A stretch of DNA of 64,000 nucleotides from Guillardia theta CCMP2712 (Eukaryota; Protista; Cryptophyta): NCBI RefSeq assembly GCF_000315625.1, contig NW_005434589.1, positions 137,330-201,329 of the forward strand, given 5' to 3'. Of this stretch, positions 1 through 64,000 are shown in pieces (position 1 is the stretch's first letter; each line of letters starts with the position of its first letter). The notes beneath the pieces are model-generated. The model worked only from the letters and a program-made list of their open reading frames with translations. It did no database searches and was not told the origin of the DNA. The translations under genes were made by a program, and so were the position numbers.

Positions 1-77
1 TATTGAACAGAAAAATGACTCCACCCATGTCACTCACGACTAGGGAAGCCAAAGGTGAAACGCTTGCTCGTCTCTTC

Positions 78-2926
78 TTACGCCAACCTCGTCGTGTAGG
101 CTGTCTTCAACGTCAGCAAACATGTACTCCTGCTCACCCCGCATCCCTTGCTGCTTCTTCGAACAACCTTGTCCCCCTCCTCCCCCCCCCCGAGTTCGCT
201 CTTGCTTCTCCTCCGCCCTTTCCCTTCCCCTTTCTTAGCCTCGTCCCTACCTGCCCATCCTCGTTGCTTGTATTGCAGAGCAGCAGCTGCTGGATCAGAG
301 GCCTGCGGATGTTTAGGAGACGGAGAGAAACGGGAGGGTCACCTTGTAGATGCCTCGCCCGACTATGATGACGTCGCTGGTCCTCTCACTGGAGCAAGAA
401 GCAAGGAGAGTGAGAAGGCAGAAGCTGAAAGTACAAGCGGAGGAGAGAAGGGATGAGAAATGCGAGATTGAATCTGAACAATGCGAGGCAGAGTAGGCCA
501 TCAGAGCGAGCAGAGGTGATGTCAAGAGACAAAGGTTGATGGTGGAGGGAGTAGGAGAGAGAAGAACAAAATGTCCTACCCGATGACTACCTCTGGTGTG
601 AGGTAGCGCTGGCCGAGCGAGTCTGTTCCCTCCTCCAATTGGACGCCTAAAAAAGAAAATAAGGAAAAGGAGCCAGCTAGGAGGTGTGCAGGTGAGCGGG
701 ATCATGAAACTTGAGGTAGAAAAGTAGACGGGAAAGCAGATTACGAGTAACGGCGTGATGATGACGATGACGACGATGAAGATGATGGTGAAGAAGAAGA
801 TGATGGTGGTGGTGATGGTGATGATGATGGTGAGATGGTGATGATGATTGGATTGGGGTATCCACCGGGTGTCATGTGGATCATTGACGGGTCCTCGCTG
901 AGCCGGCTGGTGCAAATGAAACCAATACACTATAGAGCGGCGCTGGTAAGTTCCTCCGCTCCCTCCTCTCCTCAGTTCAGCTCACAAAGTCTCGTCGCGC
1001 GACGGCCATCTCTACAGTCTTCTTGGTGTACTCGCCATCCGCTAGTGTCCCAGAGGAGGACATCTGACCCAGCAATAGCAGACCCCGTCCCTTGGGCTTG
1101 CCGACCTGCACTGAATTCAGTTCGCGGGAGATGGATAGGAGGAGAATGACAGAAAGGAGTTGGCGGGGAGATGGGAGGAGAGGAAGTGACCTGAGCGAGG
1201 CCGTCTATGATTCCTGGTCCAGGTACGGTATGAGCGTTTGTGATGTGCGACCAGTCGGCAATGCGGTAGACGCCCCTGCCTTTCAGTCATGCCGGCACCA
1301 AGACGAGGGTCCACCTTACCCCCCATACTGCATTGCCACGGTGTTGCCAATGTCAGCGAACTTTCTATCCTCGAAGATGAGGAACCTGCGACAAACTGAG
1401 AAGGCGGAATGAGGCAGCACGTTTGGATGGGGAGCAAAAAGCGGGCGAGGAAACATCAGGTTAGGGTAGGACGTGAGGGAGAAGCAGGCGGGAGAGACCT
1501 ATGCTTGTCTGCAATCTTCTGAAGCTCGAGGGTGAAAGCGAGAGAGAAGTCAGCGAGAACGTCCACGTGCGTCTTGAAGAGGCAGATGTGCGGGCCAACC
1601 GCCTCTGCCAGCTGCAGCACCTGCATAGAACTGGTTGACAGCGGCTGATGGGAGTCTAGAGTAGGTAAGAGGGGTCCAGAGGAGTCTAGAGGACGTAAGA
1701 GGGGTCCAGAGGAGTCTAGAGGAGGTAAAGGAGGTTACCTCAGCACAGGTGTTGACATCAGCTGCCACTGACAAGTTCGTTTGCTTGCTCTGAAGCCAGT
1801 TTCACCTCTACCACCTCCATGCTCCGCCCTCAAGCCCAAACCCTCCAGCTCTGATCTAGCCAATTCCTCACCTCCATCAGCGTCAGCAGCTCCTTTGCCA
1901 TGTTGCTGTCGGCCATTCCTGCGCGTTCGCCGTAGCTCATCTTCGCGACTGACTTCACGGGAGCAGCAGGAGCAGGGGCACTGCTTTCAAAGCGGTTGGC
2001 GGCGACGAACTCTCGGACTCTGAGGGAGAAGGAGAGGAAGGTGAGTGACGAGCGTGGGGCAAATGATTCTAACTTGCTCACTGTCGCCTCGTCAAGGAGG
2101 TTCTTCTCTTGCAGCACCGCAATGAAGGTGCTCACTGTCAGCACCTGGTCCATGTCAGACTCTCCTTCTCTCCTCTGCCGCAAGCAGACCGAGCGAAGGG
2201 TCACGCCCTCCCCTTTGATCCTGTCGGGTCCTCCCTGCTCTCTATCCTGCCATAGCGATAAGCAGTGTACCATCCCAGCCTTGGCGGCACCAGCAGGACG
2301 ACTGCGTCTATCACGTCCAGGCCTTCCTCTCGCAGCGATCGTGCCTGCAGGAGAGCTTCAGCTTCTCCCAAGCTTCTTCTCCTCACCGTCTCCATGACGC
2401 TCGCGCCGCTCGTCACCACATCCTCCACCACGAGACACTTGCAGCCGCGCGAGAAGACTCCCTGCTCTTGCTCAGCTCCTCCTCTTCCTACCACGCACTT
2501 CACCCACCTCAACCATCTTCTTGGTACCATAGTCCTTCGCCTCCTTCCTCCTCACCACCATTGGCTTCCCGTTCATGATGGACATTGCGGTAGCGAAAGG
2601 AAGGGCGGTGTAAGGTACACCGCAGAGTACCTGAGAGCAGGAGAGTGAGACGAGCAAAAGCAAACTCGCCCACGTCACATCGTGCTGTGCATCTTTGCTT
2701 ATCTCCCAGAGCTGCTTCGCGATCTGCTGGAGGAGAGCTGGGTAGGAGACGGTGACTCTCAGGTCGAAGTAAACAGGCGACATGATGCCGCTCTTGAGTT
2801 TGAACTCGCCGAACTGACTTGAGGTGTCAACGAAGAAGACGAAGCGACAGCAGATCCAACCTTGACTGCTCCAACTTCATACAGCCCGACGACCAGGTTC
2901 TTGATTTCTTCTGTTGCAGCTGCCAT
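78..2926 (-). CDS. UMPS: UMP synthase (orotate phosphoribosyltransferase + OMP decarboxylase fusion), multi-exon
   Basis: Exons read by eye give [66 protein letters not shown] and the PRPP motif [13 protein letters not shown] (OPRT). They continue with [25 protein letters not shown], the OMPDC signature [40 protein letters not shown] and YTTRLA*. ATG at 2926, TAA at 78-80. Confidence 0.96.
755..850. repeat. (GAT/GGT/GAC)n trinucleotide microsatellite inside a UMPS intron
   Basis: gatgatgacgatgacgacgatgaagatgatggtg... It produces the spurious poly-His and poly-Ile ORFs in the track. Confidence 0.85.
1650..1730. repeat. 30-bp minisatellite (about 2.7 copies) in a UMPS intron
   Basis: ggagtctagagNaNgtaagaggggtccaga repeated in tandem. 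Confidence 0.85.
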
Positions 2927-4360
2927 CTAAAACAAGAAATCAACTCGCACACCTCCAATTCTTCCTTTCTTGTCAACAAGTTTATCTTGCAAGCATGCAT
3001 TACCACGACCCGAGATTTGCATATTCACATTACACCGACCTCTTTCACCACCCTTTTCTGACACAGAGATGAGGGCAAGCTTCATGTAAGCTTCATGGCG
3101 CAATCAGATACTCCTCCTTTCGTTTCTCTTCGATTTCTCACACGTGCCTTTTCATTCTCATGATCTTCTTACTCATGAGACCATGTCGAATCATACCGAA
3201 TCTCTTTGGAAATGCATGAAATTGGCTTTCTGCTGCTTCGATATTTGATTTTATCAGCATTCTACCATCGCCTGTTCACACTAGCTACAACTTCTTCCAA
3301 TTTTCTCGTGTTTTGCTGTCCATTTACATATGTTCTCCTGCTCATTGCTTCTTTCATTGCTGGCCTTCACTCGACGACTCTATGTACATCTCCTCTTCCT
3401 CTCTTCTCCTCCATTCTTCCTCTTCTCTCTCCTCTTCTCTCCCTTTCCGCCCGTGCTCATCAATCCGGCGGCCAATGGGATTGGCGATTAATTTTTGTAA
3501 AGGGTATCGTGTTCGGTCATTTTAAATTCAGTTCACACAAATATTTGGTCAATATTTGATATTTAGAAGAAATATTTACAAAATTTCACAATTTTGAAGC
3601 ACTCACAGGAATTTTCTTTCTCGCACATGAAGTCAGTAAAGCCTTCGCACATGACCCCCCACCCTACCCCCCGAGATATCGCCAAACCTTCGCCAGTCAG
3701 TACCCCTACCGTTTCAACGATCCTCAAAATATCTACCACCCCTTCAAACATGCTAAATAAGTACCCATCTTTTATCACCCCACCACCTTGATTTTTAGTT
3801 TAAGTTGACCTAGGATACAGGTGAAATGTTTCATAATGCATTATCATTTTTGAAATGATAAGAGACTATATTTCAACCCTGATGCATCCAACAGTTTTGT
3901 TTTGAGTTTTCGAAAATTTAGTCTTTGAGTTAAAATATGATGGAGATTTTCAAGAGAATTTGAAAAAATATTCGAGCATATTCCTCGGGTGCTCTGTCAA
4001 AAATCATGCACACAATCGAGCGGCAGGGGCGGCGAGGGAGGGGGATGGGGAGGGGAGGGGGTGAGAAGAGATGGAAGGAGATATGGTGGTCAAAGCGGGG
4101 AAGGCAAGTGAGGGAAGGAAGCGAAGAAGATGGGAGGAGAGAGCAATGAAGGAAAGATAGAGAGCAGAGAACGAAAATAAGGATCAACACATATGTCGAT
4201 AACCAGAACTATTGGTATCCAATGTAGGGGCGAGTAAACCAACGAGTGAGAGTGGGAAGAATCAAAATTTTGAAAGATAATCAGGAATTAAAATTCTAGA
4301 AGAGACGAGACAAAGGGACATGGAGGAAGCACAGGACCAAACTAACACTTCACTATCAGA

Positions 4361-4582
4361 ATGATCGAGGTGGTCTGCAACGATCGTCTTGGAAAGAAGA
4401 TCAGAGTCAAGTGCAACCCCGACGACACAATTGGAGACCTCAAGAAGCTCATCGCTGCTCAGACAGGCACCCGCGCAGAGAAGATCAGGCTGCAGAAATG
4501 GTACAACATCTTCAAAGATCACATCACTCTGGAAGATTACGAGATTAAGGATGGGATGGGCCTTGAGCTGTACTACAACTGA
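4361..4582 (+). CDS. UBL5: Ubiquitin-like protein 5 (Hub1), intronless CDS
   Basis: 73 aa [38 protein letters not shown]...GMGLELYYN. It has the family N-terminus and the C-terminal di-tyrosine YY-x. Confidence 0.98.
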
Positions 4583-4734
4583 GAGACGAGAAACTGCCTT
4601 TCTTTCCCTCTCTCTCTCCCTCTTTCTTGCAAACTTATATGAATCTTGATACTTCTTCGAGACAGCTGGTTGCTGTGCAGCTGGAGATTGCACAGGTTTC
4701 CTTTCGAGAAACGATTCTGTGATCTCTCGCTGCC

Positions 4735-7722
4735 ATGCGGTCAGCAATGGCCGCGGCTACCATAGCTGTAGTCACCATAGTGCAGATGGTAATCTGGAAT
4801 GCAATCTCTAAGCATAAAGCTGAAAGCAACGAACCCTCCCAAGACTCGAGTGAATCTGAATCCTCTTCCAACTTCAAAAGTCTGCCAAGATCGACAAGAT
4901 CTGTCTTTCATCGAAGTGATGACGATCATCTTCATTTCATCCTGTCAAACAAAACTTCATATGCTCTCCATAGCTTCCATCAACTCAACGCGTCAATGGA
5001 AACTGCTGAAAGATCCTCTCTTCAAAACGTGACTGAAGGTGAAATTTCGCTCTAGGTTCTTTTGTCCTTTTCTGTTTCTTCTTTCCCATTGCTCTCTCGG
5101 TTCTTGTTGTAATGCTAATTTCTCACAGCATTTCGAAGTTTGCAAGGAAATTCGGAGAGCGCTGCTGTTCACAGCAAGAATTCCAGCCATGTCGACTCAC
5201 CAGATGTTTCTGCCTCCTTGAGCTCAGCTCGTCGGCGCAGGGTCTTCGAGCCTGGCAAGAGGTTTTATCAAGGTGAGGAGCAAGGAGCGGAAGGTGATGG
5301 CAGCAAGGTGATCTCAGAGTTGAGAACTGAAACAGGGAGTTCGGCTCAAAACTACAACGAAAAAACAAATGGTTGGTCACGGCCCGCGGCAGACAAGCTG
5401 AAGGAGGTGCAGACTCAAGCAGTCCAAGAGGACAGGATGGATGAGTTCACGGCGGGCCGTGAGATCTCGCAATCGCGCAATGTCTCTCAGGATCGACCCC
5501 CGAGCACACAGCAGGAGTTGCTTGCAGAGAGTTTGAGCCGGGTGAACCCTATTGCACCTTCCTTCACTGATGCCGCTCCTCGACTTGGAGGAGGTTCACA
5601 CCACCCAGACAAGGGTAAAGGAGGAAGCTGGCTGACCAGCACCAGCAACGTGGAGCTTCTGTGCTCCAACCTACCGCATAACTCGTCGGATGCTGCTCGC
5701 TTGAAGCGGCGAAGGGACCTGCGATGCTCCTGTTTCCTCTCCCATACTCCCGCCGACTTTATCGCCTGCCAACTTTCGAGCCTGCAGCCTGTCGACCAAA
5801 GTCTTGCTGAGTTTGTAAGGAGCATGAAGTGGGGGAAGCAGTCGGGGGAGAGTGCCTACTTCCACACCAAGAGGATCCTTTCCTTCGGCACAAGAGTTCC
5901 AGGAGATGAGGGATGGAATCGAACGATCGGCTACATCTCGGGCTTCTTCAAGACTTTGGGATGGTTTGTGGAGGAAGACAGGTGCAGCAGCTCTCTAGTG
6001 AGTCTCATCGCTTCTCATCCCTCGCAGGTTTCTCGCCCACACACCTGTGGGTGTGAGGCCCATGTGCAACATTGTGGCGTCGCTGAACCCCAAAGGCGGC
6101 GTCTGCCTCGTCGACCTCGCTGCTCATCTTGACTCCAAACTTTTCGCTGACTTCCGGTGAGCATTGACAGTAGCAGCTGCTCGAGGGCATAAGGACGTGG
6201 ATCATGATTACGATGCTTTGACGCCATGAGACTGACAAGGGAGGGGAGGATTCGGGAATAAGATGTGATGTTTGATTATGTTCGCCGATTGCGAGGGATG
6301 AGATGAACGTCTCGCTCGGGTATCAGCTGAAGTTGTTCTGATGATTCTTCTAGTTTTCTCGGGGCTTCGGACTCAGTGGCGTCCATGGGGATCATGCTTG
6401 AGGTGAAGCGACCGAACGATTTTCTTCCCATCTTATTGTTGTCAGGTCGCTGAGAGCATAAGCTTACAACTGCAGCGTAGAATGTTAGCAGAGGACGTGA
6501 ACTTGGAGCCGCTGCCGTGCTTGCGAATGATCTTTTTCGATGGCGAGGAATCCTTCAAGCGATGGACCCCAACCGACTCGCTTTATGGTGAGCAACGCCA
6601 GCGATTGTCAAGGGAAAGAGGAAGAGCGAGATGGGGATGCAGGAAGGGAGGGTGGGCATGCAAGGTCAGGAAAGGACGGCATGCACAGAGAGGAGAGCAT
6701 GAGAAGTGGGGAGTGACTTTCCACTCGCAATAGGTTCTCGGCACCTCGCAAGCTCGTGGGAGCGACAGCTTGACCCGTAAGGCTTGACAAGGGCGAGGTC
6801 CTTTCTTACCCCCTCCCTGCAGCTTCAGGCCCGGCAAACCTAGGCTAGATGGGATGCGCCTCCTCGTAAGTTCTCATCCTCCCTCGATCACCTACCAATG
6901 CTGTTGGCTACTCCTCTATCAGGCTTGCTCTCCTTGGCGACTGATATGTGGTCAGGTCCTGCTGGACCTCATTGGAGGATCGCGAAGCACGTTTGTCTCA
7001 CATCACAAGTCGACGAGTCTTGTGTTTCAGCGGCTGCAACTTGTGGAGCAGAGGTAATGCGAGAGGGTTTGGAGAAGACGAGGAGGAAAGGATAGGGGAT
7101 GACGATTGAAACAGCTGGTGGAAGAGGAAGGGACCCGGGGGGGGGGGGGGGGGCTGATGGGCATGGGACGGGGGAGTAGTAACTTGCCTGTAGTTTACGA
7201 CGGGAGAGCTTGCTGCGAGCGAGAGGTGGCTCGCCAACCAGCTCCTTCTTCGCGAGCAGCGGGAGCAGGGAGACCATCCAAGACGATCACATTCCCTTCC
7301 TCAAGCGAAAGGTAAGCTGCTGCCTTGCACGTTAAGCTCGCTGACTCCAACGCCTCAGGTCCCTGTCCTTCATCTGATACCCTCGCCCTTCCCGCCCTTT
7401 TGGCACACGACGAGGTTCCTCGCTTCGGTTTCCATTGAGTGGCTGAAACCCCGCAGGGACACCCTCGAAGCCATCGATCGCGACGCTGTTGCTGACTTCG
7501 CAATGATCCTCAAGGTCTCGACATGCTGTTTGCAAATGTCCTCCATATATTGTTCTCCTCCTCAAGCTCGGAGGCGCTGCTAACCTATCCTCATTTGACA
7601 CCCCTTGCACACAGACATTTCTTTTCGACTTGTATGGGCTTATCGTCCGGAAGCGCTCAGTCAGTTCGCTCCCTCCCCTTCAACCACGTCCTCCTCCTCG
7701 ACTCGGAAGCTTCTCAAGATAG
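4735..7722 (+). CDS. Glutaminyl-peptide cyclotransferase (QC/isoQC, M28 fold) with N-terminal signal-anchor and long stem; multi-exon, ends approximate
   Basis: Exons encode [70 protein letters not shown] and [17 protein letters not shown], which are the zinc/catalytic motifs of animal-type QC. Hydrophobic N-terminus [21 protein letters not shown]. Confidence 0.9.
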
Positions 7723-7999
7723 GATGTGAGCCATCAAACCTAGTCGGACACTGTGAGGCCATACAGACTTTTACCGTACTAGTTAAATTCCTGTGGACTC
7801 AGAAAGCCTATGGCCAACGGGTGGCGTCTTGAGGCGGGCCTGAAGTAATGCTTGTGACTGAGGCGGGCCGTGCAAATGGGAGTCCCGACTCTTCGCCTGT
7901 TGCTATACCCCCACCCCCTCTTTACCGTTCAAAGTACCCCCTTTCCTTGCTCTGCCATTCCTGTGTCACTTTCGTTCACATCCTGCCGTCTTCTTAGTG

Positions 8000-8195
8000 C
8001 TTCATCCCCAACTCCTTCCTCCTAACTCCTTGCCTCCCAACCTTTGCCTCCTAACTCCTTCCTCCTTGCCTCCTTCCTCCTTGCATCCTTCTTCCTTGCC
8101 TCCTTGCCTCCTTGCCTGCTTGCTCCCAACTCCTTGCCTCCTTTCCTGCTTGCTCCCAACTCCTTGCCTCCTGCTTCTTTGCTCACTGCCACCTG
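8000..8195. repeat. Pyrimidine-rich degenerate minisatellite (tccttgcc-type units)
   Basis: Repeated ctccttgcctcc / cctgcttgctcccaactccttgcctcc. Confidence 0.8.
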
Positions 8196-11176
8196 ACTGT
8201 ATCTGCTAATACCTCCTCACTTCACTCGGTCCCCTTTTATCCCGCCTTCTCTTCTCCAAATTCCTCCTTATCAATAGTTTCTTGTGTCTGACCCCACTCC
8301 GCACCTTCTCCTTTCTCCCTAGTGCTCTATCCTGCTTCCGTCATCCAGAGTCGTGAATATCGTCCTCTTCCTTCACAGAGTCTCTCATTTCTTCCTGTCT
8401 TGATTTTCGTCTGTGTTTCGTTGACTCAACGAATTGCTTCTTGATTTATTCGTTTATGTCATCTATTTTGCTGAGCCCAATCCTTCGCATGTGTGGGTTG
8501 GGCTCTCCGTTGATGCCTTGATATCAAGTCGTGCCCTGCTTGATCGAACAGCCCGTTGTCTGAGCTCCTTGCCTTCGTTTATTCGGAAATTCTGATCTGT
8601 TTTTGTTAGATGTACTTCTCGTTGATTCCGGTCTCGGAACTCTCTAGCAGGAGCTTGTATGCTCAGGTGATACTCTTTCACCTTGATTTTGTCGCTCATG
8701 CTTCTCGTTCCCTAGCCTCCAGGACTCCAACAGCTCGTGCTCGACAATCGTCTGGGTAGATCAAAAATTTGAATTCTCCATTTCTCACAGGGGTTCAGGC
8801 GGACCTCTCAACATCGGATATCCTTGTGGAGCTATCTGGTGCGAATCCGTTCCTGACAACAGTGAGTGCTCCTCCCTTCTTCACTCCTCGCCTCCCCAGA
8901 AAGCATAAAACTTTTACTCTAGCTGATGTCATTGCAGAGGTCGGACACACCAACGGTACGGGACCTGTGTGGGTTCCCTGAGCTGGTGCAACGGGGAGAA
9001 ACAAGGGAGGCAACTGATGCATCTAGACATGAGTAATGCATTTCTTTAGCACTACACGTCTCTTGTATTCCCTGTCCTTCCTGTCTTGCTGTTCATCTCT
9101 GGGATATCTCCTTCCTGCCTGCTGATGATCCTTGCAAGTAATGTAGAAGTCTGATTTTCATCCATTGAATGAGAATATCTAGGGTAATATCTCTATGCTC
9201 CAGAGATGTAGGTGAGGAAGAGGCGTAGAAGCAAAGGATATGAGAGGATTTTGAGCTCATGCAATAACTCGCTGTCCTTGGTAGTTCCTTGAGATTGATC
9301 ACACAAACCTTGAGTCTTGCAACCTTGACATCTGCATATATGATAGGTTGATATCTACCAACACAGAATGAGAACAAATAGTCTAGAGCCTCCCAAGGCG
9401 ATTTGAATTACATTTTTATTTCTCTATGTGCATTTCAGAAATAATAATGTGTCACAACTTATGAATAGGAGGAGGATGATGATACAGTCCAAGTTTACAA
9501 CTTAGAATACATTTCGAAGGTGTTTCAGTTGAATAAGAAAACAAAAAAAAGTTTCGTGCCGCTCTCTGAGTGAAAAAAATTATTGACAGGTTGATAATCG
9601 TCTGAGAGAGCACATTTTCTTTCAAGCAGAAGCCTTGTTCTTCACCATCTGGGGAATGAGCTGGTTTGTCTCATTCATTCCTAACACTGAACGAAATGAA
9701 AAGCTGAGGTCGTTGGTCTGGAAATAGTCTGATTGCTTCCATTGATCCTCAACCTCGTGCTGAGAATCTGAGGTCATTCCAGTGTTGCTCGATCGCACAC
9801 ACGAATGATGATAGTATACACAGAGAGGCATGTCTGAATAGATTGATCAATAACAAGACAGCCAAGACCAAATCAAAGCAGAAGACGGAAGATGAATCGA
9901 GGATGTAGCGTAATAAGCGTGTTGTTTCGCTTGAGGCCGCCCAATGGCTTTTTCACGGCTGCTGATGGGTTGCAATGCTGACAAATGATGCACCACTGGC
10001 CAAAAACCGATCTGAGTGATGGACTAGACGGGTAGGAATGGAGGAGGCGGCGCAGGAGGGGGGATACTGAGATCAAGGTCACGAATGATCTGCGGTGAAG
10101 CGCACGAGAGACAGCGGAGGGAGGAGAGACAGATGGGGGAGGAGTGAGCCAAACTTGGGGAGGAGGCACAACTGGGGGGAGATGAAGTACCCCTGTACGG
10201 AAAGGGGTCCCTTCAATTAGGGTGGTGGGTAGCATTGGAACCGGGGTAGGAAGATTTTGATAGGGGGTGGGGGTGCAGATATTGTAGGTAAGGTTTTAAA
10301 TCTGTGGAAATAGGTGGGTGGGGTGACTTTTTTTTTGGGTTGAGGTATGTCCGAATGGATATCCGAATGAAAGGGGTGTTTTCTGTAGCTTAGGGAAGAG
10401 AAGCAAGAGTACGAGTTTGAGTATAGACCCTCAGATAGAAAAATCTCAGGGTTGACCCCCCCCCCAACACATATCTTCCAACCCCCACCTCTGAATTGTC
10501 CAATAGGTGTGCCTTTGATGGTCATCTGGTAGTGGGGTGGCCTTGACAAGGAAACATGTTCAGAGGGTGGGTACTTTCATATATAGATCGGAAGGGACAA
10601 CAATTTGATTTCCTTGAGGGTTATGGGGTTGTAGGGGTCGGATATCTGATGGATTTATAGAGTTCTACACGTCAATTGGGGGGTGGGTACTCAGTTATAT
10701 GTTGGATTTAAGGCACATTCCTGGCGAAAAGTTGTGATCTCGCATCCGCTTCAGATGACCCTACCACCATAGAAATTCCAGGATGTGTGAAAAGTTTTAA
10801 TTGTATTCTGTTTATTTCAAATAAAACAATATAATATTGTTGAGGGTTAAAAAAAGATGAAAGGGTGGGTAGTTGTTCAGATTCGATCTGACGACGAGTG
10901 GGGTAGGATTGGGTCGGGCTGAAGTAGTGGGAGGGGTGGGGTGTGTAACCGGTGGTGAGAGGAGGACTGTTGTGAGAGGGGTTGGGTTGAGAGGCAACGG
11001 GTTGAGAAAGGGCAAGATGGGGTGGTAAAGTTTCCTGCAAGACTTGGTAGGGGTGGTTCTCCCTGCAAACTTGGGGAATAAAAGATGAGTTGGGGAATTC
11101 GCGGGATTGCGTGATGATTACAATTCATAGTTGGCGGCAGCAATTGAGATCGATTTTCCTCAAATTAAACCGTTTG

Positions 11177-11556
11177 TGTTGAACTTTTAGGAAATCAACA
11201 TGAAAAATATACAATTAGACCAATATTTCGATAACCCCCCACATGGTTTCCGTCTGTATTAGGTACGGGTAGACCACATTAGTTTTCGAGATGTAAGCCA
11301 ACTTGCATTGGGGCTATGCAACTGGTCAAAAAACTAGGTCAAATCAAACGGTGTAAAGGATGACAAGCAACCCCTCTACCCCTTTTTAGTACTTTGAATC
11401 AGTCATACTAAAACCTTACTTACTTGAAATTGACTGAAAGGTGGTATATGTTTATGGAAGGGTGCTGTGGTCAAACAGCCGGGGTGGCCCCCACTCTACA
11501 TTTGTTGTAGAGGCAAAAACAGTTTTAAGATACAAGAACATTCTTTTAAGTTTACA
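11177..11556. mobile_element. Possible solo-LTR or interspersed repeat (TGT...ACA-bounded AT-rich 380-bp block)
   Basis: Begins tgttgaactt and ends aagtttaca (imperfect short inverted termini). Composition switches sharply to very GC-rich DNA at 11560. No target-site duplication seen. Confidence 0.3.
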
Positions 11557-12355
11557 TCTGAGTCTCCCGGGCCTTCCGGGCCGCGGGACCGGCCACCGGG
11601 CCGCCCTATGATGCCCGGCGGCCCGGCATACGCGGCCCGAGCCTACGGCGTGACGGGTCGGCCAGGCGTCCGACCGGTCACCCAGCCGCTCCGAGCCGCT
11701 GCCACCGTGCCAGTGACGCGCTGAGTCACGGTTGCGGCTTACATGCCGGGCAGTGCCACCGGCACGGGCCAGTGAGCCAGAATTGACAGTGAGGAGCACA
11801 CTGACGAGAGATCACTGAGTCAAGATAGACTGTATGCTAGGATGTCCGACAACGGTTAACTCGGCGTTACAGGCTATCTGACTGGCACGCCGCGGCTGGC
11901 ATGTGATCCATCGTCCCTCCGACTCCGGGCCGAGTTTCTGTACGGTACGGTACATCGGACGTCTCAGTAAGAAAGTCACAGAGTAACACAAACCGACAAG
12001 TTCAAGAGAATGTCAGCAGAGTGCCAAGTCAAGATACGATGAGACCGTCTGCGTCAAGTTCACAGTTAAAGATCATTTTCATGCAGGGCTGTTAGATGTC
12101 CGCAGTGAGTGACAGACTCTGATAACCCGGGGAGACTCTCAGATGCCTGACGAGCGGGTGCAATGAAGAGAGACACTAGGAGATAAGGTAGTAAAGAGAG
12201 AGAGAAGCGTGCCCGCCGGCATTTGAAAAAGGCCCGGGCCGCCGGCGGCGGCCCGCCGCCGCCGCGGCTCGGTGGAGCCTGTCACCGGGAGCCTGTCACC
12301 GATACAGGCTGCCATGATTGAACTACTAGCTAGTAGGCCCGCCTACGGTAGCACC

Positions 12356-14265
12356 TCAGAACGGCCTGTCCTTGTCTTGACTGAGCTGCGGCGCTGCCAT
12401 GTCGCTCGCCAGGCCTCGGAGGAGAGCCGTGCGGTCAGCCTGAGCCATTCGCTTTGCTGCGAACCCGGTGAGTGACCACGCGGCTGCTCTCAGGCATTCA
12501 CGCGATTACCGTTGGCGCAATACACCTTGGCTCCGGACGTGAGCTGCTCCGCGAGCTCAACCTACCAAGCGCTCAACGAGCAGAACTTGACCGGCATGAG
12601 GCTGGAGAGAACTGAGAGGCTGAGGACAGGGAGGTGTCACCTGCTCCGTTCGCAGCAAGTTGATCATGGGCATGGGAGATCGGCGCGAGAAATCATTCTG
12701 ATGAAGGTTGTCCTCGAAATTCATGACATCTTCAATCTGTTGCCGCCGCCACGTAAGGCTCGCAAGCAACGCGCCTAGAGCTGTCACCTCATAAAAGTTG
12801 AGCAACATAGATCGCAGCATGTTCTCCGGGGGCAGATGACCATGTCTGCGGCAAGATAGTAAGATCTATCATAACGCCAAATCGACATGTTCGATCATAA
12901 CGCCAATAGCCACTTCTTTGCTCTCACGTTGGGTCGTTGACAGGGAACACTGCTTCTCTCTCGTAGAAGGGATGGAAGAAGACAAGTGAAATATTTTTCT
13001 CCGCCTAACCAACAGTGAGCGAATGAGAGGGAAGGGAGGTGTAGAGAGGAAAGCCGAGGCCAGGGTGAAGGGTTGGGGGACCAAGGGAGGATGAAGAGAA
13101 GGGAAGGGTAAGGTGAGACCTTCAAGCTAAGGAGTGCATTCGAGATTACTCGCGAAGCTGCCGCATATCTCTGTCATGAGCGATGTCAGCTGAAGCTGCA
13201 TAGGAGGGGCAGCAACTCACAGGAAAGTCGTCTTGAGAGAAACAAGGAGTGAGGAGCAGGACTGTACTGAGCTCTGTCGGGTCTTTGGACTGGAAGAGTA
13301 TCAGCAAGGAACCTCGCAGCGGGTTTCTTGTACCAGCATATCGGAGATGGTGTTCCACAGCGCAGACAAGACATGTACCACGTGATCGGCATGACAGACA
13401 GGATAACCGATGGGACCTGGAGCGATGCCGACCTGAGGCCCGACAACAGTCAGCAACGACAAGGAGCTAAGCACTACCTTGGATAAGCCCGTGGCCGCTA
13501 CGCTGACGGACTGCGTGAAAGGGCAGACCCTCATGCCGATGATGACTCGCTCTACCCATCTCTGACAGCGAAGCACTGCCAACGATGAGGCCGCCAGCTC
13601 GAGCAGCGAGGCGTCAGAAGAAACCCTGGGAGACTTGCAGTCGATGACTAGGAGCCACGTCTCTCCTTTCTTCAGCGCCTGGACCTTCCAATCAACACGA
13701 TCGCGGGTCGACAAACCCTCCAGCTTCCCTTCCGTCAACCTGTTCATGCGATGGTCAGGCCGAAGCACCCTAGACGAAGCCCTACAGCATCATCGTCTCC
13801 GCGACCTTTCTGAGGATCTCTCCTTCTGCCTCCGGAAACGACAGCACCGACACGCCTTCCCCACGCTCAAGCCGTCGAGATGCCTCATTCCAGCAAGCTG
13901 CCGCTATGGCCACCACCTCGTGGTGATGGTATACCTTGACTTCTTCCGGCTGCTGCTCGAGCTGACTTCGGACCCAAGCGACGTGAGCGTCTGTTGCATC
14001 TCCTCTCCCGCTTGAACTTCGGAGCACAAAGCTTCGGCGTGATCCTGCTAGTTGTGCTAGTCGTGTTCCTTCCTTGAGCTGAACAGGACTGATCGACCGG
14101 AAACGAGGCATCAAGAGGAGGAGGACAAGGCAGGGGCTATCACCTCGCTGGTCGTGTGTTGGGCAGTAAGGTACCAGGAGCAAAGCCAGAGCAGTTTTCA
14201 AACGTTTTCATCAGGAAAATCAAGACCACGGAAAGAAAATGCCCTCTCTTCGAGTGAATAGTCAT
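12356..14265 (-). CDS. DUF1415-domain protein with a bipartite (signal + transit peptide) presequence; multi-exon
   Basis: Motifs RWVERVIIGMRVCPFT, FFHPFY, RRSPMPMINLLRTEQV and VYCANAKRM match the DUF1415 pattern W..V.IG.NLCPFA / FHP / RSP.P...LR / IY..N. The N-terminus is MTIHSKRGHFLSVVLIFLMKTFENCSG|FAP followed by an S/R/T-rich segment. Stop TGA at 12356-12358. Confidence 0.8.
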
Positions 14266-14299
14266 GTTTGCCTTGGATCTTGAGGGTAAATAATTGAGG

Positions 14300-14440
14300 G
14301 AGGTCTAGTAGAGGAGGGAGGAGGAAGGTCTAGTAGAAGAGGAGGGAAGAGGGAGGTCTAGTAGAGGAGGGAGAACGGAGGTCTCGCAGAGGAGGGAGGA
14401 GGGAGGCGGAGGAGGAGGAGGAGGAGGCGGAGGAGGAGGG
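14300..14440. repeat. Purine-rich minisatellite (gaggtctagtagaggaggg x3) plus GGA run
   Basis: Directly visible tandem units. Confidence 0.75.
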
Positions 14441-14805
14441 TCAGAGGATCGGAGTGTCTTGGTGTAACCTGCTCTTTCTGGTGGTCAGCATCTTTTGCGA
14501 GATCTTCAGCGTGTATCTCCTTCCACGAGTTTCCCTTGACTACCCCACCCCATGTCAGCCCCACATTCTTGCACCCTCCACCATTTTAGTCCCCACCCCT
14601 TATAACTGCTCATTATGATACACCCCGATTCAGTCGCTGAAATTAACCCCTACCTTTTTCATACCACCCTTTCTTCCCGACACCCCACCCACTACTTTAC
14701 TTCAGCGTGGGCAGACTGAACTCTACAAAGGATGCGGGCTAGCTCTCCCTGTTCCTCTCGTTGTTCCTCTCTCACTGCTTCTGATCGCCCCTCCCCTCCT
14801 CACAA

Positions 14806-14915
14806 TGTCTAGGAGAGATTCCTTGCTTTGTAGTTACCTCAGGTTCCCTTCCTTGTGGTGTCTAGGAGAGATTCCTTGTCCTTGTAGCTACCTCAGGTCC
14901 CCCCCTTCTTGCGTG
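14806..14915. repeat. Tandem duplication of about 53 bp
   Basis: tgtctaggagagattccttg..tgtag.tacctcagg occurs twice. Confidence 0.8.
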
Positions 14916-15256
14916 TCCTTTTCGAATTCAGAGTCAGTCTCCGCTATTGCTCTCTCTTTGGATCACTCGCTAGCTGAAGAGAAGCGATCAGCAGGTAACC
15001 TAGCTGATGAGGAGGATTGGTGCGGCTCTCTCAGACTTACAAACGCCAACAAGGCTTTACGTCATTGCTATCTCACACACACATTCACAATCTCAACAAC
15101 CCTCCATCCTTTCTAAACATCTCGAGCTCGAGCATGATCACGCGTTTGCATGAGCATCTCTTTTGAGTTGATTATCTGCAGCAGAATGATCAGACAGCTA
15201 AGAGAAAAAACATCCAACATCACACGACCTGCTTCCGTCCCGTCAGCTTCCTCCTC

Positions 15257-18200
15257 CTATGTATCAGCCTTGCTTCCAAGGAAGCTGCGAACGTTTGCAT
15301 GGAAGCTTTGCCAAGTAGCGGCAAGAGGATTCGCTGGAGCTTCGTTGGCATCTTGAGTCTGCTCGGAGGATTTTTCAAGCTCAAACGTCTGGATGATCTC
15401 TTCTATCTCAGCAAGTCCACGCTGTGAAGAAAAGATTGAGATCAGGCTATCACAACCACCACCATCATAAGAGCATCACCTGCAGCTCTGTTATCTTTTT
15501 ATGCATTTCAATCTCTTCGGGGCTAGGCTGTTCCTCAACCTCTTGGGCCTTTTCCTCGCCGATTTCCCCATTCCCTTGTTGCAGATCAACTTGAATATCT
15601 GCGCTGTCCACTTTTGTATCTGCATCAGCCAACGACTTATGCCCCGGAGCAGGTTTTCTGAGCATCAGGTCGGAGCTCACAGAAACCATGGAGTTCTTGC
15701 GGGAGCCAGCGACCGACAGTTCCTTCTTCTTGAGGCAAGGCTTCATGCAGTACATCACCAGCGCAATGATCTGCTCCAACAGCCCCACGCACAGCCCAGC
15801 AAAGAGAAGAGCCATGATCAAAGTGAACAACCCTTGAATGTTGGAGAACGTCAGCTGAATGGAGCCCCCAGCTAACGAGCTGCACGACATGGTTGAGAGC
15901 CCCGGAATGTTGTTGTCTTCTATCGAAGCCAGCAGTCCGATCTGCTTAATGTACTCGATCGCCTGACTGAAACCCTGATAGTCCGTGCTGTTCCGATGAA
16001 ACACCAGGCCGTACCCGAAAGGATTGAAAATGTTGCCAGCTGTCACAACAGAACCAGAGATTGCATACCACTTGTTGTTGTTGGGGTTTTGACATTTCTT
16101 TGCAGAGTCTCGGGTAGGGCAAACACAAGATTCCTGGTCTATTTTTGTCCGATCGGTGCAATATCCCCCCTGCAAGTCGATTGAGCATTTATGGAAGAAG
16201 ATGAATAATGAGCAACTCTTACACCATCCCCGCACATTCCCGATGAATACAGTCGGTTCATGTAGTAGAGAACTGTGGGTTCGTCGAAAAAGGTTGCTGT
16301 GGCCTGCAAGTATGAAAATCAATTCCTATGAAACAATCTCAAATCATCCTTCGACCTTGCCCGTATAGACTGAAAACAAGCAATCCTGATAATTACATCG
16401 GTCAAACTTCACTCGATACAGTCACGACAACAACCTCGATGGTGCTGTTTGTTATGATATTGAAGTTTGACTGGCCTGTACCAATAAGGTCTGATTTTTT
16501 CACATCAAGCCAGCTCTGCATAGATGGGTTCAAGGTTGAAATGCAAATTGAGTTTTTCTGACACAACACATAATCAGAATGTTTTCCTATACGACGGTGG
16601 TGAAAGGATCACCTTACCTTGTTGTAATAAAAGGAAGCAGGGTCAACGAAGTCATCGAATTGAGTAACTTTCGTTTGCATGGGGATCGTGAACAAGAAGG
16701 TAGCGAGGTTTCCGGTGTACATGGAGACGAGGATGAGAGCGAACAGCAACTGGAAGGAAACCACGAGTCTTCCAGCGTTGGTCGTGGGCGCCTTGTCCCC
16801 AGCCCCCAAGAGCAGAGTGAAGGACCTGACAGATAGGGCTTAGTGTGCGAAACAAGAGGGGAGGGGAGGGCTCAGTGGGAGTATTTCCCACCAGTAGATC
16901 GCATCGTACGACTGCGAAATAAGGTTCCAGATAATCTTCACGATCCTCTCGCACAATCCCAGCTGTAAATCTTCAATCGCTGGCGAACCCCAAAGATCCT
17001 TCGGCAGGTTTCAGTTTGCTGCGACAGAGAGATTGATCATCAAGACCTGGTTTGTTCCGTACCCTTCTGTCCACATGAATAAAACCCCACAAAGTATGAT
17101 TTCGATCACTGAGCATCACACAATTCAGGGTGAGAAGTTTGATCTGGAAGAAAACAATCATTGTTCCTACCGACAAGGAACCAAAGTAGCCAGTCAAATG
17201 GATCAAACGCTGCCATAAAGGAAGGATTCGACTTGATCAAAGTCAGGAGACATGAGAATAAGATTCTTTCAAGAACCTTTGACTCTAGAACTGCCATCAC
17301 AAATCCGCTCTCCATGAACGGTTGTGTCAATCGATAAGTCTTCGTGCTGTGCAACCATGATCAGAATAGTCTTTCAAAGATAGTACCATGAATGACTCTC
17401 ACATATCTGATGTGATCTTAACTGGCCCAACAACCATACACCTGTAGCCAAAGCTCACACAAGTTCATTCAAGAACCATGACAATCAACCTGTCTTCAGC
17501 GCCGCACATATCTGCAATGCTGCCAAAATATCCAGGTGCTGTCATTGGCCTTGATTACTTTCTGATACTGTTATTTGACATCGTTACACTCACTTCCAGA
17601 GAACAAGTTCAGAGACTCGTTCTTTGTAGGCGTGTTGCAGTACTCTGACACTCGGTCAATGAAGGAAAATAGAACATGCTGACCATCACTCTGAGAATTA
17701 TAAAGCTGGACGTTGCACGGGTAGTAGTACTTGAAAGAGACTCCCATCTTTGAACTTGCGGTCAATCATGTATAGGGGAACAGACTTCATCTTACGGTGG
17801 TTGACAGTGCGCCGAGCATGTCGATGCTGGTTCCTACATGTCAGCAGCGTAGACACAGAGGGCACAAGGCCAGCAACACCTCAGCCCAGAAAGTTTTCCG
17901 TTCCCGGGTGTTCTTGTTTGATTCAGGTTCCCAGGATCCTGGTCAGCAGGATTTGTGCTGTTAGCAAAGTAGTCTTGAATCGAGACGAAGGGAGGATCCT
18001 GCTCAGCTTGTCAGCTAATGTCCTTTCGCCATGCAGCATCACATGGTAAATGATTGCAGAGTACGTGTAGCCATCAAAGCTCGCCAGAGGCTTCTGTGTC
18101 GAAGGATCATAGAAAACTTTCGCCGAATCGAGATGAGGCTTCCTGCATGCCCAAGTCACTCGCTTCAAGTCTGAGAATTGCCGATCAGCTACTTTTGCGA

Positions 18201-18545
18201 AGCAGCTTGGTTCTTCATTACAAACTCTTTCATGGAAGTCATATACTCCTTGAATTTCGTGATCTGACGTTTGTTCATCTTGCTAACTCCAGCATCAACT
18301 TCTTGCAGCAATTGATTCACGTCCAAGTCAACCGCGTTGCCCTCAAGCTGCTTCGAAACGAACGGGGAAAGACTGCGGAGCGATCGGAGGTCGGTTTGGT
18401 TGTCTGCGTTGATTCTGCTAGACGGTGATTGAAGACGAGGAGAAGGGAGCACATGATCGTTCGGATGCGCCTGCTCGCTCGCTCTCCCTCCCACAATCGC
18501 CACGGCCAACACCAGGACCGAACGCAGCGGCATGGCAGTCGGCAT
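15257..18545 (-). CDS. Ionotropic glutamate receptor-like (GLR/iGluR) ligand-gated channel; multi-exon
   Basis: Signal peptide MPTAMPLRSVLVLAVAIVGGRAS. S1 segment TQPFMESG; pre-M1/M1 AFDPFDWLLWFL; pore GAGDKAPTTNAGRLV; M3 SMYTGNLATFL (canonical SYTANLAAF); S2 FGYGLVF; M4 QLTFSNIQGLFTLIMALLFAGLCVGLLE. The last exon ends ...GSKADT* at 15257. Confidence 0.9.
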
Positions 18546-19414
18546 GGGGAAGAAAGTGGCACAAAAGGCCTGCAGGAGACGTCGGAAAGCGGGGTGGAAG
18601 ATGGGAGATTGAGGGGTCCCGAATCAAATCAAGAGGGGGTAGGGGGTATACATAGATGGGGGTAGGGGTGTCAGGATATATTCGGAGAATTGGCTTGTAG
18701 AAACATGAAGATAGACCTGGGGTAGGGGTGGTGTAGCCCCTACCTACCAGATATCGGGGTACTGCGAGTGACAAATTGGGGGTGGTCTGAATGGAATTTT
18801 TGTGCATTGAGGAGGGTGGGGGGTCCTTTGTCAGTAAGGTTGGGAGTGTTCCAATGAAAGGTGGGGTGGGGTGGTCAGTAACTTTCAATTCAACGGGATG
18901 CGACCAAGGAAAAATTCATGAGGAGAAGAGGACGGGAGGAAGGAAGGTGGAGAGGAGAGGAGGGACTGAGGGACTTGGAGAGAGGGAGATCAGAGGGGGG
19001 GGCAAGATGACGAGTAGGAAGGGGATCAAAAGACAAAGAGGTTGAGCCGAAAGAATGTAACTTGTAGAATCGAATATCCGATGAGATTGGAGATTTTGAA
19101 AAAATCAATGATGAAACGACTCGAAAATTCAAGAAAGGGTGAATGATGCATGCATGATAGTTCTTCAGTCAAAATTTGTTATTTCTGTGAAACTTTCTTT
19201 TATTTTAGAGATATCAAAGACATTCGAATGAATGAATGAACATCTCGGAATGGCTAGATGGATGTACAATGCATACTGCACAAATTTCTTCCACTCCGCA
19301 TCTGAAAGTAGTTTTCAAAATTTTGATAGACTTTCGATGTCATGAAACGATTTGACACTCTGCTGTTGTACAGATGCTGTCAGTGTACAGGAACAACCAC
19401 CTTTGTTGGTTGAG

Positions 19415-22400
19415 ATGACAAGAACTTTTGCGCAATTCGAAACCTCGCCAGGACTAGAACTACAGGCAACGAGCAAGACTGTACCTGCATGGATGAGCAG
19501 AGGTCGATGATTTTGTATGCAGACAAGATGTCTTGGTGTTGATCAGATGTGTCTTTCAGGTCAGCGACTCAGAAGCAAGGTCATCAGGACACTTGCAGAT
19601 GACTCCTCCGACGAGGACGATGGCCCGAGGTTCTCCTCCAGCGACCGCCCCTCGTCCTCCATCGTCGCGTCGGGTCACCCGCCCAGCAGCTCTCTGTGGT
19701 TTGCCGCTATTCAGAATCGGAGTCAACCTGCCCTGAGATCCTCCTTGCGATCAAGGAGAGTCGACAACCTCAGCTCGTCTTGCTCACAGCCTGAAACCAA
19801 AGTGAAGGCTGGTCACGATGAGAGCGGCACTGCTTCTCCCGATACCAAGGTGCCATCAAGACTTGAGAGACTGAGTAGCCTCCGCAATCGAGCTGCAACA
19901 GTGTCTCATGAATCGGTTTCCAACACGATAGAGCCAGATGGTGGGCGGAATGCAGAATCTTGGAGGCTTCAGACATTCGCCGAAGCCATGGGAAGCGATG
20001 GAGCTGGCTACGTCTTGCAGCAGCAAATGGTTACACACCTTTACGAGTTTTGTTGTTGCGATTTCACTGAACCTTTCACTAGGTGAAGGTTCCTATCCAA
20101 GCAAGGCATCCGTTGCTTGCTCACGAAATTCGCGGTACACTGAAACGATCTCCTGATCACCTAACTGCAACGAATGTCGTGAAGTTACGTAGAGGAATTG
20201 TTCTCACAAACAACCAAGTTTCAAATGTTCGTCACTTAGTCGGAATTGGACCCCGGGCAATCATCATAGTGGATGACAAAAAGGTTTCACCTCGATGCGA
20301 TCTACTACAAATAGCAGACGAAATGAGGATACCTATCTTTACAATGTCCTCCCGATATGCCTCTAAATTGAAATCAGATCATGTCGTGGTGATTTGTTAT
20401 GACCCCGCTGAAAATTGTTCAAGTGCAAGCTCCACAAGGCATGAAAAGATGCCCCGACAACATGACGTCACAGCTTTGCCGCAAGCCGGGCGTGCGGAGG
20501 TTCATCTTGGCGACGATTCAGGTCTGCTGTCCATTGGCTTGAAGACCTGCGATCTGACTGAATGACAGATGATGATGACTTGCTGCTTCCGGCTGCAAGT
20601 TTGGCTCATGCTGGGGTTAGAGTGTCTGCTGAGGGTGGCGAAGCATCACAAGGCCTGACCTCTGTCAATGAAACTTCCCATCTCGTTCAACAAACGATCC
20701 TCAACGATACTCTGGAACCCAGCTTGCTTGAAAACAGCCATGCCGTTTCACATGGCTTTCCAATCTTCACCAAACTTTGTAATGGCTCTGAGCAAAAGGA
20801 GGACACTCCTGAGGAGGAGAGTGCTTTTATCATGGGACTGGTCAAGTCGCTCCTTCAGGAAGACCCCCATACTCTTGCTGGATATCTCGAAAAGGCAGAC
20901 GAGATCTGGAAAAATCAGGAGACAAAGTTGTTATGGCATCGTGCGATATTGGAGATGAAAGATTTGCTCTTGGAACAAATGAAATCTGAAGTCTTGAGTA
21001 CAAGGCGAGAATTTGTGACTCGGCTGAGAAATCTGTGCAGAATTGATGATAATATAATCGTCAAGGAAGTACTGGAAGACTTGTGCTGCAACTCAAACGT
21101 CTTTCTTTTCTTGTTGACCATTATACAAGAGACGATCTCTGACGAGACGTTTCATTACAAGAAGATGCAGATCGACGCAGCAGCTTGTCTAAGGCAACTT
21201 GCTCTTTACACCAAACAGCGTAGAATTCATCTGAAGGAGACTCCTGAAATCCTGCAGAAAGCAGCAGAAGTACTAGGCAAGGATGGGGACTTTGAATTCA
21301 AGCAGAGGCTTGTTGCTTTCGTGGCGAACTTGTCGATCGATGACCCGGGAATACGTGAGGTGATGGTGAGGAATAGCGACCTCTTGAACAGCATGAAGGA
21401 TCTCTTGGAGCATGCAGACCAGAGCGCAATCAATGAGAATGTGCTTGCAGTCTTCTTCAACCTCTCGATGGATGTCCAACAAACCCAACGGATCTTGAAA
21501 TTCATCCCCATGCAGCGACTGATCGATGTCCTACTCAATGGCAGCCCGAAAGCCAAGTACCGGGCAGCAGGGCTGCTGAAGAATCTACTCAAGAACATCG
21601 AGCTGCATGACGTTCTCAGTCGCACAGAGAGCATCCGAGAGGCTGTCGCTCATGCGATGGCGCGAGGTGACGATGAGACTCGGCAGCGAGCGACATCCGT
21701 GCTCAAGACGTTGGAGGGGACCTTGAGGAGGAGTGCAGCAAGCCAAGAAGAGGATCATGGCGCCGTGCAGTCCGCTAGCACGAGGCTGCTCAAAGTTGGG
21801 ATCTTGCAGGGCACCGTTGCAGGTAGTGCAGAGGAGGCGGGAGAAGCTTCAGGTACATCTCTCCCCTCCTCCTCTCCCTTCCTCCCTCCCCTTCCCTCAT
21901 CCTCCCCTTTCCTCTCCCGCTCTCCCGCTCTCGTCTGCCTCATGGCGTGATTTGATCGGCAGGCCACGTCAACGTCATGTTGTGCCGGGTGGGTCAGGAG
22001 CCGCAGGTCTTCCATACGGCCCGAGTGAGAGCTCAGGACGGCAGGTGGGTTTGGAACGAGGAGCTGATGCTGATGGTGGAGGAGGAGCGAGCGGATCAGG
22101 TTGAGCTCAAGATGAGCTGCCGAGTAGAGAAGCCGTCGGGGATGGAGATCGGAGACGCGGAGCCGATACCCCTCAGCTACATCCTCTCCTTGCAAGACTT
22201 GTGCCTCACCTGCCCCGCCTACTCCCGACGTGACGACAACTTAGTGGTGATGCGGATGGAAGTCACTCTTTCCCTCCTCGACCAGGGCCAGCCCTCGCAC
22301 GTTGCAGCTCCTCCTCTTCCTCGCTCCGAGGACCAGCAGCCCTCCAACGTGCCCTGCTCGGAGCAGCTGAACCTGCTGTCCTACGAGTGGAAGCGAAGTC

Positions 22401-22915
22401 TCATCGCCAACTCAGACTGTCAGAAGCTCATCGCCCAGACTTGTGCCGTGGCCGCGTCGCTCGACGAGAACAGCCACCTGCAGATGCCGGAGAAGTGGAC
22501 GATGTACAGCAAGCTGCTGGCGCTGGTGCTGGACATGTGCTCTCACGACCCCAAGAACACGGAATACCTTCTTGCCCATGACAAGTTCCTCCAGCAACTC
22601 ATCAGCCTCCTGCAACCTCTGCAACCCTCGGCTCCCCCTACGAGCAGCAGCAGCAGCAGCAGTTGCAGCAGCAGCAGTTGCGGTAGCAGCAGGGCGCAGA
22701 GGAAGGCCGAGAGAGCCAACGAGACCAGATGTCGCAAGCTTGCAACAAACTTGCTTGCCATGTGCGCCGCCAAGACGGAGAATCGAGCCCGAGTGATGGG
22801 CGTGTTTGAGATGTTGCGCGCAAAAACCTGGTATAAGGCCAAGGCAGAAGAAGCGAAAGAGTTTGCGAATTATGACAGTGAAGAGAGAGAAAGTATAGTT
22901 GAAGCTATGAATTAA
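19415..22915 (+). CDS. Multidomain protein: PA-like domain, armadillo/ARM-like repeats, C2 domain, C-terminal helical region; 5' end uncertain
   Basis: ORFs 19517, 20083, 20562 and 21977 can be joined by short GT-AG introns. ARM-like units LVAFVANLSIDD, LAVFFNLSMD, AKYRAAGLLKNL, RQRATSVLKTL. C2-like LKVGILQG...CRVGQEPQVFHT...WVWNEELML...EIG. PA-like RAIIIVDD...IPIFTMSSRYASKL. Confidence 0.7.
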
Positions 22916-23099
22916 ATAAACAACAGCAGATCTGTTTGTGCAATTCATGGTGAATGTGAATGCTGATTAAGCGAGGAATAGCGAGGCGAGGCAGGTAGAA
23001 AGAATTACAGGAGAGAAGGGATCACAAGGCCAGGAGGGAGCAAGGAAGGAAGGAATCACAAGAAACAAACGTTGCTTTCTTTTCTTGCGATGAGGTATC

Positions 23100-23427
23100 T
23101 CATCGGATTTCGGGAAGGTGACCATACTTCTGCCGTATTGCTGCATCGCGGTCAGCTACTTGGCTCCCCCCCTCGCGCTACCTCGTTGTCCTGCCTCGTA
23201 CTCCTCGTCGGTCAACACGCCCTGCTTGTGATGCAGCTTGACCTGCTCGAGCTCAGCTTTTCGCTGCACGTAGTCGCCTTCTATGCTCTTAGCATACTTG
23301 AGGGACGGTGACCTAGTTGCTCATCAGGAACAAGCACCATCTCCGTCTCTCCTTACCAGATGTAGCCAGCAGAGAGCATGCCAGCACACGCTGCGATGAA
23401 GTATTGCAGGGAACTATTCCTGTACAT
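23100..23427 (-). CDS. Small single-TM protein with a SHOCT-like C-terminus (3 exons seen; an upstream exon is possible)
   Basis: Splicing at two GT-AG introns gives MYRNSSLQYFIAACAGMLSAGYIWSPSLKYAKSIEGDYVQRKAELEQVKLHHKQGVLTDEEYEAGQRAIRQKYGHLPEIR*. Confidence 0.55.
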
Positions 23428-23775
23428 CCTGATCCCAACTCAACAATACTGAGCGATCCCCTTTCATCGCCCTCTCCTCTCTCCTTAACCCCCCCACCAC
23501 CTCTCTCCTCCGCATTTCTTCGCATCCCTCCCTCCTTTTCCCCCTCATCCCTCTCCTCCTGTCTCTCCTCATCCCTCCTCTCCTCCTCTCTCTCTCCTCC
23601 TCTCCTCTCTTCTTCTCCTCTCCTCTTCTCTCCCTCCCCTCCCTTCTTATCCCCCCTCCCCCGGTGTCCCCGCATGGCGCGATGTAACAAATAAAGCCTC
23701 GTTGCCTGATAACTAAAATCCATGAGGGGAGCCGTTGATCCCTGTCAAGGACGAGAGCGATGCGAGAGAACGAGT

Positions 23776-24110
23776 TGGGGAGGGGAGGGGAGGGGAGGGG
23801 AGGTGGAGGGGAGGGGAGGGAGGGAGGGAGGGGAGGGAGGGAGGGAGGGAGGGAGGGAGGGAGGGAGGGAGGGAGGGAGGGAGGGAGGGAGGGAGGGAGG
23901 GAGGGAGGGAGGGAGGGAGGGAGGGAGGGAGGGAGGGANNNNNNNNNNNNNNNNNNNNNNNNNNNNNNNNNNNNNNNNNNNNNNNNNNNNNNNNNNNNNN
24001 NNNNNNNNNNNNNNNNNNNNNNNNNNNNNNNNNNNNNNGGGAGGGAGGGAAGCAGGGAGGGAAGCAGGGAGGGAAGCAGGGAGGGAGGGGGCAGGGGAAG
24101 CAGGGAAGGA
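23776..24110. repeat. (GGGA)n microsatellite flanking a 100-N assembly gap (23939-24038)
   Basis: Long perfect GGGA run, then Ns, then gggaagcagggag units. Confidence 0.97.
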
Positions 24111-24200
24111 GCGTGTGTGCGAACTGCACAGTGGGATCTGATAGAGCATTCAACATGTTTATTCCTTCACTTGTCTTAGCTTCTCGCTCTTTCTTCATCT

Positions 24201-27200
24201 TCACTGGTAGGCTGGGCAGCTGTCGGCAAACATGGCGATCACGCACAGTCGGCCGTCCCCGTGCACCTGAGAGAAGTTGGCGACTAGCGGGGACGAGGAG
24301 ATCCTCACGATCCTCCGCGCGTTCATCGCCACCGCCTGATGCAGGCTGCCTCCCATCATCCGCACATACGACACCAGCTCCTCCTCTGTCCTCAGGCTTC
24401 CCACCGCCAGCCTTACCCCACCTGCAGCACGTTGGCCTGCACCAGCCGCCGCTCCGTCCTCCTCAAGCACCCGACGCCTTCCCCGCACTCCCACACCGAC
24501 CCGCGTCCTCCCCACGCCTGCGCAGCCACCTGGGCTGCTCCTCGCACGGAGAGGAGGTCCGGGTTGATGGCGAAGAGAGCCTGCCAGTTGGTCCCGTAGA
24601 GCCGCGCGACGTCCTGCAGCGTCTCCCCATCCATGACCCAGTGCTCGCAGAAGAGGACGCGGACGACGAGCCTGCGCTCGTCTCTCGTCACTCCGTCGAC
24701 CTTGAGCTCCAGCACCAGCGTCTCCTTCCCTTCCACCATCGGCACCCACGTCACGTTGACCTCGGAGGAGTTGCCAGGGCCCGGGAGCATGGGAGACTTG
24801 CCCAAGGGCTCGAAGGAGGGGGGCGAGGAGAGCAGGGAGGGCACGAGCTCGACGGAGGACCCCTGCGTCAGAGCGAAGCGAAGGAGGAGGGAGAGCTTCT
24901 CCCCTGCCTTGACCACAAGCACGTCCCCCCACTCGGGCGTGGGCGAGAGAAAGTGATTGACAGGCGGCCGATGCCCCACGGCGACGGTTGAGAGGGCTGG
25001 GCAGACGCACACAGCCTTCTCCTTGCCCGCGATGACTGCGCCCGCATCGTCGTAGAGCTGGAGGATCGCATCCAACCTGCATCCTTCTGCCCAGCTGTCG
25101 CTCACAGCGTCCCATACCACACAAACCACCCCGCTCCTGCTGGGATCCTGCTGGAGCTGGCTTGGGACGGAGAAGACAAGGTCGACCGTCACCCCCAAGG
25201 CGTTGACGCGATCGGCGAGGGAGGCGTCGGGCCAGGAGGAGACGGCGAGGCTGACGGCGCGGGAGAGGAGGAGAAAGTCTCCGGTGTAGGAGGGCCTGGA
25301 CTCCAAGAGGCTGACGGCGACCGATCGGCCTGCCGCTATCTGAAGGACGGGGTCCGAGACAGCAGCGGGAGCGAGGGAGAGGGTCACCGGTTGGTCGGGC
25401 ATGGAAAGATCCAGCGGGCCTGCTAGAAGCGCGTCCACACTGACAACCTGCTGCTGCATGGCGACCCGCGAGAGGAGGAGGCGATCGAAGCCTGAGGTGA
25501 GGGCGAACTGCATGGCGAAGGAGGCGATGAAGTCCGCAGCCAACATCTCGTTGGTCCACCACTTGCGCGCGAGGGAGGAGGCGCTAGAGGGGTCGAGGCT
25601 GAGCGAGGAGACGCTGACGGCGATGTGATTCGCCAAGACCAGCAGCTGCTTCAGCTGCGTCACGCTCATCTCCTGCACGCCCAGCTGTTTCATCGTGTAC
25701 AAGAGCGACTCGAAGGACTGGACGCAAAGTGTAACGTCGCTGGGGTCGAGCTGGACTGGAGGCTGAGTCAGCAGCGTCAGGACTTGAAGGGTGTGTAGGA
25801 TCGAGTCTTGCGAGGGCTGCTGGGCCTGATAGAGTTGCTGCATGACGGGGAAGAGGAGGGAAAAGAGCTCCTGGCGCAGCGTCAAGTTTTGACTGCCCAA
25901 GTTCGACTGCACAGCCAAAACTCCAGCCCACAACATGTCGGATCTCCCGGTCTCTTCAACTCTCGCCTTGAGTGCGAGCAAGTTCTCGTGGCCGATGGAT
26001 CGCGATGGGACTTGAAAGGAGGGCAGGACGACTCGAGTTGTCGCCCCTGCCTCATCCACCACGTTGACGGTCACGTTGAGCATCCCGCTGGGAAGAATGA
26101 TTTCCTGCTCGCTCCTCTTCACTCCCAGGGAGAAGTACCGCCCGCTCGTCACTTCCAGCTCGTACGAGTAGCTCAGCCCTGCCGCCAGTCCTCCCTCGAA
26201 CCCTTCGCATCGCAGAGCAGCGTTGAACGGCAGACTCTCTGCCTGGAGGAGGACAAGCCGACAAGACCCGCCAGGAGGCTGGGGGACGACCTTGAGCTTG
26301 CACCAGCTAGCGGGATGAGCGTGAGGTTGGGATACGGCGATGACGCTGCTTCCTTCCACCTTGCCCAGCTCGACCCCAGCAACCGCCAGCGCTGCGCCCT
26401 GACGCTCGAGTGAGTTCGTGGAGGGGTAGGGGAAGGTGTCATTGAACGTCCAGGAAATCAGCTGGAGGGCAGCTGGGAACGAGCTGGAGGCGTTGGCGAG
26501 GAGGTCGATGCCGCCCTGTACCTCCTCGAAGCAATCGACCTCGCTGAACTTCTGGAAGATTCGGATGGTCGACAAAGTCACGGCGCTGCCTCCCACCACG
26601 AGGTCTGAAGTCGCTACGGCGAACTCCATGGACGACGAGACGATGACGCGGAAGGAGTAGACCTTGCCTGCCTCCAAAGTCGCTGCATCGACACTCATGC
26701 TAACGCCATCGGTCAGCATGAGCATGCTCCCGTCCGAGAGCCTGCAAGGATCTGCACCAGTCAAGCACTGCCAGCTGTACCCGAGAGCTCCGGCCGAGTT
26801 GGAGTGCAAGACAACCGCCTCCAAGACGACTTGTTCAGTCGGCGAGACCATCCGGTTGCCGCCCTGCAACTTCACCAACATGGGCTCCAGTCTCGTGGGA
26901 GCATGCGCGTCGATCTCGATGACCGCAGAGGGGTCAATCTTGGGTGTCAACCTCACTCTGACTCCGTTGGTCGCGCTAGTTCGCAGCCGGTAGGCTGTCT
27001 CTCCGCTGATCAGCAAGGGCGTCTGATCGCTCAGCTCGTACCACTCGTACTGCATGGTGGCGTTGGGCGCCGACATGCCTGACACATCCAACGTCAGCCA
27101 CAGACAAGCACGCGGGCCGCAAGTCTTACCTAGCGATACCTCCAGGCACGCCGAATGTCTCGAGTCTGCGATGAGCTCCAGCGGTTGACTAGACGGCTGA

Positions 27201-30200
27201 TACCCGATGACCTGCAGGTAGGCGGCGGGGATGGCAAATCGCTTGCGATGCAGGCGATGCTGGAACGAGAGGACTTGACCGCCGAGCAGAGTGACGCGAC
27301 ACATGACGACGAAGTCGTTGACGTCGAGAGGAAACGCCTCTGGTCCCACTCGGATCTTGAGAGAGGTCTGCTCCACCAGCACTCCTGCAACCTCCTGCAA
27401 CCCAGTGGTGAAGAGCCTCCACTCGACCGCGAGCGGCCTTCTCATGCTCTCCAAGTCTATCGCCAGTTCCACGTCATCGCACGGCCCGAACATCGAGGGG
27501 CCGTAGAGGTGACCCAACTTGCTGGGTCTCGAGGTCACAAAGTCATCGATGACTGTGAACCCGAGGTGAACTGGCAGGTCGCGCGCGTGCTGGTTGGTCG
27601 GGGAGACGGCGGCGTCAAGCATACCAATGTAACCTTGTTTGAGAGTCGTTCCCGAACCCAACGCGACGACGAGCTCGACGTCGGAGCTGAAGTAGCAAGA
27701 AGCGTCGTAGCCGAAGGCTGTCACTGTATCGCCTGAGAACAAGCGGCTGCAGCCAAACATCGTCTTGTCCCCGACGTTGGCCGTTCCCATCACCACCGAG
27801 CCGATCCCTTGGAGGTCAATGGGCTGGTTCATGGTGACTAGCAGCATCCTCCCGTCGGGAGTCAGGCGGGCTCGACGGACTTGGAGGCTGTGGATGTAGG
27901 TGTACTCGAAGCTGAGCGAGTTCTCAACCTCCTGACGGAAAGACACTGAGACCTCAACCACCTCCCGTCCCTCCAGCTGCGGCGCCGAGGGAGGAGCGAC
28001 CAGCACGAAGCTTGTCATCCCGCTGTCTGTGGTGATGTTGCCGATCACTGCCGGCTCCTTCCCTGCGAACACAACTTGCACATCGCTCACTTCCCGCGGT
28101 GCGACAAGTCCGAGCACGCTCACTAGCACCTTGTTGCCTCCCACAGCCGAGCCCTCTCCCCCGATCACCTGCACGACCCTCTGTCGAGGCGAGTCAACGC
28201 GCATCCTGGTCGCTGCCATGAAGTTGCCCCGTCGTACGACTAGGTCATACTGTCCGAACGTGATCGGAGGCAGGAGGAAGGTAACCTCAGAAGCAAACTC
28301 GTCGTCGTAACTCACACTGTGCAGCTTGCCGAAGTACGGGCCGACGGTCAGCTCGAAGTTGCTCAGCACGTCCGAGTTCGCTGAAGTGCCACCGAAGTTG
28401 GCAAGGACCAACTTGAGCATGTTCTCAGCTCCTTCATTGAGCGTGGCAGGAGTGACTGATTCAACCCTCGCCGTGTCCCACACCTTCTCCACCGCCGCGG
28501 TCAGCACAACACCAGGGAAGATGCTGCGCTGAGCTAGAGGGACGACAGAGAGGGGGAGACTGGCGGCACCAGAAGAGGCAAGAGGAAGGAGAGCAGCGAC
28601 AGCTGTCTCCGTCTCGTCAGTTGAGATCAGCCTGTAGCTGTTGACGCCTCCTAAGCTGACGCCCAAACTCTGGAAGGAAGAAACCATCGGGAAGTTAAGC
28701 AGCAAGACTTCAACTTGGCTGCCTCCGTGAGCTGAGGCCGTGGAGGGAGTGAGGAGCCTCATCTGGACACATCAAGTCAGTCAAGTCAAAGCCATCGCGC
28801 TCACAGTTACCTCAGGGGCTGCGATGTAGGTGAAGCTCGCACTCGCCACAGTCCCCAGCAACAAGTTGCGGACTTGCAGGGTCACTCGACCAGGAAGTTT
28901 CGCTGCTGGCACTGTGATATTGACAACCAGGTCGAAGCCAGACTGGACGAAAGAACCTGCGACGATCGTCGCCTCCTGCCCTCCAACGTTCACCTTGATG
29001 TGATCGGAGTTGGCAGCGAAGAAGTTCAAGATCGTAAGCTCGACATTGCAACCTCCAGTCACGCTGCACTCCGGTTGACGCACGGCAACAGCAGGAGTGT
29101 AGAACTGGTGCTGGTAGCTGGCAAAGTGCTCGGTGTTGTAGCTCTGGAAGATCAGAACAGTCGTGCTCATCGGCATCCATACTGACGGAGTCACGAACTC
29201 GATCACGGTTCGTAGAGGAGCTTCTCCAGCCCCCCTCTGCTCGTCACTCCACGAGATGTTCTTGACGGTCCCACTGAACGGCCCGAAGGCGATCTGAACC
29301 TGATTCAAGAAGTCCTCGCCCGCCTCCGCTGCTGTCACCAGCTGCGGGAATCTCTGCAGAGCGATCTCGACCACGTCCCCTCCAGCTATCGACGAGCTCG
29401 TCGTGCTGATCGATTCGATGTGGGTCAGGTTAGTCTGCGTGTAGCTCCAGTCAATGGCGCCATCAAGCACCTGCAACAGGGTGAAACGAGCAGGGCCAGG
29501 GGAGGCCCGAGCAGGAATGGTGAAAGTCATGGAGCAGATTCGGTTGTATGAGACTCCGTTGCAGACGACGTTCTGCGCTGGGGTCGAGAGGTAATCACTG
29601 CTGTTGACCGCACCGCTCAAGTTGGTCAAGGCCAACACGAACTGAGAAGAGCTGGAGCTTCGGATGCGAACAAACACCTGAGACGTGCGATTGAGAGGCC
29701 CGATAGCGGGGTAGTAGGAGAGAAGCTTCGAGTCCATAGCGTCCACCTTGAGGGTGACATTGAGGGTGAGAGCCTGGCTCGATCGAGCTAGTGCCAGAGA
29801 CAACTTGTCACCGCTAGCGGGACACGCCAGAGATTCGAAGGAGAGGACAGTTGAGGTCCAGTCAGAGACGACAACGCTCCCTGCCGTTGATACTCCCGCG
29901 GCACTGACCAACCTGACCGTCTCTTGTTGCAGGATGGGAGACCACCCTTGGTAGGAGACCGTCAGGTTGAAAGTTCCACCAATGACGCAACTCTGAGGAG
30001 AGAAAGAAGCGATGGCAGGGCTGACGGCCACAGGTCGATACAGGAAGTCAAACTGAACGTCGGAGATTTGGGGGCTTAGGAACTTCACAAGCGCCCGGCA
30101 GAGCCCCTCCGTCGCTCGTTCTGGGTTGACCACGACAACCGACAGGCTCTGCTCTACAGGGTCTGCCATCATCTCCACCACCCTTGCGGCCCTAGAGCCG

Positions 30201-33200
30201 AAAACAACCAAGACATCATGGAGCGGCAGAGTGACGTTGGAGATGCGGAGCTCGATCAGCGTTCCTCCCGTTAACGGGCCTTCACTGACGCTCACCCTGT
30301 TGAGGACAGGAGCTTGCTTTGCACGGAGATCAAAACATCTTGCGGCATCGCAGGACTGAGGTGCAAGAACCTGTGAAGACATGTCACCACAAACAGCGGG
30401 CGACATGCGAAAACTCACCGGAGCCAACAAGACATTCTGAGCGCAGAACCAGGTGTAGTCGCAAGTTTGCTGCAGAGAGTAGAGGAAAGTAACATACGGT
30501 TGGTTGGTGTCGGTGCTTGAGATTCGGATGGGAAGCGGTCCCATCGTCATCATGGGAGGGACGTAGAAGGCAACTGTAGTGACGGAGGAGGCGTGGATAA
30601 CCTCCTGCACTTGGGCGTTGGCGCCTCCAGCACCCACATAGATCGACTTCATGTCGTTGACTTGGAAGCCTCCGACCTGCGCTATCACGAGCGAGCCGTC
30701 CAGGGGCCCGCTCATCCGGTTGAGGTCCAGGAGGGTCGGAGTGCTGAGGTCGTAGAAGGAGACGTCGACCTCGACGTCACGACTGGCCGCGCGGATGGTG
30801 ATCTTGGAGCTCGACGACGTGGCGGAGTAAACCTGCATCACCACTCGAACAACGGCACTCACGTTGTAGATCTGAGTCCTGACTAACTCGAAGGACTCGA
30901 TGCTGGCCCTGACATCAGACTTGACGTAGAGGGCAGGAGAGACCGGGCCAGAGATATCCTTGTAGTTCTGATCGAAGGACATGCTGGGGAAGAGAGGGTA
31001 GTCCTGAATGATCACCTCCAACTTCGATGGCAGACCCAGAGGCAGCGAGCGAGGCCAGACGTTGAGGACCTGAGGAACGTTCCCTTTGCCTAAGGCAACC
31101 TTGAAGCCGACGGAGAAGTCACGATTGAGAGTTGACAGCACGACTCCGTTGATCTCACTGAGACTGTCGAGTTGAGTTCCGATGGGTTTGATCGCAAGCA
31201 CCAGCCAAGAGTGATCAGCAGACACAATGTCAAACTCTTGATCCTGCAACCAACGAGATTCAATGGCGACCTGAAGCTCAAGTTTGCTCTTCACCGCCGG
31301 CATGCCAGTCAATGAGAGCTGGAACTCAACCCTGCCATCTGCGAAGAAAACTTGCTGACCCGACGCGTGCAGACGAGGGTCGTTGTACTGATAACTGAAA
31401 GAGATCGAGGAGCCAGACACAATGTCGGTGATCTCCACCATCGCTTGACAGGCCTGCTCGCAACTGGTGGGAGGAACGACGAAGGAGAACTCGGTCTCGA
31501 ACTGACTGGAGGACCTCAAGTTGAACACAGCCGCTGGTTTGCCTCCAACAGAAACGAAAACTTGCGACATCGACGTCAGGGGGAAGTTCTTGGCCAGGAC
31601 CCTGACGGGGTTTCCGCCGAGGGCAGGGCCAGAGGAAGGCTGGGCGAGGACAAGCTGCGCCCCCCCGACCACTGCGAGGCGGAACGAGGAGACCTGCTGG
31701 TTGATGGCGCCCTTGAACAGGTAAACGCTCCCAGCCCATGAGCCCTTGGGCAGAGGCTGCTGCAAGGAGCAGACCAGCAGGGCCGAGTCAACGTGAGACA
31801 CGATAAGATCCAGAGGAGTGCAGGAGACGCCGCTGACGTCGACGTCAAAGTCCGACAGTGTCGCGTTAAGAGGAACTTGTTGGAGCTCGAGATTGAGCGT
31901 CTTCTGCTCGTCAGCCTGCACTTGCGGGGGATCAACTTTTACCAGCTGGAACGACTTGGTGACCATGATGTTCACATAACCCGCAGCAAGGAGGCTGGGG
32001 CTAGCGGAGCCTTGGCAGATGCCATAGAAGCTCACAGCTTGCTGGCCAGTCGGCATGGGAGGAACAAGAACAGTTAGAGTGATGGAGTTGGCCGTCTTGT
32101 CAAGAGTCCGTTGGACGTCACTGACCTCCGCAACTCTCTGCCCAACAAATGCTGTGAAGTCACAACCAGAGAAGCTGGGGTCGAGGAGGGCAAACGTAGC
32201 CTGCAGGTACCAGTTCCCGGCTGATGGCCCGGTGCTGGGGTTGAGCTCGGCTTCACTGACAGTGTACGAGTCCATGACTGTGAGCATGGAGCTGAACTCT
32301 CGGCCTGTGCTCGTGACCGTGATAGCGGCAGGTCCCTTCATGAGGACAGGGGCGACTAAGCGAATCAGAGTCTCTGCCTTGGACACCATCACTGACTGGA
32401 ACTGCACAAGCGAGTTGTCGAGAGAAACAGCCAAGACCGTAGAGGGGTCCACACCCTCCAGCAGGACGGAGACGATATCTCCTCCAAGGTTAGAGATGTT
32501 CTGAGGGAAGACAGCAAGCAGCCTCGGAACCGGGGAGTAGAACTCTACATCCGCTTGCACTTGACAGCGCTGGGGGAATCCGTTGATGCTGATCTGAAGG
32601 GACACATTAGCGGCGACTTGAGACCAATATTTGGGTGAATCAAATTGCACGATGGAACGAGAGTCTATCTGCTCGAACTTGGCAACGGGGATGGAGACAG
32701 GACCCAGTCGGACGACGAAGTCTAGACTGCTGCTGATCGACTGAGTCGTGTGGAGCTCTACGGTAACTTTAGTGCCTCCGTCCATGGAGATGGAGGATGG
32801 GGAGACCCGGGTGATGGCAGCGCACTGAGGATCGAAGATCTCAATGGAGAAGCTGAGAGTCTGGTTGATCATGATCTGCAGCTCAACAGTTCCTGACCGA
32901 GACGCGATGGAAACGTCAGGGAGGACGAGTTGCATTGCCATGGAATTGGCTCCAGCTATCAAAGATCCAGGGGAGATGGGCACTTGGAAGGTCTGGCTGT
33001 TAACCAGGACCTGGGCAACGATTCCAGTAGCAGATTGGGAGCCGATCACGTTGTCAATCTCTACCTGAAGCTTGCCACCTGTGCTCGCGATCACGCTGGG
33101 GGTGACCTGACGAATCATTGGGGAGTGAACTGGATCATCGATGTTGATGGGCAGCACCAGATCTATCAGCTGATTGAGGGAACTGCGAAGGACGAGGACC

Positions 33201-36200
33201 GCCTGTCTCGCAGCCCCCGTGTCGAACACACTCGTGACAATCGTCGTTGCCGTGCTGTCCTGAGTCAAAGCTGACACGCCGACAGCTTGTCCATCGACCA
33301 AGACCTCAAGGCGGTCCAGCGACATGGCTGGTGCGTTGCTGACCTTGAGCGAGAGGGCAACCATCTCATCCTTGAACAGCTGGGAGGGGCTCGTGACCTG
33401 CACGACGGGCTTCACGCTGGCAGGGAAGTGAGTGAGGAAGCTGGTGGTGAGACTGCCAGCGATCCAGAGGCTGAGGTTCTTGTAGCCAGACAAGCCCAAG
33501 GCAGAGGGGCTGCGAACGAGGAAGTCGCAGTGTGAGGGTGTCCAGGAGACTCGAAGGATTGGAAGTCGCTTGCTCGACTCGAAACGGATCTCAACAACCT
33601 CGTTGGAGAGAATCTGCCGGAGATTCTCTACCCTGACCACCATCTCGCCCTCGACAGGGGGTGTAACCTTGACCTGCGTCATGCGAACGGCTCCCTGAGC
33701 AGCCTTGAGCTGGTTTGGCACGTAGAAGAAACATGAGTCAGAGTCCGAACGGAGCAGAGCGACTCCTCCCTTGGCGGAGGTCGGGTACCTCAAGCTCACT
33801 GCTGTGAAACCATCCGTTTGGTTGACACGATCCACCACAGCCTGATGCCCGCAGTCCGAGCTCGCTAACCCTCCGCAAGTGGCATCGTTGAAGCAGGAGA
33901 GGGCGCAGGTTGTACAGACATCGTCTGCTGCACACCATCCCTGGTTGAGTCCTCCTACCGCGTACGACGCGCATTTGCCGAACATGCCGCTGAAGTTGGG
34001 AGTGTCAGAGCACGAGTCAAGCGAAATGCCGAAAGTGACTTGCAGGTTCGAAGTCGATGAAAGGCTCTTGGGGATGGGGTTAGAGCACTTCGAGCACGAG
34101 GGGAAACTGAGTTGGAGGTAGAAGTTGGAGCCAGGAACAGCAACCGCAGGCGCGAGAGTGACGTCACATTTCTTTCCTGGCAGCATCACAAAGGCCTCGT
34201 CGTTCCTGAGAGTGACCCCCCCAGCGAGCGCCATCGAGACTCCGTAGACTCCGTGGGCAACGACGTCAGGCATCGATGCGAAGATCGAGATGACGTCCAG
34301 TCGGAAACGAATTGCATGCACCCCTACCATCACCAGCTGAGCTTCCTTGCCACTGAACACGAAATTCTGAGAGCGGTTGTTCGAAATGTTCATCTGAACG
34401 ATCGCCACCATCGGAATGGTTTTGTATGTTGTGCTCAGTTCGAAGAAGAGAACATCCTGACTGTCTTGATACAAAACAGCAGGGCCACCGGAGGATGGGA
34501 GGGAATGGTTGAGGGTTTCAGCTTCAGGAGAGAAAGGAAGAAAGGAAGAAATCTTCAAGGGGTCCGTGAGAACATCGATGTACCCGCTTGCAACCACAGA
34601 GCCACCCTGCCCGATGACATTGAGGGCCTTTGACTGCGAGGTCACTGCTGACATGGCAGGTACTCGACAGTTGATCGACGTCCTTGCCGTGATCGACTGA
34701 TTGAGAGTACAATCGAGAAGCTCGTTGTCCAAGGAAACCTGCAGGGCAGCTCGACTGTTACTTGCCAGCACGAGGGTCACGTTTGTTGACTCGTGCACGT
34801 AGACCATTGTGGGTCGGACACTCAGCAAGCTGTATCCCGTGCTGGGAGCGACGGAGAGCGCGCAGGAGAGGTTCAAGGATGGCAAGTTTACTTGAATCTG
34901 CAGGACAGACGAGGAGCAGACGACGGGGAGTTTGAACTGCATGAAGTGCACTCTACCCTGAGGGGTGTCAGCAGTCTCTGGAGACAACAAGAAGGGACTG
35001 AACGACGATGAGCTGCCATCGATGATCGTAACTTGAATGTTTGTGAGTCCTTGCAGACCTGAGACTCCGAGAGTCACGTTATCGCCACATTCAGCGCCCT
35101 GCCACTTCTGCGAAGTTTGGTTGTACGTGATGCCATTTCCAAGTACAGATCGGATCTGAGGAGGCTCGCAAGTATCCCTGGGCATCAAGAACTTCACCTT
35201 GCTCTGACCGTTGTGAAACAATTCAGCAATTCCCTGCCCTCCCAGTTGCGTCTGCCTGTTAGGCAGTTGGAGGCTGAGGATAGAAATAATCGGTTTTCCG
35301 TTCACAGCGTTTGAGCTCTGACGTGTAACGGAATTGATCGTTGCGTCTGCGCCATCCAAGGAGAGTCGAAACTTGCTGACGTCACTGTCAAGCTCAAAGG
35401 CAAAGTGTCGGAGGATGATTTTCATGGCACTGCCACTCGAGCATGGAATCGACGTAGGTACTGTGTCCACCACCACGGGCGTCAAGTGGTCGGAGATATT
35501 GACGATGCTGGTGGGTTGGCTGTAGCCGTTGTCAGCCATCGCGACAACACGGAAGTAGTACATGACTCCACTTGTAAGCCCAAGCTTGGAGTATCGGAAG
35601 GTGGGAGTCGTCTTATCAATCATTGGCGTGTACTCGACGATCGGAGCTTGGAAGTCAGAAGTCAAGGAGGTTTGAACCTCAAAGCTCAGCTGATTGTTTG
35701 CGATGCTGCTGGAGTCGATCGCCCATGACAAGTTGACAGCGAGGCCACTGGACGAGCCCGACCACAAGAGCGCCTGGAGGTTGTGAGGAGCAACAGCGTT
35801 CCCCATGAACTGCGAAAGCAGAGGGTCTGATGCTGGGCCGATGCCAGCCAGGTTCTTGGCGACGACTCGGAACTCGTACAGGCTGTTGGGCTGCAACGAG
35901 CTGGTCGACAACCTATAGCTTTCTCGCAGGGGCACCACGTCATAGTCCGTGTCGTTGACCCTAACGATGTAGGAGGCGAGAGGGTAAGAATTGTCGCCCG
36001 TGCCCGTATTCACCGGCCACTTCCATGAGAACACATAGTATCCCTGCTGTAGCACGAAACTGAAGTCAAGCGGGCTTGACGGCAAATCTGCTGCGCGGCA
36101 GGTTCTATACCCAGAGAAGGCACCAGCACCAACAAGGTTGTAAGCTTTCACACGGAAGAAGTACACTCGTCCTGCTTGAAAAGCCAACGAGATGTTCTCG

Positions 36201-39200
36201 CTCATGATCTTGAACTCCCGAGAAGCCAATGGCATGTCAAAGTCGACGATCGCCTCGGCAAAGGGATCAAAATTCCTTTGTGCAGAAACTTGGATGGCGT
36301 ACTGGGTGAGCTGAAACGGCACATTGGCGCCGATTCCTGCATCGACCGGGCGCGTCCAGTGGAGGGAGATAGCGAGAGGTCCTGACACAACAGCGCTCGT
36401 GATGCGAGGAGCCGAAGGGATTCCGACGCAGATCCGAGAGGTGGTGGTAGACCATGCTCCCCTACCGGCGGCGCTAACGGCAGCAGCTCGGATGTAGTAG
36501 ATGGTGCCTGGTACAAGTCCAGAGCCCTCGGACGAGAGGTAAGGAGACGAGAACTCCTTGAGACCAGGGCCTGCGAAGTCAGGAGTTGGGCAGAACTGAA
36601 GGTCATACGACAAAATCTCAAGCGATGTATCCCCGTAGCCTGTGTCTAAGGGAAGGAGCAGGACGACCAGGATGGCGTTGGGGTTGACGTTGCTCGTCCT
36701 GTTGATGAAAGGAGCGGACGGGGGAGCCGCAGCCTTCCTGTTGAGAGTGTTGGAGTGCAGACTTGACCCGACGACGTTCTCAGCGAACGCACGGAAGGAA
36801 TAGTTGACAGCCTTCTTCAGCCCGGGGACCAGCACCCAGCTCTGAGAGGGATACTGCTTGACGTAATCATAACCGTCAAAAATCACCAGGGGCGCGAAGT
36901 TGTCATTGATGGATGCCTGGACCAAGAACCACGAGAGCGACACGTTGGGGCAGGTCGTGGCGCTGCCGACCCCGATGTCACTAGGTGCCGTCCAGGAGAC
37001 GTTGACAGACAGCGAGCCAGACACGAGAGCTAAATCAAGCTGTGGAGGCTCGGGAAGGTCGATGGCGCAGAACGTGACATAGGTCACGTCCGAGTAACCA
37101 GCCTTGTTCATACAGCGAGCGTAGAGGTAATAGAACTTTCCTTTCACCAGCTCTTTCTGATCGAAGGTAGTGTTCATCGGATCTTGGTAATTGAAAGTAA
37201 AGTTTTGCACAAAGCTTGCATTTGAGAAGCTTCCATCAGGGTAGAATTGTATCGGAATAGTAGACAGGAAGAACTGAATGTCGACATCAGTGAAACCTGC
37301 TGGAGTCTCTGTCAAACCGAAGCCAATATCCGTCGGAAACTCCCAAGAGACGCAGACTGACATCGGACCACGCAGGTTGGTTGCCTCAAACTTCACAACA
37401 GGCCCTGGTTTCTTGAGCATGTATATGTCCGCCTTGGACTCGATGCTCAGCCCCAGGAGGTTTCCAGCTCGGATGTAGACGCAGTATTGGTCGCCAGTCA
37501 CGAAGTTCCTGTCTGTCACAGTGCGGCTGAAGGTGTTGTAGTCGACGACCGCCTGGTAGGCAGGGACTGAGGCACTACTCACAGAGTTGCAGTTGGAGTG
37601 ATAGAGCACGACATAGTAGTTGTCAATTATCCTCTTCTTCGGGTCCGCTTGTCTATCCGCCGGCCTGATCTCACCGTCTGTGACCGGAGCAGTCCAGGAG
37701 ATCTGAAGGGTCTTGGCATTGACGTTGATCACAGTCACGCTGGCGGGATTTGACGGCAGCTCGATGCCTCGAACGTCAACAGGCTGAGACGTTTGACCGA
37801 GTCCGTAGTAGTTGTAAGATTGGATGGAGACGATGCTGGAGTCCCCAAATGTGTCATATAAGGGACCTGCACTCGACCACTGCAAGATGATGTCAGTGCT
37901 CATGTTACACCTGCAAACAGAGTCAAATGTAGACAGCACAGCAACAGGTTGCTTCACTTACACATAAGATTCCTCGATTTGATACGTTGGCCAGATGTAC
38001 TGCGAGAGCTCAAAGACGGGGATGAACGACGCGGTGCCATTGAACAACAAGTCGAAGTACGATGAGCCTGAATTGACACAGAACGACCCAGCTTTGGCGC
38101 AGCAGGATTCCGCAGATGTGTAGTAGGGATCGTTGTGCTGACAACCAATCAAGATCTGAGACGGTTGCTCGGGAGTTGCCTCGTAGTGCATCATAGTGGC
38201 CACAGCTGCAAACATGCTGTTGTCAGCTTGGAAGACCGCCCATCGTTGAGGATTTGCCGTGTACAGGTATCTGAAGACCACAAAACCTTCGAACAAGATA
38301 ACGCCGTTGGTTGCTATGGTTTTCTCCCACTTGATCAGCATAGAATGAAAGGAACCGCTGCAAGCAACAAGACCAAATTGATTGACCGCGTTGTTCAGCC
38401 TCATGGAGAACAGTTGAACTTGAACGCTTCCTTCAAGTTCCAACTTCTGCACCTCTACTGCAGTTTCTTTCGACAGCTCCAGCACGGAAATATTTTGGCC
38501 CGAGCACTTGACGATCATGTCTCTAGTTCCAACCTTCATGTGATGCAGGCAAGCTCCACCATTGATCTCAGGAATGGAGACGTTTGCTATGAACGAGCAG
38601 TTGTGCCATTTGTAGACATTCTCCGAGGAATCTGCAGGTGAAGTGTGAGAGACGAACATCCAGAGCAGCCCCATGTCATCTCTGAAGAGCTCAACAGCCT
38701 GACTGCCTGTAGATGAAATGGTTTGGAATGGTTCGAAAGATTGACTTTCCCTGCTCCACCTGTACACCTCGACGTTGCCGTTGGTCTGGGGGAAGGTGAC
38801 CATGGTGGTGTTGCATTCGAAGAAGTCTATCACATCCTTAGCCATGCTCAGCATCAAGGACTGATGGAAGTAGAAGTAGCCATCAGGTCGCAGAGCATAC
38901 ACCATCACTTCAGTCCCCGCCGCCATGGGCAAGGTGGGGTTCCCCACGCAAGTCTCGTTGGAGAACGTGCAGGGTTGTGCCATGCTGACATTGCACGACT
39001 GGGTGGCCTTCCAAGTTCCGTTGACGGGCTTGCCGGTGCTGTCATCTACACAAACATACCCCGAAGGCTTCATGTCGTTGACGGTGAAGAGGAGGACCTT
39101 GTCTTGCTCCTCGATCAGCTTAACAACTTTGATTCGTCTCGTTCCGAAGGTGGACAGAACTTGATGGACTGACAGGTTGCCAGCAAACGTGACGTCACTA

Positions 39201-42200
39201 GGAAAGAGCTCCTCGTTGGCCTTGTAGTTGTTGCAATATTCGTCCTTGTCTCCGCGACAGTCTCCACCGAAGAAGCTAGAAGCTGAACTCTTCTGGTAGA
39301 TGGTAGTTGCTCCGGGGTTGGAGGACTTTTGTGAGTTGTAACTTGCAACAATGATGTAATGCCGACCAGCGAATTCGAAGTGTTCGACATCCGTAGCATT
39401 CCAGGACCTGAGGGACTGAAATCCGTCGGAGTCCGGTCTCATCTCATTGGAGGGAGTAGCCAAGTTCTGCTCTTGTTCTGCGTCACTCACGCCGCCGGTG
39501 AAGGGGTAGGAGCGGAGATGCTTCTCTGTCACCTTGAAGATGTAGTCGTGAGTGAGGGTGTCGTTGACCTGCCACGAAACTTTGGCCTTCATCGCCTCCT
39601 TGTACTCTACTGCCGGTTGCGTCACTGCCGGGAGGTAGTTGGACTGCATTTGCAAGGCGGCGGACCAATCAGACCAGCTGCTCCATCCTACGACGCTGCG
39701 CGTTCTGACCAGGAACCTGTAGGCCTTTCTGAACACGACGGAGGTCGCATTGAAGACGTAGTTGTCGGTCGAGGGGACACGGGCCAAGGTACTGTCCGCG
39801 ATGGTAACGGAGAAGTTGTAGGTCGTGTCATAGCTGACTTCGGTCATCTCTTGACTGCAGTCCATCCAGGGCTGACTGCTACAGCAGGTCACAAACTTGC
39901 TTTCAGTCAGCTGGATGACCTCAGCTTCTAGTATGGAGTAGCTCCTGTTGCTGGCGTTGACCGCTGGGTTGTTGATCGTGACCTCAAATCTCAGCCACCT
40001 CATCGCTACGCTCTTGATCACCGGAGCATCAGGAACGCCCGTGATCGCAAAAGGATCGACGGTCTCCAGCCAGACACCGGGGGAGATCCGATTGAAAGCT
40101 CGCACTCGGAACAAGTAACTCTTGCCCTCTAAGAACTCCGTGTAGAGAGGCCAAACGATGGTGCTCCCCGTGGTCTCGGTCAAAGGCAACCAGCTGATTG
40201 AGTCTGCGAGCTTGTACTGGAGCTCGTAGCGTACGAACGCGGCATATGGGTTCGAGCTGTCACCGTGTACCCCTACTCCCATATCGTCGGGGATTGTAAG
40301 GTTGAAGACAAGAGTCGTTCCCACAATTCGAGTCGTCATTGCAGGCGCTGATGGGGCTCCGACGATGACCGAAGTCTGTTCGCTGCTATACGGGCCAAAT
40401 CCGTAGGCGTTCTTGATTCTTATTCTGAGACCGATTCCTTTCCCGTTGAGAGGTCCGGACTTGTTGGCAGGAGTGTAATCGATACCCATGAAGTTACAAC
40501 ACTCGGTGTACCCTGCACAGCACTGATAAGACTCAGTCTCCGAGAACAAAGTCGATGCGCCTGAGAAGAATCTAAACAAAAGCTCATAGCCCAGGTAGAA
40601 GTAGTTCTGATTCGAGGTGTAATCTGCCATCGGATTCTTCCATGAGATCGCCATGGTCAAGTTTCCAGTTGCTGTCAAGGCGAGGTCGGAAGGCGGGGCG
40701 GGGCTCATCATATTCAGATCGCTCTGACAGTCGAGCTGACTGGTCAAGCTCTGCGTCCAAGCAATCAGACTTGAGCTATCGAGTGAGCCGGTCGGGCAAT
40801 TAGAGGTTTGATTGAAGTTGTAGAACTCGATCAGACCGACTGCAGACTCTAGGTAGCAGGAGGGGTCAGAGCATGAACGGTTCTTCGCTACCAGAGTGAC
40901 TGTCGCGTCATCACTCACTGTGCCGTTCACAGTACCGTTGGGATCGATTCTGCGAATGTCGGAGAGGATGAACCAGACGGAAGCACCCGGATAGAAGTAC
41001 CTGTTGAAAGAAACAGAGATGCTCGTGTTCGTGTTGCTGAGGTTGACGTCTACATTGAATGTGCTCACTGTCTTGGAAGGAAGACCTGCCTCAATCGAAA
41101 TGAACTCAAAGTTGCCTCCTTCAGAGACGTTCAAGGTCTCTGGAATCTTCATGCTGGTCAAGTCAAAGTTCTGCAGGAGCCCTAGTCCGAACTCCAGCAC
41201 GATCTCGCTTTCCGGGTAATACTCAGTGGAGAAGGTGAAGGAGACGTTGAGGTACATGCTTTGATTGAAGCCGGGGAACGGCACATGGCGAGAGGGGATC
41301 ATCCTGAGCTGCAGGTCGCGGAGAGAGCCAGGCTGCAGCACTCGGCTCTGGGAGAGGTACTCGTCCACCACGAACCCTCGAGACGAGATCGTCTGGATTC
41401 GAAGGTCCAACAAGTCGCCCTGCCTCCTGATCGGAGTTTGGATCCCAGATATCTGAAACTGCATGACGGCGGGGAGCTCGCTGATGGGGCCAGGGAAGTG
41501 CAAGTTGATCGCAGAGCGGACCTTGGCCCTGCACAGCTCGTACTGGGGGGCGAAGTCCTGAGTGAGAGAGGAGCAGAAGAGTTCTTCATTGGTAAAGTTG
41601 TGGGAAATGTTGACGTAGTGCTCAATCTGGTGACCCATCAGAACCTGAGCTTCCTCCAAGTTGAAGCCATCGTCGAAAACGATGCTTAGGTTTGTGAACG
41701 TGTGACCAGCTATCGGTTCGAAGGTCACATTCACGATCATCTTGGAGCCAGCATAATACTCCGCAGTTGCTACGAACACTCCCTTTGACGCTCCACTGGG
41801 TTGGATCTTAACAACCTCTCGTTGAGAGGGAACTATGGAGCTACTTGACAGCGGATACGGAGCAATGACTGCGTTGATCAAAGCTTGACTGGTGAACTTC
41901 ACCGTGTCTGAGTCGTTCGCCGTGCGCAAGATGAAAGTTGCACTTCCCGCAGACAGTCGGTTCTTGACTCCCGTGATAGTCAGGTTGTAAGAGACCGAGG
42001 ATGGAAGGCTGGTCGTCGGGCGGAAGTAGAACGCTCTGCCGTACTGGCAGCAGCCATGAGCCGTAGAGCCTTGATTGCACGTGCAAGGCATGCCGTTGAG
42101 TGCTACACTGACCATGGTCGAGTCGATCTCGAAAAACGCGGGAAAGTCAAGCACGAAGAAAGTTCCTCCCACGATTCCGTTGGAGTTGTTTACAAGTAAC

Positions 42201-45200
42201 GTGACTACCGAGTCACTCCCAGCGTAGGAAGGGCTTAGAGTGACTGCAGAAAGCAGCTCTTGCGCATGCAGGTACAAGTTGGGAACTGGCATACCCGAGC
42301 TCAACACCAACACACTACCCTTCTGCTCCAGTCTGAGCGTAAATCCACCCAATCTTCCATCGAACTTCGGGTTGATGACACTTGCAATTGAGAAGTTAGC
42401 AACAATGTCGGAACTTGATACGCAGGAAGGAATGTCTGCAATGATGTATGCGATGGGGCAGCTGTCACACTGCAAGCCGGTACAATTCTTCCCGACGTAG
42501 TTGTAAGCCTCCCAAACTGACTCGCAGCCTGGTGCAAAGGTCAGAGTACCGATGCTCTTTCCGCAGTTGATGGAGAATCCTGCAGGAAACATGACCCGCA
42601 AGCTGGTGCCGTAATTGAGGGCGATGGGAGAATGGAAGTAGAAGTTGATGTTGGAGAACGAGGAAGTCAGCGTGTTGGTCAGGTCGATGTTGACGTTGCG
42701 GAACTGAGATGACCGCACAGTGAGAGTCTGCGACGAGAAAGCCTGCAACTCGTAAGGGCTTCCCTCCTGCAACAAAGTTGATACCCGGACACTACCAGCA
42801 TCCCCGACGAAGTCTGGGTTCCTGACGTTCTCCAGCACAACTTGGAAGGAGGTGCCTTGAAGTTCCTCGGGCGGGAAAGTGAAAGTGACACTTCGGTTGT
42901 TGACGCTGAAATTCAAGGAGCTGTTCCCAGCCATCACTGTTACGGCCGCCAGGTCAAATCGAGCAGGAAACTCAATCTTGCATGCCGAACCCTGCGCGAG
43001 GGGAGCGACGGTGGCGAACTGGATGGAGAAGTTACTGAGTGCCAAGATTGCACTGTCACTCTGCACAAGACTGCCGGACACAAATGCTTCAGGAGTCACG
43101 GTCACACCAGCCGCAGTCCCTGAGTCAACCACACTGCCGTCCGCTACTGTCGATCTCAAGTAGAAGGAACCTGTCGACCCAGAGAAGGAGGGGAGACGGA
43201 CGTTTGAGACCTTGAAGGAGACAAGCTCCCCCAGGGGAAGGCTGCCGTCCAGCTGCACGCGAACGATCTGACTGTCACTGAATATGTCTGGATACTTGGA
43301 ACTGAGCAAACTGTTGGTAGAGCTCATGCAAGGAGAAGTGCTGGCGTAGTTAGGTGAGCTGCACTGCACAATAGAAAAGAAGAAAGGAACAGCATCAAGA
43401 TTTCCGCAGGAGGAACTTCCACACTTCGAAACTGAGCTTGTTGCCTTGTCAGCCTTGATCGCCCTGGGAAGAAAGATCTCCAGATAACCTGCATTGCCGT
43501 TGAGCGGTGGGATCTGATTCTGAAGCTTGAAAGTGAGGATGAGATCGCAGAGACTTCCAGCACTTGACCGACTTGAAGCGACCGATAGCGTCATGCTTCC
43601 GGTAGAAATCAAGAAAGAAGGAACCAGGATGCCTCTCTCCACTACAACATTGCACGTGCGGGCAGACTTGAGACATGCTGTCTGCTGGGAGTAGTCGATT
43701 GTACGGACTGCAAAGGTTCCCGTGGGTCCAGCGCTCTGCCGCATCTTGATAAAGCCTGTGCTGTTCAAAGTGATGTCGAGGGTTTGTTGGGAGTTGACGT
43801 CGAAGGGCAGTTTGAACTCAACATCTTGACCGGTCGATCGGATCATGTCTTCTTCAAGATTCCTGAAATCTTTCAAACCTTGTACAAACTCCCACGGGAC
43901 GAGGTCATATGGCCCTGCAGCAAAGAGCCTTGCTATCGATTGGTCCATCTGTTTGGTCTTGCTCAAGTTTGCAAGGGGAGGAGGAGTGGCTAACGCCGGA
44001 GTTGAAACTTCAACCATGTGGTTGTGTGATGCTATGCTGTTGCCATGTCGGTGGATCAAGACGTGGTCGTGGGATCCTGTTGTGCTGAAGCAGTGGCAGT
44101 CAAAGCTGCCTCGCTCGCACGTGCATGATCGATCGACGGTCAATGATCTCGCCACGAGGTACTGGCCGATGGTGTACTGGAAGCCAGCCGATGGAGCCGC
44201 AGCGATCTCTGATATGGTGGCGTACCTGTCTGCTTGCGAGTAGCTCAAGATCTGTGCAGTCTGCTGGAAGTTGCTTCCTTGGAAGACAACCATGAAGCCA
44301 ACGCAGCCTGAGTCTTGAACACAATCATTTCCAGGCTGGAGGTGGAAGCCGTACGTCGTCGCATCCTGTACTGTCCCGCTGATGAGCTCGCCGACACGCA
44401 CAATGTGTGCGTGAGGTAGGTCGGATCCTGCATGGGACCCGTGTGAGAAGACGTGAGCGTGATACATCGGGTCAAAGTCAAGGAAGCCGGTTGTCTGTAT
44501 TGAGGCGGCATCGTAATAGTTGAACCGAACTGGTCGATTTGACAAGGAACCAGTGAAGCAAGGATCAGTGGTAAAACAGCAGCCTTCGTTCTCGCAGGTC
44601 AAGCTTTGATCGATGGAAACATCGATGAAGATAGCATCTTTGCTTGTCATCGGAGGGACAGTGCACTTCAACGTCTGCTTCGTGCTGTCGTACGTCGCAG
44701 TCACGATCTTGGTGTCGAAGATACATCTGTAGCTCCTATCCAGTCCACTGAGCGCATATTCACTCTTCATAGACAGTTCGACAACGGTCCCTCCTGCTGA
44801 ACTGGCGAAGTTTGGTGAGACCTTGCGGATGAATGGAGCAGTGCTGCAATCAATCCCTGTCCACGGATAGCGGCAATTGCACACAGACGTTATGCAGTCA
44901 CCTTTCTTAGATCCTCCGCAATTGTTCGGGCAAGCACCAGGAACAGGTTTGTAGAGGGTGATATTGACGTTGTCAGAAGAGGACAAGGATAGGTTCTTAG
45001 ATGTCGTGAAGGTAACTTCAATCGGCAAAGAAGTCCTGTCCGAAGATTGGACAATGCTGCAGTAGGAGCTTTTAGGGCAATCGACAACCACCAGCATTTC
45101 TGTATCCGTGATGGAGTTGACATGAAGTGGCTCGCCTGCCAAGACGGGAGTCACTTGACCTGATTGGGAGACGAAACCGGCTCCATACACAGTCACGGTC

Positions 45201-48200
45201 TGCAGATGATCAGCAAAGACTGAGAAGGGCGAGATTCCTTGAACGCGCAAGAGCTCCACATTGGATGGAGTCACAGATGCCAATATCTGGCAGTTGTTAA
45301 GGCAGTAGGAAGTCCCATCCCTCTTGATCTGCGTGACGGGGACGACGTCGCTCAAGAAAGTGAAGGATGACGGGAATGACAATCTGACATATCCGTTGAC
45401 GAGCTTGCGAACCTGGAAACTGAACTTCTGATCCTCATCCATCCCAGCCACGGGGCTGGAAGAGGATGCCGAGGTTGTCTGAATGACAGGAGGGAGAATC
45501 GAATTAGTGAGCACCTGAAGATCTTGATCGATAACGATGTCTCCTGCTGAGAGAGTGCGCAACCTTGGCATCGAGTACGATCCTTGCTGCTGAGGGTTCT
45601 GGATGTCCGTCAAGAACAACCGGACTTGAGTGGTCGCAGCTACGGACAAATTGAGATCCACGAGGGAAAGGAAGATAGAAGAAATGTTGATTCTTGTGAT
45701 GTTGATGTTTCCGTTGAGATACCTCGTGGTAAGCGAGTCCGGGAACACTCCGGAAGGGATACGAACGTTGCTGAGGCCAAAGCTTGACGGCACAGTGATC
45801 TCGATCTTACCGTCCAGAGGGATGGGATTGTAGTTGTCAAAGCGAACATACAAGGCTGTGACTAGGCCTGAGGCGAGACTTAATGGCACGACTTGAGTCG
45901 ACTGCAAGAAGTTAGGCTGGAGGAATCGAGTCTCAGCATAGGAAGTCAACCGATCGACGTTCACGCCATTTGAATCTCTTGTGTACACGTCAAAGAGACC
46001 CGTGTTGCCTGAGATCTGCTGAGTTCGAACGGCAGAAACGTTGAAAGCAATGCGAACGCCGTCGTACCCAGGGACGTACAAGCGATCGGTGGTGGCGGCA
46101 AGATCTTGCAGACCCGGCAAGAACGACAAGCTTGAGATGGAGTATAGAGTGGGCTGCATGCTATTTAGAAGCACTATCTGTCGGCCCGAGTCAGCCAAGG
46201 AAACAGCTACATCTTGCTTCAAGCCGATGGGGCAGTTCACTCCATTCTGGCACGGGTCTCCACAGATCTCATTTGCCAGCAGAGAAGAACAATATCTCAC
46301 ACCATTGAGCGCGAGGAATCCCGGAGCAAGCCTGACCACGACACTTCCACCAGCTGGGAACGGATTGCGGGTTGTCATGTCAACAGAGAGCAACACTTGA
46401 TCTCCAGTAAGGGAGTATGTGAAGGAAACTGTGCCCGACTTCATCCCTCCTTCAGTTATTTGATAGTCCTTGTTCGCACGGAAGTTGGATAGGATGGTAG
46501 AGTAGCAGGACTGCAGTGATGCGATGCTGCAAGCGCTGTTGGTTGTCATCAGTAAGAAGGCTCCCGTCAGCTGCCGTCCTGCCTTTGGATTCAGAACATT
46601 GTAAAGGGTGAAGGAGAGCTGTTGACCCAAGGAAATGTTTCCAAAGCTCCTCAACTCAAGGCCCACGTAGAGGCTCACGTCGTTGATCGCCTTCTTGTCA
46701 AAGACTGAACACGTCGATGTCAAACCGCTGTTGACGGTAAACGAGCAGCTGATCTGCGGTATGACAGCGAAGCCCGGTGGAAGAATGACCATGATCCTGT
46801 CCGTGAATGTGAAGGAACGCAACAAAGTCAAAGTAAAGGTGAGATTGGACAAAGTAGCCGATTCCGTGTTAGCGAAGTTGATGCTCACGTCAACGTACTT
46901 GGCAGTCAGGGATGGCCCGAGGATATCAGAGCTTTCAATGGACTTGTTGTTGACATCGAAGAGAGTCAGAGTGAAACTTCCTGGGACGATGCTTTGATTG
47001 TTGTAGTTAGTAGATGATTCTCGTCTGCAAGACAGTCAGCACTCTGCAACATTCAAGATGTAGGGTAAGGATACCTGTTGATGAAGGGTCCAAGCGAAAA
47101 GCTGACGAAAACATCTTTGCTGGTGATCGTAGTGCTCCGGCGGATGATGATGGAGCTTCCATTCACAGAGACGACAGATAGAATTCCGCGGAGATTGGAG
47201 AGACTTCTGACTTGAATGGCTTCCTGGGTCGCCGTTCCCTTTGAAAGGAACTGATAGGCCGAGGGCACTTTGAGCTCGAAGTAGTCAGAAGCAAAGATGC
47301 CTGACTCCGCATTCCATTGGAACCGAAGCTCTGAGAACTCCCCGACAACTGAGTTGTTTGTGGTGAGCTGCATGCTGCTGTACTTTCCTGCCGTTATGGA
47401 GAAACCAGGCACACTTTGGTTTAACATCTGATCTACCCCGCCAGTGTCTTGCACAACTACAGTCAAGTTGGTCACAGTCGTTGGCCTGACGGGATTCTTC
47501 AGGGATCCAATCAGCTTCAGGCACATCGTGTTGCCGCGCGCGACGTTTGACAGAAGTCGCAAGCGCAAGACGTTACAATCGGATACACAGCCAGAAGCAA
47601 CCACCTCAAGCTGTACAGATGTCTGCACGCTCACATTATTGAGGAGCCAGCTGGGTCGGTTTGCAAGGAGCTCATCGTTGGGGGGCACAACAGCCTGTGT
47701 GATCGTTTGAGCTCCGTCAAACCCACTAGGGAAGTAGACGATGATGACTTGTCCAGCAAAAATCGGGTTCACAGCAGCAAGGTACAAGTAGAAACTACCA
47801 CGAGCGTGGGCAGTGTAGTCTTGCAAGCGAACGAAGGCGTTGGTGCTCACTTTGGTGAGGTTGGTAGGGGTGATGTCCGACGCTCTCTCCAGCAGGTTGC
47901 CATTCTTGTCGTAGGAGCGAAGGACGTAGCTCTGCTTCGCAACCCCCGCGAGGGGTCCATTGCGAACTCCACTGAAGGTGATGTTGACAAGATTGTAGGG
48001 AGGGAAGCTGTTGGCGAAGCCTCTCACGCGGAGAGTTCGATTTCCCACCCGCTCAATGGTGGTCGAAGTTCCGACATTGTCAATAGCGTACCTGACATTG
48101 GTCTCTGTGATATCTTTACCAACGTCAAGAATTTGCGGGTCAGGGATAGAGTTGTAGGCGACGGTCGTCGTCTGATAACCGGCATTGACACATTGTTGAA

Positions 48201-51200
48201 ATGGATTGTTGGGCACTCCTCCAGTGTATGTAAAAAATGTTGTTGGAAGAATAGTTGTCATATCCCTCGAAAACACCTCTTGGACCGGACAAACTGTTTT
48301 CATTATGAAGATGGTTCTTGAAGCATAGTTGTTGGAACTTGCAGTTAACGAAATTCTGAAATTTCCAGGGGGCACCCTCGTCGCATTTCCACTTATTGCA
48401 GCTCCGGCAAGCGAAGCTCCTGAAATATCAAACCCGTCCGGAAAGTCTACCTCGATGTAGCCATCCGAAGGTACGCCCGTTCGGCTGTGATACAGAACGT
48501 TGAAGGAGGTGCTTGCACTGACAAACGTCGACTCAGGGTAGATCCATACGTTGCTCTTTGGCAGGTCAACCGTTGAGAAGCCAGTGGCCCACGTGGAGAG
48601 TCCAGACGCCTGGAGGACGACACCTGAAGCTGGGCTGATTGATCCATCGCTCGACGAGTAACCAACAGTTCCGTTGTAAATTTGAACCTCGAGGGTCATG
48701 GAGATCGGGGTGACAGGCATCCGTATAAGAGAGATGTTGATGCTGACTCTTACACCTGCTGGGATTGTGTCGGGTGTGATCGGATTGATCAGAATGGTGG
48801 GGCTAGAAGGGTAACCACATTTCACAGGGAACGTGACATTCAAGGAGGCTGAAGTAGTATTGGTTTCAGTCAGGCTCTTGCTCGCGAATGCGCCTTGTGT
48901 TATTGGATAGTCGATTTGAGGGAAGTTGACCCTTGATTGCCGACAAAATGCTACTGAGTTTGCAGGAAACTTCAAGATGATTTTGGATGTCTTCTTAACT
49001 TCAACAGGCGTGATAAACGAGATCTCAGTATTGCTCCAGTATCCGAGAGTCGGAGTTGTCAGGCTAAACGTCATCAGGTTTGTTATCGGTCCTGCTCCAC
49101 TGAGAGTAACCGACGCGTTTGACGACTGGCAAACAACCCTCGAGAGCTCTGAGCTCCACGACAGCGACTGTCCCCAACTGGAAAGCTGGTATGGTGCTAA
49201 GTTGTTGCTGGACAGGACGCGAAACTTGAAGTTGGTCAACTGGAAGGGAGGTTGAACGCGAGGGGTTTGGAAGGGACCCAGGACAAGTTTGATGGAGCAG
49301 GGGCAGGACAGGAACGATACACCAGCCACTCTTCCTACGACGATGGAGCCTCCAGGACTTGCAAACAGGCTGACGGAGACTTGTGAAGGTGCCCTCGTCA
49401 CTTGATTCACTAGGATGGAAAACAGTCTGATCGTTCCAGATGGCTGCAGGTCGCTGGGAACACTGACAGAGAAATTGAGGCCGTCCGAGTTGTTGTAGTT
49501 CTGGTCAAAGGATACAGTGAGGTTGACGACATCTGCCGTCGACAAGGGCAAGACGGTGAAGGCAGCGTTGATGGCGCAGCCTTCCGGATTTATGTTGAAG
49601 ACTGGGTATGATGGGGCATCGTACATGGTCAGGATCGAACCACTGATAAGCTTCCTAATCGCAAGACTTCTGATGAGATTGTAGCCTCCTCCTGCAGTGG
49701 GATTCTTGAGTCCGGAGATCGTCAGCATGACATTTGTGTTGACGTCGCTCGACTTGTCCACTGGATTGACCATGAAGGTAAGACGAGTCGAACCAGTGAC
49801 AGCAGTGACCATTGGCGTCCCACTCATGTTGTAAGTGTAAGACAAGTTCAAGTCAAGCATGGGGCTTGTCACGGTCATAGTCTGATCGATGTCAAGCGTG
49901 ATGTTAAAAGGGAAATTCACTTTTCCAGGGATAGTGAAGCTTACATACATAGTCGTGCTTTGACCGACGTAGCTATTCGACAAGTATGCCAGCAAGCCAA
50001 CCAAAGATCCCTTTCCTGTGGCCTGCAGTGCAATCAGATTGTTCCGGTCAATGACTGAATGCTGCGTAGAAGACCAAACCTGCACATCAATGTTCCCAGG
50101 CAAGATGTTAAACTCATCTGGCGAAATGATGTCGAAAACGGTCAATGACAGAGTTTGATTGGCAGCTATGGGAGTCGGCACCTCTCTGTAGACTATGACA
50201 GTCGATTGATTGGAGTAGTTGGTGCCGTTCAAATGACAGCCCAATGGAATAACGAAGGATCCAGGCTCCATCTCGGTCACGTTCGGAGCCTCACACACAT
50301 CCGGCACTACGTACGTCTGGTTTGACATCCTCACGCTGCGCGTCGCTACAAGGGAGTCTGCAATGTATTGACCGCCGATCGTTTGGACCTGACATGTCGC
50401 ACAGCCTTGCACTGAGTACGAAAAGTTTTCTTGGGGCCCTGGGCAGTACTGCAACGTTGACGAGCTGCACTGATAGGGGGTCAAGTACTGAGTCTGGTTG
50501 TCAATCGTCGAGTCAAGTGAGCCAGTGAAGATGTATCCCTCAGTGCTGGGAACGATTCTTGACTTGTCCGTGAGAAGCACCTTAGAAGGCAACCGGATGA
50601 TGAAGGTTGCTTGCTCGGGTACGATGTTGGCAGTCTTGAACTTGATCTGAAGGGAGACCTTGGCTCCTCCAGCAGGAAGAGCTGCTGGGAAGAGTTCGGG
50701 TGAAGAAAGGGTACCAGGAACAATCGTGGACTTCCATTCTCCGCTGGCAAACGAGTGATAGCATGAGCCTGACTTGACATAGACTTCGAAGAAGAATGTT
50801 CCTTTCATCGGCGACTGATTGACTACATCCGTGTATCCTAGAGCATACGAAGGATTCTTGTAGCTCTTTATGTTGATCACGTTGTCAGAGCGCAAGGCGG
50901 TCAATCTGAAGTAGATCCGTCCAGCTCCCACTGATGGTGAACTGACTATCGATGACTCCACAAAACAAGCCGAAGGGGCTATGCTGTAACCAGCACTCAT
51001 GATGGTCGCTGACCATGCTTCGGCTACAGCCGTGTCAACCTGGAAGTCAGGCGGGAAGTACATCACCAGGTAGTTGTCGGACTGGAACAACGGCAGGTCA
51101 ACCATGGAAGAGTAAGTATACTTCAGATACAGGTCCGCAACTTCCCCTGCTACATCCGTGGTCACCGAGACCGAGAAGTTGGACGTGAGGTCATAATTCC

Positions 51201-54200
51201 TGGTAACGACTCGTGTTGTTTGACCATTGAGGCAGTAAGCAGGATAAAAAGTCTGATGGTGAATCAGGGCTCCCGATGGATCCACGGTCTCTAACATGTA
51301 CATGCCATGCGCACCAGATATCTTCTTGTTCCGGAAACTGTGTAGGCCGTCAGTAGCCTTTCCTATGTCAAAGAAGGTGATCGGGGTGTCCGGGGGAACG
51401 GAGGTACCAAGCACGGTGGACAGAACCACCTTACCATTACTGACGTTGGCATTAAACGAGAAGTTCTGGAAGGTTCCATTGCAAGAATCTCGATCGGACA
51501 CCCGGAGAGCGGACAAGGTAGATTGAAGAGCCACGCTGCTCGACAAATTGGTGCAGCGGAAGATGGCGAGCGAAGCGTTCACTGTGCTCGTGACAAGTTG
51601 AAGATCTGCCGATGAGAAAGTGAACCTGAGGGTGGACCCAGAAACAATCTCATTGGTTGTCTTGAGGCTCAGGTAAGTGAAGTGAGTTCGAGCTCCAGGA
51701 TACTCGCTGCTCAATGGGCTTCCCGGTTGCTTAAGCGGGCAGAGCAAGGGAGCTGGATCGGTTTGAGTACTCCAGGAGGTGTCAAGCCATTCGAACTCTG
51801 ATGCTGTCACATTGAAGTCCATCATTGACCCGGTCTCAATGGCATACCCTTCGGATGTCACCGTGGCCAACTCGAAGTTATATCTCAACGTCATGTCGAG
51901 GGTGGCGTTCGGACCTTCCTCCTGAGGGAATCCCTTGTTCGAGAAATTGTACAACCTCAGACGAACGATTGATCCTGCTGCGATGTCCAACCCACTTCCA
52001 CTCCTTTGCAGCGTCAAGTTGAAGTACGCGTTGACTGTCCGGTTGAGGACTACAGACGTAAGATCCTTCACCACAGTAAGATTCTCATCGCATCCCTCCA
52101 CGCACTCAGCAACGCTCGTACATCCCCACAGGGGCCCTCCGTTGCAAACAGGAGTGACAGCATCGTACACGGATGGAAAACTGAAGGCAAACTGGCCGTC
52201 CTTGGGGATCAGTTGATGATTTCTAATCACGATATCCGCATATCTGTGGTTATGTACAGTACTCAGAGTAGCTCCGAACCGCGCTGCGGTGTCGAGGGGG
52301 AAGATTGAACTGTTCAAGGAGTTGACAGATGCCAACAATCCAGAAGCGAACGCCGTCTTGATGAGTCTGCCGTCCGACCTTCGAGAAGCTGTGATCTGAA
52401 TGGAATCACTCCATCCTGACAGCAGGGGAGACCTCAGTGAAGACCCTTGTAGTGTGAAGCGAATTGAAGCAAGGCTGTTCACAGGCAGCTGCAAGTTGAC
52501 TTGGTTGGCAGTGCTTGATGTAAGAGTGACACTGGGAGAGTCCTTGACAGTGATCGATTCAACGCCCAAGAAACCTCTCGAGCCAGAAGGGAAACTCAAT
52601 TTCAAGTTCTGGCCCGGAACGTTTGGGTCGAGGAAGACTTCAAAGCTGAGATCTGCGTTTTCTCCGACAGCAGCCTCCCTGCCTCCGTAGGTGAAGTTGA
52701 GGACTGCCGAGTCCAAGGAAGGCAAGATGGTGCCGAGACTGTTTGCACTCTGCCTCTGCATTACATGGGTGGTAGTCGAATAACAGATCTCGACGGTAAA
52801 ATCGAAACTGCCTCCCACCCTCGCGCTCTTATATCCCCCAACAGAGAAGGCAACCCTGGAGTGCGCTGGGATGGAAGTGACTGAATTCAGCTCAAAAGTG
52901 CAATTAGTGTCATTCCGAAGAGGAGGAGCCTGTGTGTTGTTGGTACAGTTGATCTGGAACTGGTCTTCTGAAGGAGAGAGTTTCAAGACAGTAACTGTTC
53001 CCAATTTAAAGTTTATTTGGAAGCTTGACCCTGATTCAAACAAAACCGACCCTTGGGTTTCGGCTTCGCCCGACAGGATTGAACCAGCTGGCGTAATCCA
53101 GAGCAACTTTGATCCTTCCACTCCTCTTAAAGCGTCATTGTTGGCTAGCACAGTCGTGTTGACAGATTGAATGGCAACAGAACTCAGTTTCGTTCCAAAC
53201 ATCTCAAGAGATGATACCCTGACACTATCCTGCAAGTTCCATTGCGAGAAGAGGGTGAAGGCAAAAGTAAAGGTAGACTGTTCATCAGTATGCACAGCAG
53301 TCTGACCGGATGAAACCTGCTGCAAGGGTACAGCTTTGATACTCAAACCGAAGACAGCCGCTGTCTGCTGACCTTGATCAGTCTCAATTGACACGTTGAC
53401 GGGAAGAGGCGAGCTTTCCTCGTAAGTTGGATTTTGTACGCCAGAGATCAAGATTCGCACATCAGCACGTGCGGCAGTTGAGTTGACAGTGCCGATGTCA
53501 ACAGTCAAGGAAGTTTGGGTGACGTTTGATAGTACAGCAGTGTGAACTTTGATCGAGTCCACGCGCAGCTCGATTATCCTTGGATCTATCCACTCGTAGA
53601 TTTCAGGAAGCTGCAGAAACACTTTGGTGCTGTTGGTATTTACATTGAAGGGTGAAATGAAAGTGAGAGAGAAATTGCTCTGGGAGTATGTCAGTTTGGG
53701 GCTGACAGTGCTCCATGAGCCTGTTTGGAAGTCTGCAGGCAGTTGGAGTCCTCCAACAGGTGTGAAAGCAGTGCACAATGATCCGTACACTCTCAGTGAG
53801 TTACTCAAAGTTTGCAAGTATGCTCTTGGAGGGTACTGGGGGTTGACAACGGGATTGCGAATTCCAGTCAAAGTGAAGGTGATTGACCCGCCACTCGCAA
53901 TAGGTGCAAGAGGCTTGAACAAAAGTCCTGGCAACTTTGAACCAGTATCCCAACCATCTTGATTGTTACATTGTACAGTCTGAACTGATGAATCTGAAAC
54001 CGTCCCAAAGTGATAACCAACATATTCCAGCACTCCCATAGTCACGCTGAAGTCGGATCCAATTGAGTACTTTGCAGCGTCTCTGAAGCTGTCACAATCT
54101 TCGTCATGACAAGAGATGAATGGAGATAAGAAAAGCCCGATCCTATCCTCCGTGCTAAGATCGTTACACATCGTCATCGTGACAGTGACAAGTGTTTGCG

Positions 54201-57200
54201 AGCCCAACCCCGGTGCAGACAGCACGACCTGAGCTGAATTCAGGCAGGGTGACAAATCGTAGACACTGACTGCATCTTGTTCATAGATCTCCAACCCTCG
54301 GTCCGTTGATGCAACATGTTGGACTGTGACACTCTGGATTTGTCCAGCAGTTTTGCGAGTATCCAATGGTGAGATTTGGAAAGTGAGGTACGAATCCTCT
54401 TCAGCAATCTTGCCAATTGCTTCATGTAAGACGGACCATCGTTGCCTCTTGATTTCCAATAAATTTGTTCCTGTCTTGTGAACATCTAGAACAGTGAAAG
54501 GGCAAGTATAGTTCCAAGATGCTCCTGGACAATAATCGATGTAATCATAAGGCTCCTTGCAAGCAAATTCCACCTTTGTGTCGCTCCTTACAATAAGATC
54601 AGGACCGAAATCAATCACAATTCTAGAATCGGGAGGAACCATTGGTTGATTTACTTGCAGCTTGATGGTAACATTCACCTCTTGGTCGGCGATAGGCGCT
54701 TCATTGTTCAAAGCTGTGATGTCCATCTTGATCGACTTGAAATGCGCAGTTGTCAACTGCACACTGAAAATCCCCTTGTCCATCGTGATGTTTGATTGCG
54801 ATGCAAGAGAATCTACAACCCAAGATCCTGAATCTCCAGCTGATCCATTCCTGTTTTGAATTTCAGCCAAGCGAAAGGATACTCTGCCTTGGCAAGTCGT
54901 CATCGATAGTCCTTTTCGTTGTAGCAACACATAGCTCGAGTTGCTATCAATCAGAGCAAGTTCATCATCGACATTCGAATCATCACAGTGTAACTGAGTG
55001 GAGGTTTCAGTAGGTGAAAAATGAAAGTATGGAGGATACATGATCCTGATCATATCATACGGATAAAAAACATTGAAAAGATCAAAATGGATTTGAAAAG
55101 AGGTCATTGCATAGGCGTTGCTGTCATTGAGCTGAATTAATGGATTCCTTAAGAGTGCAGGTTCCAAGAAAAATCCATCATACTGAGAAGCCTCAAGAAA
55201 TTTCGAAGGGCTCAAGAAGGTTCTCAGCACGAAGGTTCCTGTCAACCCACTGACTCTAGGATTGTATGCACGTTCCAATTGAAATTCAATCCTAGACCCC
55301 ACCGACAAAGGCTTGGATGGAACAGTAGCGTTGTCCCAGTAGGAATCGCGGATAACCTCTGAGCAGTTCGCAATAATGCTTGCAGTACACAGTCGAAGAC
55401 ACTGCTGAGCCTCCATGTGCATACAGTTCTTCAGCCTCAGCAAAGGCGGGTGCCAGGTCTCATTCATTACACGATCAACAAGCATCATCTCCAGCGAATT
55501 CCCCAAGACCTGCAACTTGAGACTTCCGCTGATGCCAGTTAGAGCATAGTCGGAATAGGAGTATATCTTTTTGTACTCCAGAGAAAAATTTCCCATGAGC
55601 ATGCGGGAGGTTTCGTTCCAATAAAAACTCACATTGCAAAGGTTCTGACTGCAAAGTCGATCGTCCACCTCTGTAAGATTCTGCTTCCTGATCACGTTGG
55701 CAGACATGAAGTTGAAGCCATTTGGAAAATCAAGTTGAATTCCACCATAAGCTGGAACTTCTTTGTTGCAAACAAAGCTGATCTTCCACGTGGACTCTGC
55801 TCCGCTCACAAGAGGGGTAAGACTCATTTCAATTTGTTGTACCTGCACAGCTTGCAGAACACCATCAAGATACGTTCCAGCTTGAATTGCTGGTAGAGGT
55901 TTAGAATCACCAGTGCGGGTTGTTACATTCAAAATTCTGTCTACAGTATAATAAGGGGAAACAACACCGACAATCACGAGTGAGTACTGGATTCCCTTCA
56001 CCAAAGACACTCCAGTCAGGTCTACTGAAACGAAGGATTGATTGAAGGAGGAAATGCGACTCCCCTCAAGATAAGCGACAGCATTCTGCGAAAATTGAAA
56101 TTCTGGCGTCAAACTGATATCCATAGATGACATAGCTTTTGACAAGGCGATGCTGATCGTAAAGGTCACAGTCAAATTTCCGATCCTATCAGTTGTCTGG
56201 GGAAACGAAGCCTTCAAGCTTTGCAAACCGGAGGGGACAAGATTTTGAGCAGGTTTGCCTGCACCAATGTCCAACATACGGATGCTAGATCCTATCATTT
56301 CCTTCGTCTCAATTGAAATGCTGTTCATGAACTTCCCCGCATAAAGCCGATTACGAAAGCCGCCTACCTCCAAAGAAATCTCACTTGTCGCATCAATTTG
56401 CTGGAGGATACAAACTTCAACAAGGATATACATAGGGTCGGGTTGTAACGATGGGCTGCAATCCTGGAATTGAGAATTGGATGGAATCATTATGCTTAGC
56501 GTAGGCTTCTCATTCACAAGCGTCAAGTCACTAGTGGGAAAGCGCAAACTGATTCTACTCATGTTGTTTGCCAAGAGGTTGTTGATCTGAAATGAGATGG
56601 TCACGCTCACATTTTCCTTTCCAGTCTCATAGGAGCTTAGTCCAATGTTCAAATTCCTAACATAATTTGGTTGCAGTGGAACTGAATTGCTGATGCCGTA
56701 ATCTAATGTAAAGTTGTTTTCATTCCAGCTCTCCACTTGTACAGCACCAGATGAAAATTGTGAAGGAGTAAAAACGTTGGTGATATTCAAAGTGACATCC
56801 TGATTGCGATCAATTGAGTTTTGAATGTTGCGTAGCAAAATGCTTGATTCTGTTGGCAATAGGTATGATGTACCAATGACATCGATTCGAGCATTAGCAC
56901 TTCTGACATCGGTGACCGTTCCGGATATCGTTGATGAGGGACGGATGTTGAAATTAGAGGGAAACCGAACTCGAATGCTACCGCCTTTTGGAATACTTGT
57001 GACAGTCTTAAAAGTCACATTCGCAAAGGTTAGCTCCGAAGAAAGGGGTGAAGCTACCGACATGTTGACTCTTGAGAATTCGTTCGTTGTGAGATTTATA
57101 GCAGTTTTCCCAGTTCTGCTGAACCAGTAATGTGTTGTCTGGTTTAATTGAGGGTCATTGATACGATTGTTGTAGAATTTCATCTTGTAGCTGGGAACTT

Positions 57201-58008
57201 TCGTGGTTCCACGAAGCTCATCGGTTGCATCAAAAATCTGGATTCCAAATTGAACTTTCCTTTCTTGGAGAGCTCCTGGAAGTTCACCAGGAGTATAGAG
57301 AGGGTTGACGATTCCTGATATTGAGAAGCGAATCCTTTGAATCGTTCCCCTCGCAACGGAAGATTGCACCTCAAGGTCTGTGTTGGCATAGCTCGTCATC
57401 TCAAACATGTTGGTGCAAGGAGGGCTGCTACAAGGGTCGGAGGAACCAAACGATGTTCCAACATCTGTCGTATCCGTCACTGCCGGCTCAATCGTCAACG
57501 ACCCCTTAGAAATTGGAGTGTTCTTGAAGAACCCTGCTTGGCTGGTGATACCATCCAGACCCGTCACGCCCTCTCCAAACTTTCCTCCACCTTCTATATT
57601 TACAACCGAGTCGGATATATTGAAAGTACTTGGAAATATCACCCTGATGATGGTGTACTTGAGCTGGGTGTTACTATGAAAGATGGCTGGACTGATGCCA
57701 GCTGCACTGTAGATCGGATACAGATCGATTGACACGCTCGCGCTCACCAGGTTACCGAGGCCCAGCCTCGAAAGGGTGATATTGGCGTCTACAGGCAGGA
57801 CGCAGTCACCGGCAGGACATTGATCGGTATGAGTAAGGTTGTAGTTCATGGTCTGAGCTGAGGTCATAGGCAGGAAGACGGAGGCTGCGGAAAGGATCAA
57901 GATCGAGGAAAGACGTGTCAAAAAGAAACCCTTACCGAGGAAGAGGAGGAGAGCGGAGAAGGGAAGGCCATGGCAGGAGGGTGAGAGAGTTCTAGCAGGA
58001 GGTCTCAT
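24201..58008 (-). CDS. Giant (about 11,100 aa) secreted multidomain protein: beta-sandwich repeats, EGF, IPT/TIG, FN3, EPTP/EAR, REJ, GPS, LysM x2
   Basis: ORFs 47053-58008, 37958-46888, 28781-37957 and 24413-28762 join in frame through GT-AG introns at 47025-47074, 37911-37961 and 28763-28810. Further in-frame introns are likely at 57885-57935, 27079-27129 and 24437-24547. Removing the first intron leaves a clean signal peptide. The final ~70 codons need a 1-nt correction near 24416. Confidence 0.88.
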
Positions 58009-58280
58009 GTCGGTATCTCCACGTGTCTCAAACTATCGCTGCTGCTCTTGGCACTGCCATGCGCTCCTGCCTCTTTCCACCAAGAGCCATTCCCTTGTCA
58101 TCCGGCGCCCAAGCGGCAGCGCTCCACAGCTCCAGTAAGTACAAAGATTATAAAACTAGTATTAAAGTCTCTTTTATAAAAACATTTGAGGAAAGCCGGT
58201 AGTACTGAGAGTAGTACTGGAATGAAAGTTGAGTGAGTTAAGAATGTTTTATAAAGCGACCTAGGGTACAAAAGTTTGAT

Positions 58281-60931
58281 TCACAAAACAGTTTTATCAT
58301 CTGTAGCAGTGATGTCACGGCCTTGCCTCCCGCCCCCCCGCGGTGTGACAGTGGCGTGGTGCGGCGCAGCCTGTGCACTCAGTGCAACTGCTCGGCGAGA
58401 GTGTCGGGAGTCCGATCCACGCCTCCATGTCCCCGCGGTCACAGGCTTGATTTTCAGATCTGGCATACGACAGCCGAGTGCCATGTTTTATTGTACTGCA
58501 GCTTGATGACATCATGCCACCTGGAGGAGGCCCCCGTCAGATGTGACTGCCGAACACAGAGCTCTGTCAAGGTGACCTTCCCATTCTTGTGTCGTACACC
58601 TTGAAGTGTACGAGTGAAATTCACAACAAACCTCTCAACAAAGTCACCTCTACAGCTTGAGAAGAAATTCCCGAGAAGTCGCATCCCCCCATGGCATACA
58701 AGAAATGACCTGAACCTGCACATGCATGGGAATACCGTCCAGTCCTCATCGGCTCTTCTTTCCTCCATTTCCCCTCCCTAAAAGGCGAGGCCAATCAGAC
58801 CAGACTCATGCTGTCTGTGACAGAATGAGGGGTCACCTCGGATCAAGGGATTCTACTTCAAACAGCGCTGCTGCATCAGGGCTCAACGTCTCCTCGTAAA
58901 CGCCTCTCATTTCATCCCAGACTTTGGCGACATGGTTTCCTAAACTTCAGACTCAATCCGTCAGCTCTCCACAATAGTCTGGATTTTGGTCATTACCCGC
59001 CGACTGCATAGATCCTCTTTGTCTCGGGGACGACTGCGACGGCATGGCAGTACCTTTCCCGAAGAAGCTTCGGCCCCTCGATCCACGATCCCTTCAAAGG
59101 TTGAATGTAAGGCAATCAGCAGCTTCTGAAGACACGAGTCACCCTTCCAAGATCCAACAACTCACAAGAGTCGAGCAAATATTGGCTGCTGCAACCTCCA
59201 ACAGCATAAATTCGATCTTGACACACCGCAGCTCCAAAGCTGGAACGCTCTGTGATCATCGAGGGCTCGGGTCGCCAGCTCTCCCCCACACCAGCCTCCG
59301 ACACACTCAAACTTTCACACGAGTTCATCAGTAGCATTCCATCGAATCCGCCGATAGCGAAGACCCGGGACTGGTACCCGCACGCTGCTAAGCTTACTCT
59401 AATAGACGACATGTTTGGCTAGATTCAATCGTCACGGAGATTGATGATCCACTAGATATTACATACCCCAATTACCCAATCATTTGATCTTTGAGGCGAA
59501 ATGGAGAGATACTCAACCGTCCTGAGTTTCGAGCACTTTTTCTGCGCAGAACGTGACCAAACAGACTGAAGTGCAGAATAAGCTTTACAGTCGGCAGCGT
59601 TTCATCGTTGTCGATTCCTCCAACAGCAAACAGCTTTAAACAAGAGTAAGTAAGTTTGCGAATGCGTATTTAAAGGCAATATTGCCTTTCCACATTCATA
59701 TGCGAGCCCAAAGGAGGCTCTTGGTGAAATCATATCTGGGACTCCCTTCCACTCCCTTATCTGCCTGGAACGTCTTCACGTCTAGCACAAGTCAAGCAGA
59801 GCACGGAATACGATGGATCGTCGCTAGGGGTGAGCCTTTCACCGTGTTCATATACAGCATATCCAGGATAGGGACCAGAGTATCCTCCCATGACCAGGAG
59901 CGAGTCCCCAGCAGTATCCTCCTGCTCTCCCTCATCCAAGCGGAGAAGATGTTCCAGTTTGGACCATTTGCCATATCGTCGGCCATACTCTTCACGGTAA
60001 TACTTGCTATAAACATGCTCGTACAACCCCTTCAGATCTCCATCTTGGCAGAACAACGTTTCCTCCGAATCTACGGAATGTTAGAAGTCCATCTGATTCG
60101 CGAGTTGAGTGAGAGAAAAAGATTAGCACCCAATTCTTCCTTCGACAACCCTTCCTGGGACGGTCCTTCTTCATACCACATTTTTTCTTCCTGGTCAATG
60201 CAAGAATTTGTACAAGGTGAGTAGAGGAAGCATGTATAATACAGAGAGCAGAGTTTACATCGGCCCCGGATATTTCATCGTGTAAAATGTCCAGCTCAAC
60301 TTCCGAACCCTGACAAGTTAACAGTTCACCATGTGAGTGTGATGACATCATTATTCACAAAGAACCTCTTCATCGCTCGATCCGTCTTGCTTCGCTGAAA
60401 GGCAAAAGTCAGACTCAAAGTTTGGCTCCGACGCCCAACCTTTTCTAGAGCTTTGTCTCCCTGGGCCCTTCTTGCCCTTGCCCTTGCCCTTGCCCTTGCC
60501 CTTGCCCTTGCGTTTTACATTCATCTGTTAAGGTATCCAAAACAATCTCACAATCTTGCAGCAATCTTGGTCCAGGGGAAGGCTTACCTTTTGAAAATCG
60601 GAAATCAGCATCTTGGCTTCCAGAATGTCCGGATCCTGCATCATTTCGTCCTAATTGAACATATTCGATCTCAATGGATGCATTCATTGTTAATTTGACT
60701 ATCAACCTCAACAGAGTCGATTTCATCTTCAAGCTCTCCATCATCACTGATGTCCTGGAGGTCACTAGATCCTCCTCGCAATGCGCTGATTTTGGTGGAG
60801 TCCGTTCCAGACACAGCCAGATTACATCTCCGATGAAGAAACGGCACGTCATGTTTAAGTCCCGTCTCAGTGGAGGGCACGAATACCAGGGAACAGCATA
60901 GACTAAGGAAAACAACTTCTTGTCGAACCAT
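58281..60931 (-). CDS. Kelch-repeat (beta-propeller) protein; multi-exon, both ends uncertain
   Basis: Kelch blades LLVMGGYSG...W..VPDMISPRASFG, LFAVGGID, VFAIGGFDG...SCE...WRPEPSMITERSSFGAAV, IYAVGG...DSCE, WIEGPKLLRERYCHAVAV, IYAVGG. Confidence 0.85.
60470..60511. repeat. (GCCCTT)n hexamer repeat within the Kelch gene
   Basis: cttgcc repeated about 7 times. It would encode a KG, QG or AR dipeptide run depending on frame. Confidence 0.85.
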
Positions 60932-61377
60932 CAGGTTGTTGTTCTCCCCAATTTCACCGACCCATCATCGCGTCTTGCACCTTTGAAACATTGCAAGAAA
61001 GAGATAGAGATCTTTCCTTCCCGTTATGCTCAGCTCTTCCTCCTTGATTTTCCCCTCTCCTTCCCTTGGCTTCGTCGTCCTGCATCTGACGAGAACATGC
61101 TTTTCGTACGCGACGCATCTTGGATCTCCAGACCCGGCCCGCCTGCTTACATTTCAGCCATAATTTTCAAGACGTCTTTTATTTTTCAAAAATAGCCATG
61201 AAATGCATGCATTGCCGATGAAAATCTGAATTTCCTAGTACCCAGTCCTAGCTCTATAGGAGTATATACTAGGACAATTCTTCAACTACCCCCCATTTAG
61301 ACCCCACCCTACCCCGTGAACGAGTGTTTATTTTTTCCCGCACGAGAGCCGATCTGAAAGCGCTCGCTCAGCTCAGC

Positions 61378-62073
61378 ATGCCGTCGGTGTATGTGAGGAC
61401 GCTCAGCAGCGTCGCTGAGGCCAGCAAGACAGGATCCGTCAAGGACCTCAAGAACTTCCTCGAGGAGACTCAAGGTCAGACCAGTCCGATGTCATCGTGA
61501 ACTTTGCGATGGTGGTGGGAGCGGATGGTGCTGCAATGTTGCATGTAGGCATGGAGGGTTGGTAGAGGGCGGCAGGAGTCGTAGAGATGTATGTAAACGC
61601 CAAGTCTGATGTAAGGTTGTGCAGGAATCCCCGCTGATGAGCAGCGTATCTCCTACTGCGGTCACATCTTCGAGGATGACGAGCTCCTCGAAGAGCTCGA
61701 GGACAAGATCACCCTCGACATGACCCTGGATCTTGAAGGAGGTGGCAAGAAGAGGAAGAAGAAGACCTACACCAAGCCCAAGAAGATCAAGGCCAAGCAC
61801 AAGAAGGTCAAGCTCGCTGTCCTCAAGTACTACCGTGTGGATCAGTCTGGCAAGGTTGAGAGGCTTCGCAACGAGTGCACCAAGCAATGCGGTGCTGGAA
61901 CCTTCATGTCCAACCACTTCAACCGTCACTACTGCGGAAAGTGCCACTTCACCCTCATGTTGGTCAACCCTGGACGCGACCCTGCCCTCGACAAGAAGAA
62001 GGACGCTCCCAAGGAAGATGCCGCTGCCGCTGCTGCTGCTGCTGCTCCCGCCAAGGGCAAGAAGAAAAAGTAA
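61378..62073 (+). CDS. RPS27A: 40S ribosomal protein S27a/eS31 fused to a divergent ubiquitin-like domain; intron 61475-61624
   Basis: GG|[33 protein letters not shown]...RLRNEC...[19 protein letters not shown] is eS31 with its C4 zinc finger. Upstream exons give [10 protein letters not shown]...[33 protein letters not shown]...[10 protein letters not shown]. Confidence 0.96.
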
Positions 62074-62223
62074 ACGGCTCCGCTGTGAATGTTGTCGGCT
62101 TGTATTGATTTCAATAAAGTTTGATCTGGTCCATTCGTTGTGTGGTTAAATGTCTTCATTCAGTTTGTACATCATTTCGAGAAAATTTTGGAACACATGG
62201 AAGTATAGATGTGACCATGAGAA

Positions 62224-63595
62224 CTACCACTCAGCAGCAAAGATGTCTACAATGGCTTCTGTCTCTTCTTCGGCGGGCAACTTCTTCACCACCTGCGGCA
62301 CCTTTGTTTCCACATTCGCAGGAAGTATATCTGCCTTCGTTCCAGTAGGGAAGGAGGGTACACCATTCCGCTTGCTCGCAAGCTCTCTTACCAGCCGTTC
62401 GATCTCGCCCACATCAGATGTCAGAGCAATCTTCTGCCGCATTTCGGGATTCTCGTTCAGCCCTCCCTCTACTGTAGAGAGAAGTTTGAACACATGAGCC
62501 TTAACAAACCCGGCTGGAGCTGGGAACTCCCGCTCCAGCTCGAAGTACTCGAGAGCCATCCGGAAGGCGCAGACCTTCTCTCCATTGTTGAATAGTGCTG
62601 GGTTGCGCCTGAGCCATTCCGCCGACATGACAGCAGCGCAGCCAGTCTCGTCCAGGCAGTCTACCACGTCCTCGAAGGTGACTATGTTGCCGTTGGAGAC
62701 GACGGGGATAGAAACGTGCTCCCTGATCTTCTTGATCAGGCTCCAATCAGCAGGCACAGCGTCCGGTCCCTTGTTCTCCCTTGTTCTCCCGTGAACAGTC
62801 AAAATCTGAGCTCCTGCATCTTGCAGACACTTGGCGTACTGCAATGTCTTGTCGTGGTCATCGAAGACTCTGATCTTTGCAGTGACCGGAATGTCAAGGC
62901 CTCTGTGCAACTCATTCACCAGGGAGAAGACAAGATCGAAGTCTTCCATCAGGAAGGACCCGTAATTCCCTTTCTTCGCTATACCTTGAGGGCAGCCCAG
63001 GTTGAGATCTACGGCATCGCATCGATGCTGCACTAGTCGTGCTGCTGCCAAGAAGGTTTCCGGATGATTCGCACAGAACTGGACGAACAAGGGCCGGTCC
63101 TCTGGTTTCCCATCATCCTCACCAAACTGATCATTCCTGTATTGCACGTTTTCCAGGAAGAGCCTTGCATGGAACATAGGAGTGTAACTGCAGGTCACGT
63201 CAGGAACGATCTTGGAGCATGACATCTCTTTACCACAAGGTTGTTCCGTATCTCCTGCAAAGATGACGGAATGCAAGCTCTGACTGCTCCACCATGGGTG
63301 CACAAACATACTTGGGAGCTCCTATCGAGTTCCAAAAATACCAACCTTGCAGCTTGGCGATTGGGCGAGGAATGCTGGGGTTTGCAGCTGTATCCACGAC
63401 AGCATATTTCGCGTCCCTTCCTCCAACTCTGCCGGAAATCAAAGCAACACCCACAGGTGGACCGAGAGGGTCCTTGGGTTGCAGCTCCTCTCCTTCACCC
63501 TGGCAGGCTCGGTCACCGATTCCGAGCTCAAGCAAGCGAGGGGTCATACCTTCTTCGAGGAGCTTCTCTTCTTCCTGTATGGCATCGCACGTCAC
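62224..63595 (-). CDS. DUS1: tRNA-dihydrouridine synthase, DUS1-like; 5' end uncertain
   Basis: FWNSIGAPKYVCAPMVEQSELAFRHLCRRY, YTPMFHARLF, DRPLFVQFCAN, DAVDLNLGCPQGIAKKGNYGSFLME, LTVHGRTRE, IPVVSNGNI. One short intron lies between TTLC and YTPM. Confidence 0.95.
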
Positions 63596-64000
63596 GGATT
63601 ATTCGTCTGCTGTCTCATCCTCTAATTCGCTCTCCACCATCGCCGACGTCGCTCTAATGATACTAGTTCACTGCTGGACTGCACGTGTACTGCATGCAAG
63701 GCAAGCAAACTATTGCGAATAGAATGGCTGTACAACATATATTTTAAATATATATACATTTTATATATGCATTTAAAGTGCAATACAAAATTTCTAAATA
63801 TATATACAATATTGAGGGCACCAGCCGTACCCAGTACATAAACTTCAAAAATGTATTATAAAAACATTATTTTGTACCAATTGAATCGGTTATTTTAGCT
63901 TTATATTAGTATTTATATCAAGCCTGGTAAGGGGCAAAAAGGAAACCATATGGAGAGGCGAGGAAGAGGATGAGGAAGACGAAGAGAGAGATAGACATGC

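Follow-up and report, generated by a model that had tools for sequence, protein, structure and literature searches.

A giant secreted protein of Guillardia theta ends in a membrane-free REJ-GAIN/GPS cassette with two candidate LysM units

The window analysed here, a stretch of 64,000 nucleotides from contig NW_005434589.1 of Guillardia theta CCMP2712, carries on its minus strand an intact gene (24201..58008; five exons, ~11,200 codons) whose product is a giant protein that is modular and secreted. Exon 1 (58008-57936) encodes the beginning of a candidate signal peptide and is followed by exons 2 (57884-47075), 3 (47024-37962) and 4 (37910-28811) and by the last exon (28762-24201), which forms the 3' end of the gene and carries the REJ-to-LysM cassette. 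The four predicted introns, located at 57885-57935 (51 nt), 47025-47074 (50 nt), 37911-37961 (51 nt) and 28763-28810 (48 nt, GTAACT..CAG), are all of the GT..AG type and 48-51 nt long, and their excision preserves the frame across the long open reading frames, as followed by manual arithmetic. Intron 1 interrupts the hydrophobic core of the predicted signal peptide, which resumes after the intron and ends in a TSA/Q-type cleavage site (read by eye). Behind the signal peptide lie numerous modules of the beta-sandwich, FN3, TIG and EPTP types; these are followed by REJ, GAIN/GPS and an Ig-like domain and, at the very C-terminus, by a LysM and a putative second LysM unit. The adjoining genes are unrelated to the giant gene and fix its boundaries. 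In ~6% of one raw 12.8-Gb RNA run, six reads were found on the last exon, some of them within its last 200 bases; none of the six spans an exon junction, and two putative RNA contig sets contained no match to the gene. Exon pieces were searched separately, and the intact paralogue L003 was used as a stand-in for the continuous C-terminus.

The REJ domain is encoded at 26030..26800 (minus strand; residues 655-911 of the last-exon reading frame) and was identified with Pfam PF02010 at 31.7 bits (E 8e-8; cut-off 25). This match encloses residues 662-907 of the minus-strand reading frame 24413-28762, where an earlier note, made from the DNA letters, had recognised REJ-like motifs. A search of the organism's own genome with REJ returned the same place with 34.2 bits, and homologues score 81-101 bits. 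The note had further described a helical GAIN-like stretch with a GPS behind these motifs, and structural comparison bears this out. An AF2 model of the segment (m6ae964663233), which is of middling confidence (pLDDT 65.7), consists of seven helices followed by a beta domain, and its best PDB matches in Foldseek are the GAIN domains of BAI3 (4dlo; E 7e-8), BAI2 (8oek) and CELSR1 (8vy2). Comparison with VIA yielded Z scores of 10.7 (BAI3) and 10.0 to GAIN structures, and CD97 GAIN-B aligned with a Z score of 9.4 and an rmsd of 3.0 over 122 residues. As judged from the model, the segment after REJ (24968..25990, minus strand) is predicted to be a two-subdomain GAIN domain, comprising a helical subdomain A (residues ~925-1089) and a beta-sandwich subdomain B (residues ~1102-1265).

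The GPS motif is located at 24977..25123 (minus strand; residues 1214-1262) and has the four cysteines and two tryptophans of such motifs. Pfam GPS has no match in the window copy itself; its cut-off is exceeded in the homologues P0011 (39.5 bits), P0006 (25.8 bits) and P0003 (25.1 bits). A profile of the family aligned to the canonical, membrane-linked GPS genes elsewhere in the genome with an hhalign probability of 98% (E 1.5e-13), and among PDB sequences it matches the GPS regions of adhesion G protein-coupled receptors (GPCRs) only. The motif proposed by the earlier note is present in its overall form but not in its catalytic residue: in place of H-L-T, the cleavage triad is A-L-S. Because the catalytic histidine is replaced by alanine, the GAIN domain of the window copy is probably uncleaved and would act as a structural module. 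The triad is S-L-A in L003 and missing in a second paralogue, L005; H-L-T is retained in the relatives P0003, P0004, P0006 and P0011.

The GPS is followed by an Ig-like beta sandwich (24647..24961, minus strand; model residues 348-452), which corresponds to the single beta-rich module that the earlier note had placed before LysM. It resembles many Ig- and filamin-type domains (Z ~9-9.7), and P0006 has a weak Pfam Filamin match. The candidate LysM 1 follows at 24399..24643 (minus strand), starting at residue 1374, and contains a Cys-stapled hairpin insert (~24437-24547, minus strand) between helix 2 and the last strand. The insert is kept in homologues and paralogues with a length of 25-45 residues. 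Since it splits the domain, LysM 1 of the window copy reaches only 13.2 bits with Pfam LysM, corresponding to half a domain and lying below the cut-off of 20.9; LysM 1 of L003 reaches 21.6-23.5 bits, and members of the family that lack the insert reach canonical scores of 30-58 bits. Altogether, 13 of the 15 family members match Pfam LysM. In a HMMER check of the window copy, as the earlier note had suggested, REJ is thus the profile that passes, GPS and LysM doing so in homologues. The profile of the C-terminal family has the fungal effector Ecp6 as its best match (E 1.8e-10) and also matches bacterial LysM endopeptidases, SafA and CEBiP, and in the model of the paralogue, the unit adopts a beta-alpha-alpha-(hairpin)-beta arrangement. 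By profile and predicted fold, the first unit can be assigned to the LysM family (PF01476). An in-frame intron inside LysM 1 (24437-24547, 111 nt, GTGCGA..CAG) was considered and rejected; relatives encode the same Cys-hairpin.

The putative second, diverged LysM unit (24234..24383, minus strand) is followed by a conserved C-terminal Cys motif and lies where the earlier note had read a degenerate LysM. It has no Pfam match, either in the window piece or in L003, and the sub-profiles of the two units align weakly (hhalign 76.5%, E 2e-5, 27 columns). The homologous unit of P0017 is matched by Pfam LysM in two stretches (58.6 bits), and the paralogue model contains a second beta-alpha-alpha-beta unit at this site. 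The fold assigned to both units is that of the paralogue model rather than of the window sequence. A Foldseek search with the Ig-LysM-LysM part of this model returned a list filled by Ig matches, none of which confirms the LysM fold; the ESM Atlas yielded generic Ig-like matches when searched by structure (TM 0.43 or less) and nothing usable when searched by features.

The part of the protein behind the GPS comprises ~270 soluble residues and ends with a TGA stop codon (24201..24203, minus strand), whose position is common to paralogue and homologues. No hydrophobic 19-mer (Kyte-Doolittle >1.6) was found after the GPS, no hydrophobic segment above 1.75 past the signal peptide and no GPI-type segment in the protein; the last exon has no transmembrane (TM) segment and no Pfam match to PLAT, PKD_channel or 7tm. 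In the two paralogues and in ~12 metagenomic relatives, the protein stops after this same Cys motif, so that a missing membrane exon is extremely unlikely, and the lack of a membrane region claimed in the earlier note holds. Proteins with this C-terminal cassette form a small conserved family, which has members in the Guillardia theta genome and in aquatic metagenomes. A protein homologue search with residues 620-1405 had no match, and with profile A2 it found seven short LysM proteins only; owing to its limits on query length and words, these negatives carry little weight. With profile or structural matches for REJ, GAIN/GPS and LysM, the membrane-free architecture REJ - GAIN/GPS - Ig-like - LysM - degenerate LysM-like unit - stop is real.

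The polycystin-1 family, which comprises PKD1, PKD1L, PKDREJ and the sea urchin REJ proteins, likewise has REJ directly before GAIN/GPS, with this module closing a very long ectodomain of modular build. In the window copy, however, the triad is ALS rather than HLT, and where the GPS of the polycystin-1 family is followed by PLAT and 11 TM helices, the window protein continues with the Ig-like domain and two candidate LysM units and has no TM or channel-like region. The GAIN domains of adhesion GPCRs (BAI3, BAI2, CELSR1, CD97 and latrophilin) come closest to the model in structure and share with the window protein the two-subdomain layout and the four-Cys, two-Trp GPS; they lead into a secretin/adhesion-class 7TM region, whereas an Ig-like domain, which is soluble, follows the last GAIN strand of the window protein. 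In the founding paper on the domain, Arac et al. (2012; PMC3321182) described that all GAIN domains analysed immediately precede the first TM helix, and the window protein departs from this rule. Tandem LysM units with conserved surrounding cysteines are also found in the disulfide-held ectodomains of Ecp6 (4b8v) and of the plant proteins CEBiP and CERK1; in contrast to these, the window protein has two candidate units only, the second of which is strongly diverged, carries a Cys-stapled hairpin in LysM 1 and fuses the pair to a GAIN-bearing protein of ~11,000 residues. The other GPS giants of the same genome (L006-L012) have a homologous GPS (hhalign 98%) and, in most cases, an upstream REJ domain. 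Unlike the window gene, L006, L008, L009 and L010 encode TM helices straight after the GPS, and L007, L011 and L012 encode more ectodomain, with late TM helices in L007 and L011; none of the seven has a LysM end.

Two alternative readings concern the 3' end of the gene. The stretch encoding LysM 2 (24201-24416) is in another frame than LysM 1, a split that could be taken for an intron. A micro-intron joining the frames near 24386-24420 was considered, but the split is better explained by a 1-nt homopolymer deletion: in the assembly, one base is missing from the G-run at 24416..24419 (GGGG, minus strand), which produces a false stop at 24413-24415. Because an independent read contig from run X1 has an extra base after 24415 (depth 6) and L003, a paralogue with 68% identity, has GGGGG at this site and is open through to the same stop, the break between the LysM halves is an assembly error. 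If the frameshift at 24416 were instead real, the window copy would have lost its LysM 2 tail and would be a decaying or silent pseudogene, a reading with which the assembled GGGG and its stop as well as the small number of RNA reads would agree. However, in addition to the extra base in the read-built contig, the 71 codons past the shift are open, ~76% identical to the paralogue at the protein level and terminated by the same stop codon, and the ~33 kb of upstream reading frame are intact; decay of the gene is thus highly unlikely. It could also be argued that the gene model is incomplete and that a TM region past the stop or inside an assembly gap is spliced on; the product would then be a conventional membrane protein of the PKD1 type. 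Such a reading could draw on a possible GTGAAG donor that overlaps with the stop codon and on a gap of 100 N (23939-24038) located 165 bases downstream. This is extremely unlikely, however, as L003, L005 and ~12 homologues of other organisms all terminate at the equivalent residue, and the sequence 3' of the stop consists of a (TCCC)n repeat, whose frames are all low-complexity Pro/Ser/Leu without a TM-like run, the gap and a convergent ARM-repeat gene. The downstream TM exon that, according to the earlier note, would have spoken against a soluble protein was not found.

The best explanation, which we consider reasonably probable, is that the gene encodes a giant secreted REJ-GAIN adhesin whose C-terminal end is tethered to a glycan via the LysM pair. 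Such a protein could be an adhesin of the surface coat or of the extracellular matrix, in which the LysM pair, by holding the C-terminal end on a glycan that contains GlcNAc, would take the position of the membrane anchor that polycystin-1 and the adhesion GPCRs have after GAIN. We infer this tethering from the LysM signature of the sequence. Provided that a glycan is bound, there would be an even chance that it belongs to the alga's own surface coat; bacterial peptidoglycan or foreign chitin is a less probable, though plausible, target, and something else altogether is unlikely. In six-frame searches of the genome, no match to Chitin_synth_2 or GH18 was detected; Chitin_synth_1 had no match either, which is a weak negative as the control was also blank everywhere. 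With neither a chitin synthase nor a GH18 match, self-made chitin is an unlikely target. The same absence would suit a reading in which the LysM-like pair does not bind sugar at all and serves as a disulfide-stapled docking module, that is, as a protein-to-protein anchor, for example to a membrane receptor or a periplast plate. The high divergence of LysM 2, with neither a Pfam match in the window nor more than 76% in hhalign to LysM 1, and the conserved Cys hairpin within the loop between helix 2 and strand 2 of LysM 1 point in this direction. This loop borders the sugar groove in LysM structures, and the insert could thus alter or block sugar binding. Nevertheless, LysM 1 has retained its signature, as the family profile's match to Ecp6 indicates, and insert-free members score as canonical LysM domains, so that a docking role appears unlikely compared with glycan tethering. 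Under glycan tethering, self-cutting of GAIN in the relatives with H-L-T would leave the giant N-terminal piece non-covalently seated on an Ig-LysM fragment of ~270 residues. It is tempting to speculate that such a membrane-free GAIN 'split protein', with its LysM fragment bound to glycan, might come apart under a pulling force and so serve the protist coat as a mechanical fuse or a shedding device; we regard this as rather doubtful.

To our knowledge, work on GAIN has dealt almost wholly with its role as a self-cleaving switch next to the membrane in adhesion GPCRs and polycystin-1. In full-text searches, no paper pairing LysM with GAIN, REJ or GPS was found, and a search for Guillardia and polycystin returned papers on radiolarian 'polycystines' only. 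The conserved secreted family of LysM-capped REJ-GAIN proteins shows that the module can do without a membrane partner, and, with natural versions that are presumably cleavable (HLT) and non-cleavable (ALS), it is a simple soluble system for GAIN mechanics. If the mechanical fuse proved true, the family may reveal a role of GAIN that preceded its coupling to 7TM or 11TM receptors. Furthermore, for the little-known surface biology of cryptophyte-like algae and their contacts with bacteria, the protein represents a candidate for a giant adhesin tethered to glycan.

The last exon belongs to a giant minus-strand gene, in which four short GT..AG introns (57885-57935, 51 nt; 47025-47074, 50 nt; 37911-37961, 51 nt; and 28763-28810, 48 nt) join the long open reading frames 47053-58008, 37958-46888, 28781-37957 and 24413-28762. 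Frame arithmetic by hand revealed that a single reading frame is kept once these introns are removed; the gene thus extends from an ATG at 58008 to a TGA at 24201-24203 and encodes a protein of about 11,200 residues. With intron 1 spliced, the N-terminus reads by eye as a classical signal peptide, in which a charged start is followed by a hydrophobic core and by a cleavage site with small residues. No 19-residue stretch after the signal peptide has a Kyte-Doolittle mean above 1.75, and no membrane segment is found in the last exon. The upstream exons have Pfam matches to fn3, TIG, EPTP and DUF7949, the latter two with 47 and 32.6 bits at aa 2490-2532 and 654-682 of the minus-strand ORF 37958-46888, respectively, and Pfam matches are missing altogether from the 3651-aa exon at the N-terminus. 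The DNA of the window is eukaryotic, and the gene has unrelated neighbours, one for an ARM-repeat protein in convergent orientation (20562-21947) and one for a dihydrouridine synthase (62227-63309). Just downstream of the stop, a 100-N assembly gap (23939-24038) is embedded in an extended (TCCC)n/(GGGA)n microsatellite (23760-24110), which gives rise on both strands to spurious ORFs of the 'PSLPPSLP' and 'GGREGGRE' type.

In the assembly, the ORF of the last exon ends at a stop at 24413-24415 and the final 71 codons are found in another frame. Introns were first suspected as the cause of this break, but the 111 apparent intron bases encode an insert that is conserved in relatives, and this explanation was dropped. 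The frame change is due to one G missing from the G-run 24416-24419: a Logan contig assembled from sequencing run X1 contains one extra base at this site, and L003, a paralogue in the same genome (contig C234, 68% identical), has GGGGG here, an uninterrupted frame and a stop at the homologous codon. A second paralogue, L005 on contig C77 (open frame of 6062 aa), has the same type of ending. The C-terminal pieces were searched separately, and the intact L003 was used as a stand-in for the continuous C-terminus.

All motifs quoted by the earlier note were found in the last exon, and the proposed REJ domain is matched by Pfam REJ at aa 655-911 of its ORF (31.7 bits, cut-off 25). The GAIN-like helical stretch was modelled over around 340 residues after REJ using a 13-sequence family alignment (pLDDT 65.7). 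The predicted fold starts with seven helices and ends in a beta domain, and a Foldseek search of the PDB placed GAIN domains of the adhesion GPCRs BAI3, BAI2 and CELSR1 at ranks 1, 2, 4 and 6 (best E 7e-8). VIA-align gave Z scores of 10.7 for BAI3 and 10.0 for CELSR1, and the beta subdomain alone aligned with CD97 over 122 residues (Z 9.4, rmsd 3.0 Å). Furthermore, matches of the family profile among all PDB sequences are limited to adhesion-GPCR GAIN/GPS regions and LysM proteins. The window copy's own GPS has no Pfam match; however, homologues exceed the cut-off, for instance the metagenomic relative P0011 with 39.5 bits, and a profile-profile comparison links the family GPS to seven genes with a canonical GPS in this genome (98% probability, E 1.5e-13). 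The catalytic His is missing in all three copies of the genome, which have ALS, SLA or no motif at the autoproteolysis triad, and the cleavable HLT is retained in the relatives P0003, P0004, P0006 and P0011. Judging from these residues, self-cleavage is likely in some family members and unlikely in the window copy.

The beta-rich module between GPS and LysM is predicted to be an Ig-like sandwich (aa 1268-1372), the model of which reaches Z scores of around 9-9.7 against many Ig and filamin domains. LysM1 of the window copy scores 13.2 bits against a Pfam cut-off of 20.9, because its contiguous part comprises the first half only. LysM1 of L003, however, passes the cut-off with 21.6-23.5 bits, 13 of 15 family C-termini have a Pfam LysM match, and the best match of the family profile is the chitin-binding effector Ecp6 (E 1.8e-10); bacterial LysM endopeptidases, SafA and CEBiP come next. 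An AF2 model of the last 272 residues of L003 (pLDDT 78, pTM 0.76) has two beta-alpha-alpha-beta units in addition to the Ig sandwich. The second unit, which the earlier note had regarded as a degenerate LysM, has this predicted fold and its homologous unit in the relative P0017 is a Pfam LysM, but by sequence it is only moderately supported (76.5%, E 2e-5 against LysM1 in hhalign). In the first unit, helix 2 and the last strand are separated by a beta hairpin. Most family members have this disulfide-type insert (W-x-C ... G-C; 24437-24547, minus strand), and P0011, P0017 and P0024 lack it; to our knowledge, no LysM with such an insert has been described. In LysM structures, the groove for the sugar is bordered by the loop that joins helix 2 to strand 2; a hairpin conserved at this site could thus lengthen, retune or block sugar binding.

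A phmmer search of 1.8 billion representative proteins yielded 27 relatives, all of which are metagenome proteins annotated as 'hypothetical'. Around 12 of these share the order GPS, Ig-like, 'FCEH' LysM, Cys-containing insert, second LysM-like unit, conserved Cys motif and end. Together with L003 and L005, which have the same tail, they show that the family has conserved a giant secreted protein that has the tail order REJ-GAIN-Ig-LysM-LysM and, in agreement with the earlier note, lacks a membrane segment. A shorter relative in the same genome, L004 (G000:C51:516485-519700, ORF 13-1989), carries the same 'C.H' LysM pair, and no GPS was found within this locus; at its end is a hydrophobic Leu/Ala/Ser tail, for which a GPI-type signal and an unspliced intron are both possible readings. 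P0028 (NCBI MGB1595782.1), a fragment in the cluster of the eukaryote-type relative P0001 and at least 90% identical to it, was deposited under a 'Promethearchaeia archaeon' MAG and is most likely a eukaryotic contig misbinned into an archaeal MAG.

REJ-domain genes are strongly expanded in the Guillardia theta genome (87,145,349 bases and 669 contigs searched), in which at least 40 distinct loci exceed the Pfam cut-off and many of these lie within open frames 2000-6000 aa long. Eight canonical GPS loci were found. TM helices immediately follow the GPS in L006, L008, L009 and L010, whereas in L007 (G000:C23:287698-290811), L011 (G000:C50:69310-72420) and L012 (G000:C121:206540-209668) hundreds of residues of further ectodomain separate a canonical HLT-type GPS from any TM. 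Cys-rich EGF/furin-like repeats follow the GPS in L011 and L012, and L007 and L011 possess a single late TM around 300-470 residues past it. Thus, the rule that the GPS directly precedes TM1 is already relaxed in this lineage, and the LysM-capped form, with zero TM, is its extreme.

In around 6% of one raw RNA run with the same species label, six reads map to 24130-30100, four of them with at least 99% identity; they include the final 200 bases ahead of the stop, and none covers a splice junction or the 3' end. This fits weak transcription. A full-text literature search found no paper pairing LysM with a GAIN domain, a REJ domain or a GPS motif, in line with the earlier note, which had not recognised the architecture as described; the component domains are already known, and the REJ-GAIN-Ig-LysM-LysM architecture is new.

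The GAIN domain forms the membrane-proximal end in PKD1 and adhesion GPCRs. Every GAIN domain analysed by Arac et al. 2012 is located immediately before the first TM helix (PMC3321182). While the membrane follows GAIN in these proteins, a LysM module takes this position in the window protein. As a predicted sugar-binding module occupies the place of the membrane anchor, the simplest reading is that the LysM-capped tail acts as a glycan tether, in which the LysM module would replace the lipid-bilayer anchor. Six-frame searches of the genome found neither a chitin synthase of either family nor GH18, which argues against self-made chitin as the target. The tail may thus bind one of the candidate targets left, the glycans of surface glycoproteins or bacterial peptidoglycan.

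Follow-up and report, generated by a model that had tools for sequence, protein, structure and literature searches.

The question raised by this locus is whether four long open reading frames in a row are separate genes or the exons of one very large gene and, if one, what kind of protein it encodes. The frames (3651, 2976, 3058 and 1449 aa) tile positions 58008–24413 on the minus strand of a 64,000-nucleotide stretch of the Guillardia theta CCMP2712 genome, called here the window, which lies on contig C85 of the 669-contig, 87.1-Mb assembly that was searched. The initial annotation had read them as one gene at 24201–58008, joined by three short introns and encoding a secreted protein of ~11,100 aa. 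Searches were run exon by exon, and total lengths are arithmetic on coordinates rather than counts from a joined protein. The features of the gene are listed in Table 1.

Table 1. Features of the giant gene in the window, in order of translation
Feature	Position	Strand	Basis
Start codon and signal-peptide-like N-terminus, split by a probable intron	57832..58008	-	Hydrophobic stretch ending SAQ
Intron I0, probable, in-frame, 51 nt, stop-free	57885..57935	-	GT/AG and branch-like motif
~21–22 copies of the unnamed ~144-aa Ig-like beta-sandwich repeat	47077..57684	-	Local HMM
Intron J1, 50 nt, inside one repeat unit	47025..47074	-	GT-AG and branch-like motif, FINR/RESS
Three more full repeats and the rest of the J1 unit	45491..47024	-	Local HMM
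IPT, EGF-like (Pfam DUF7949), IPT/TIG	44639..45244	-	Pfam, local HMM
His/Cys-rich insert, several HxH pairs	43994..44476	-	His motifs kept in paralog and L036
Second block, 5–6 ~144-aa repeats	40874..43597	-	Local HMM; weak Pfam DUF2808
Three FN3 domains	39638..40657	-	Local HMM
EPTP/EAR repeats, 5 detected	38174..39442	-	Pfam EPTP E 2.5e-12, local HMM
Intron J2, 51 nt, in-frame stop	37911..37961	-	GT-AG and branch-like motif, ESYV/CNMS
Seven FN3 domains	35486..37711	-	Pfam fn3 E 6e-24, local HMM
~20 IPT/TIG-like domains, crossing I3 and J3	27950..35473	-	Pfam TIG, local HMM
Intron I3, in-frame, 48 nt, stop-free	30371..30418	-	GT..CAG in both copies
Intron J3, 48 nt, in-frame stops, start of IPT domain	28763..28810	-	GT-AG and branch-like motif, AAPE/MRLL
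REJ region, upstream border approximate	26030..27860	-	Pfam REJ E 8e-8, best stretch 26800–26030
Intron I5, in-frame, 51 nt, stop-free	27079..27129	-	Paralog comparison
GAIN domain	24968..25990	-	Structure model of paralog's intact C-terminus
Ig-like (filamin/I-set-like) domain	24647..24961	-	Z ~8 to Ig domains
LysM domain 1	24545..24645	-	Pfam LysM above cut-off in paralog
One-base frame break in run of four C (+ strand)	24415..24419	-	DNA runs X1/X2 and paralog
Second LysM-like unit, divergent, two C-terminal Cys, stop 24203–24201	24201..24419	-	Paralog 76%, L034 41% identity

Gene structure

The genome contains a collinear paralog of the window gene on contig C234 (4211–37988, 33.8 kb), with 59–76% identity over the full length. 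No similarity was found between the flanks of the window and the paralog contigs. In every part of the gene dN/dS between the two copies was 0.09–0.24, with dS of 1.2–2.1. This comparison supports purifying selection, as an average over the time since duplication in which a very recent loss would not show. The two copies have six intron positions in common, and the introns at J1, J2 and J3 differ in length between them and have diverged cores.

These last three are the introns proposed in the initial annotation, and all of them are present, with GT-AG borders, lengths of 48–51 nt that restore the frame, and the flanking residues that had been described. Segments of the right length class with GT-AG and a branch-like motif cover ca. 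2% of gene positions, so the probability of finding them at three of three junctions by chance is ca. 1e-5. J1 divides a single repeat unit – in the local HMM the end of exon E1 corresponds to positions 1–110 of the repeat and the start of E2 to positions 114–142. The junction is spanned by a single ORF of the relative L036, and the paralog has an intron of 49 nt there. J2 is spanned by the single ORFs of P0031 and of a paralog on contig C77, with an intron of 47 nt in the collinear paralog. J3 is spanned by P0003, with the expected 7 residues between matches, and is encoded within one small exon of the relative L034; the paralog's intron is 50 nt.

Three further introns are in-frame and had been missed. 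I5 is certain by comparison, since the paralog's version is 50 nt, shifts the frame and must be spliced; L034 has an 18-residue gap there. I3 is 54 nt in the paralog, its core identity is 0.45 against 0.68–0.78 in the flanks, and L034 is gapped at this position too. I0 is a probable intron within the putative signal peptide, with a 54-nt counterpart in the same place in the paralog and conserved splice signals. The I0 stretch may nevertheless be retained in the product, because it is open and a multiple of three in both copies, and a protein of Hanusia phi – a related cryptophyte, the source of the closest homologs found – reads through it. The Hanusia proteins P0040 and P0041 were rejected as transcript evidence: P0040 terminates at the codon matching the J1 donor and the other reads through I0, so that both look unspliced, and there is no contig on record for them.

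ORF 4 stops at 24413, and the stop at 24203–24201 belongs to another frame. The paralog has five C at the break and its frame is read through. An extra C behind 24415 is found in DNA run X1 and is absent from X2, a run on the same sample. The last 72 residues, those after the break, are 76% identical to the paralog, with a dN/dS of 0.09. The assembly has very probably miscounted this homopolymer; a recent mutation is a less likely cause of the break. An intron was rejected as the cure, as there is no good splice pair and the missing base accounts for the break. A 111-nt in-frame intron within the LysM region (~24547–24437) was also rejected, since the paralog and relatives conserve the protein sequence of this stretch.

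With six introns and one base restored, the corrected model has 11,169 codons and the paralog 11,157, both whole numbers of codons. The best explanation of the locus is therefore a gene of seven exons, predicted to encode ca. 11,170 aa. The earlier estimate of ~11,100 aa, or 11,148 aa and 1.21 MDa when the four exons are added on the original introns, is corrected to this length, and its 1.2 MDa scale is kept. The four ORFs do tile the gene as far as 24413, and the end at 24201 is reached in a different frame. The claim of one gene and one secreted polypeptide has good support from comparison – a collinear paralog, shared intron places and junctions continuous in relatives. Short introns, stop-free introns and, very probably, one assembly error conceal a gene of 34 kb.

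The 3' 6 kb of the gene is absent from all indexed RNA runs. One raw RNA run of 764 million letters, searched with positions 24110–30100, gave 6 reads and no splice joint, so the support for splicing comes entirely from comparison. The size of the protein is not exceptional within this genome, which has open frames of 18,418 and 13,956 aa.

Domain composition

By hydropathy, the N-terminus resembles a signal peptide and no membrane helix follows it, in agreement with the initial annotation. The paralog and the Hanusia protein begin in the same region.

The most numerous unit is the 144-aa repeat, with a total of ca. 33 copies by the local HMM, in blocks of ca. 26 and ca. 6. The repeats of the first exon had no Pfam match, single units matched no family above cut-off, and a sequence search of PDB with the repeat profile was blank or weak. 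One unit was folded to a predicted all-beta sandwich (pLDDT 91.6). The best fold match was YcnI/DUF1775 (Z 10.8), with the SpaD pilin at Z ~9 and cohesin-like Ig domains below 10.8; in the structure atlas it was an oomycete EGF-containing protein (TM 0.81), with DUF2808 clusters at TM 0.67–0.73. YcnI/DUF1775, DUF2808 and the Ig-like domains of Gram-positive pilins resemble the repeat in fold, at an identity of only 6–16%. Pilin-type isopeptide repeats were rejected, as the consensus has no conserved Lys.

Between and after the repeat blocks are IPT, EGF-like, FN3 and EPTP/EAR domains, the last probably forming a beta-propeller. The seven-domain FN3 block matches FN3 domains of titin and PTPR. 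A local HMM seeded from the IPT units themselves scored 17 in exon E3 and 3 in E4. The chain as a whole has ca. 10 FN3 domains, ca. 22 IPT domains and ca. 33 repeats. Overall there are ca. 70 beta-sandwich domains, and the earlier description of a beads-on-a-string filament is a sound reading of such a tandem array. It had also noted many N-x-S/T sequons, and there are indeed 177, compared with ca. 105 expected from composition. The order of domains given by eye was otherwise right, except that the "GPS" belongs to a complete GAIN domain and that two LysM-like units stand after an Ig-like domain. NCBIfam searches were blank or weak, a word-index search with exon 3 gave generic FN3 only, and neither a catalytic domain nor an N-terminal anchor was found with Pfam and NCBIfam.

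The HxH pairs and the Cys cluster of the His-rich insert are conserved in the paralog and in the distant relative L036, in which ca. 70 of the residues separating the two His stretches are absent. The insert had no family match in PHROGs or, by sequence, in PDB. Its atlas match, to a phage short tail fibre (score 0.80), is a lead only. In the phage T4 gp37-type tail fibre needle, HxH pairs likewise occur where the chain runs out and where it comes back, the part in between being dispensable, and the needle is an iron-clamped trimer (PMC12609058). By analogy the insert could possibly be a metal-binding site or an oligomer clamp, though the atlas score amounts to resemblance, with no PHROG or PDB match.

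C-terminal module

The REJ region scored 31.7 bits against a Pfam cut-off of 25, and a PKD-like K319L match was also found. The C-terminus was modelled from the intact copy in the paralog, with 24 relatives (pLDDT 77); the window copy is 62% identical to it. Residues 56–363 of the model are GAIN, with a Foldseek E of 1e-9 to the GAIN domain of BAI3, a VIA Z of 20.3 to that of CELSR1 (rmsd 3.5 over 272 residues) and 17.4 to that of GPR110. The model supports the presence of a full GAIN fold.

The consensus for self-cleaving GAIN domains is His(-2)-Leu/Ile(-1)-Ser/Thr(+1) (PMC13197933). The GPS in the window reads C-V-C-P-A-L-S-T, with Ala for the catalytic His (codon 24997–24995). Both the A-L-S of the window and the S-L-A of the paralog are outside the consensus, and these two GAIN domains are probably uncleaved. 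The relatives P0003, P0004, P0006 and P0010 have H-L-T, P0001 and P0002 have H-M-S, and the motif is absent in others. The family thus seems to include both cleavable and non-cleavable GAIN members.

Pfam Filamin matches 4 of the 25 aligned members over the Ig-like domain, while 20 match Pfam LysM and 12 match GPS. The window's own last exon has no Pfam LysM match at E 0.01; the GETL and NP motifs are conserved in its LysM 1. The terminal Cys is nearly invariant among the aligned relatives. Hydropathy showed no hydrophobic segment after the GAIN domain; within the last 72 aa the best 19-mer scored 0.83. A sequence search of PDB with exon 4, a word-index search with the last exon of the paralog and a feature-based atlas search for the C-terminus were all blank or weak.

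Relatives and known systems

A profile-free search found 21 matches among 1.84 billion representatives. Four of these were placed on metagenome contigs, and are giant genes with FN3, TIG, REJ or LysM domains in the same order; one has 6,513 + 4,748 aa. L034 and L037 are interrupted by introns or intron-like gaps. Within the G. theta genome, the window gene shares its C-terminal ending with a distant paralog on C77, and C84 and C216 have long arrays of the 144-aa repeat. The Ig-LysM-LysM module also ends ca. 10 other proteins of this genome, and those inspected are mostly without a GAIN match.

The closest known layout is that of polycystin-1 and PKD1-like proteins (PKDREJ), in which a long Ig-like ectodomain is likewise followed by REJ and then by GAIN/GPS. 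The window protein differs in that the membrane part of 11 helices, the PLAT domain, the channel domain and the cleavage His are all missing; it ends in Ig-LysM-LysM ca. 260 residues after the GPS, and this ending and stop are also found in paralogs and relatives. Judged by its sequence, it has the build of a polycystin-1 ectodomain yet falls outside that family, as the membrane part is absent. Adhesion GPCRs (CELSR1, BAI3, GPR110, latrophilin) have the same GAIN fold of helical A and beta B subdomains (Z 14–20) and the same GPS pattern of Cys and Trp, but have a 7TM region after it that the window protein lacks. The GAIN-7TM fusion is holozoan, and GAIN domains occur in other genes of non-holozoans (PMC12716839). 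A GAIN domain alone in a protist is therefore not new. For a GAIN domain followed by LysM, and for these genes, no paper was found in a literature set with few subscription papers in it.

Natural TLP-IPT glycofibrils found by CryoSeek are beads-on-a-string IPT chains with their best sequence matches in a cryptophyte (10.1101/2025.09.30.679562). They require >200 tandem IPT domains and at least 20,000 residues, compared with ca. 20 IPT domains in a mixed chain here, and identity with TLP-IPT was rejected.

Proposed function and alternatives

With modest confidence, we favour a glycosylated filament that is secreted to the cell surface and fixed there, in or on the outer coat, through its LysM-bearing end. 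The resemblance of the repeat fold to surface and pilin Ig domains supports such a filament. The chain of ca. 11,170 aa would be imported into the ER and then N-glycosylated, and would extend to a filament of ca. 250–300 nm, a figure that depends on typical domain sizes. It would lie in or on the outer coat, either the surface periplast or mucilage. In the cryptophyte periplast, protein is found on the inner as well as the outer side of the membrane (PMC12223506). The C-terminal Ig-LysM-LysM-Cys module would bind a GlcNAc-type polymer and so anchor the filament at the surface, with the GAIN domain as the link between filament and anchor. In relatives with H-L/M-T/S the GAIN domain would cleave itself, giving a non-covalent, force-releasable joint. 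The propeller and the His-rich insert may be binding or cross-linking nodes.

A bolder version of this idea, held tentatively and unlikely as a whole, is that of a family of ca. 11,000-residue filaments with a membrane-free GAIN domain, serving as a self-cleaving, force-releasable link to a LysM glycan anchor – which only some members could cleave, the link being locked in the rest – and possibly bundled by a metal-clamped His needle.

The protein could instead be a detached receptor ectodomain, which binds a separate membrane protein through its REJ-GAIN-LysM end, as in a split polycystin, and whose filament is a mechanosensory antenna. The mastigoneme of Chlamydomonas docks on PKD2. REJ followed by GAIN is the layout of polycystin-1, several relatives keep a canonical GPS, and GAIN domains unfold or dissociate at 10–20 pN (PMC13197933). 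We nevertheless regard this as improbable. The neighbouring ORFs inspected include no membrane partner gene, the strand after the cleavage site enters Ig-LysM and so lacks a helix bundle that it could activate within the same protein, and the LysM ending is also found on proteins without GAIN.

An outward capture tether or a released lectin is another possibility, and one with a rather small chance of being correct. LysM domains bind microbial GlcNAc polymers; here the targets would be bacteria, prey or parasites, bound by their peptidoglycan or chitin, with the long body providing reach. The Pfam and NCBIfam searches revealed neither a catalytic domain nor an anchor at the opposite end, and a LysM module common to many secreted proteins is more like a general attachment tag. 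On the other side, LysM 1 retains the GETL and NP motifs, and very low expression in one culture run could mean an inducible gene.

A part of the flagellar hairs or their terminal filaments has at best an outside chance. Cryptophytes bear both tubular and simple hairs, and biochemical tests of how these relate to the hairs of heterokonts are still awaited (PMC5756292). The best atlas match of the repeat is the oomycete EGF-containing protein, and domains of the EGF class are seen in heterokont hair proteins. However, no mastigoneme structure is among the fold matches listed, and high expression, which would be expected of an abundant subunit in motile cultures, was not seen.

It is very improbable that the frames are several genes, or that this copy is silent or decaying: the lack of junction reads and the agreement of DNA run X2 with the break at 24415 would fit, but the junctions lie inside domains that are continuous in relatives, hydropathy finds no strongly hydrophobic stretch at the starts of ORFs 2–4, the intergenic room is <55 nt, and selection relative to the paralog, averaged since duplication, is purifying.

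Significance

Read as a surface filament, the gene is a candidate, from its sequence features, for the fibrils of the cryptophyte outer coat, which have been little characterised. To our knowledge, GAIN domains have been studied almost solely ahead of membrane helices, in adhesion GPCRs and polycystins. Natural cleavable and non-cleavable REJ-GAIN modules with a soluble Ig-LysM cap would allow a direct test of a receptor-free GAIN domain. If the membrane-free GAIN family is as proposed, the GAIN domain would act as a mechanical fuse without a receptor, and a protein of the cryptophyte surface coat would have been named.

Genomic neighbourhood of the giant gene

By eye, the upstream neighbours are ordinary housekeeping genes: one exon resembles ribosomal protein S27a, and the other gene looks like a dihydrouridine synthase.

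Features flanking the giant gene in the window
Feature	Position	Strand	Remarks
Ribosomal protein S27a-like exon	61720-62073	+	by eye; upstream of giant gene
Dihydrouridine-synthase-like gene	62224-63595	-	by eye; upstream of giant gene
Kelch-like exons	near 59116-59412
100-base assembly gap in CCCT-type microsatellite	23939-24038		just downstream of giant gene's stop

Related sequences in the genome and in metagenomes

The 144-aa repeat makes up most of two other open frames in the Guillardia theta assembly (G000; loci L026-L028 and L030-L032 together) – one of 6,784 aa on contig C84 (139089-159443, 42 copies), which begins with a clear hydrophobic signal, and one of 5,415 aa on contig C216 (8469-24716, 32 copies). 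The repeat also matched weakly to two longer single open frames, of 18,418 aa (C59, ~94,000-135,000) and 13,956 aa (C35, ~113,000).

A further REJ-like ORF, L007 (G000:C61:313630-317703), precedes a helical region resembling GAIN subdomain A. When a predicted model of the GAIN region was compared with known structures, axonemal doublet-microtubule chains (8glv_AE, 9y6s and 9fqr_Hn) scored Z 10-11, below true GAIN matches.

The metagenome contigs with relatives of the giant gene (L034, L036-L039) group at 39-43 kb, about the length of the gene itself; assembly breaks at simple repeats on its flanks would probably account for this. In L036 (23384-28498), the C-terminal part, from the GAIN end to LysM, recurs with the next small ORFs ~4 kb downstream, a local duplication or an assembly artefact.

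The C-terminal Ig-LysM-LysM-Cys module

Other Guillardia theta proteins (L044, L046, L049, L050, L051 and L052) share the C-terminal Ig-LysM-LysM-Cys module of the giant protein, mostly without GAIN, and on contig C19 the module lies directly downstream of 144-aa repeat copies. The module may be a common surface-attachment tag.
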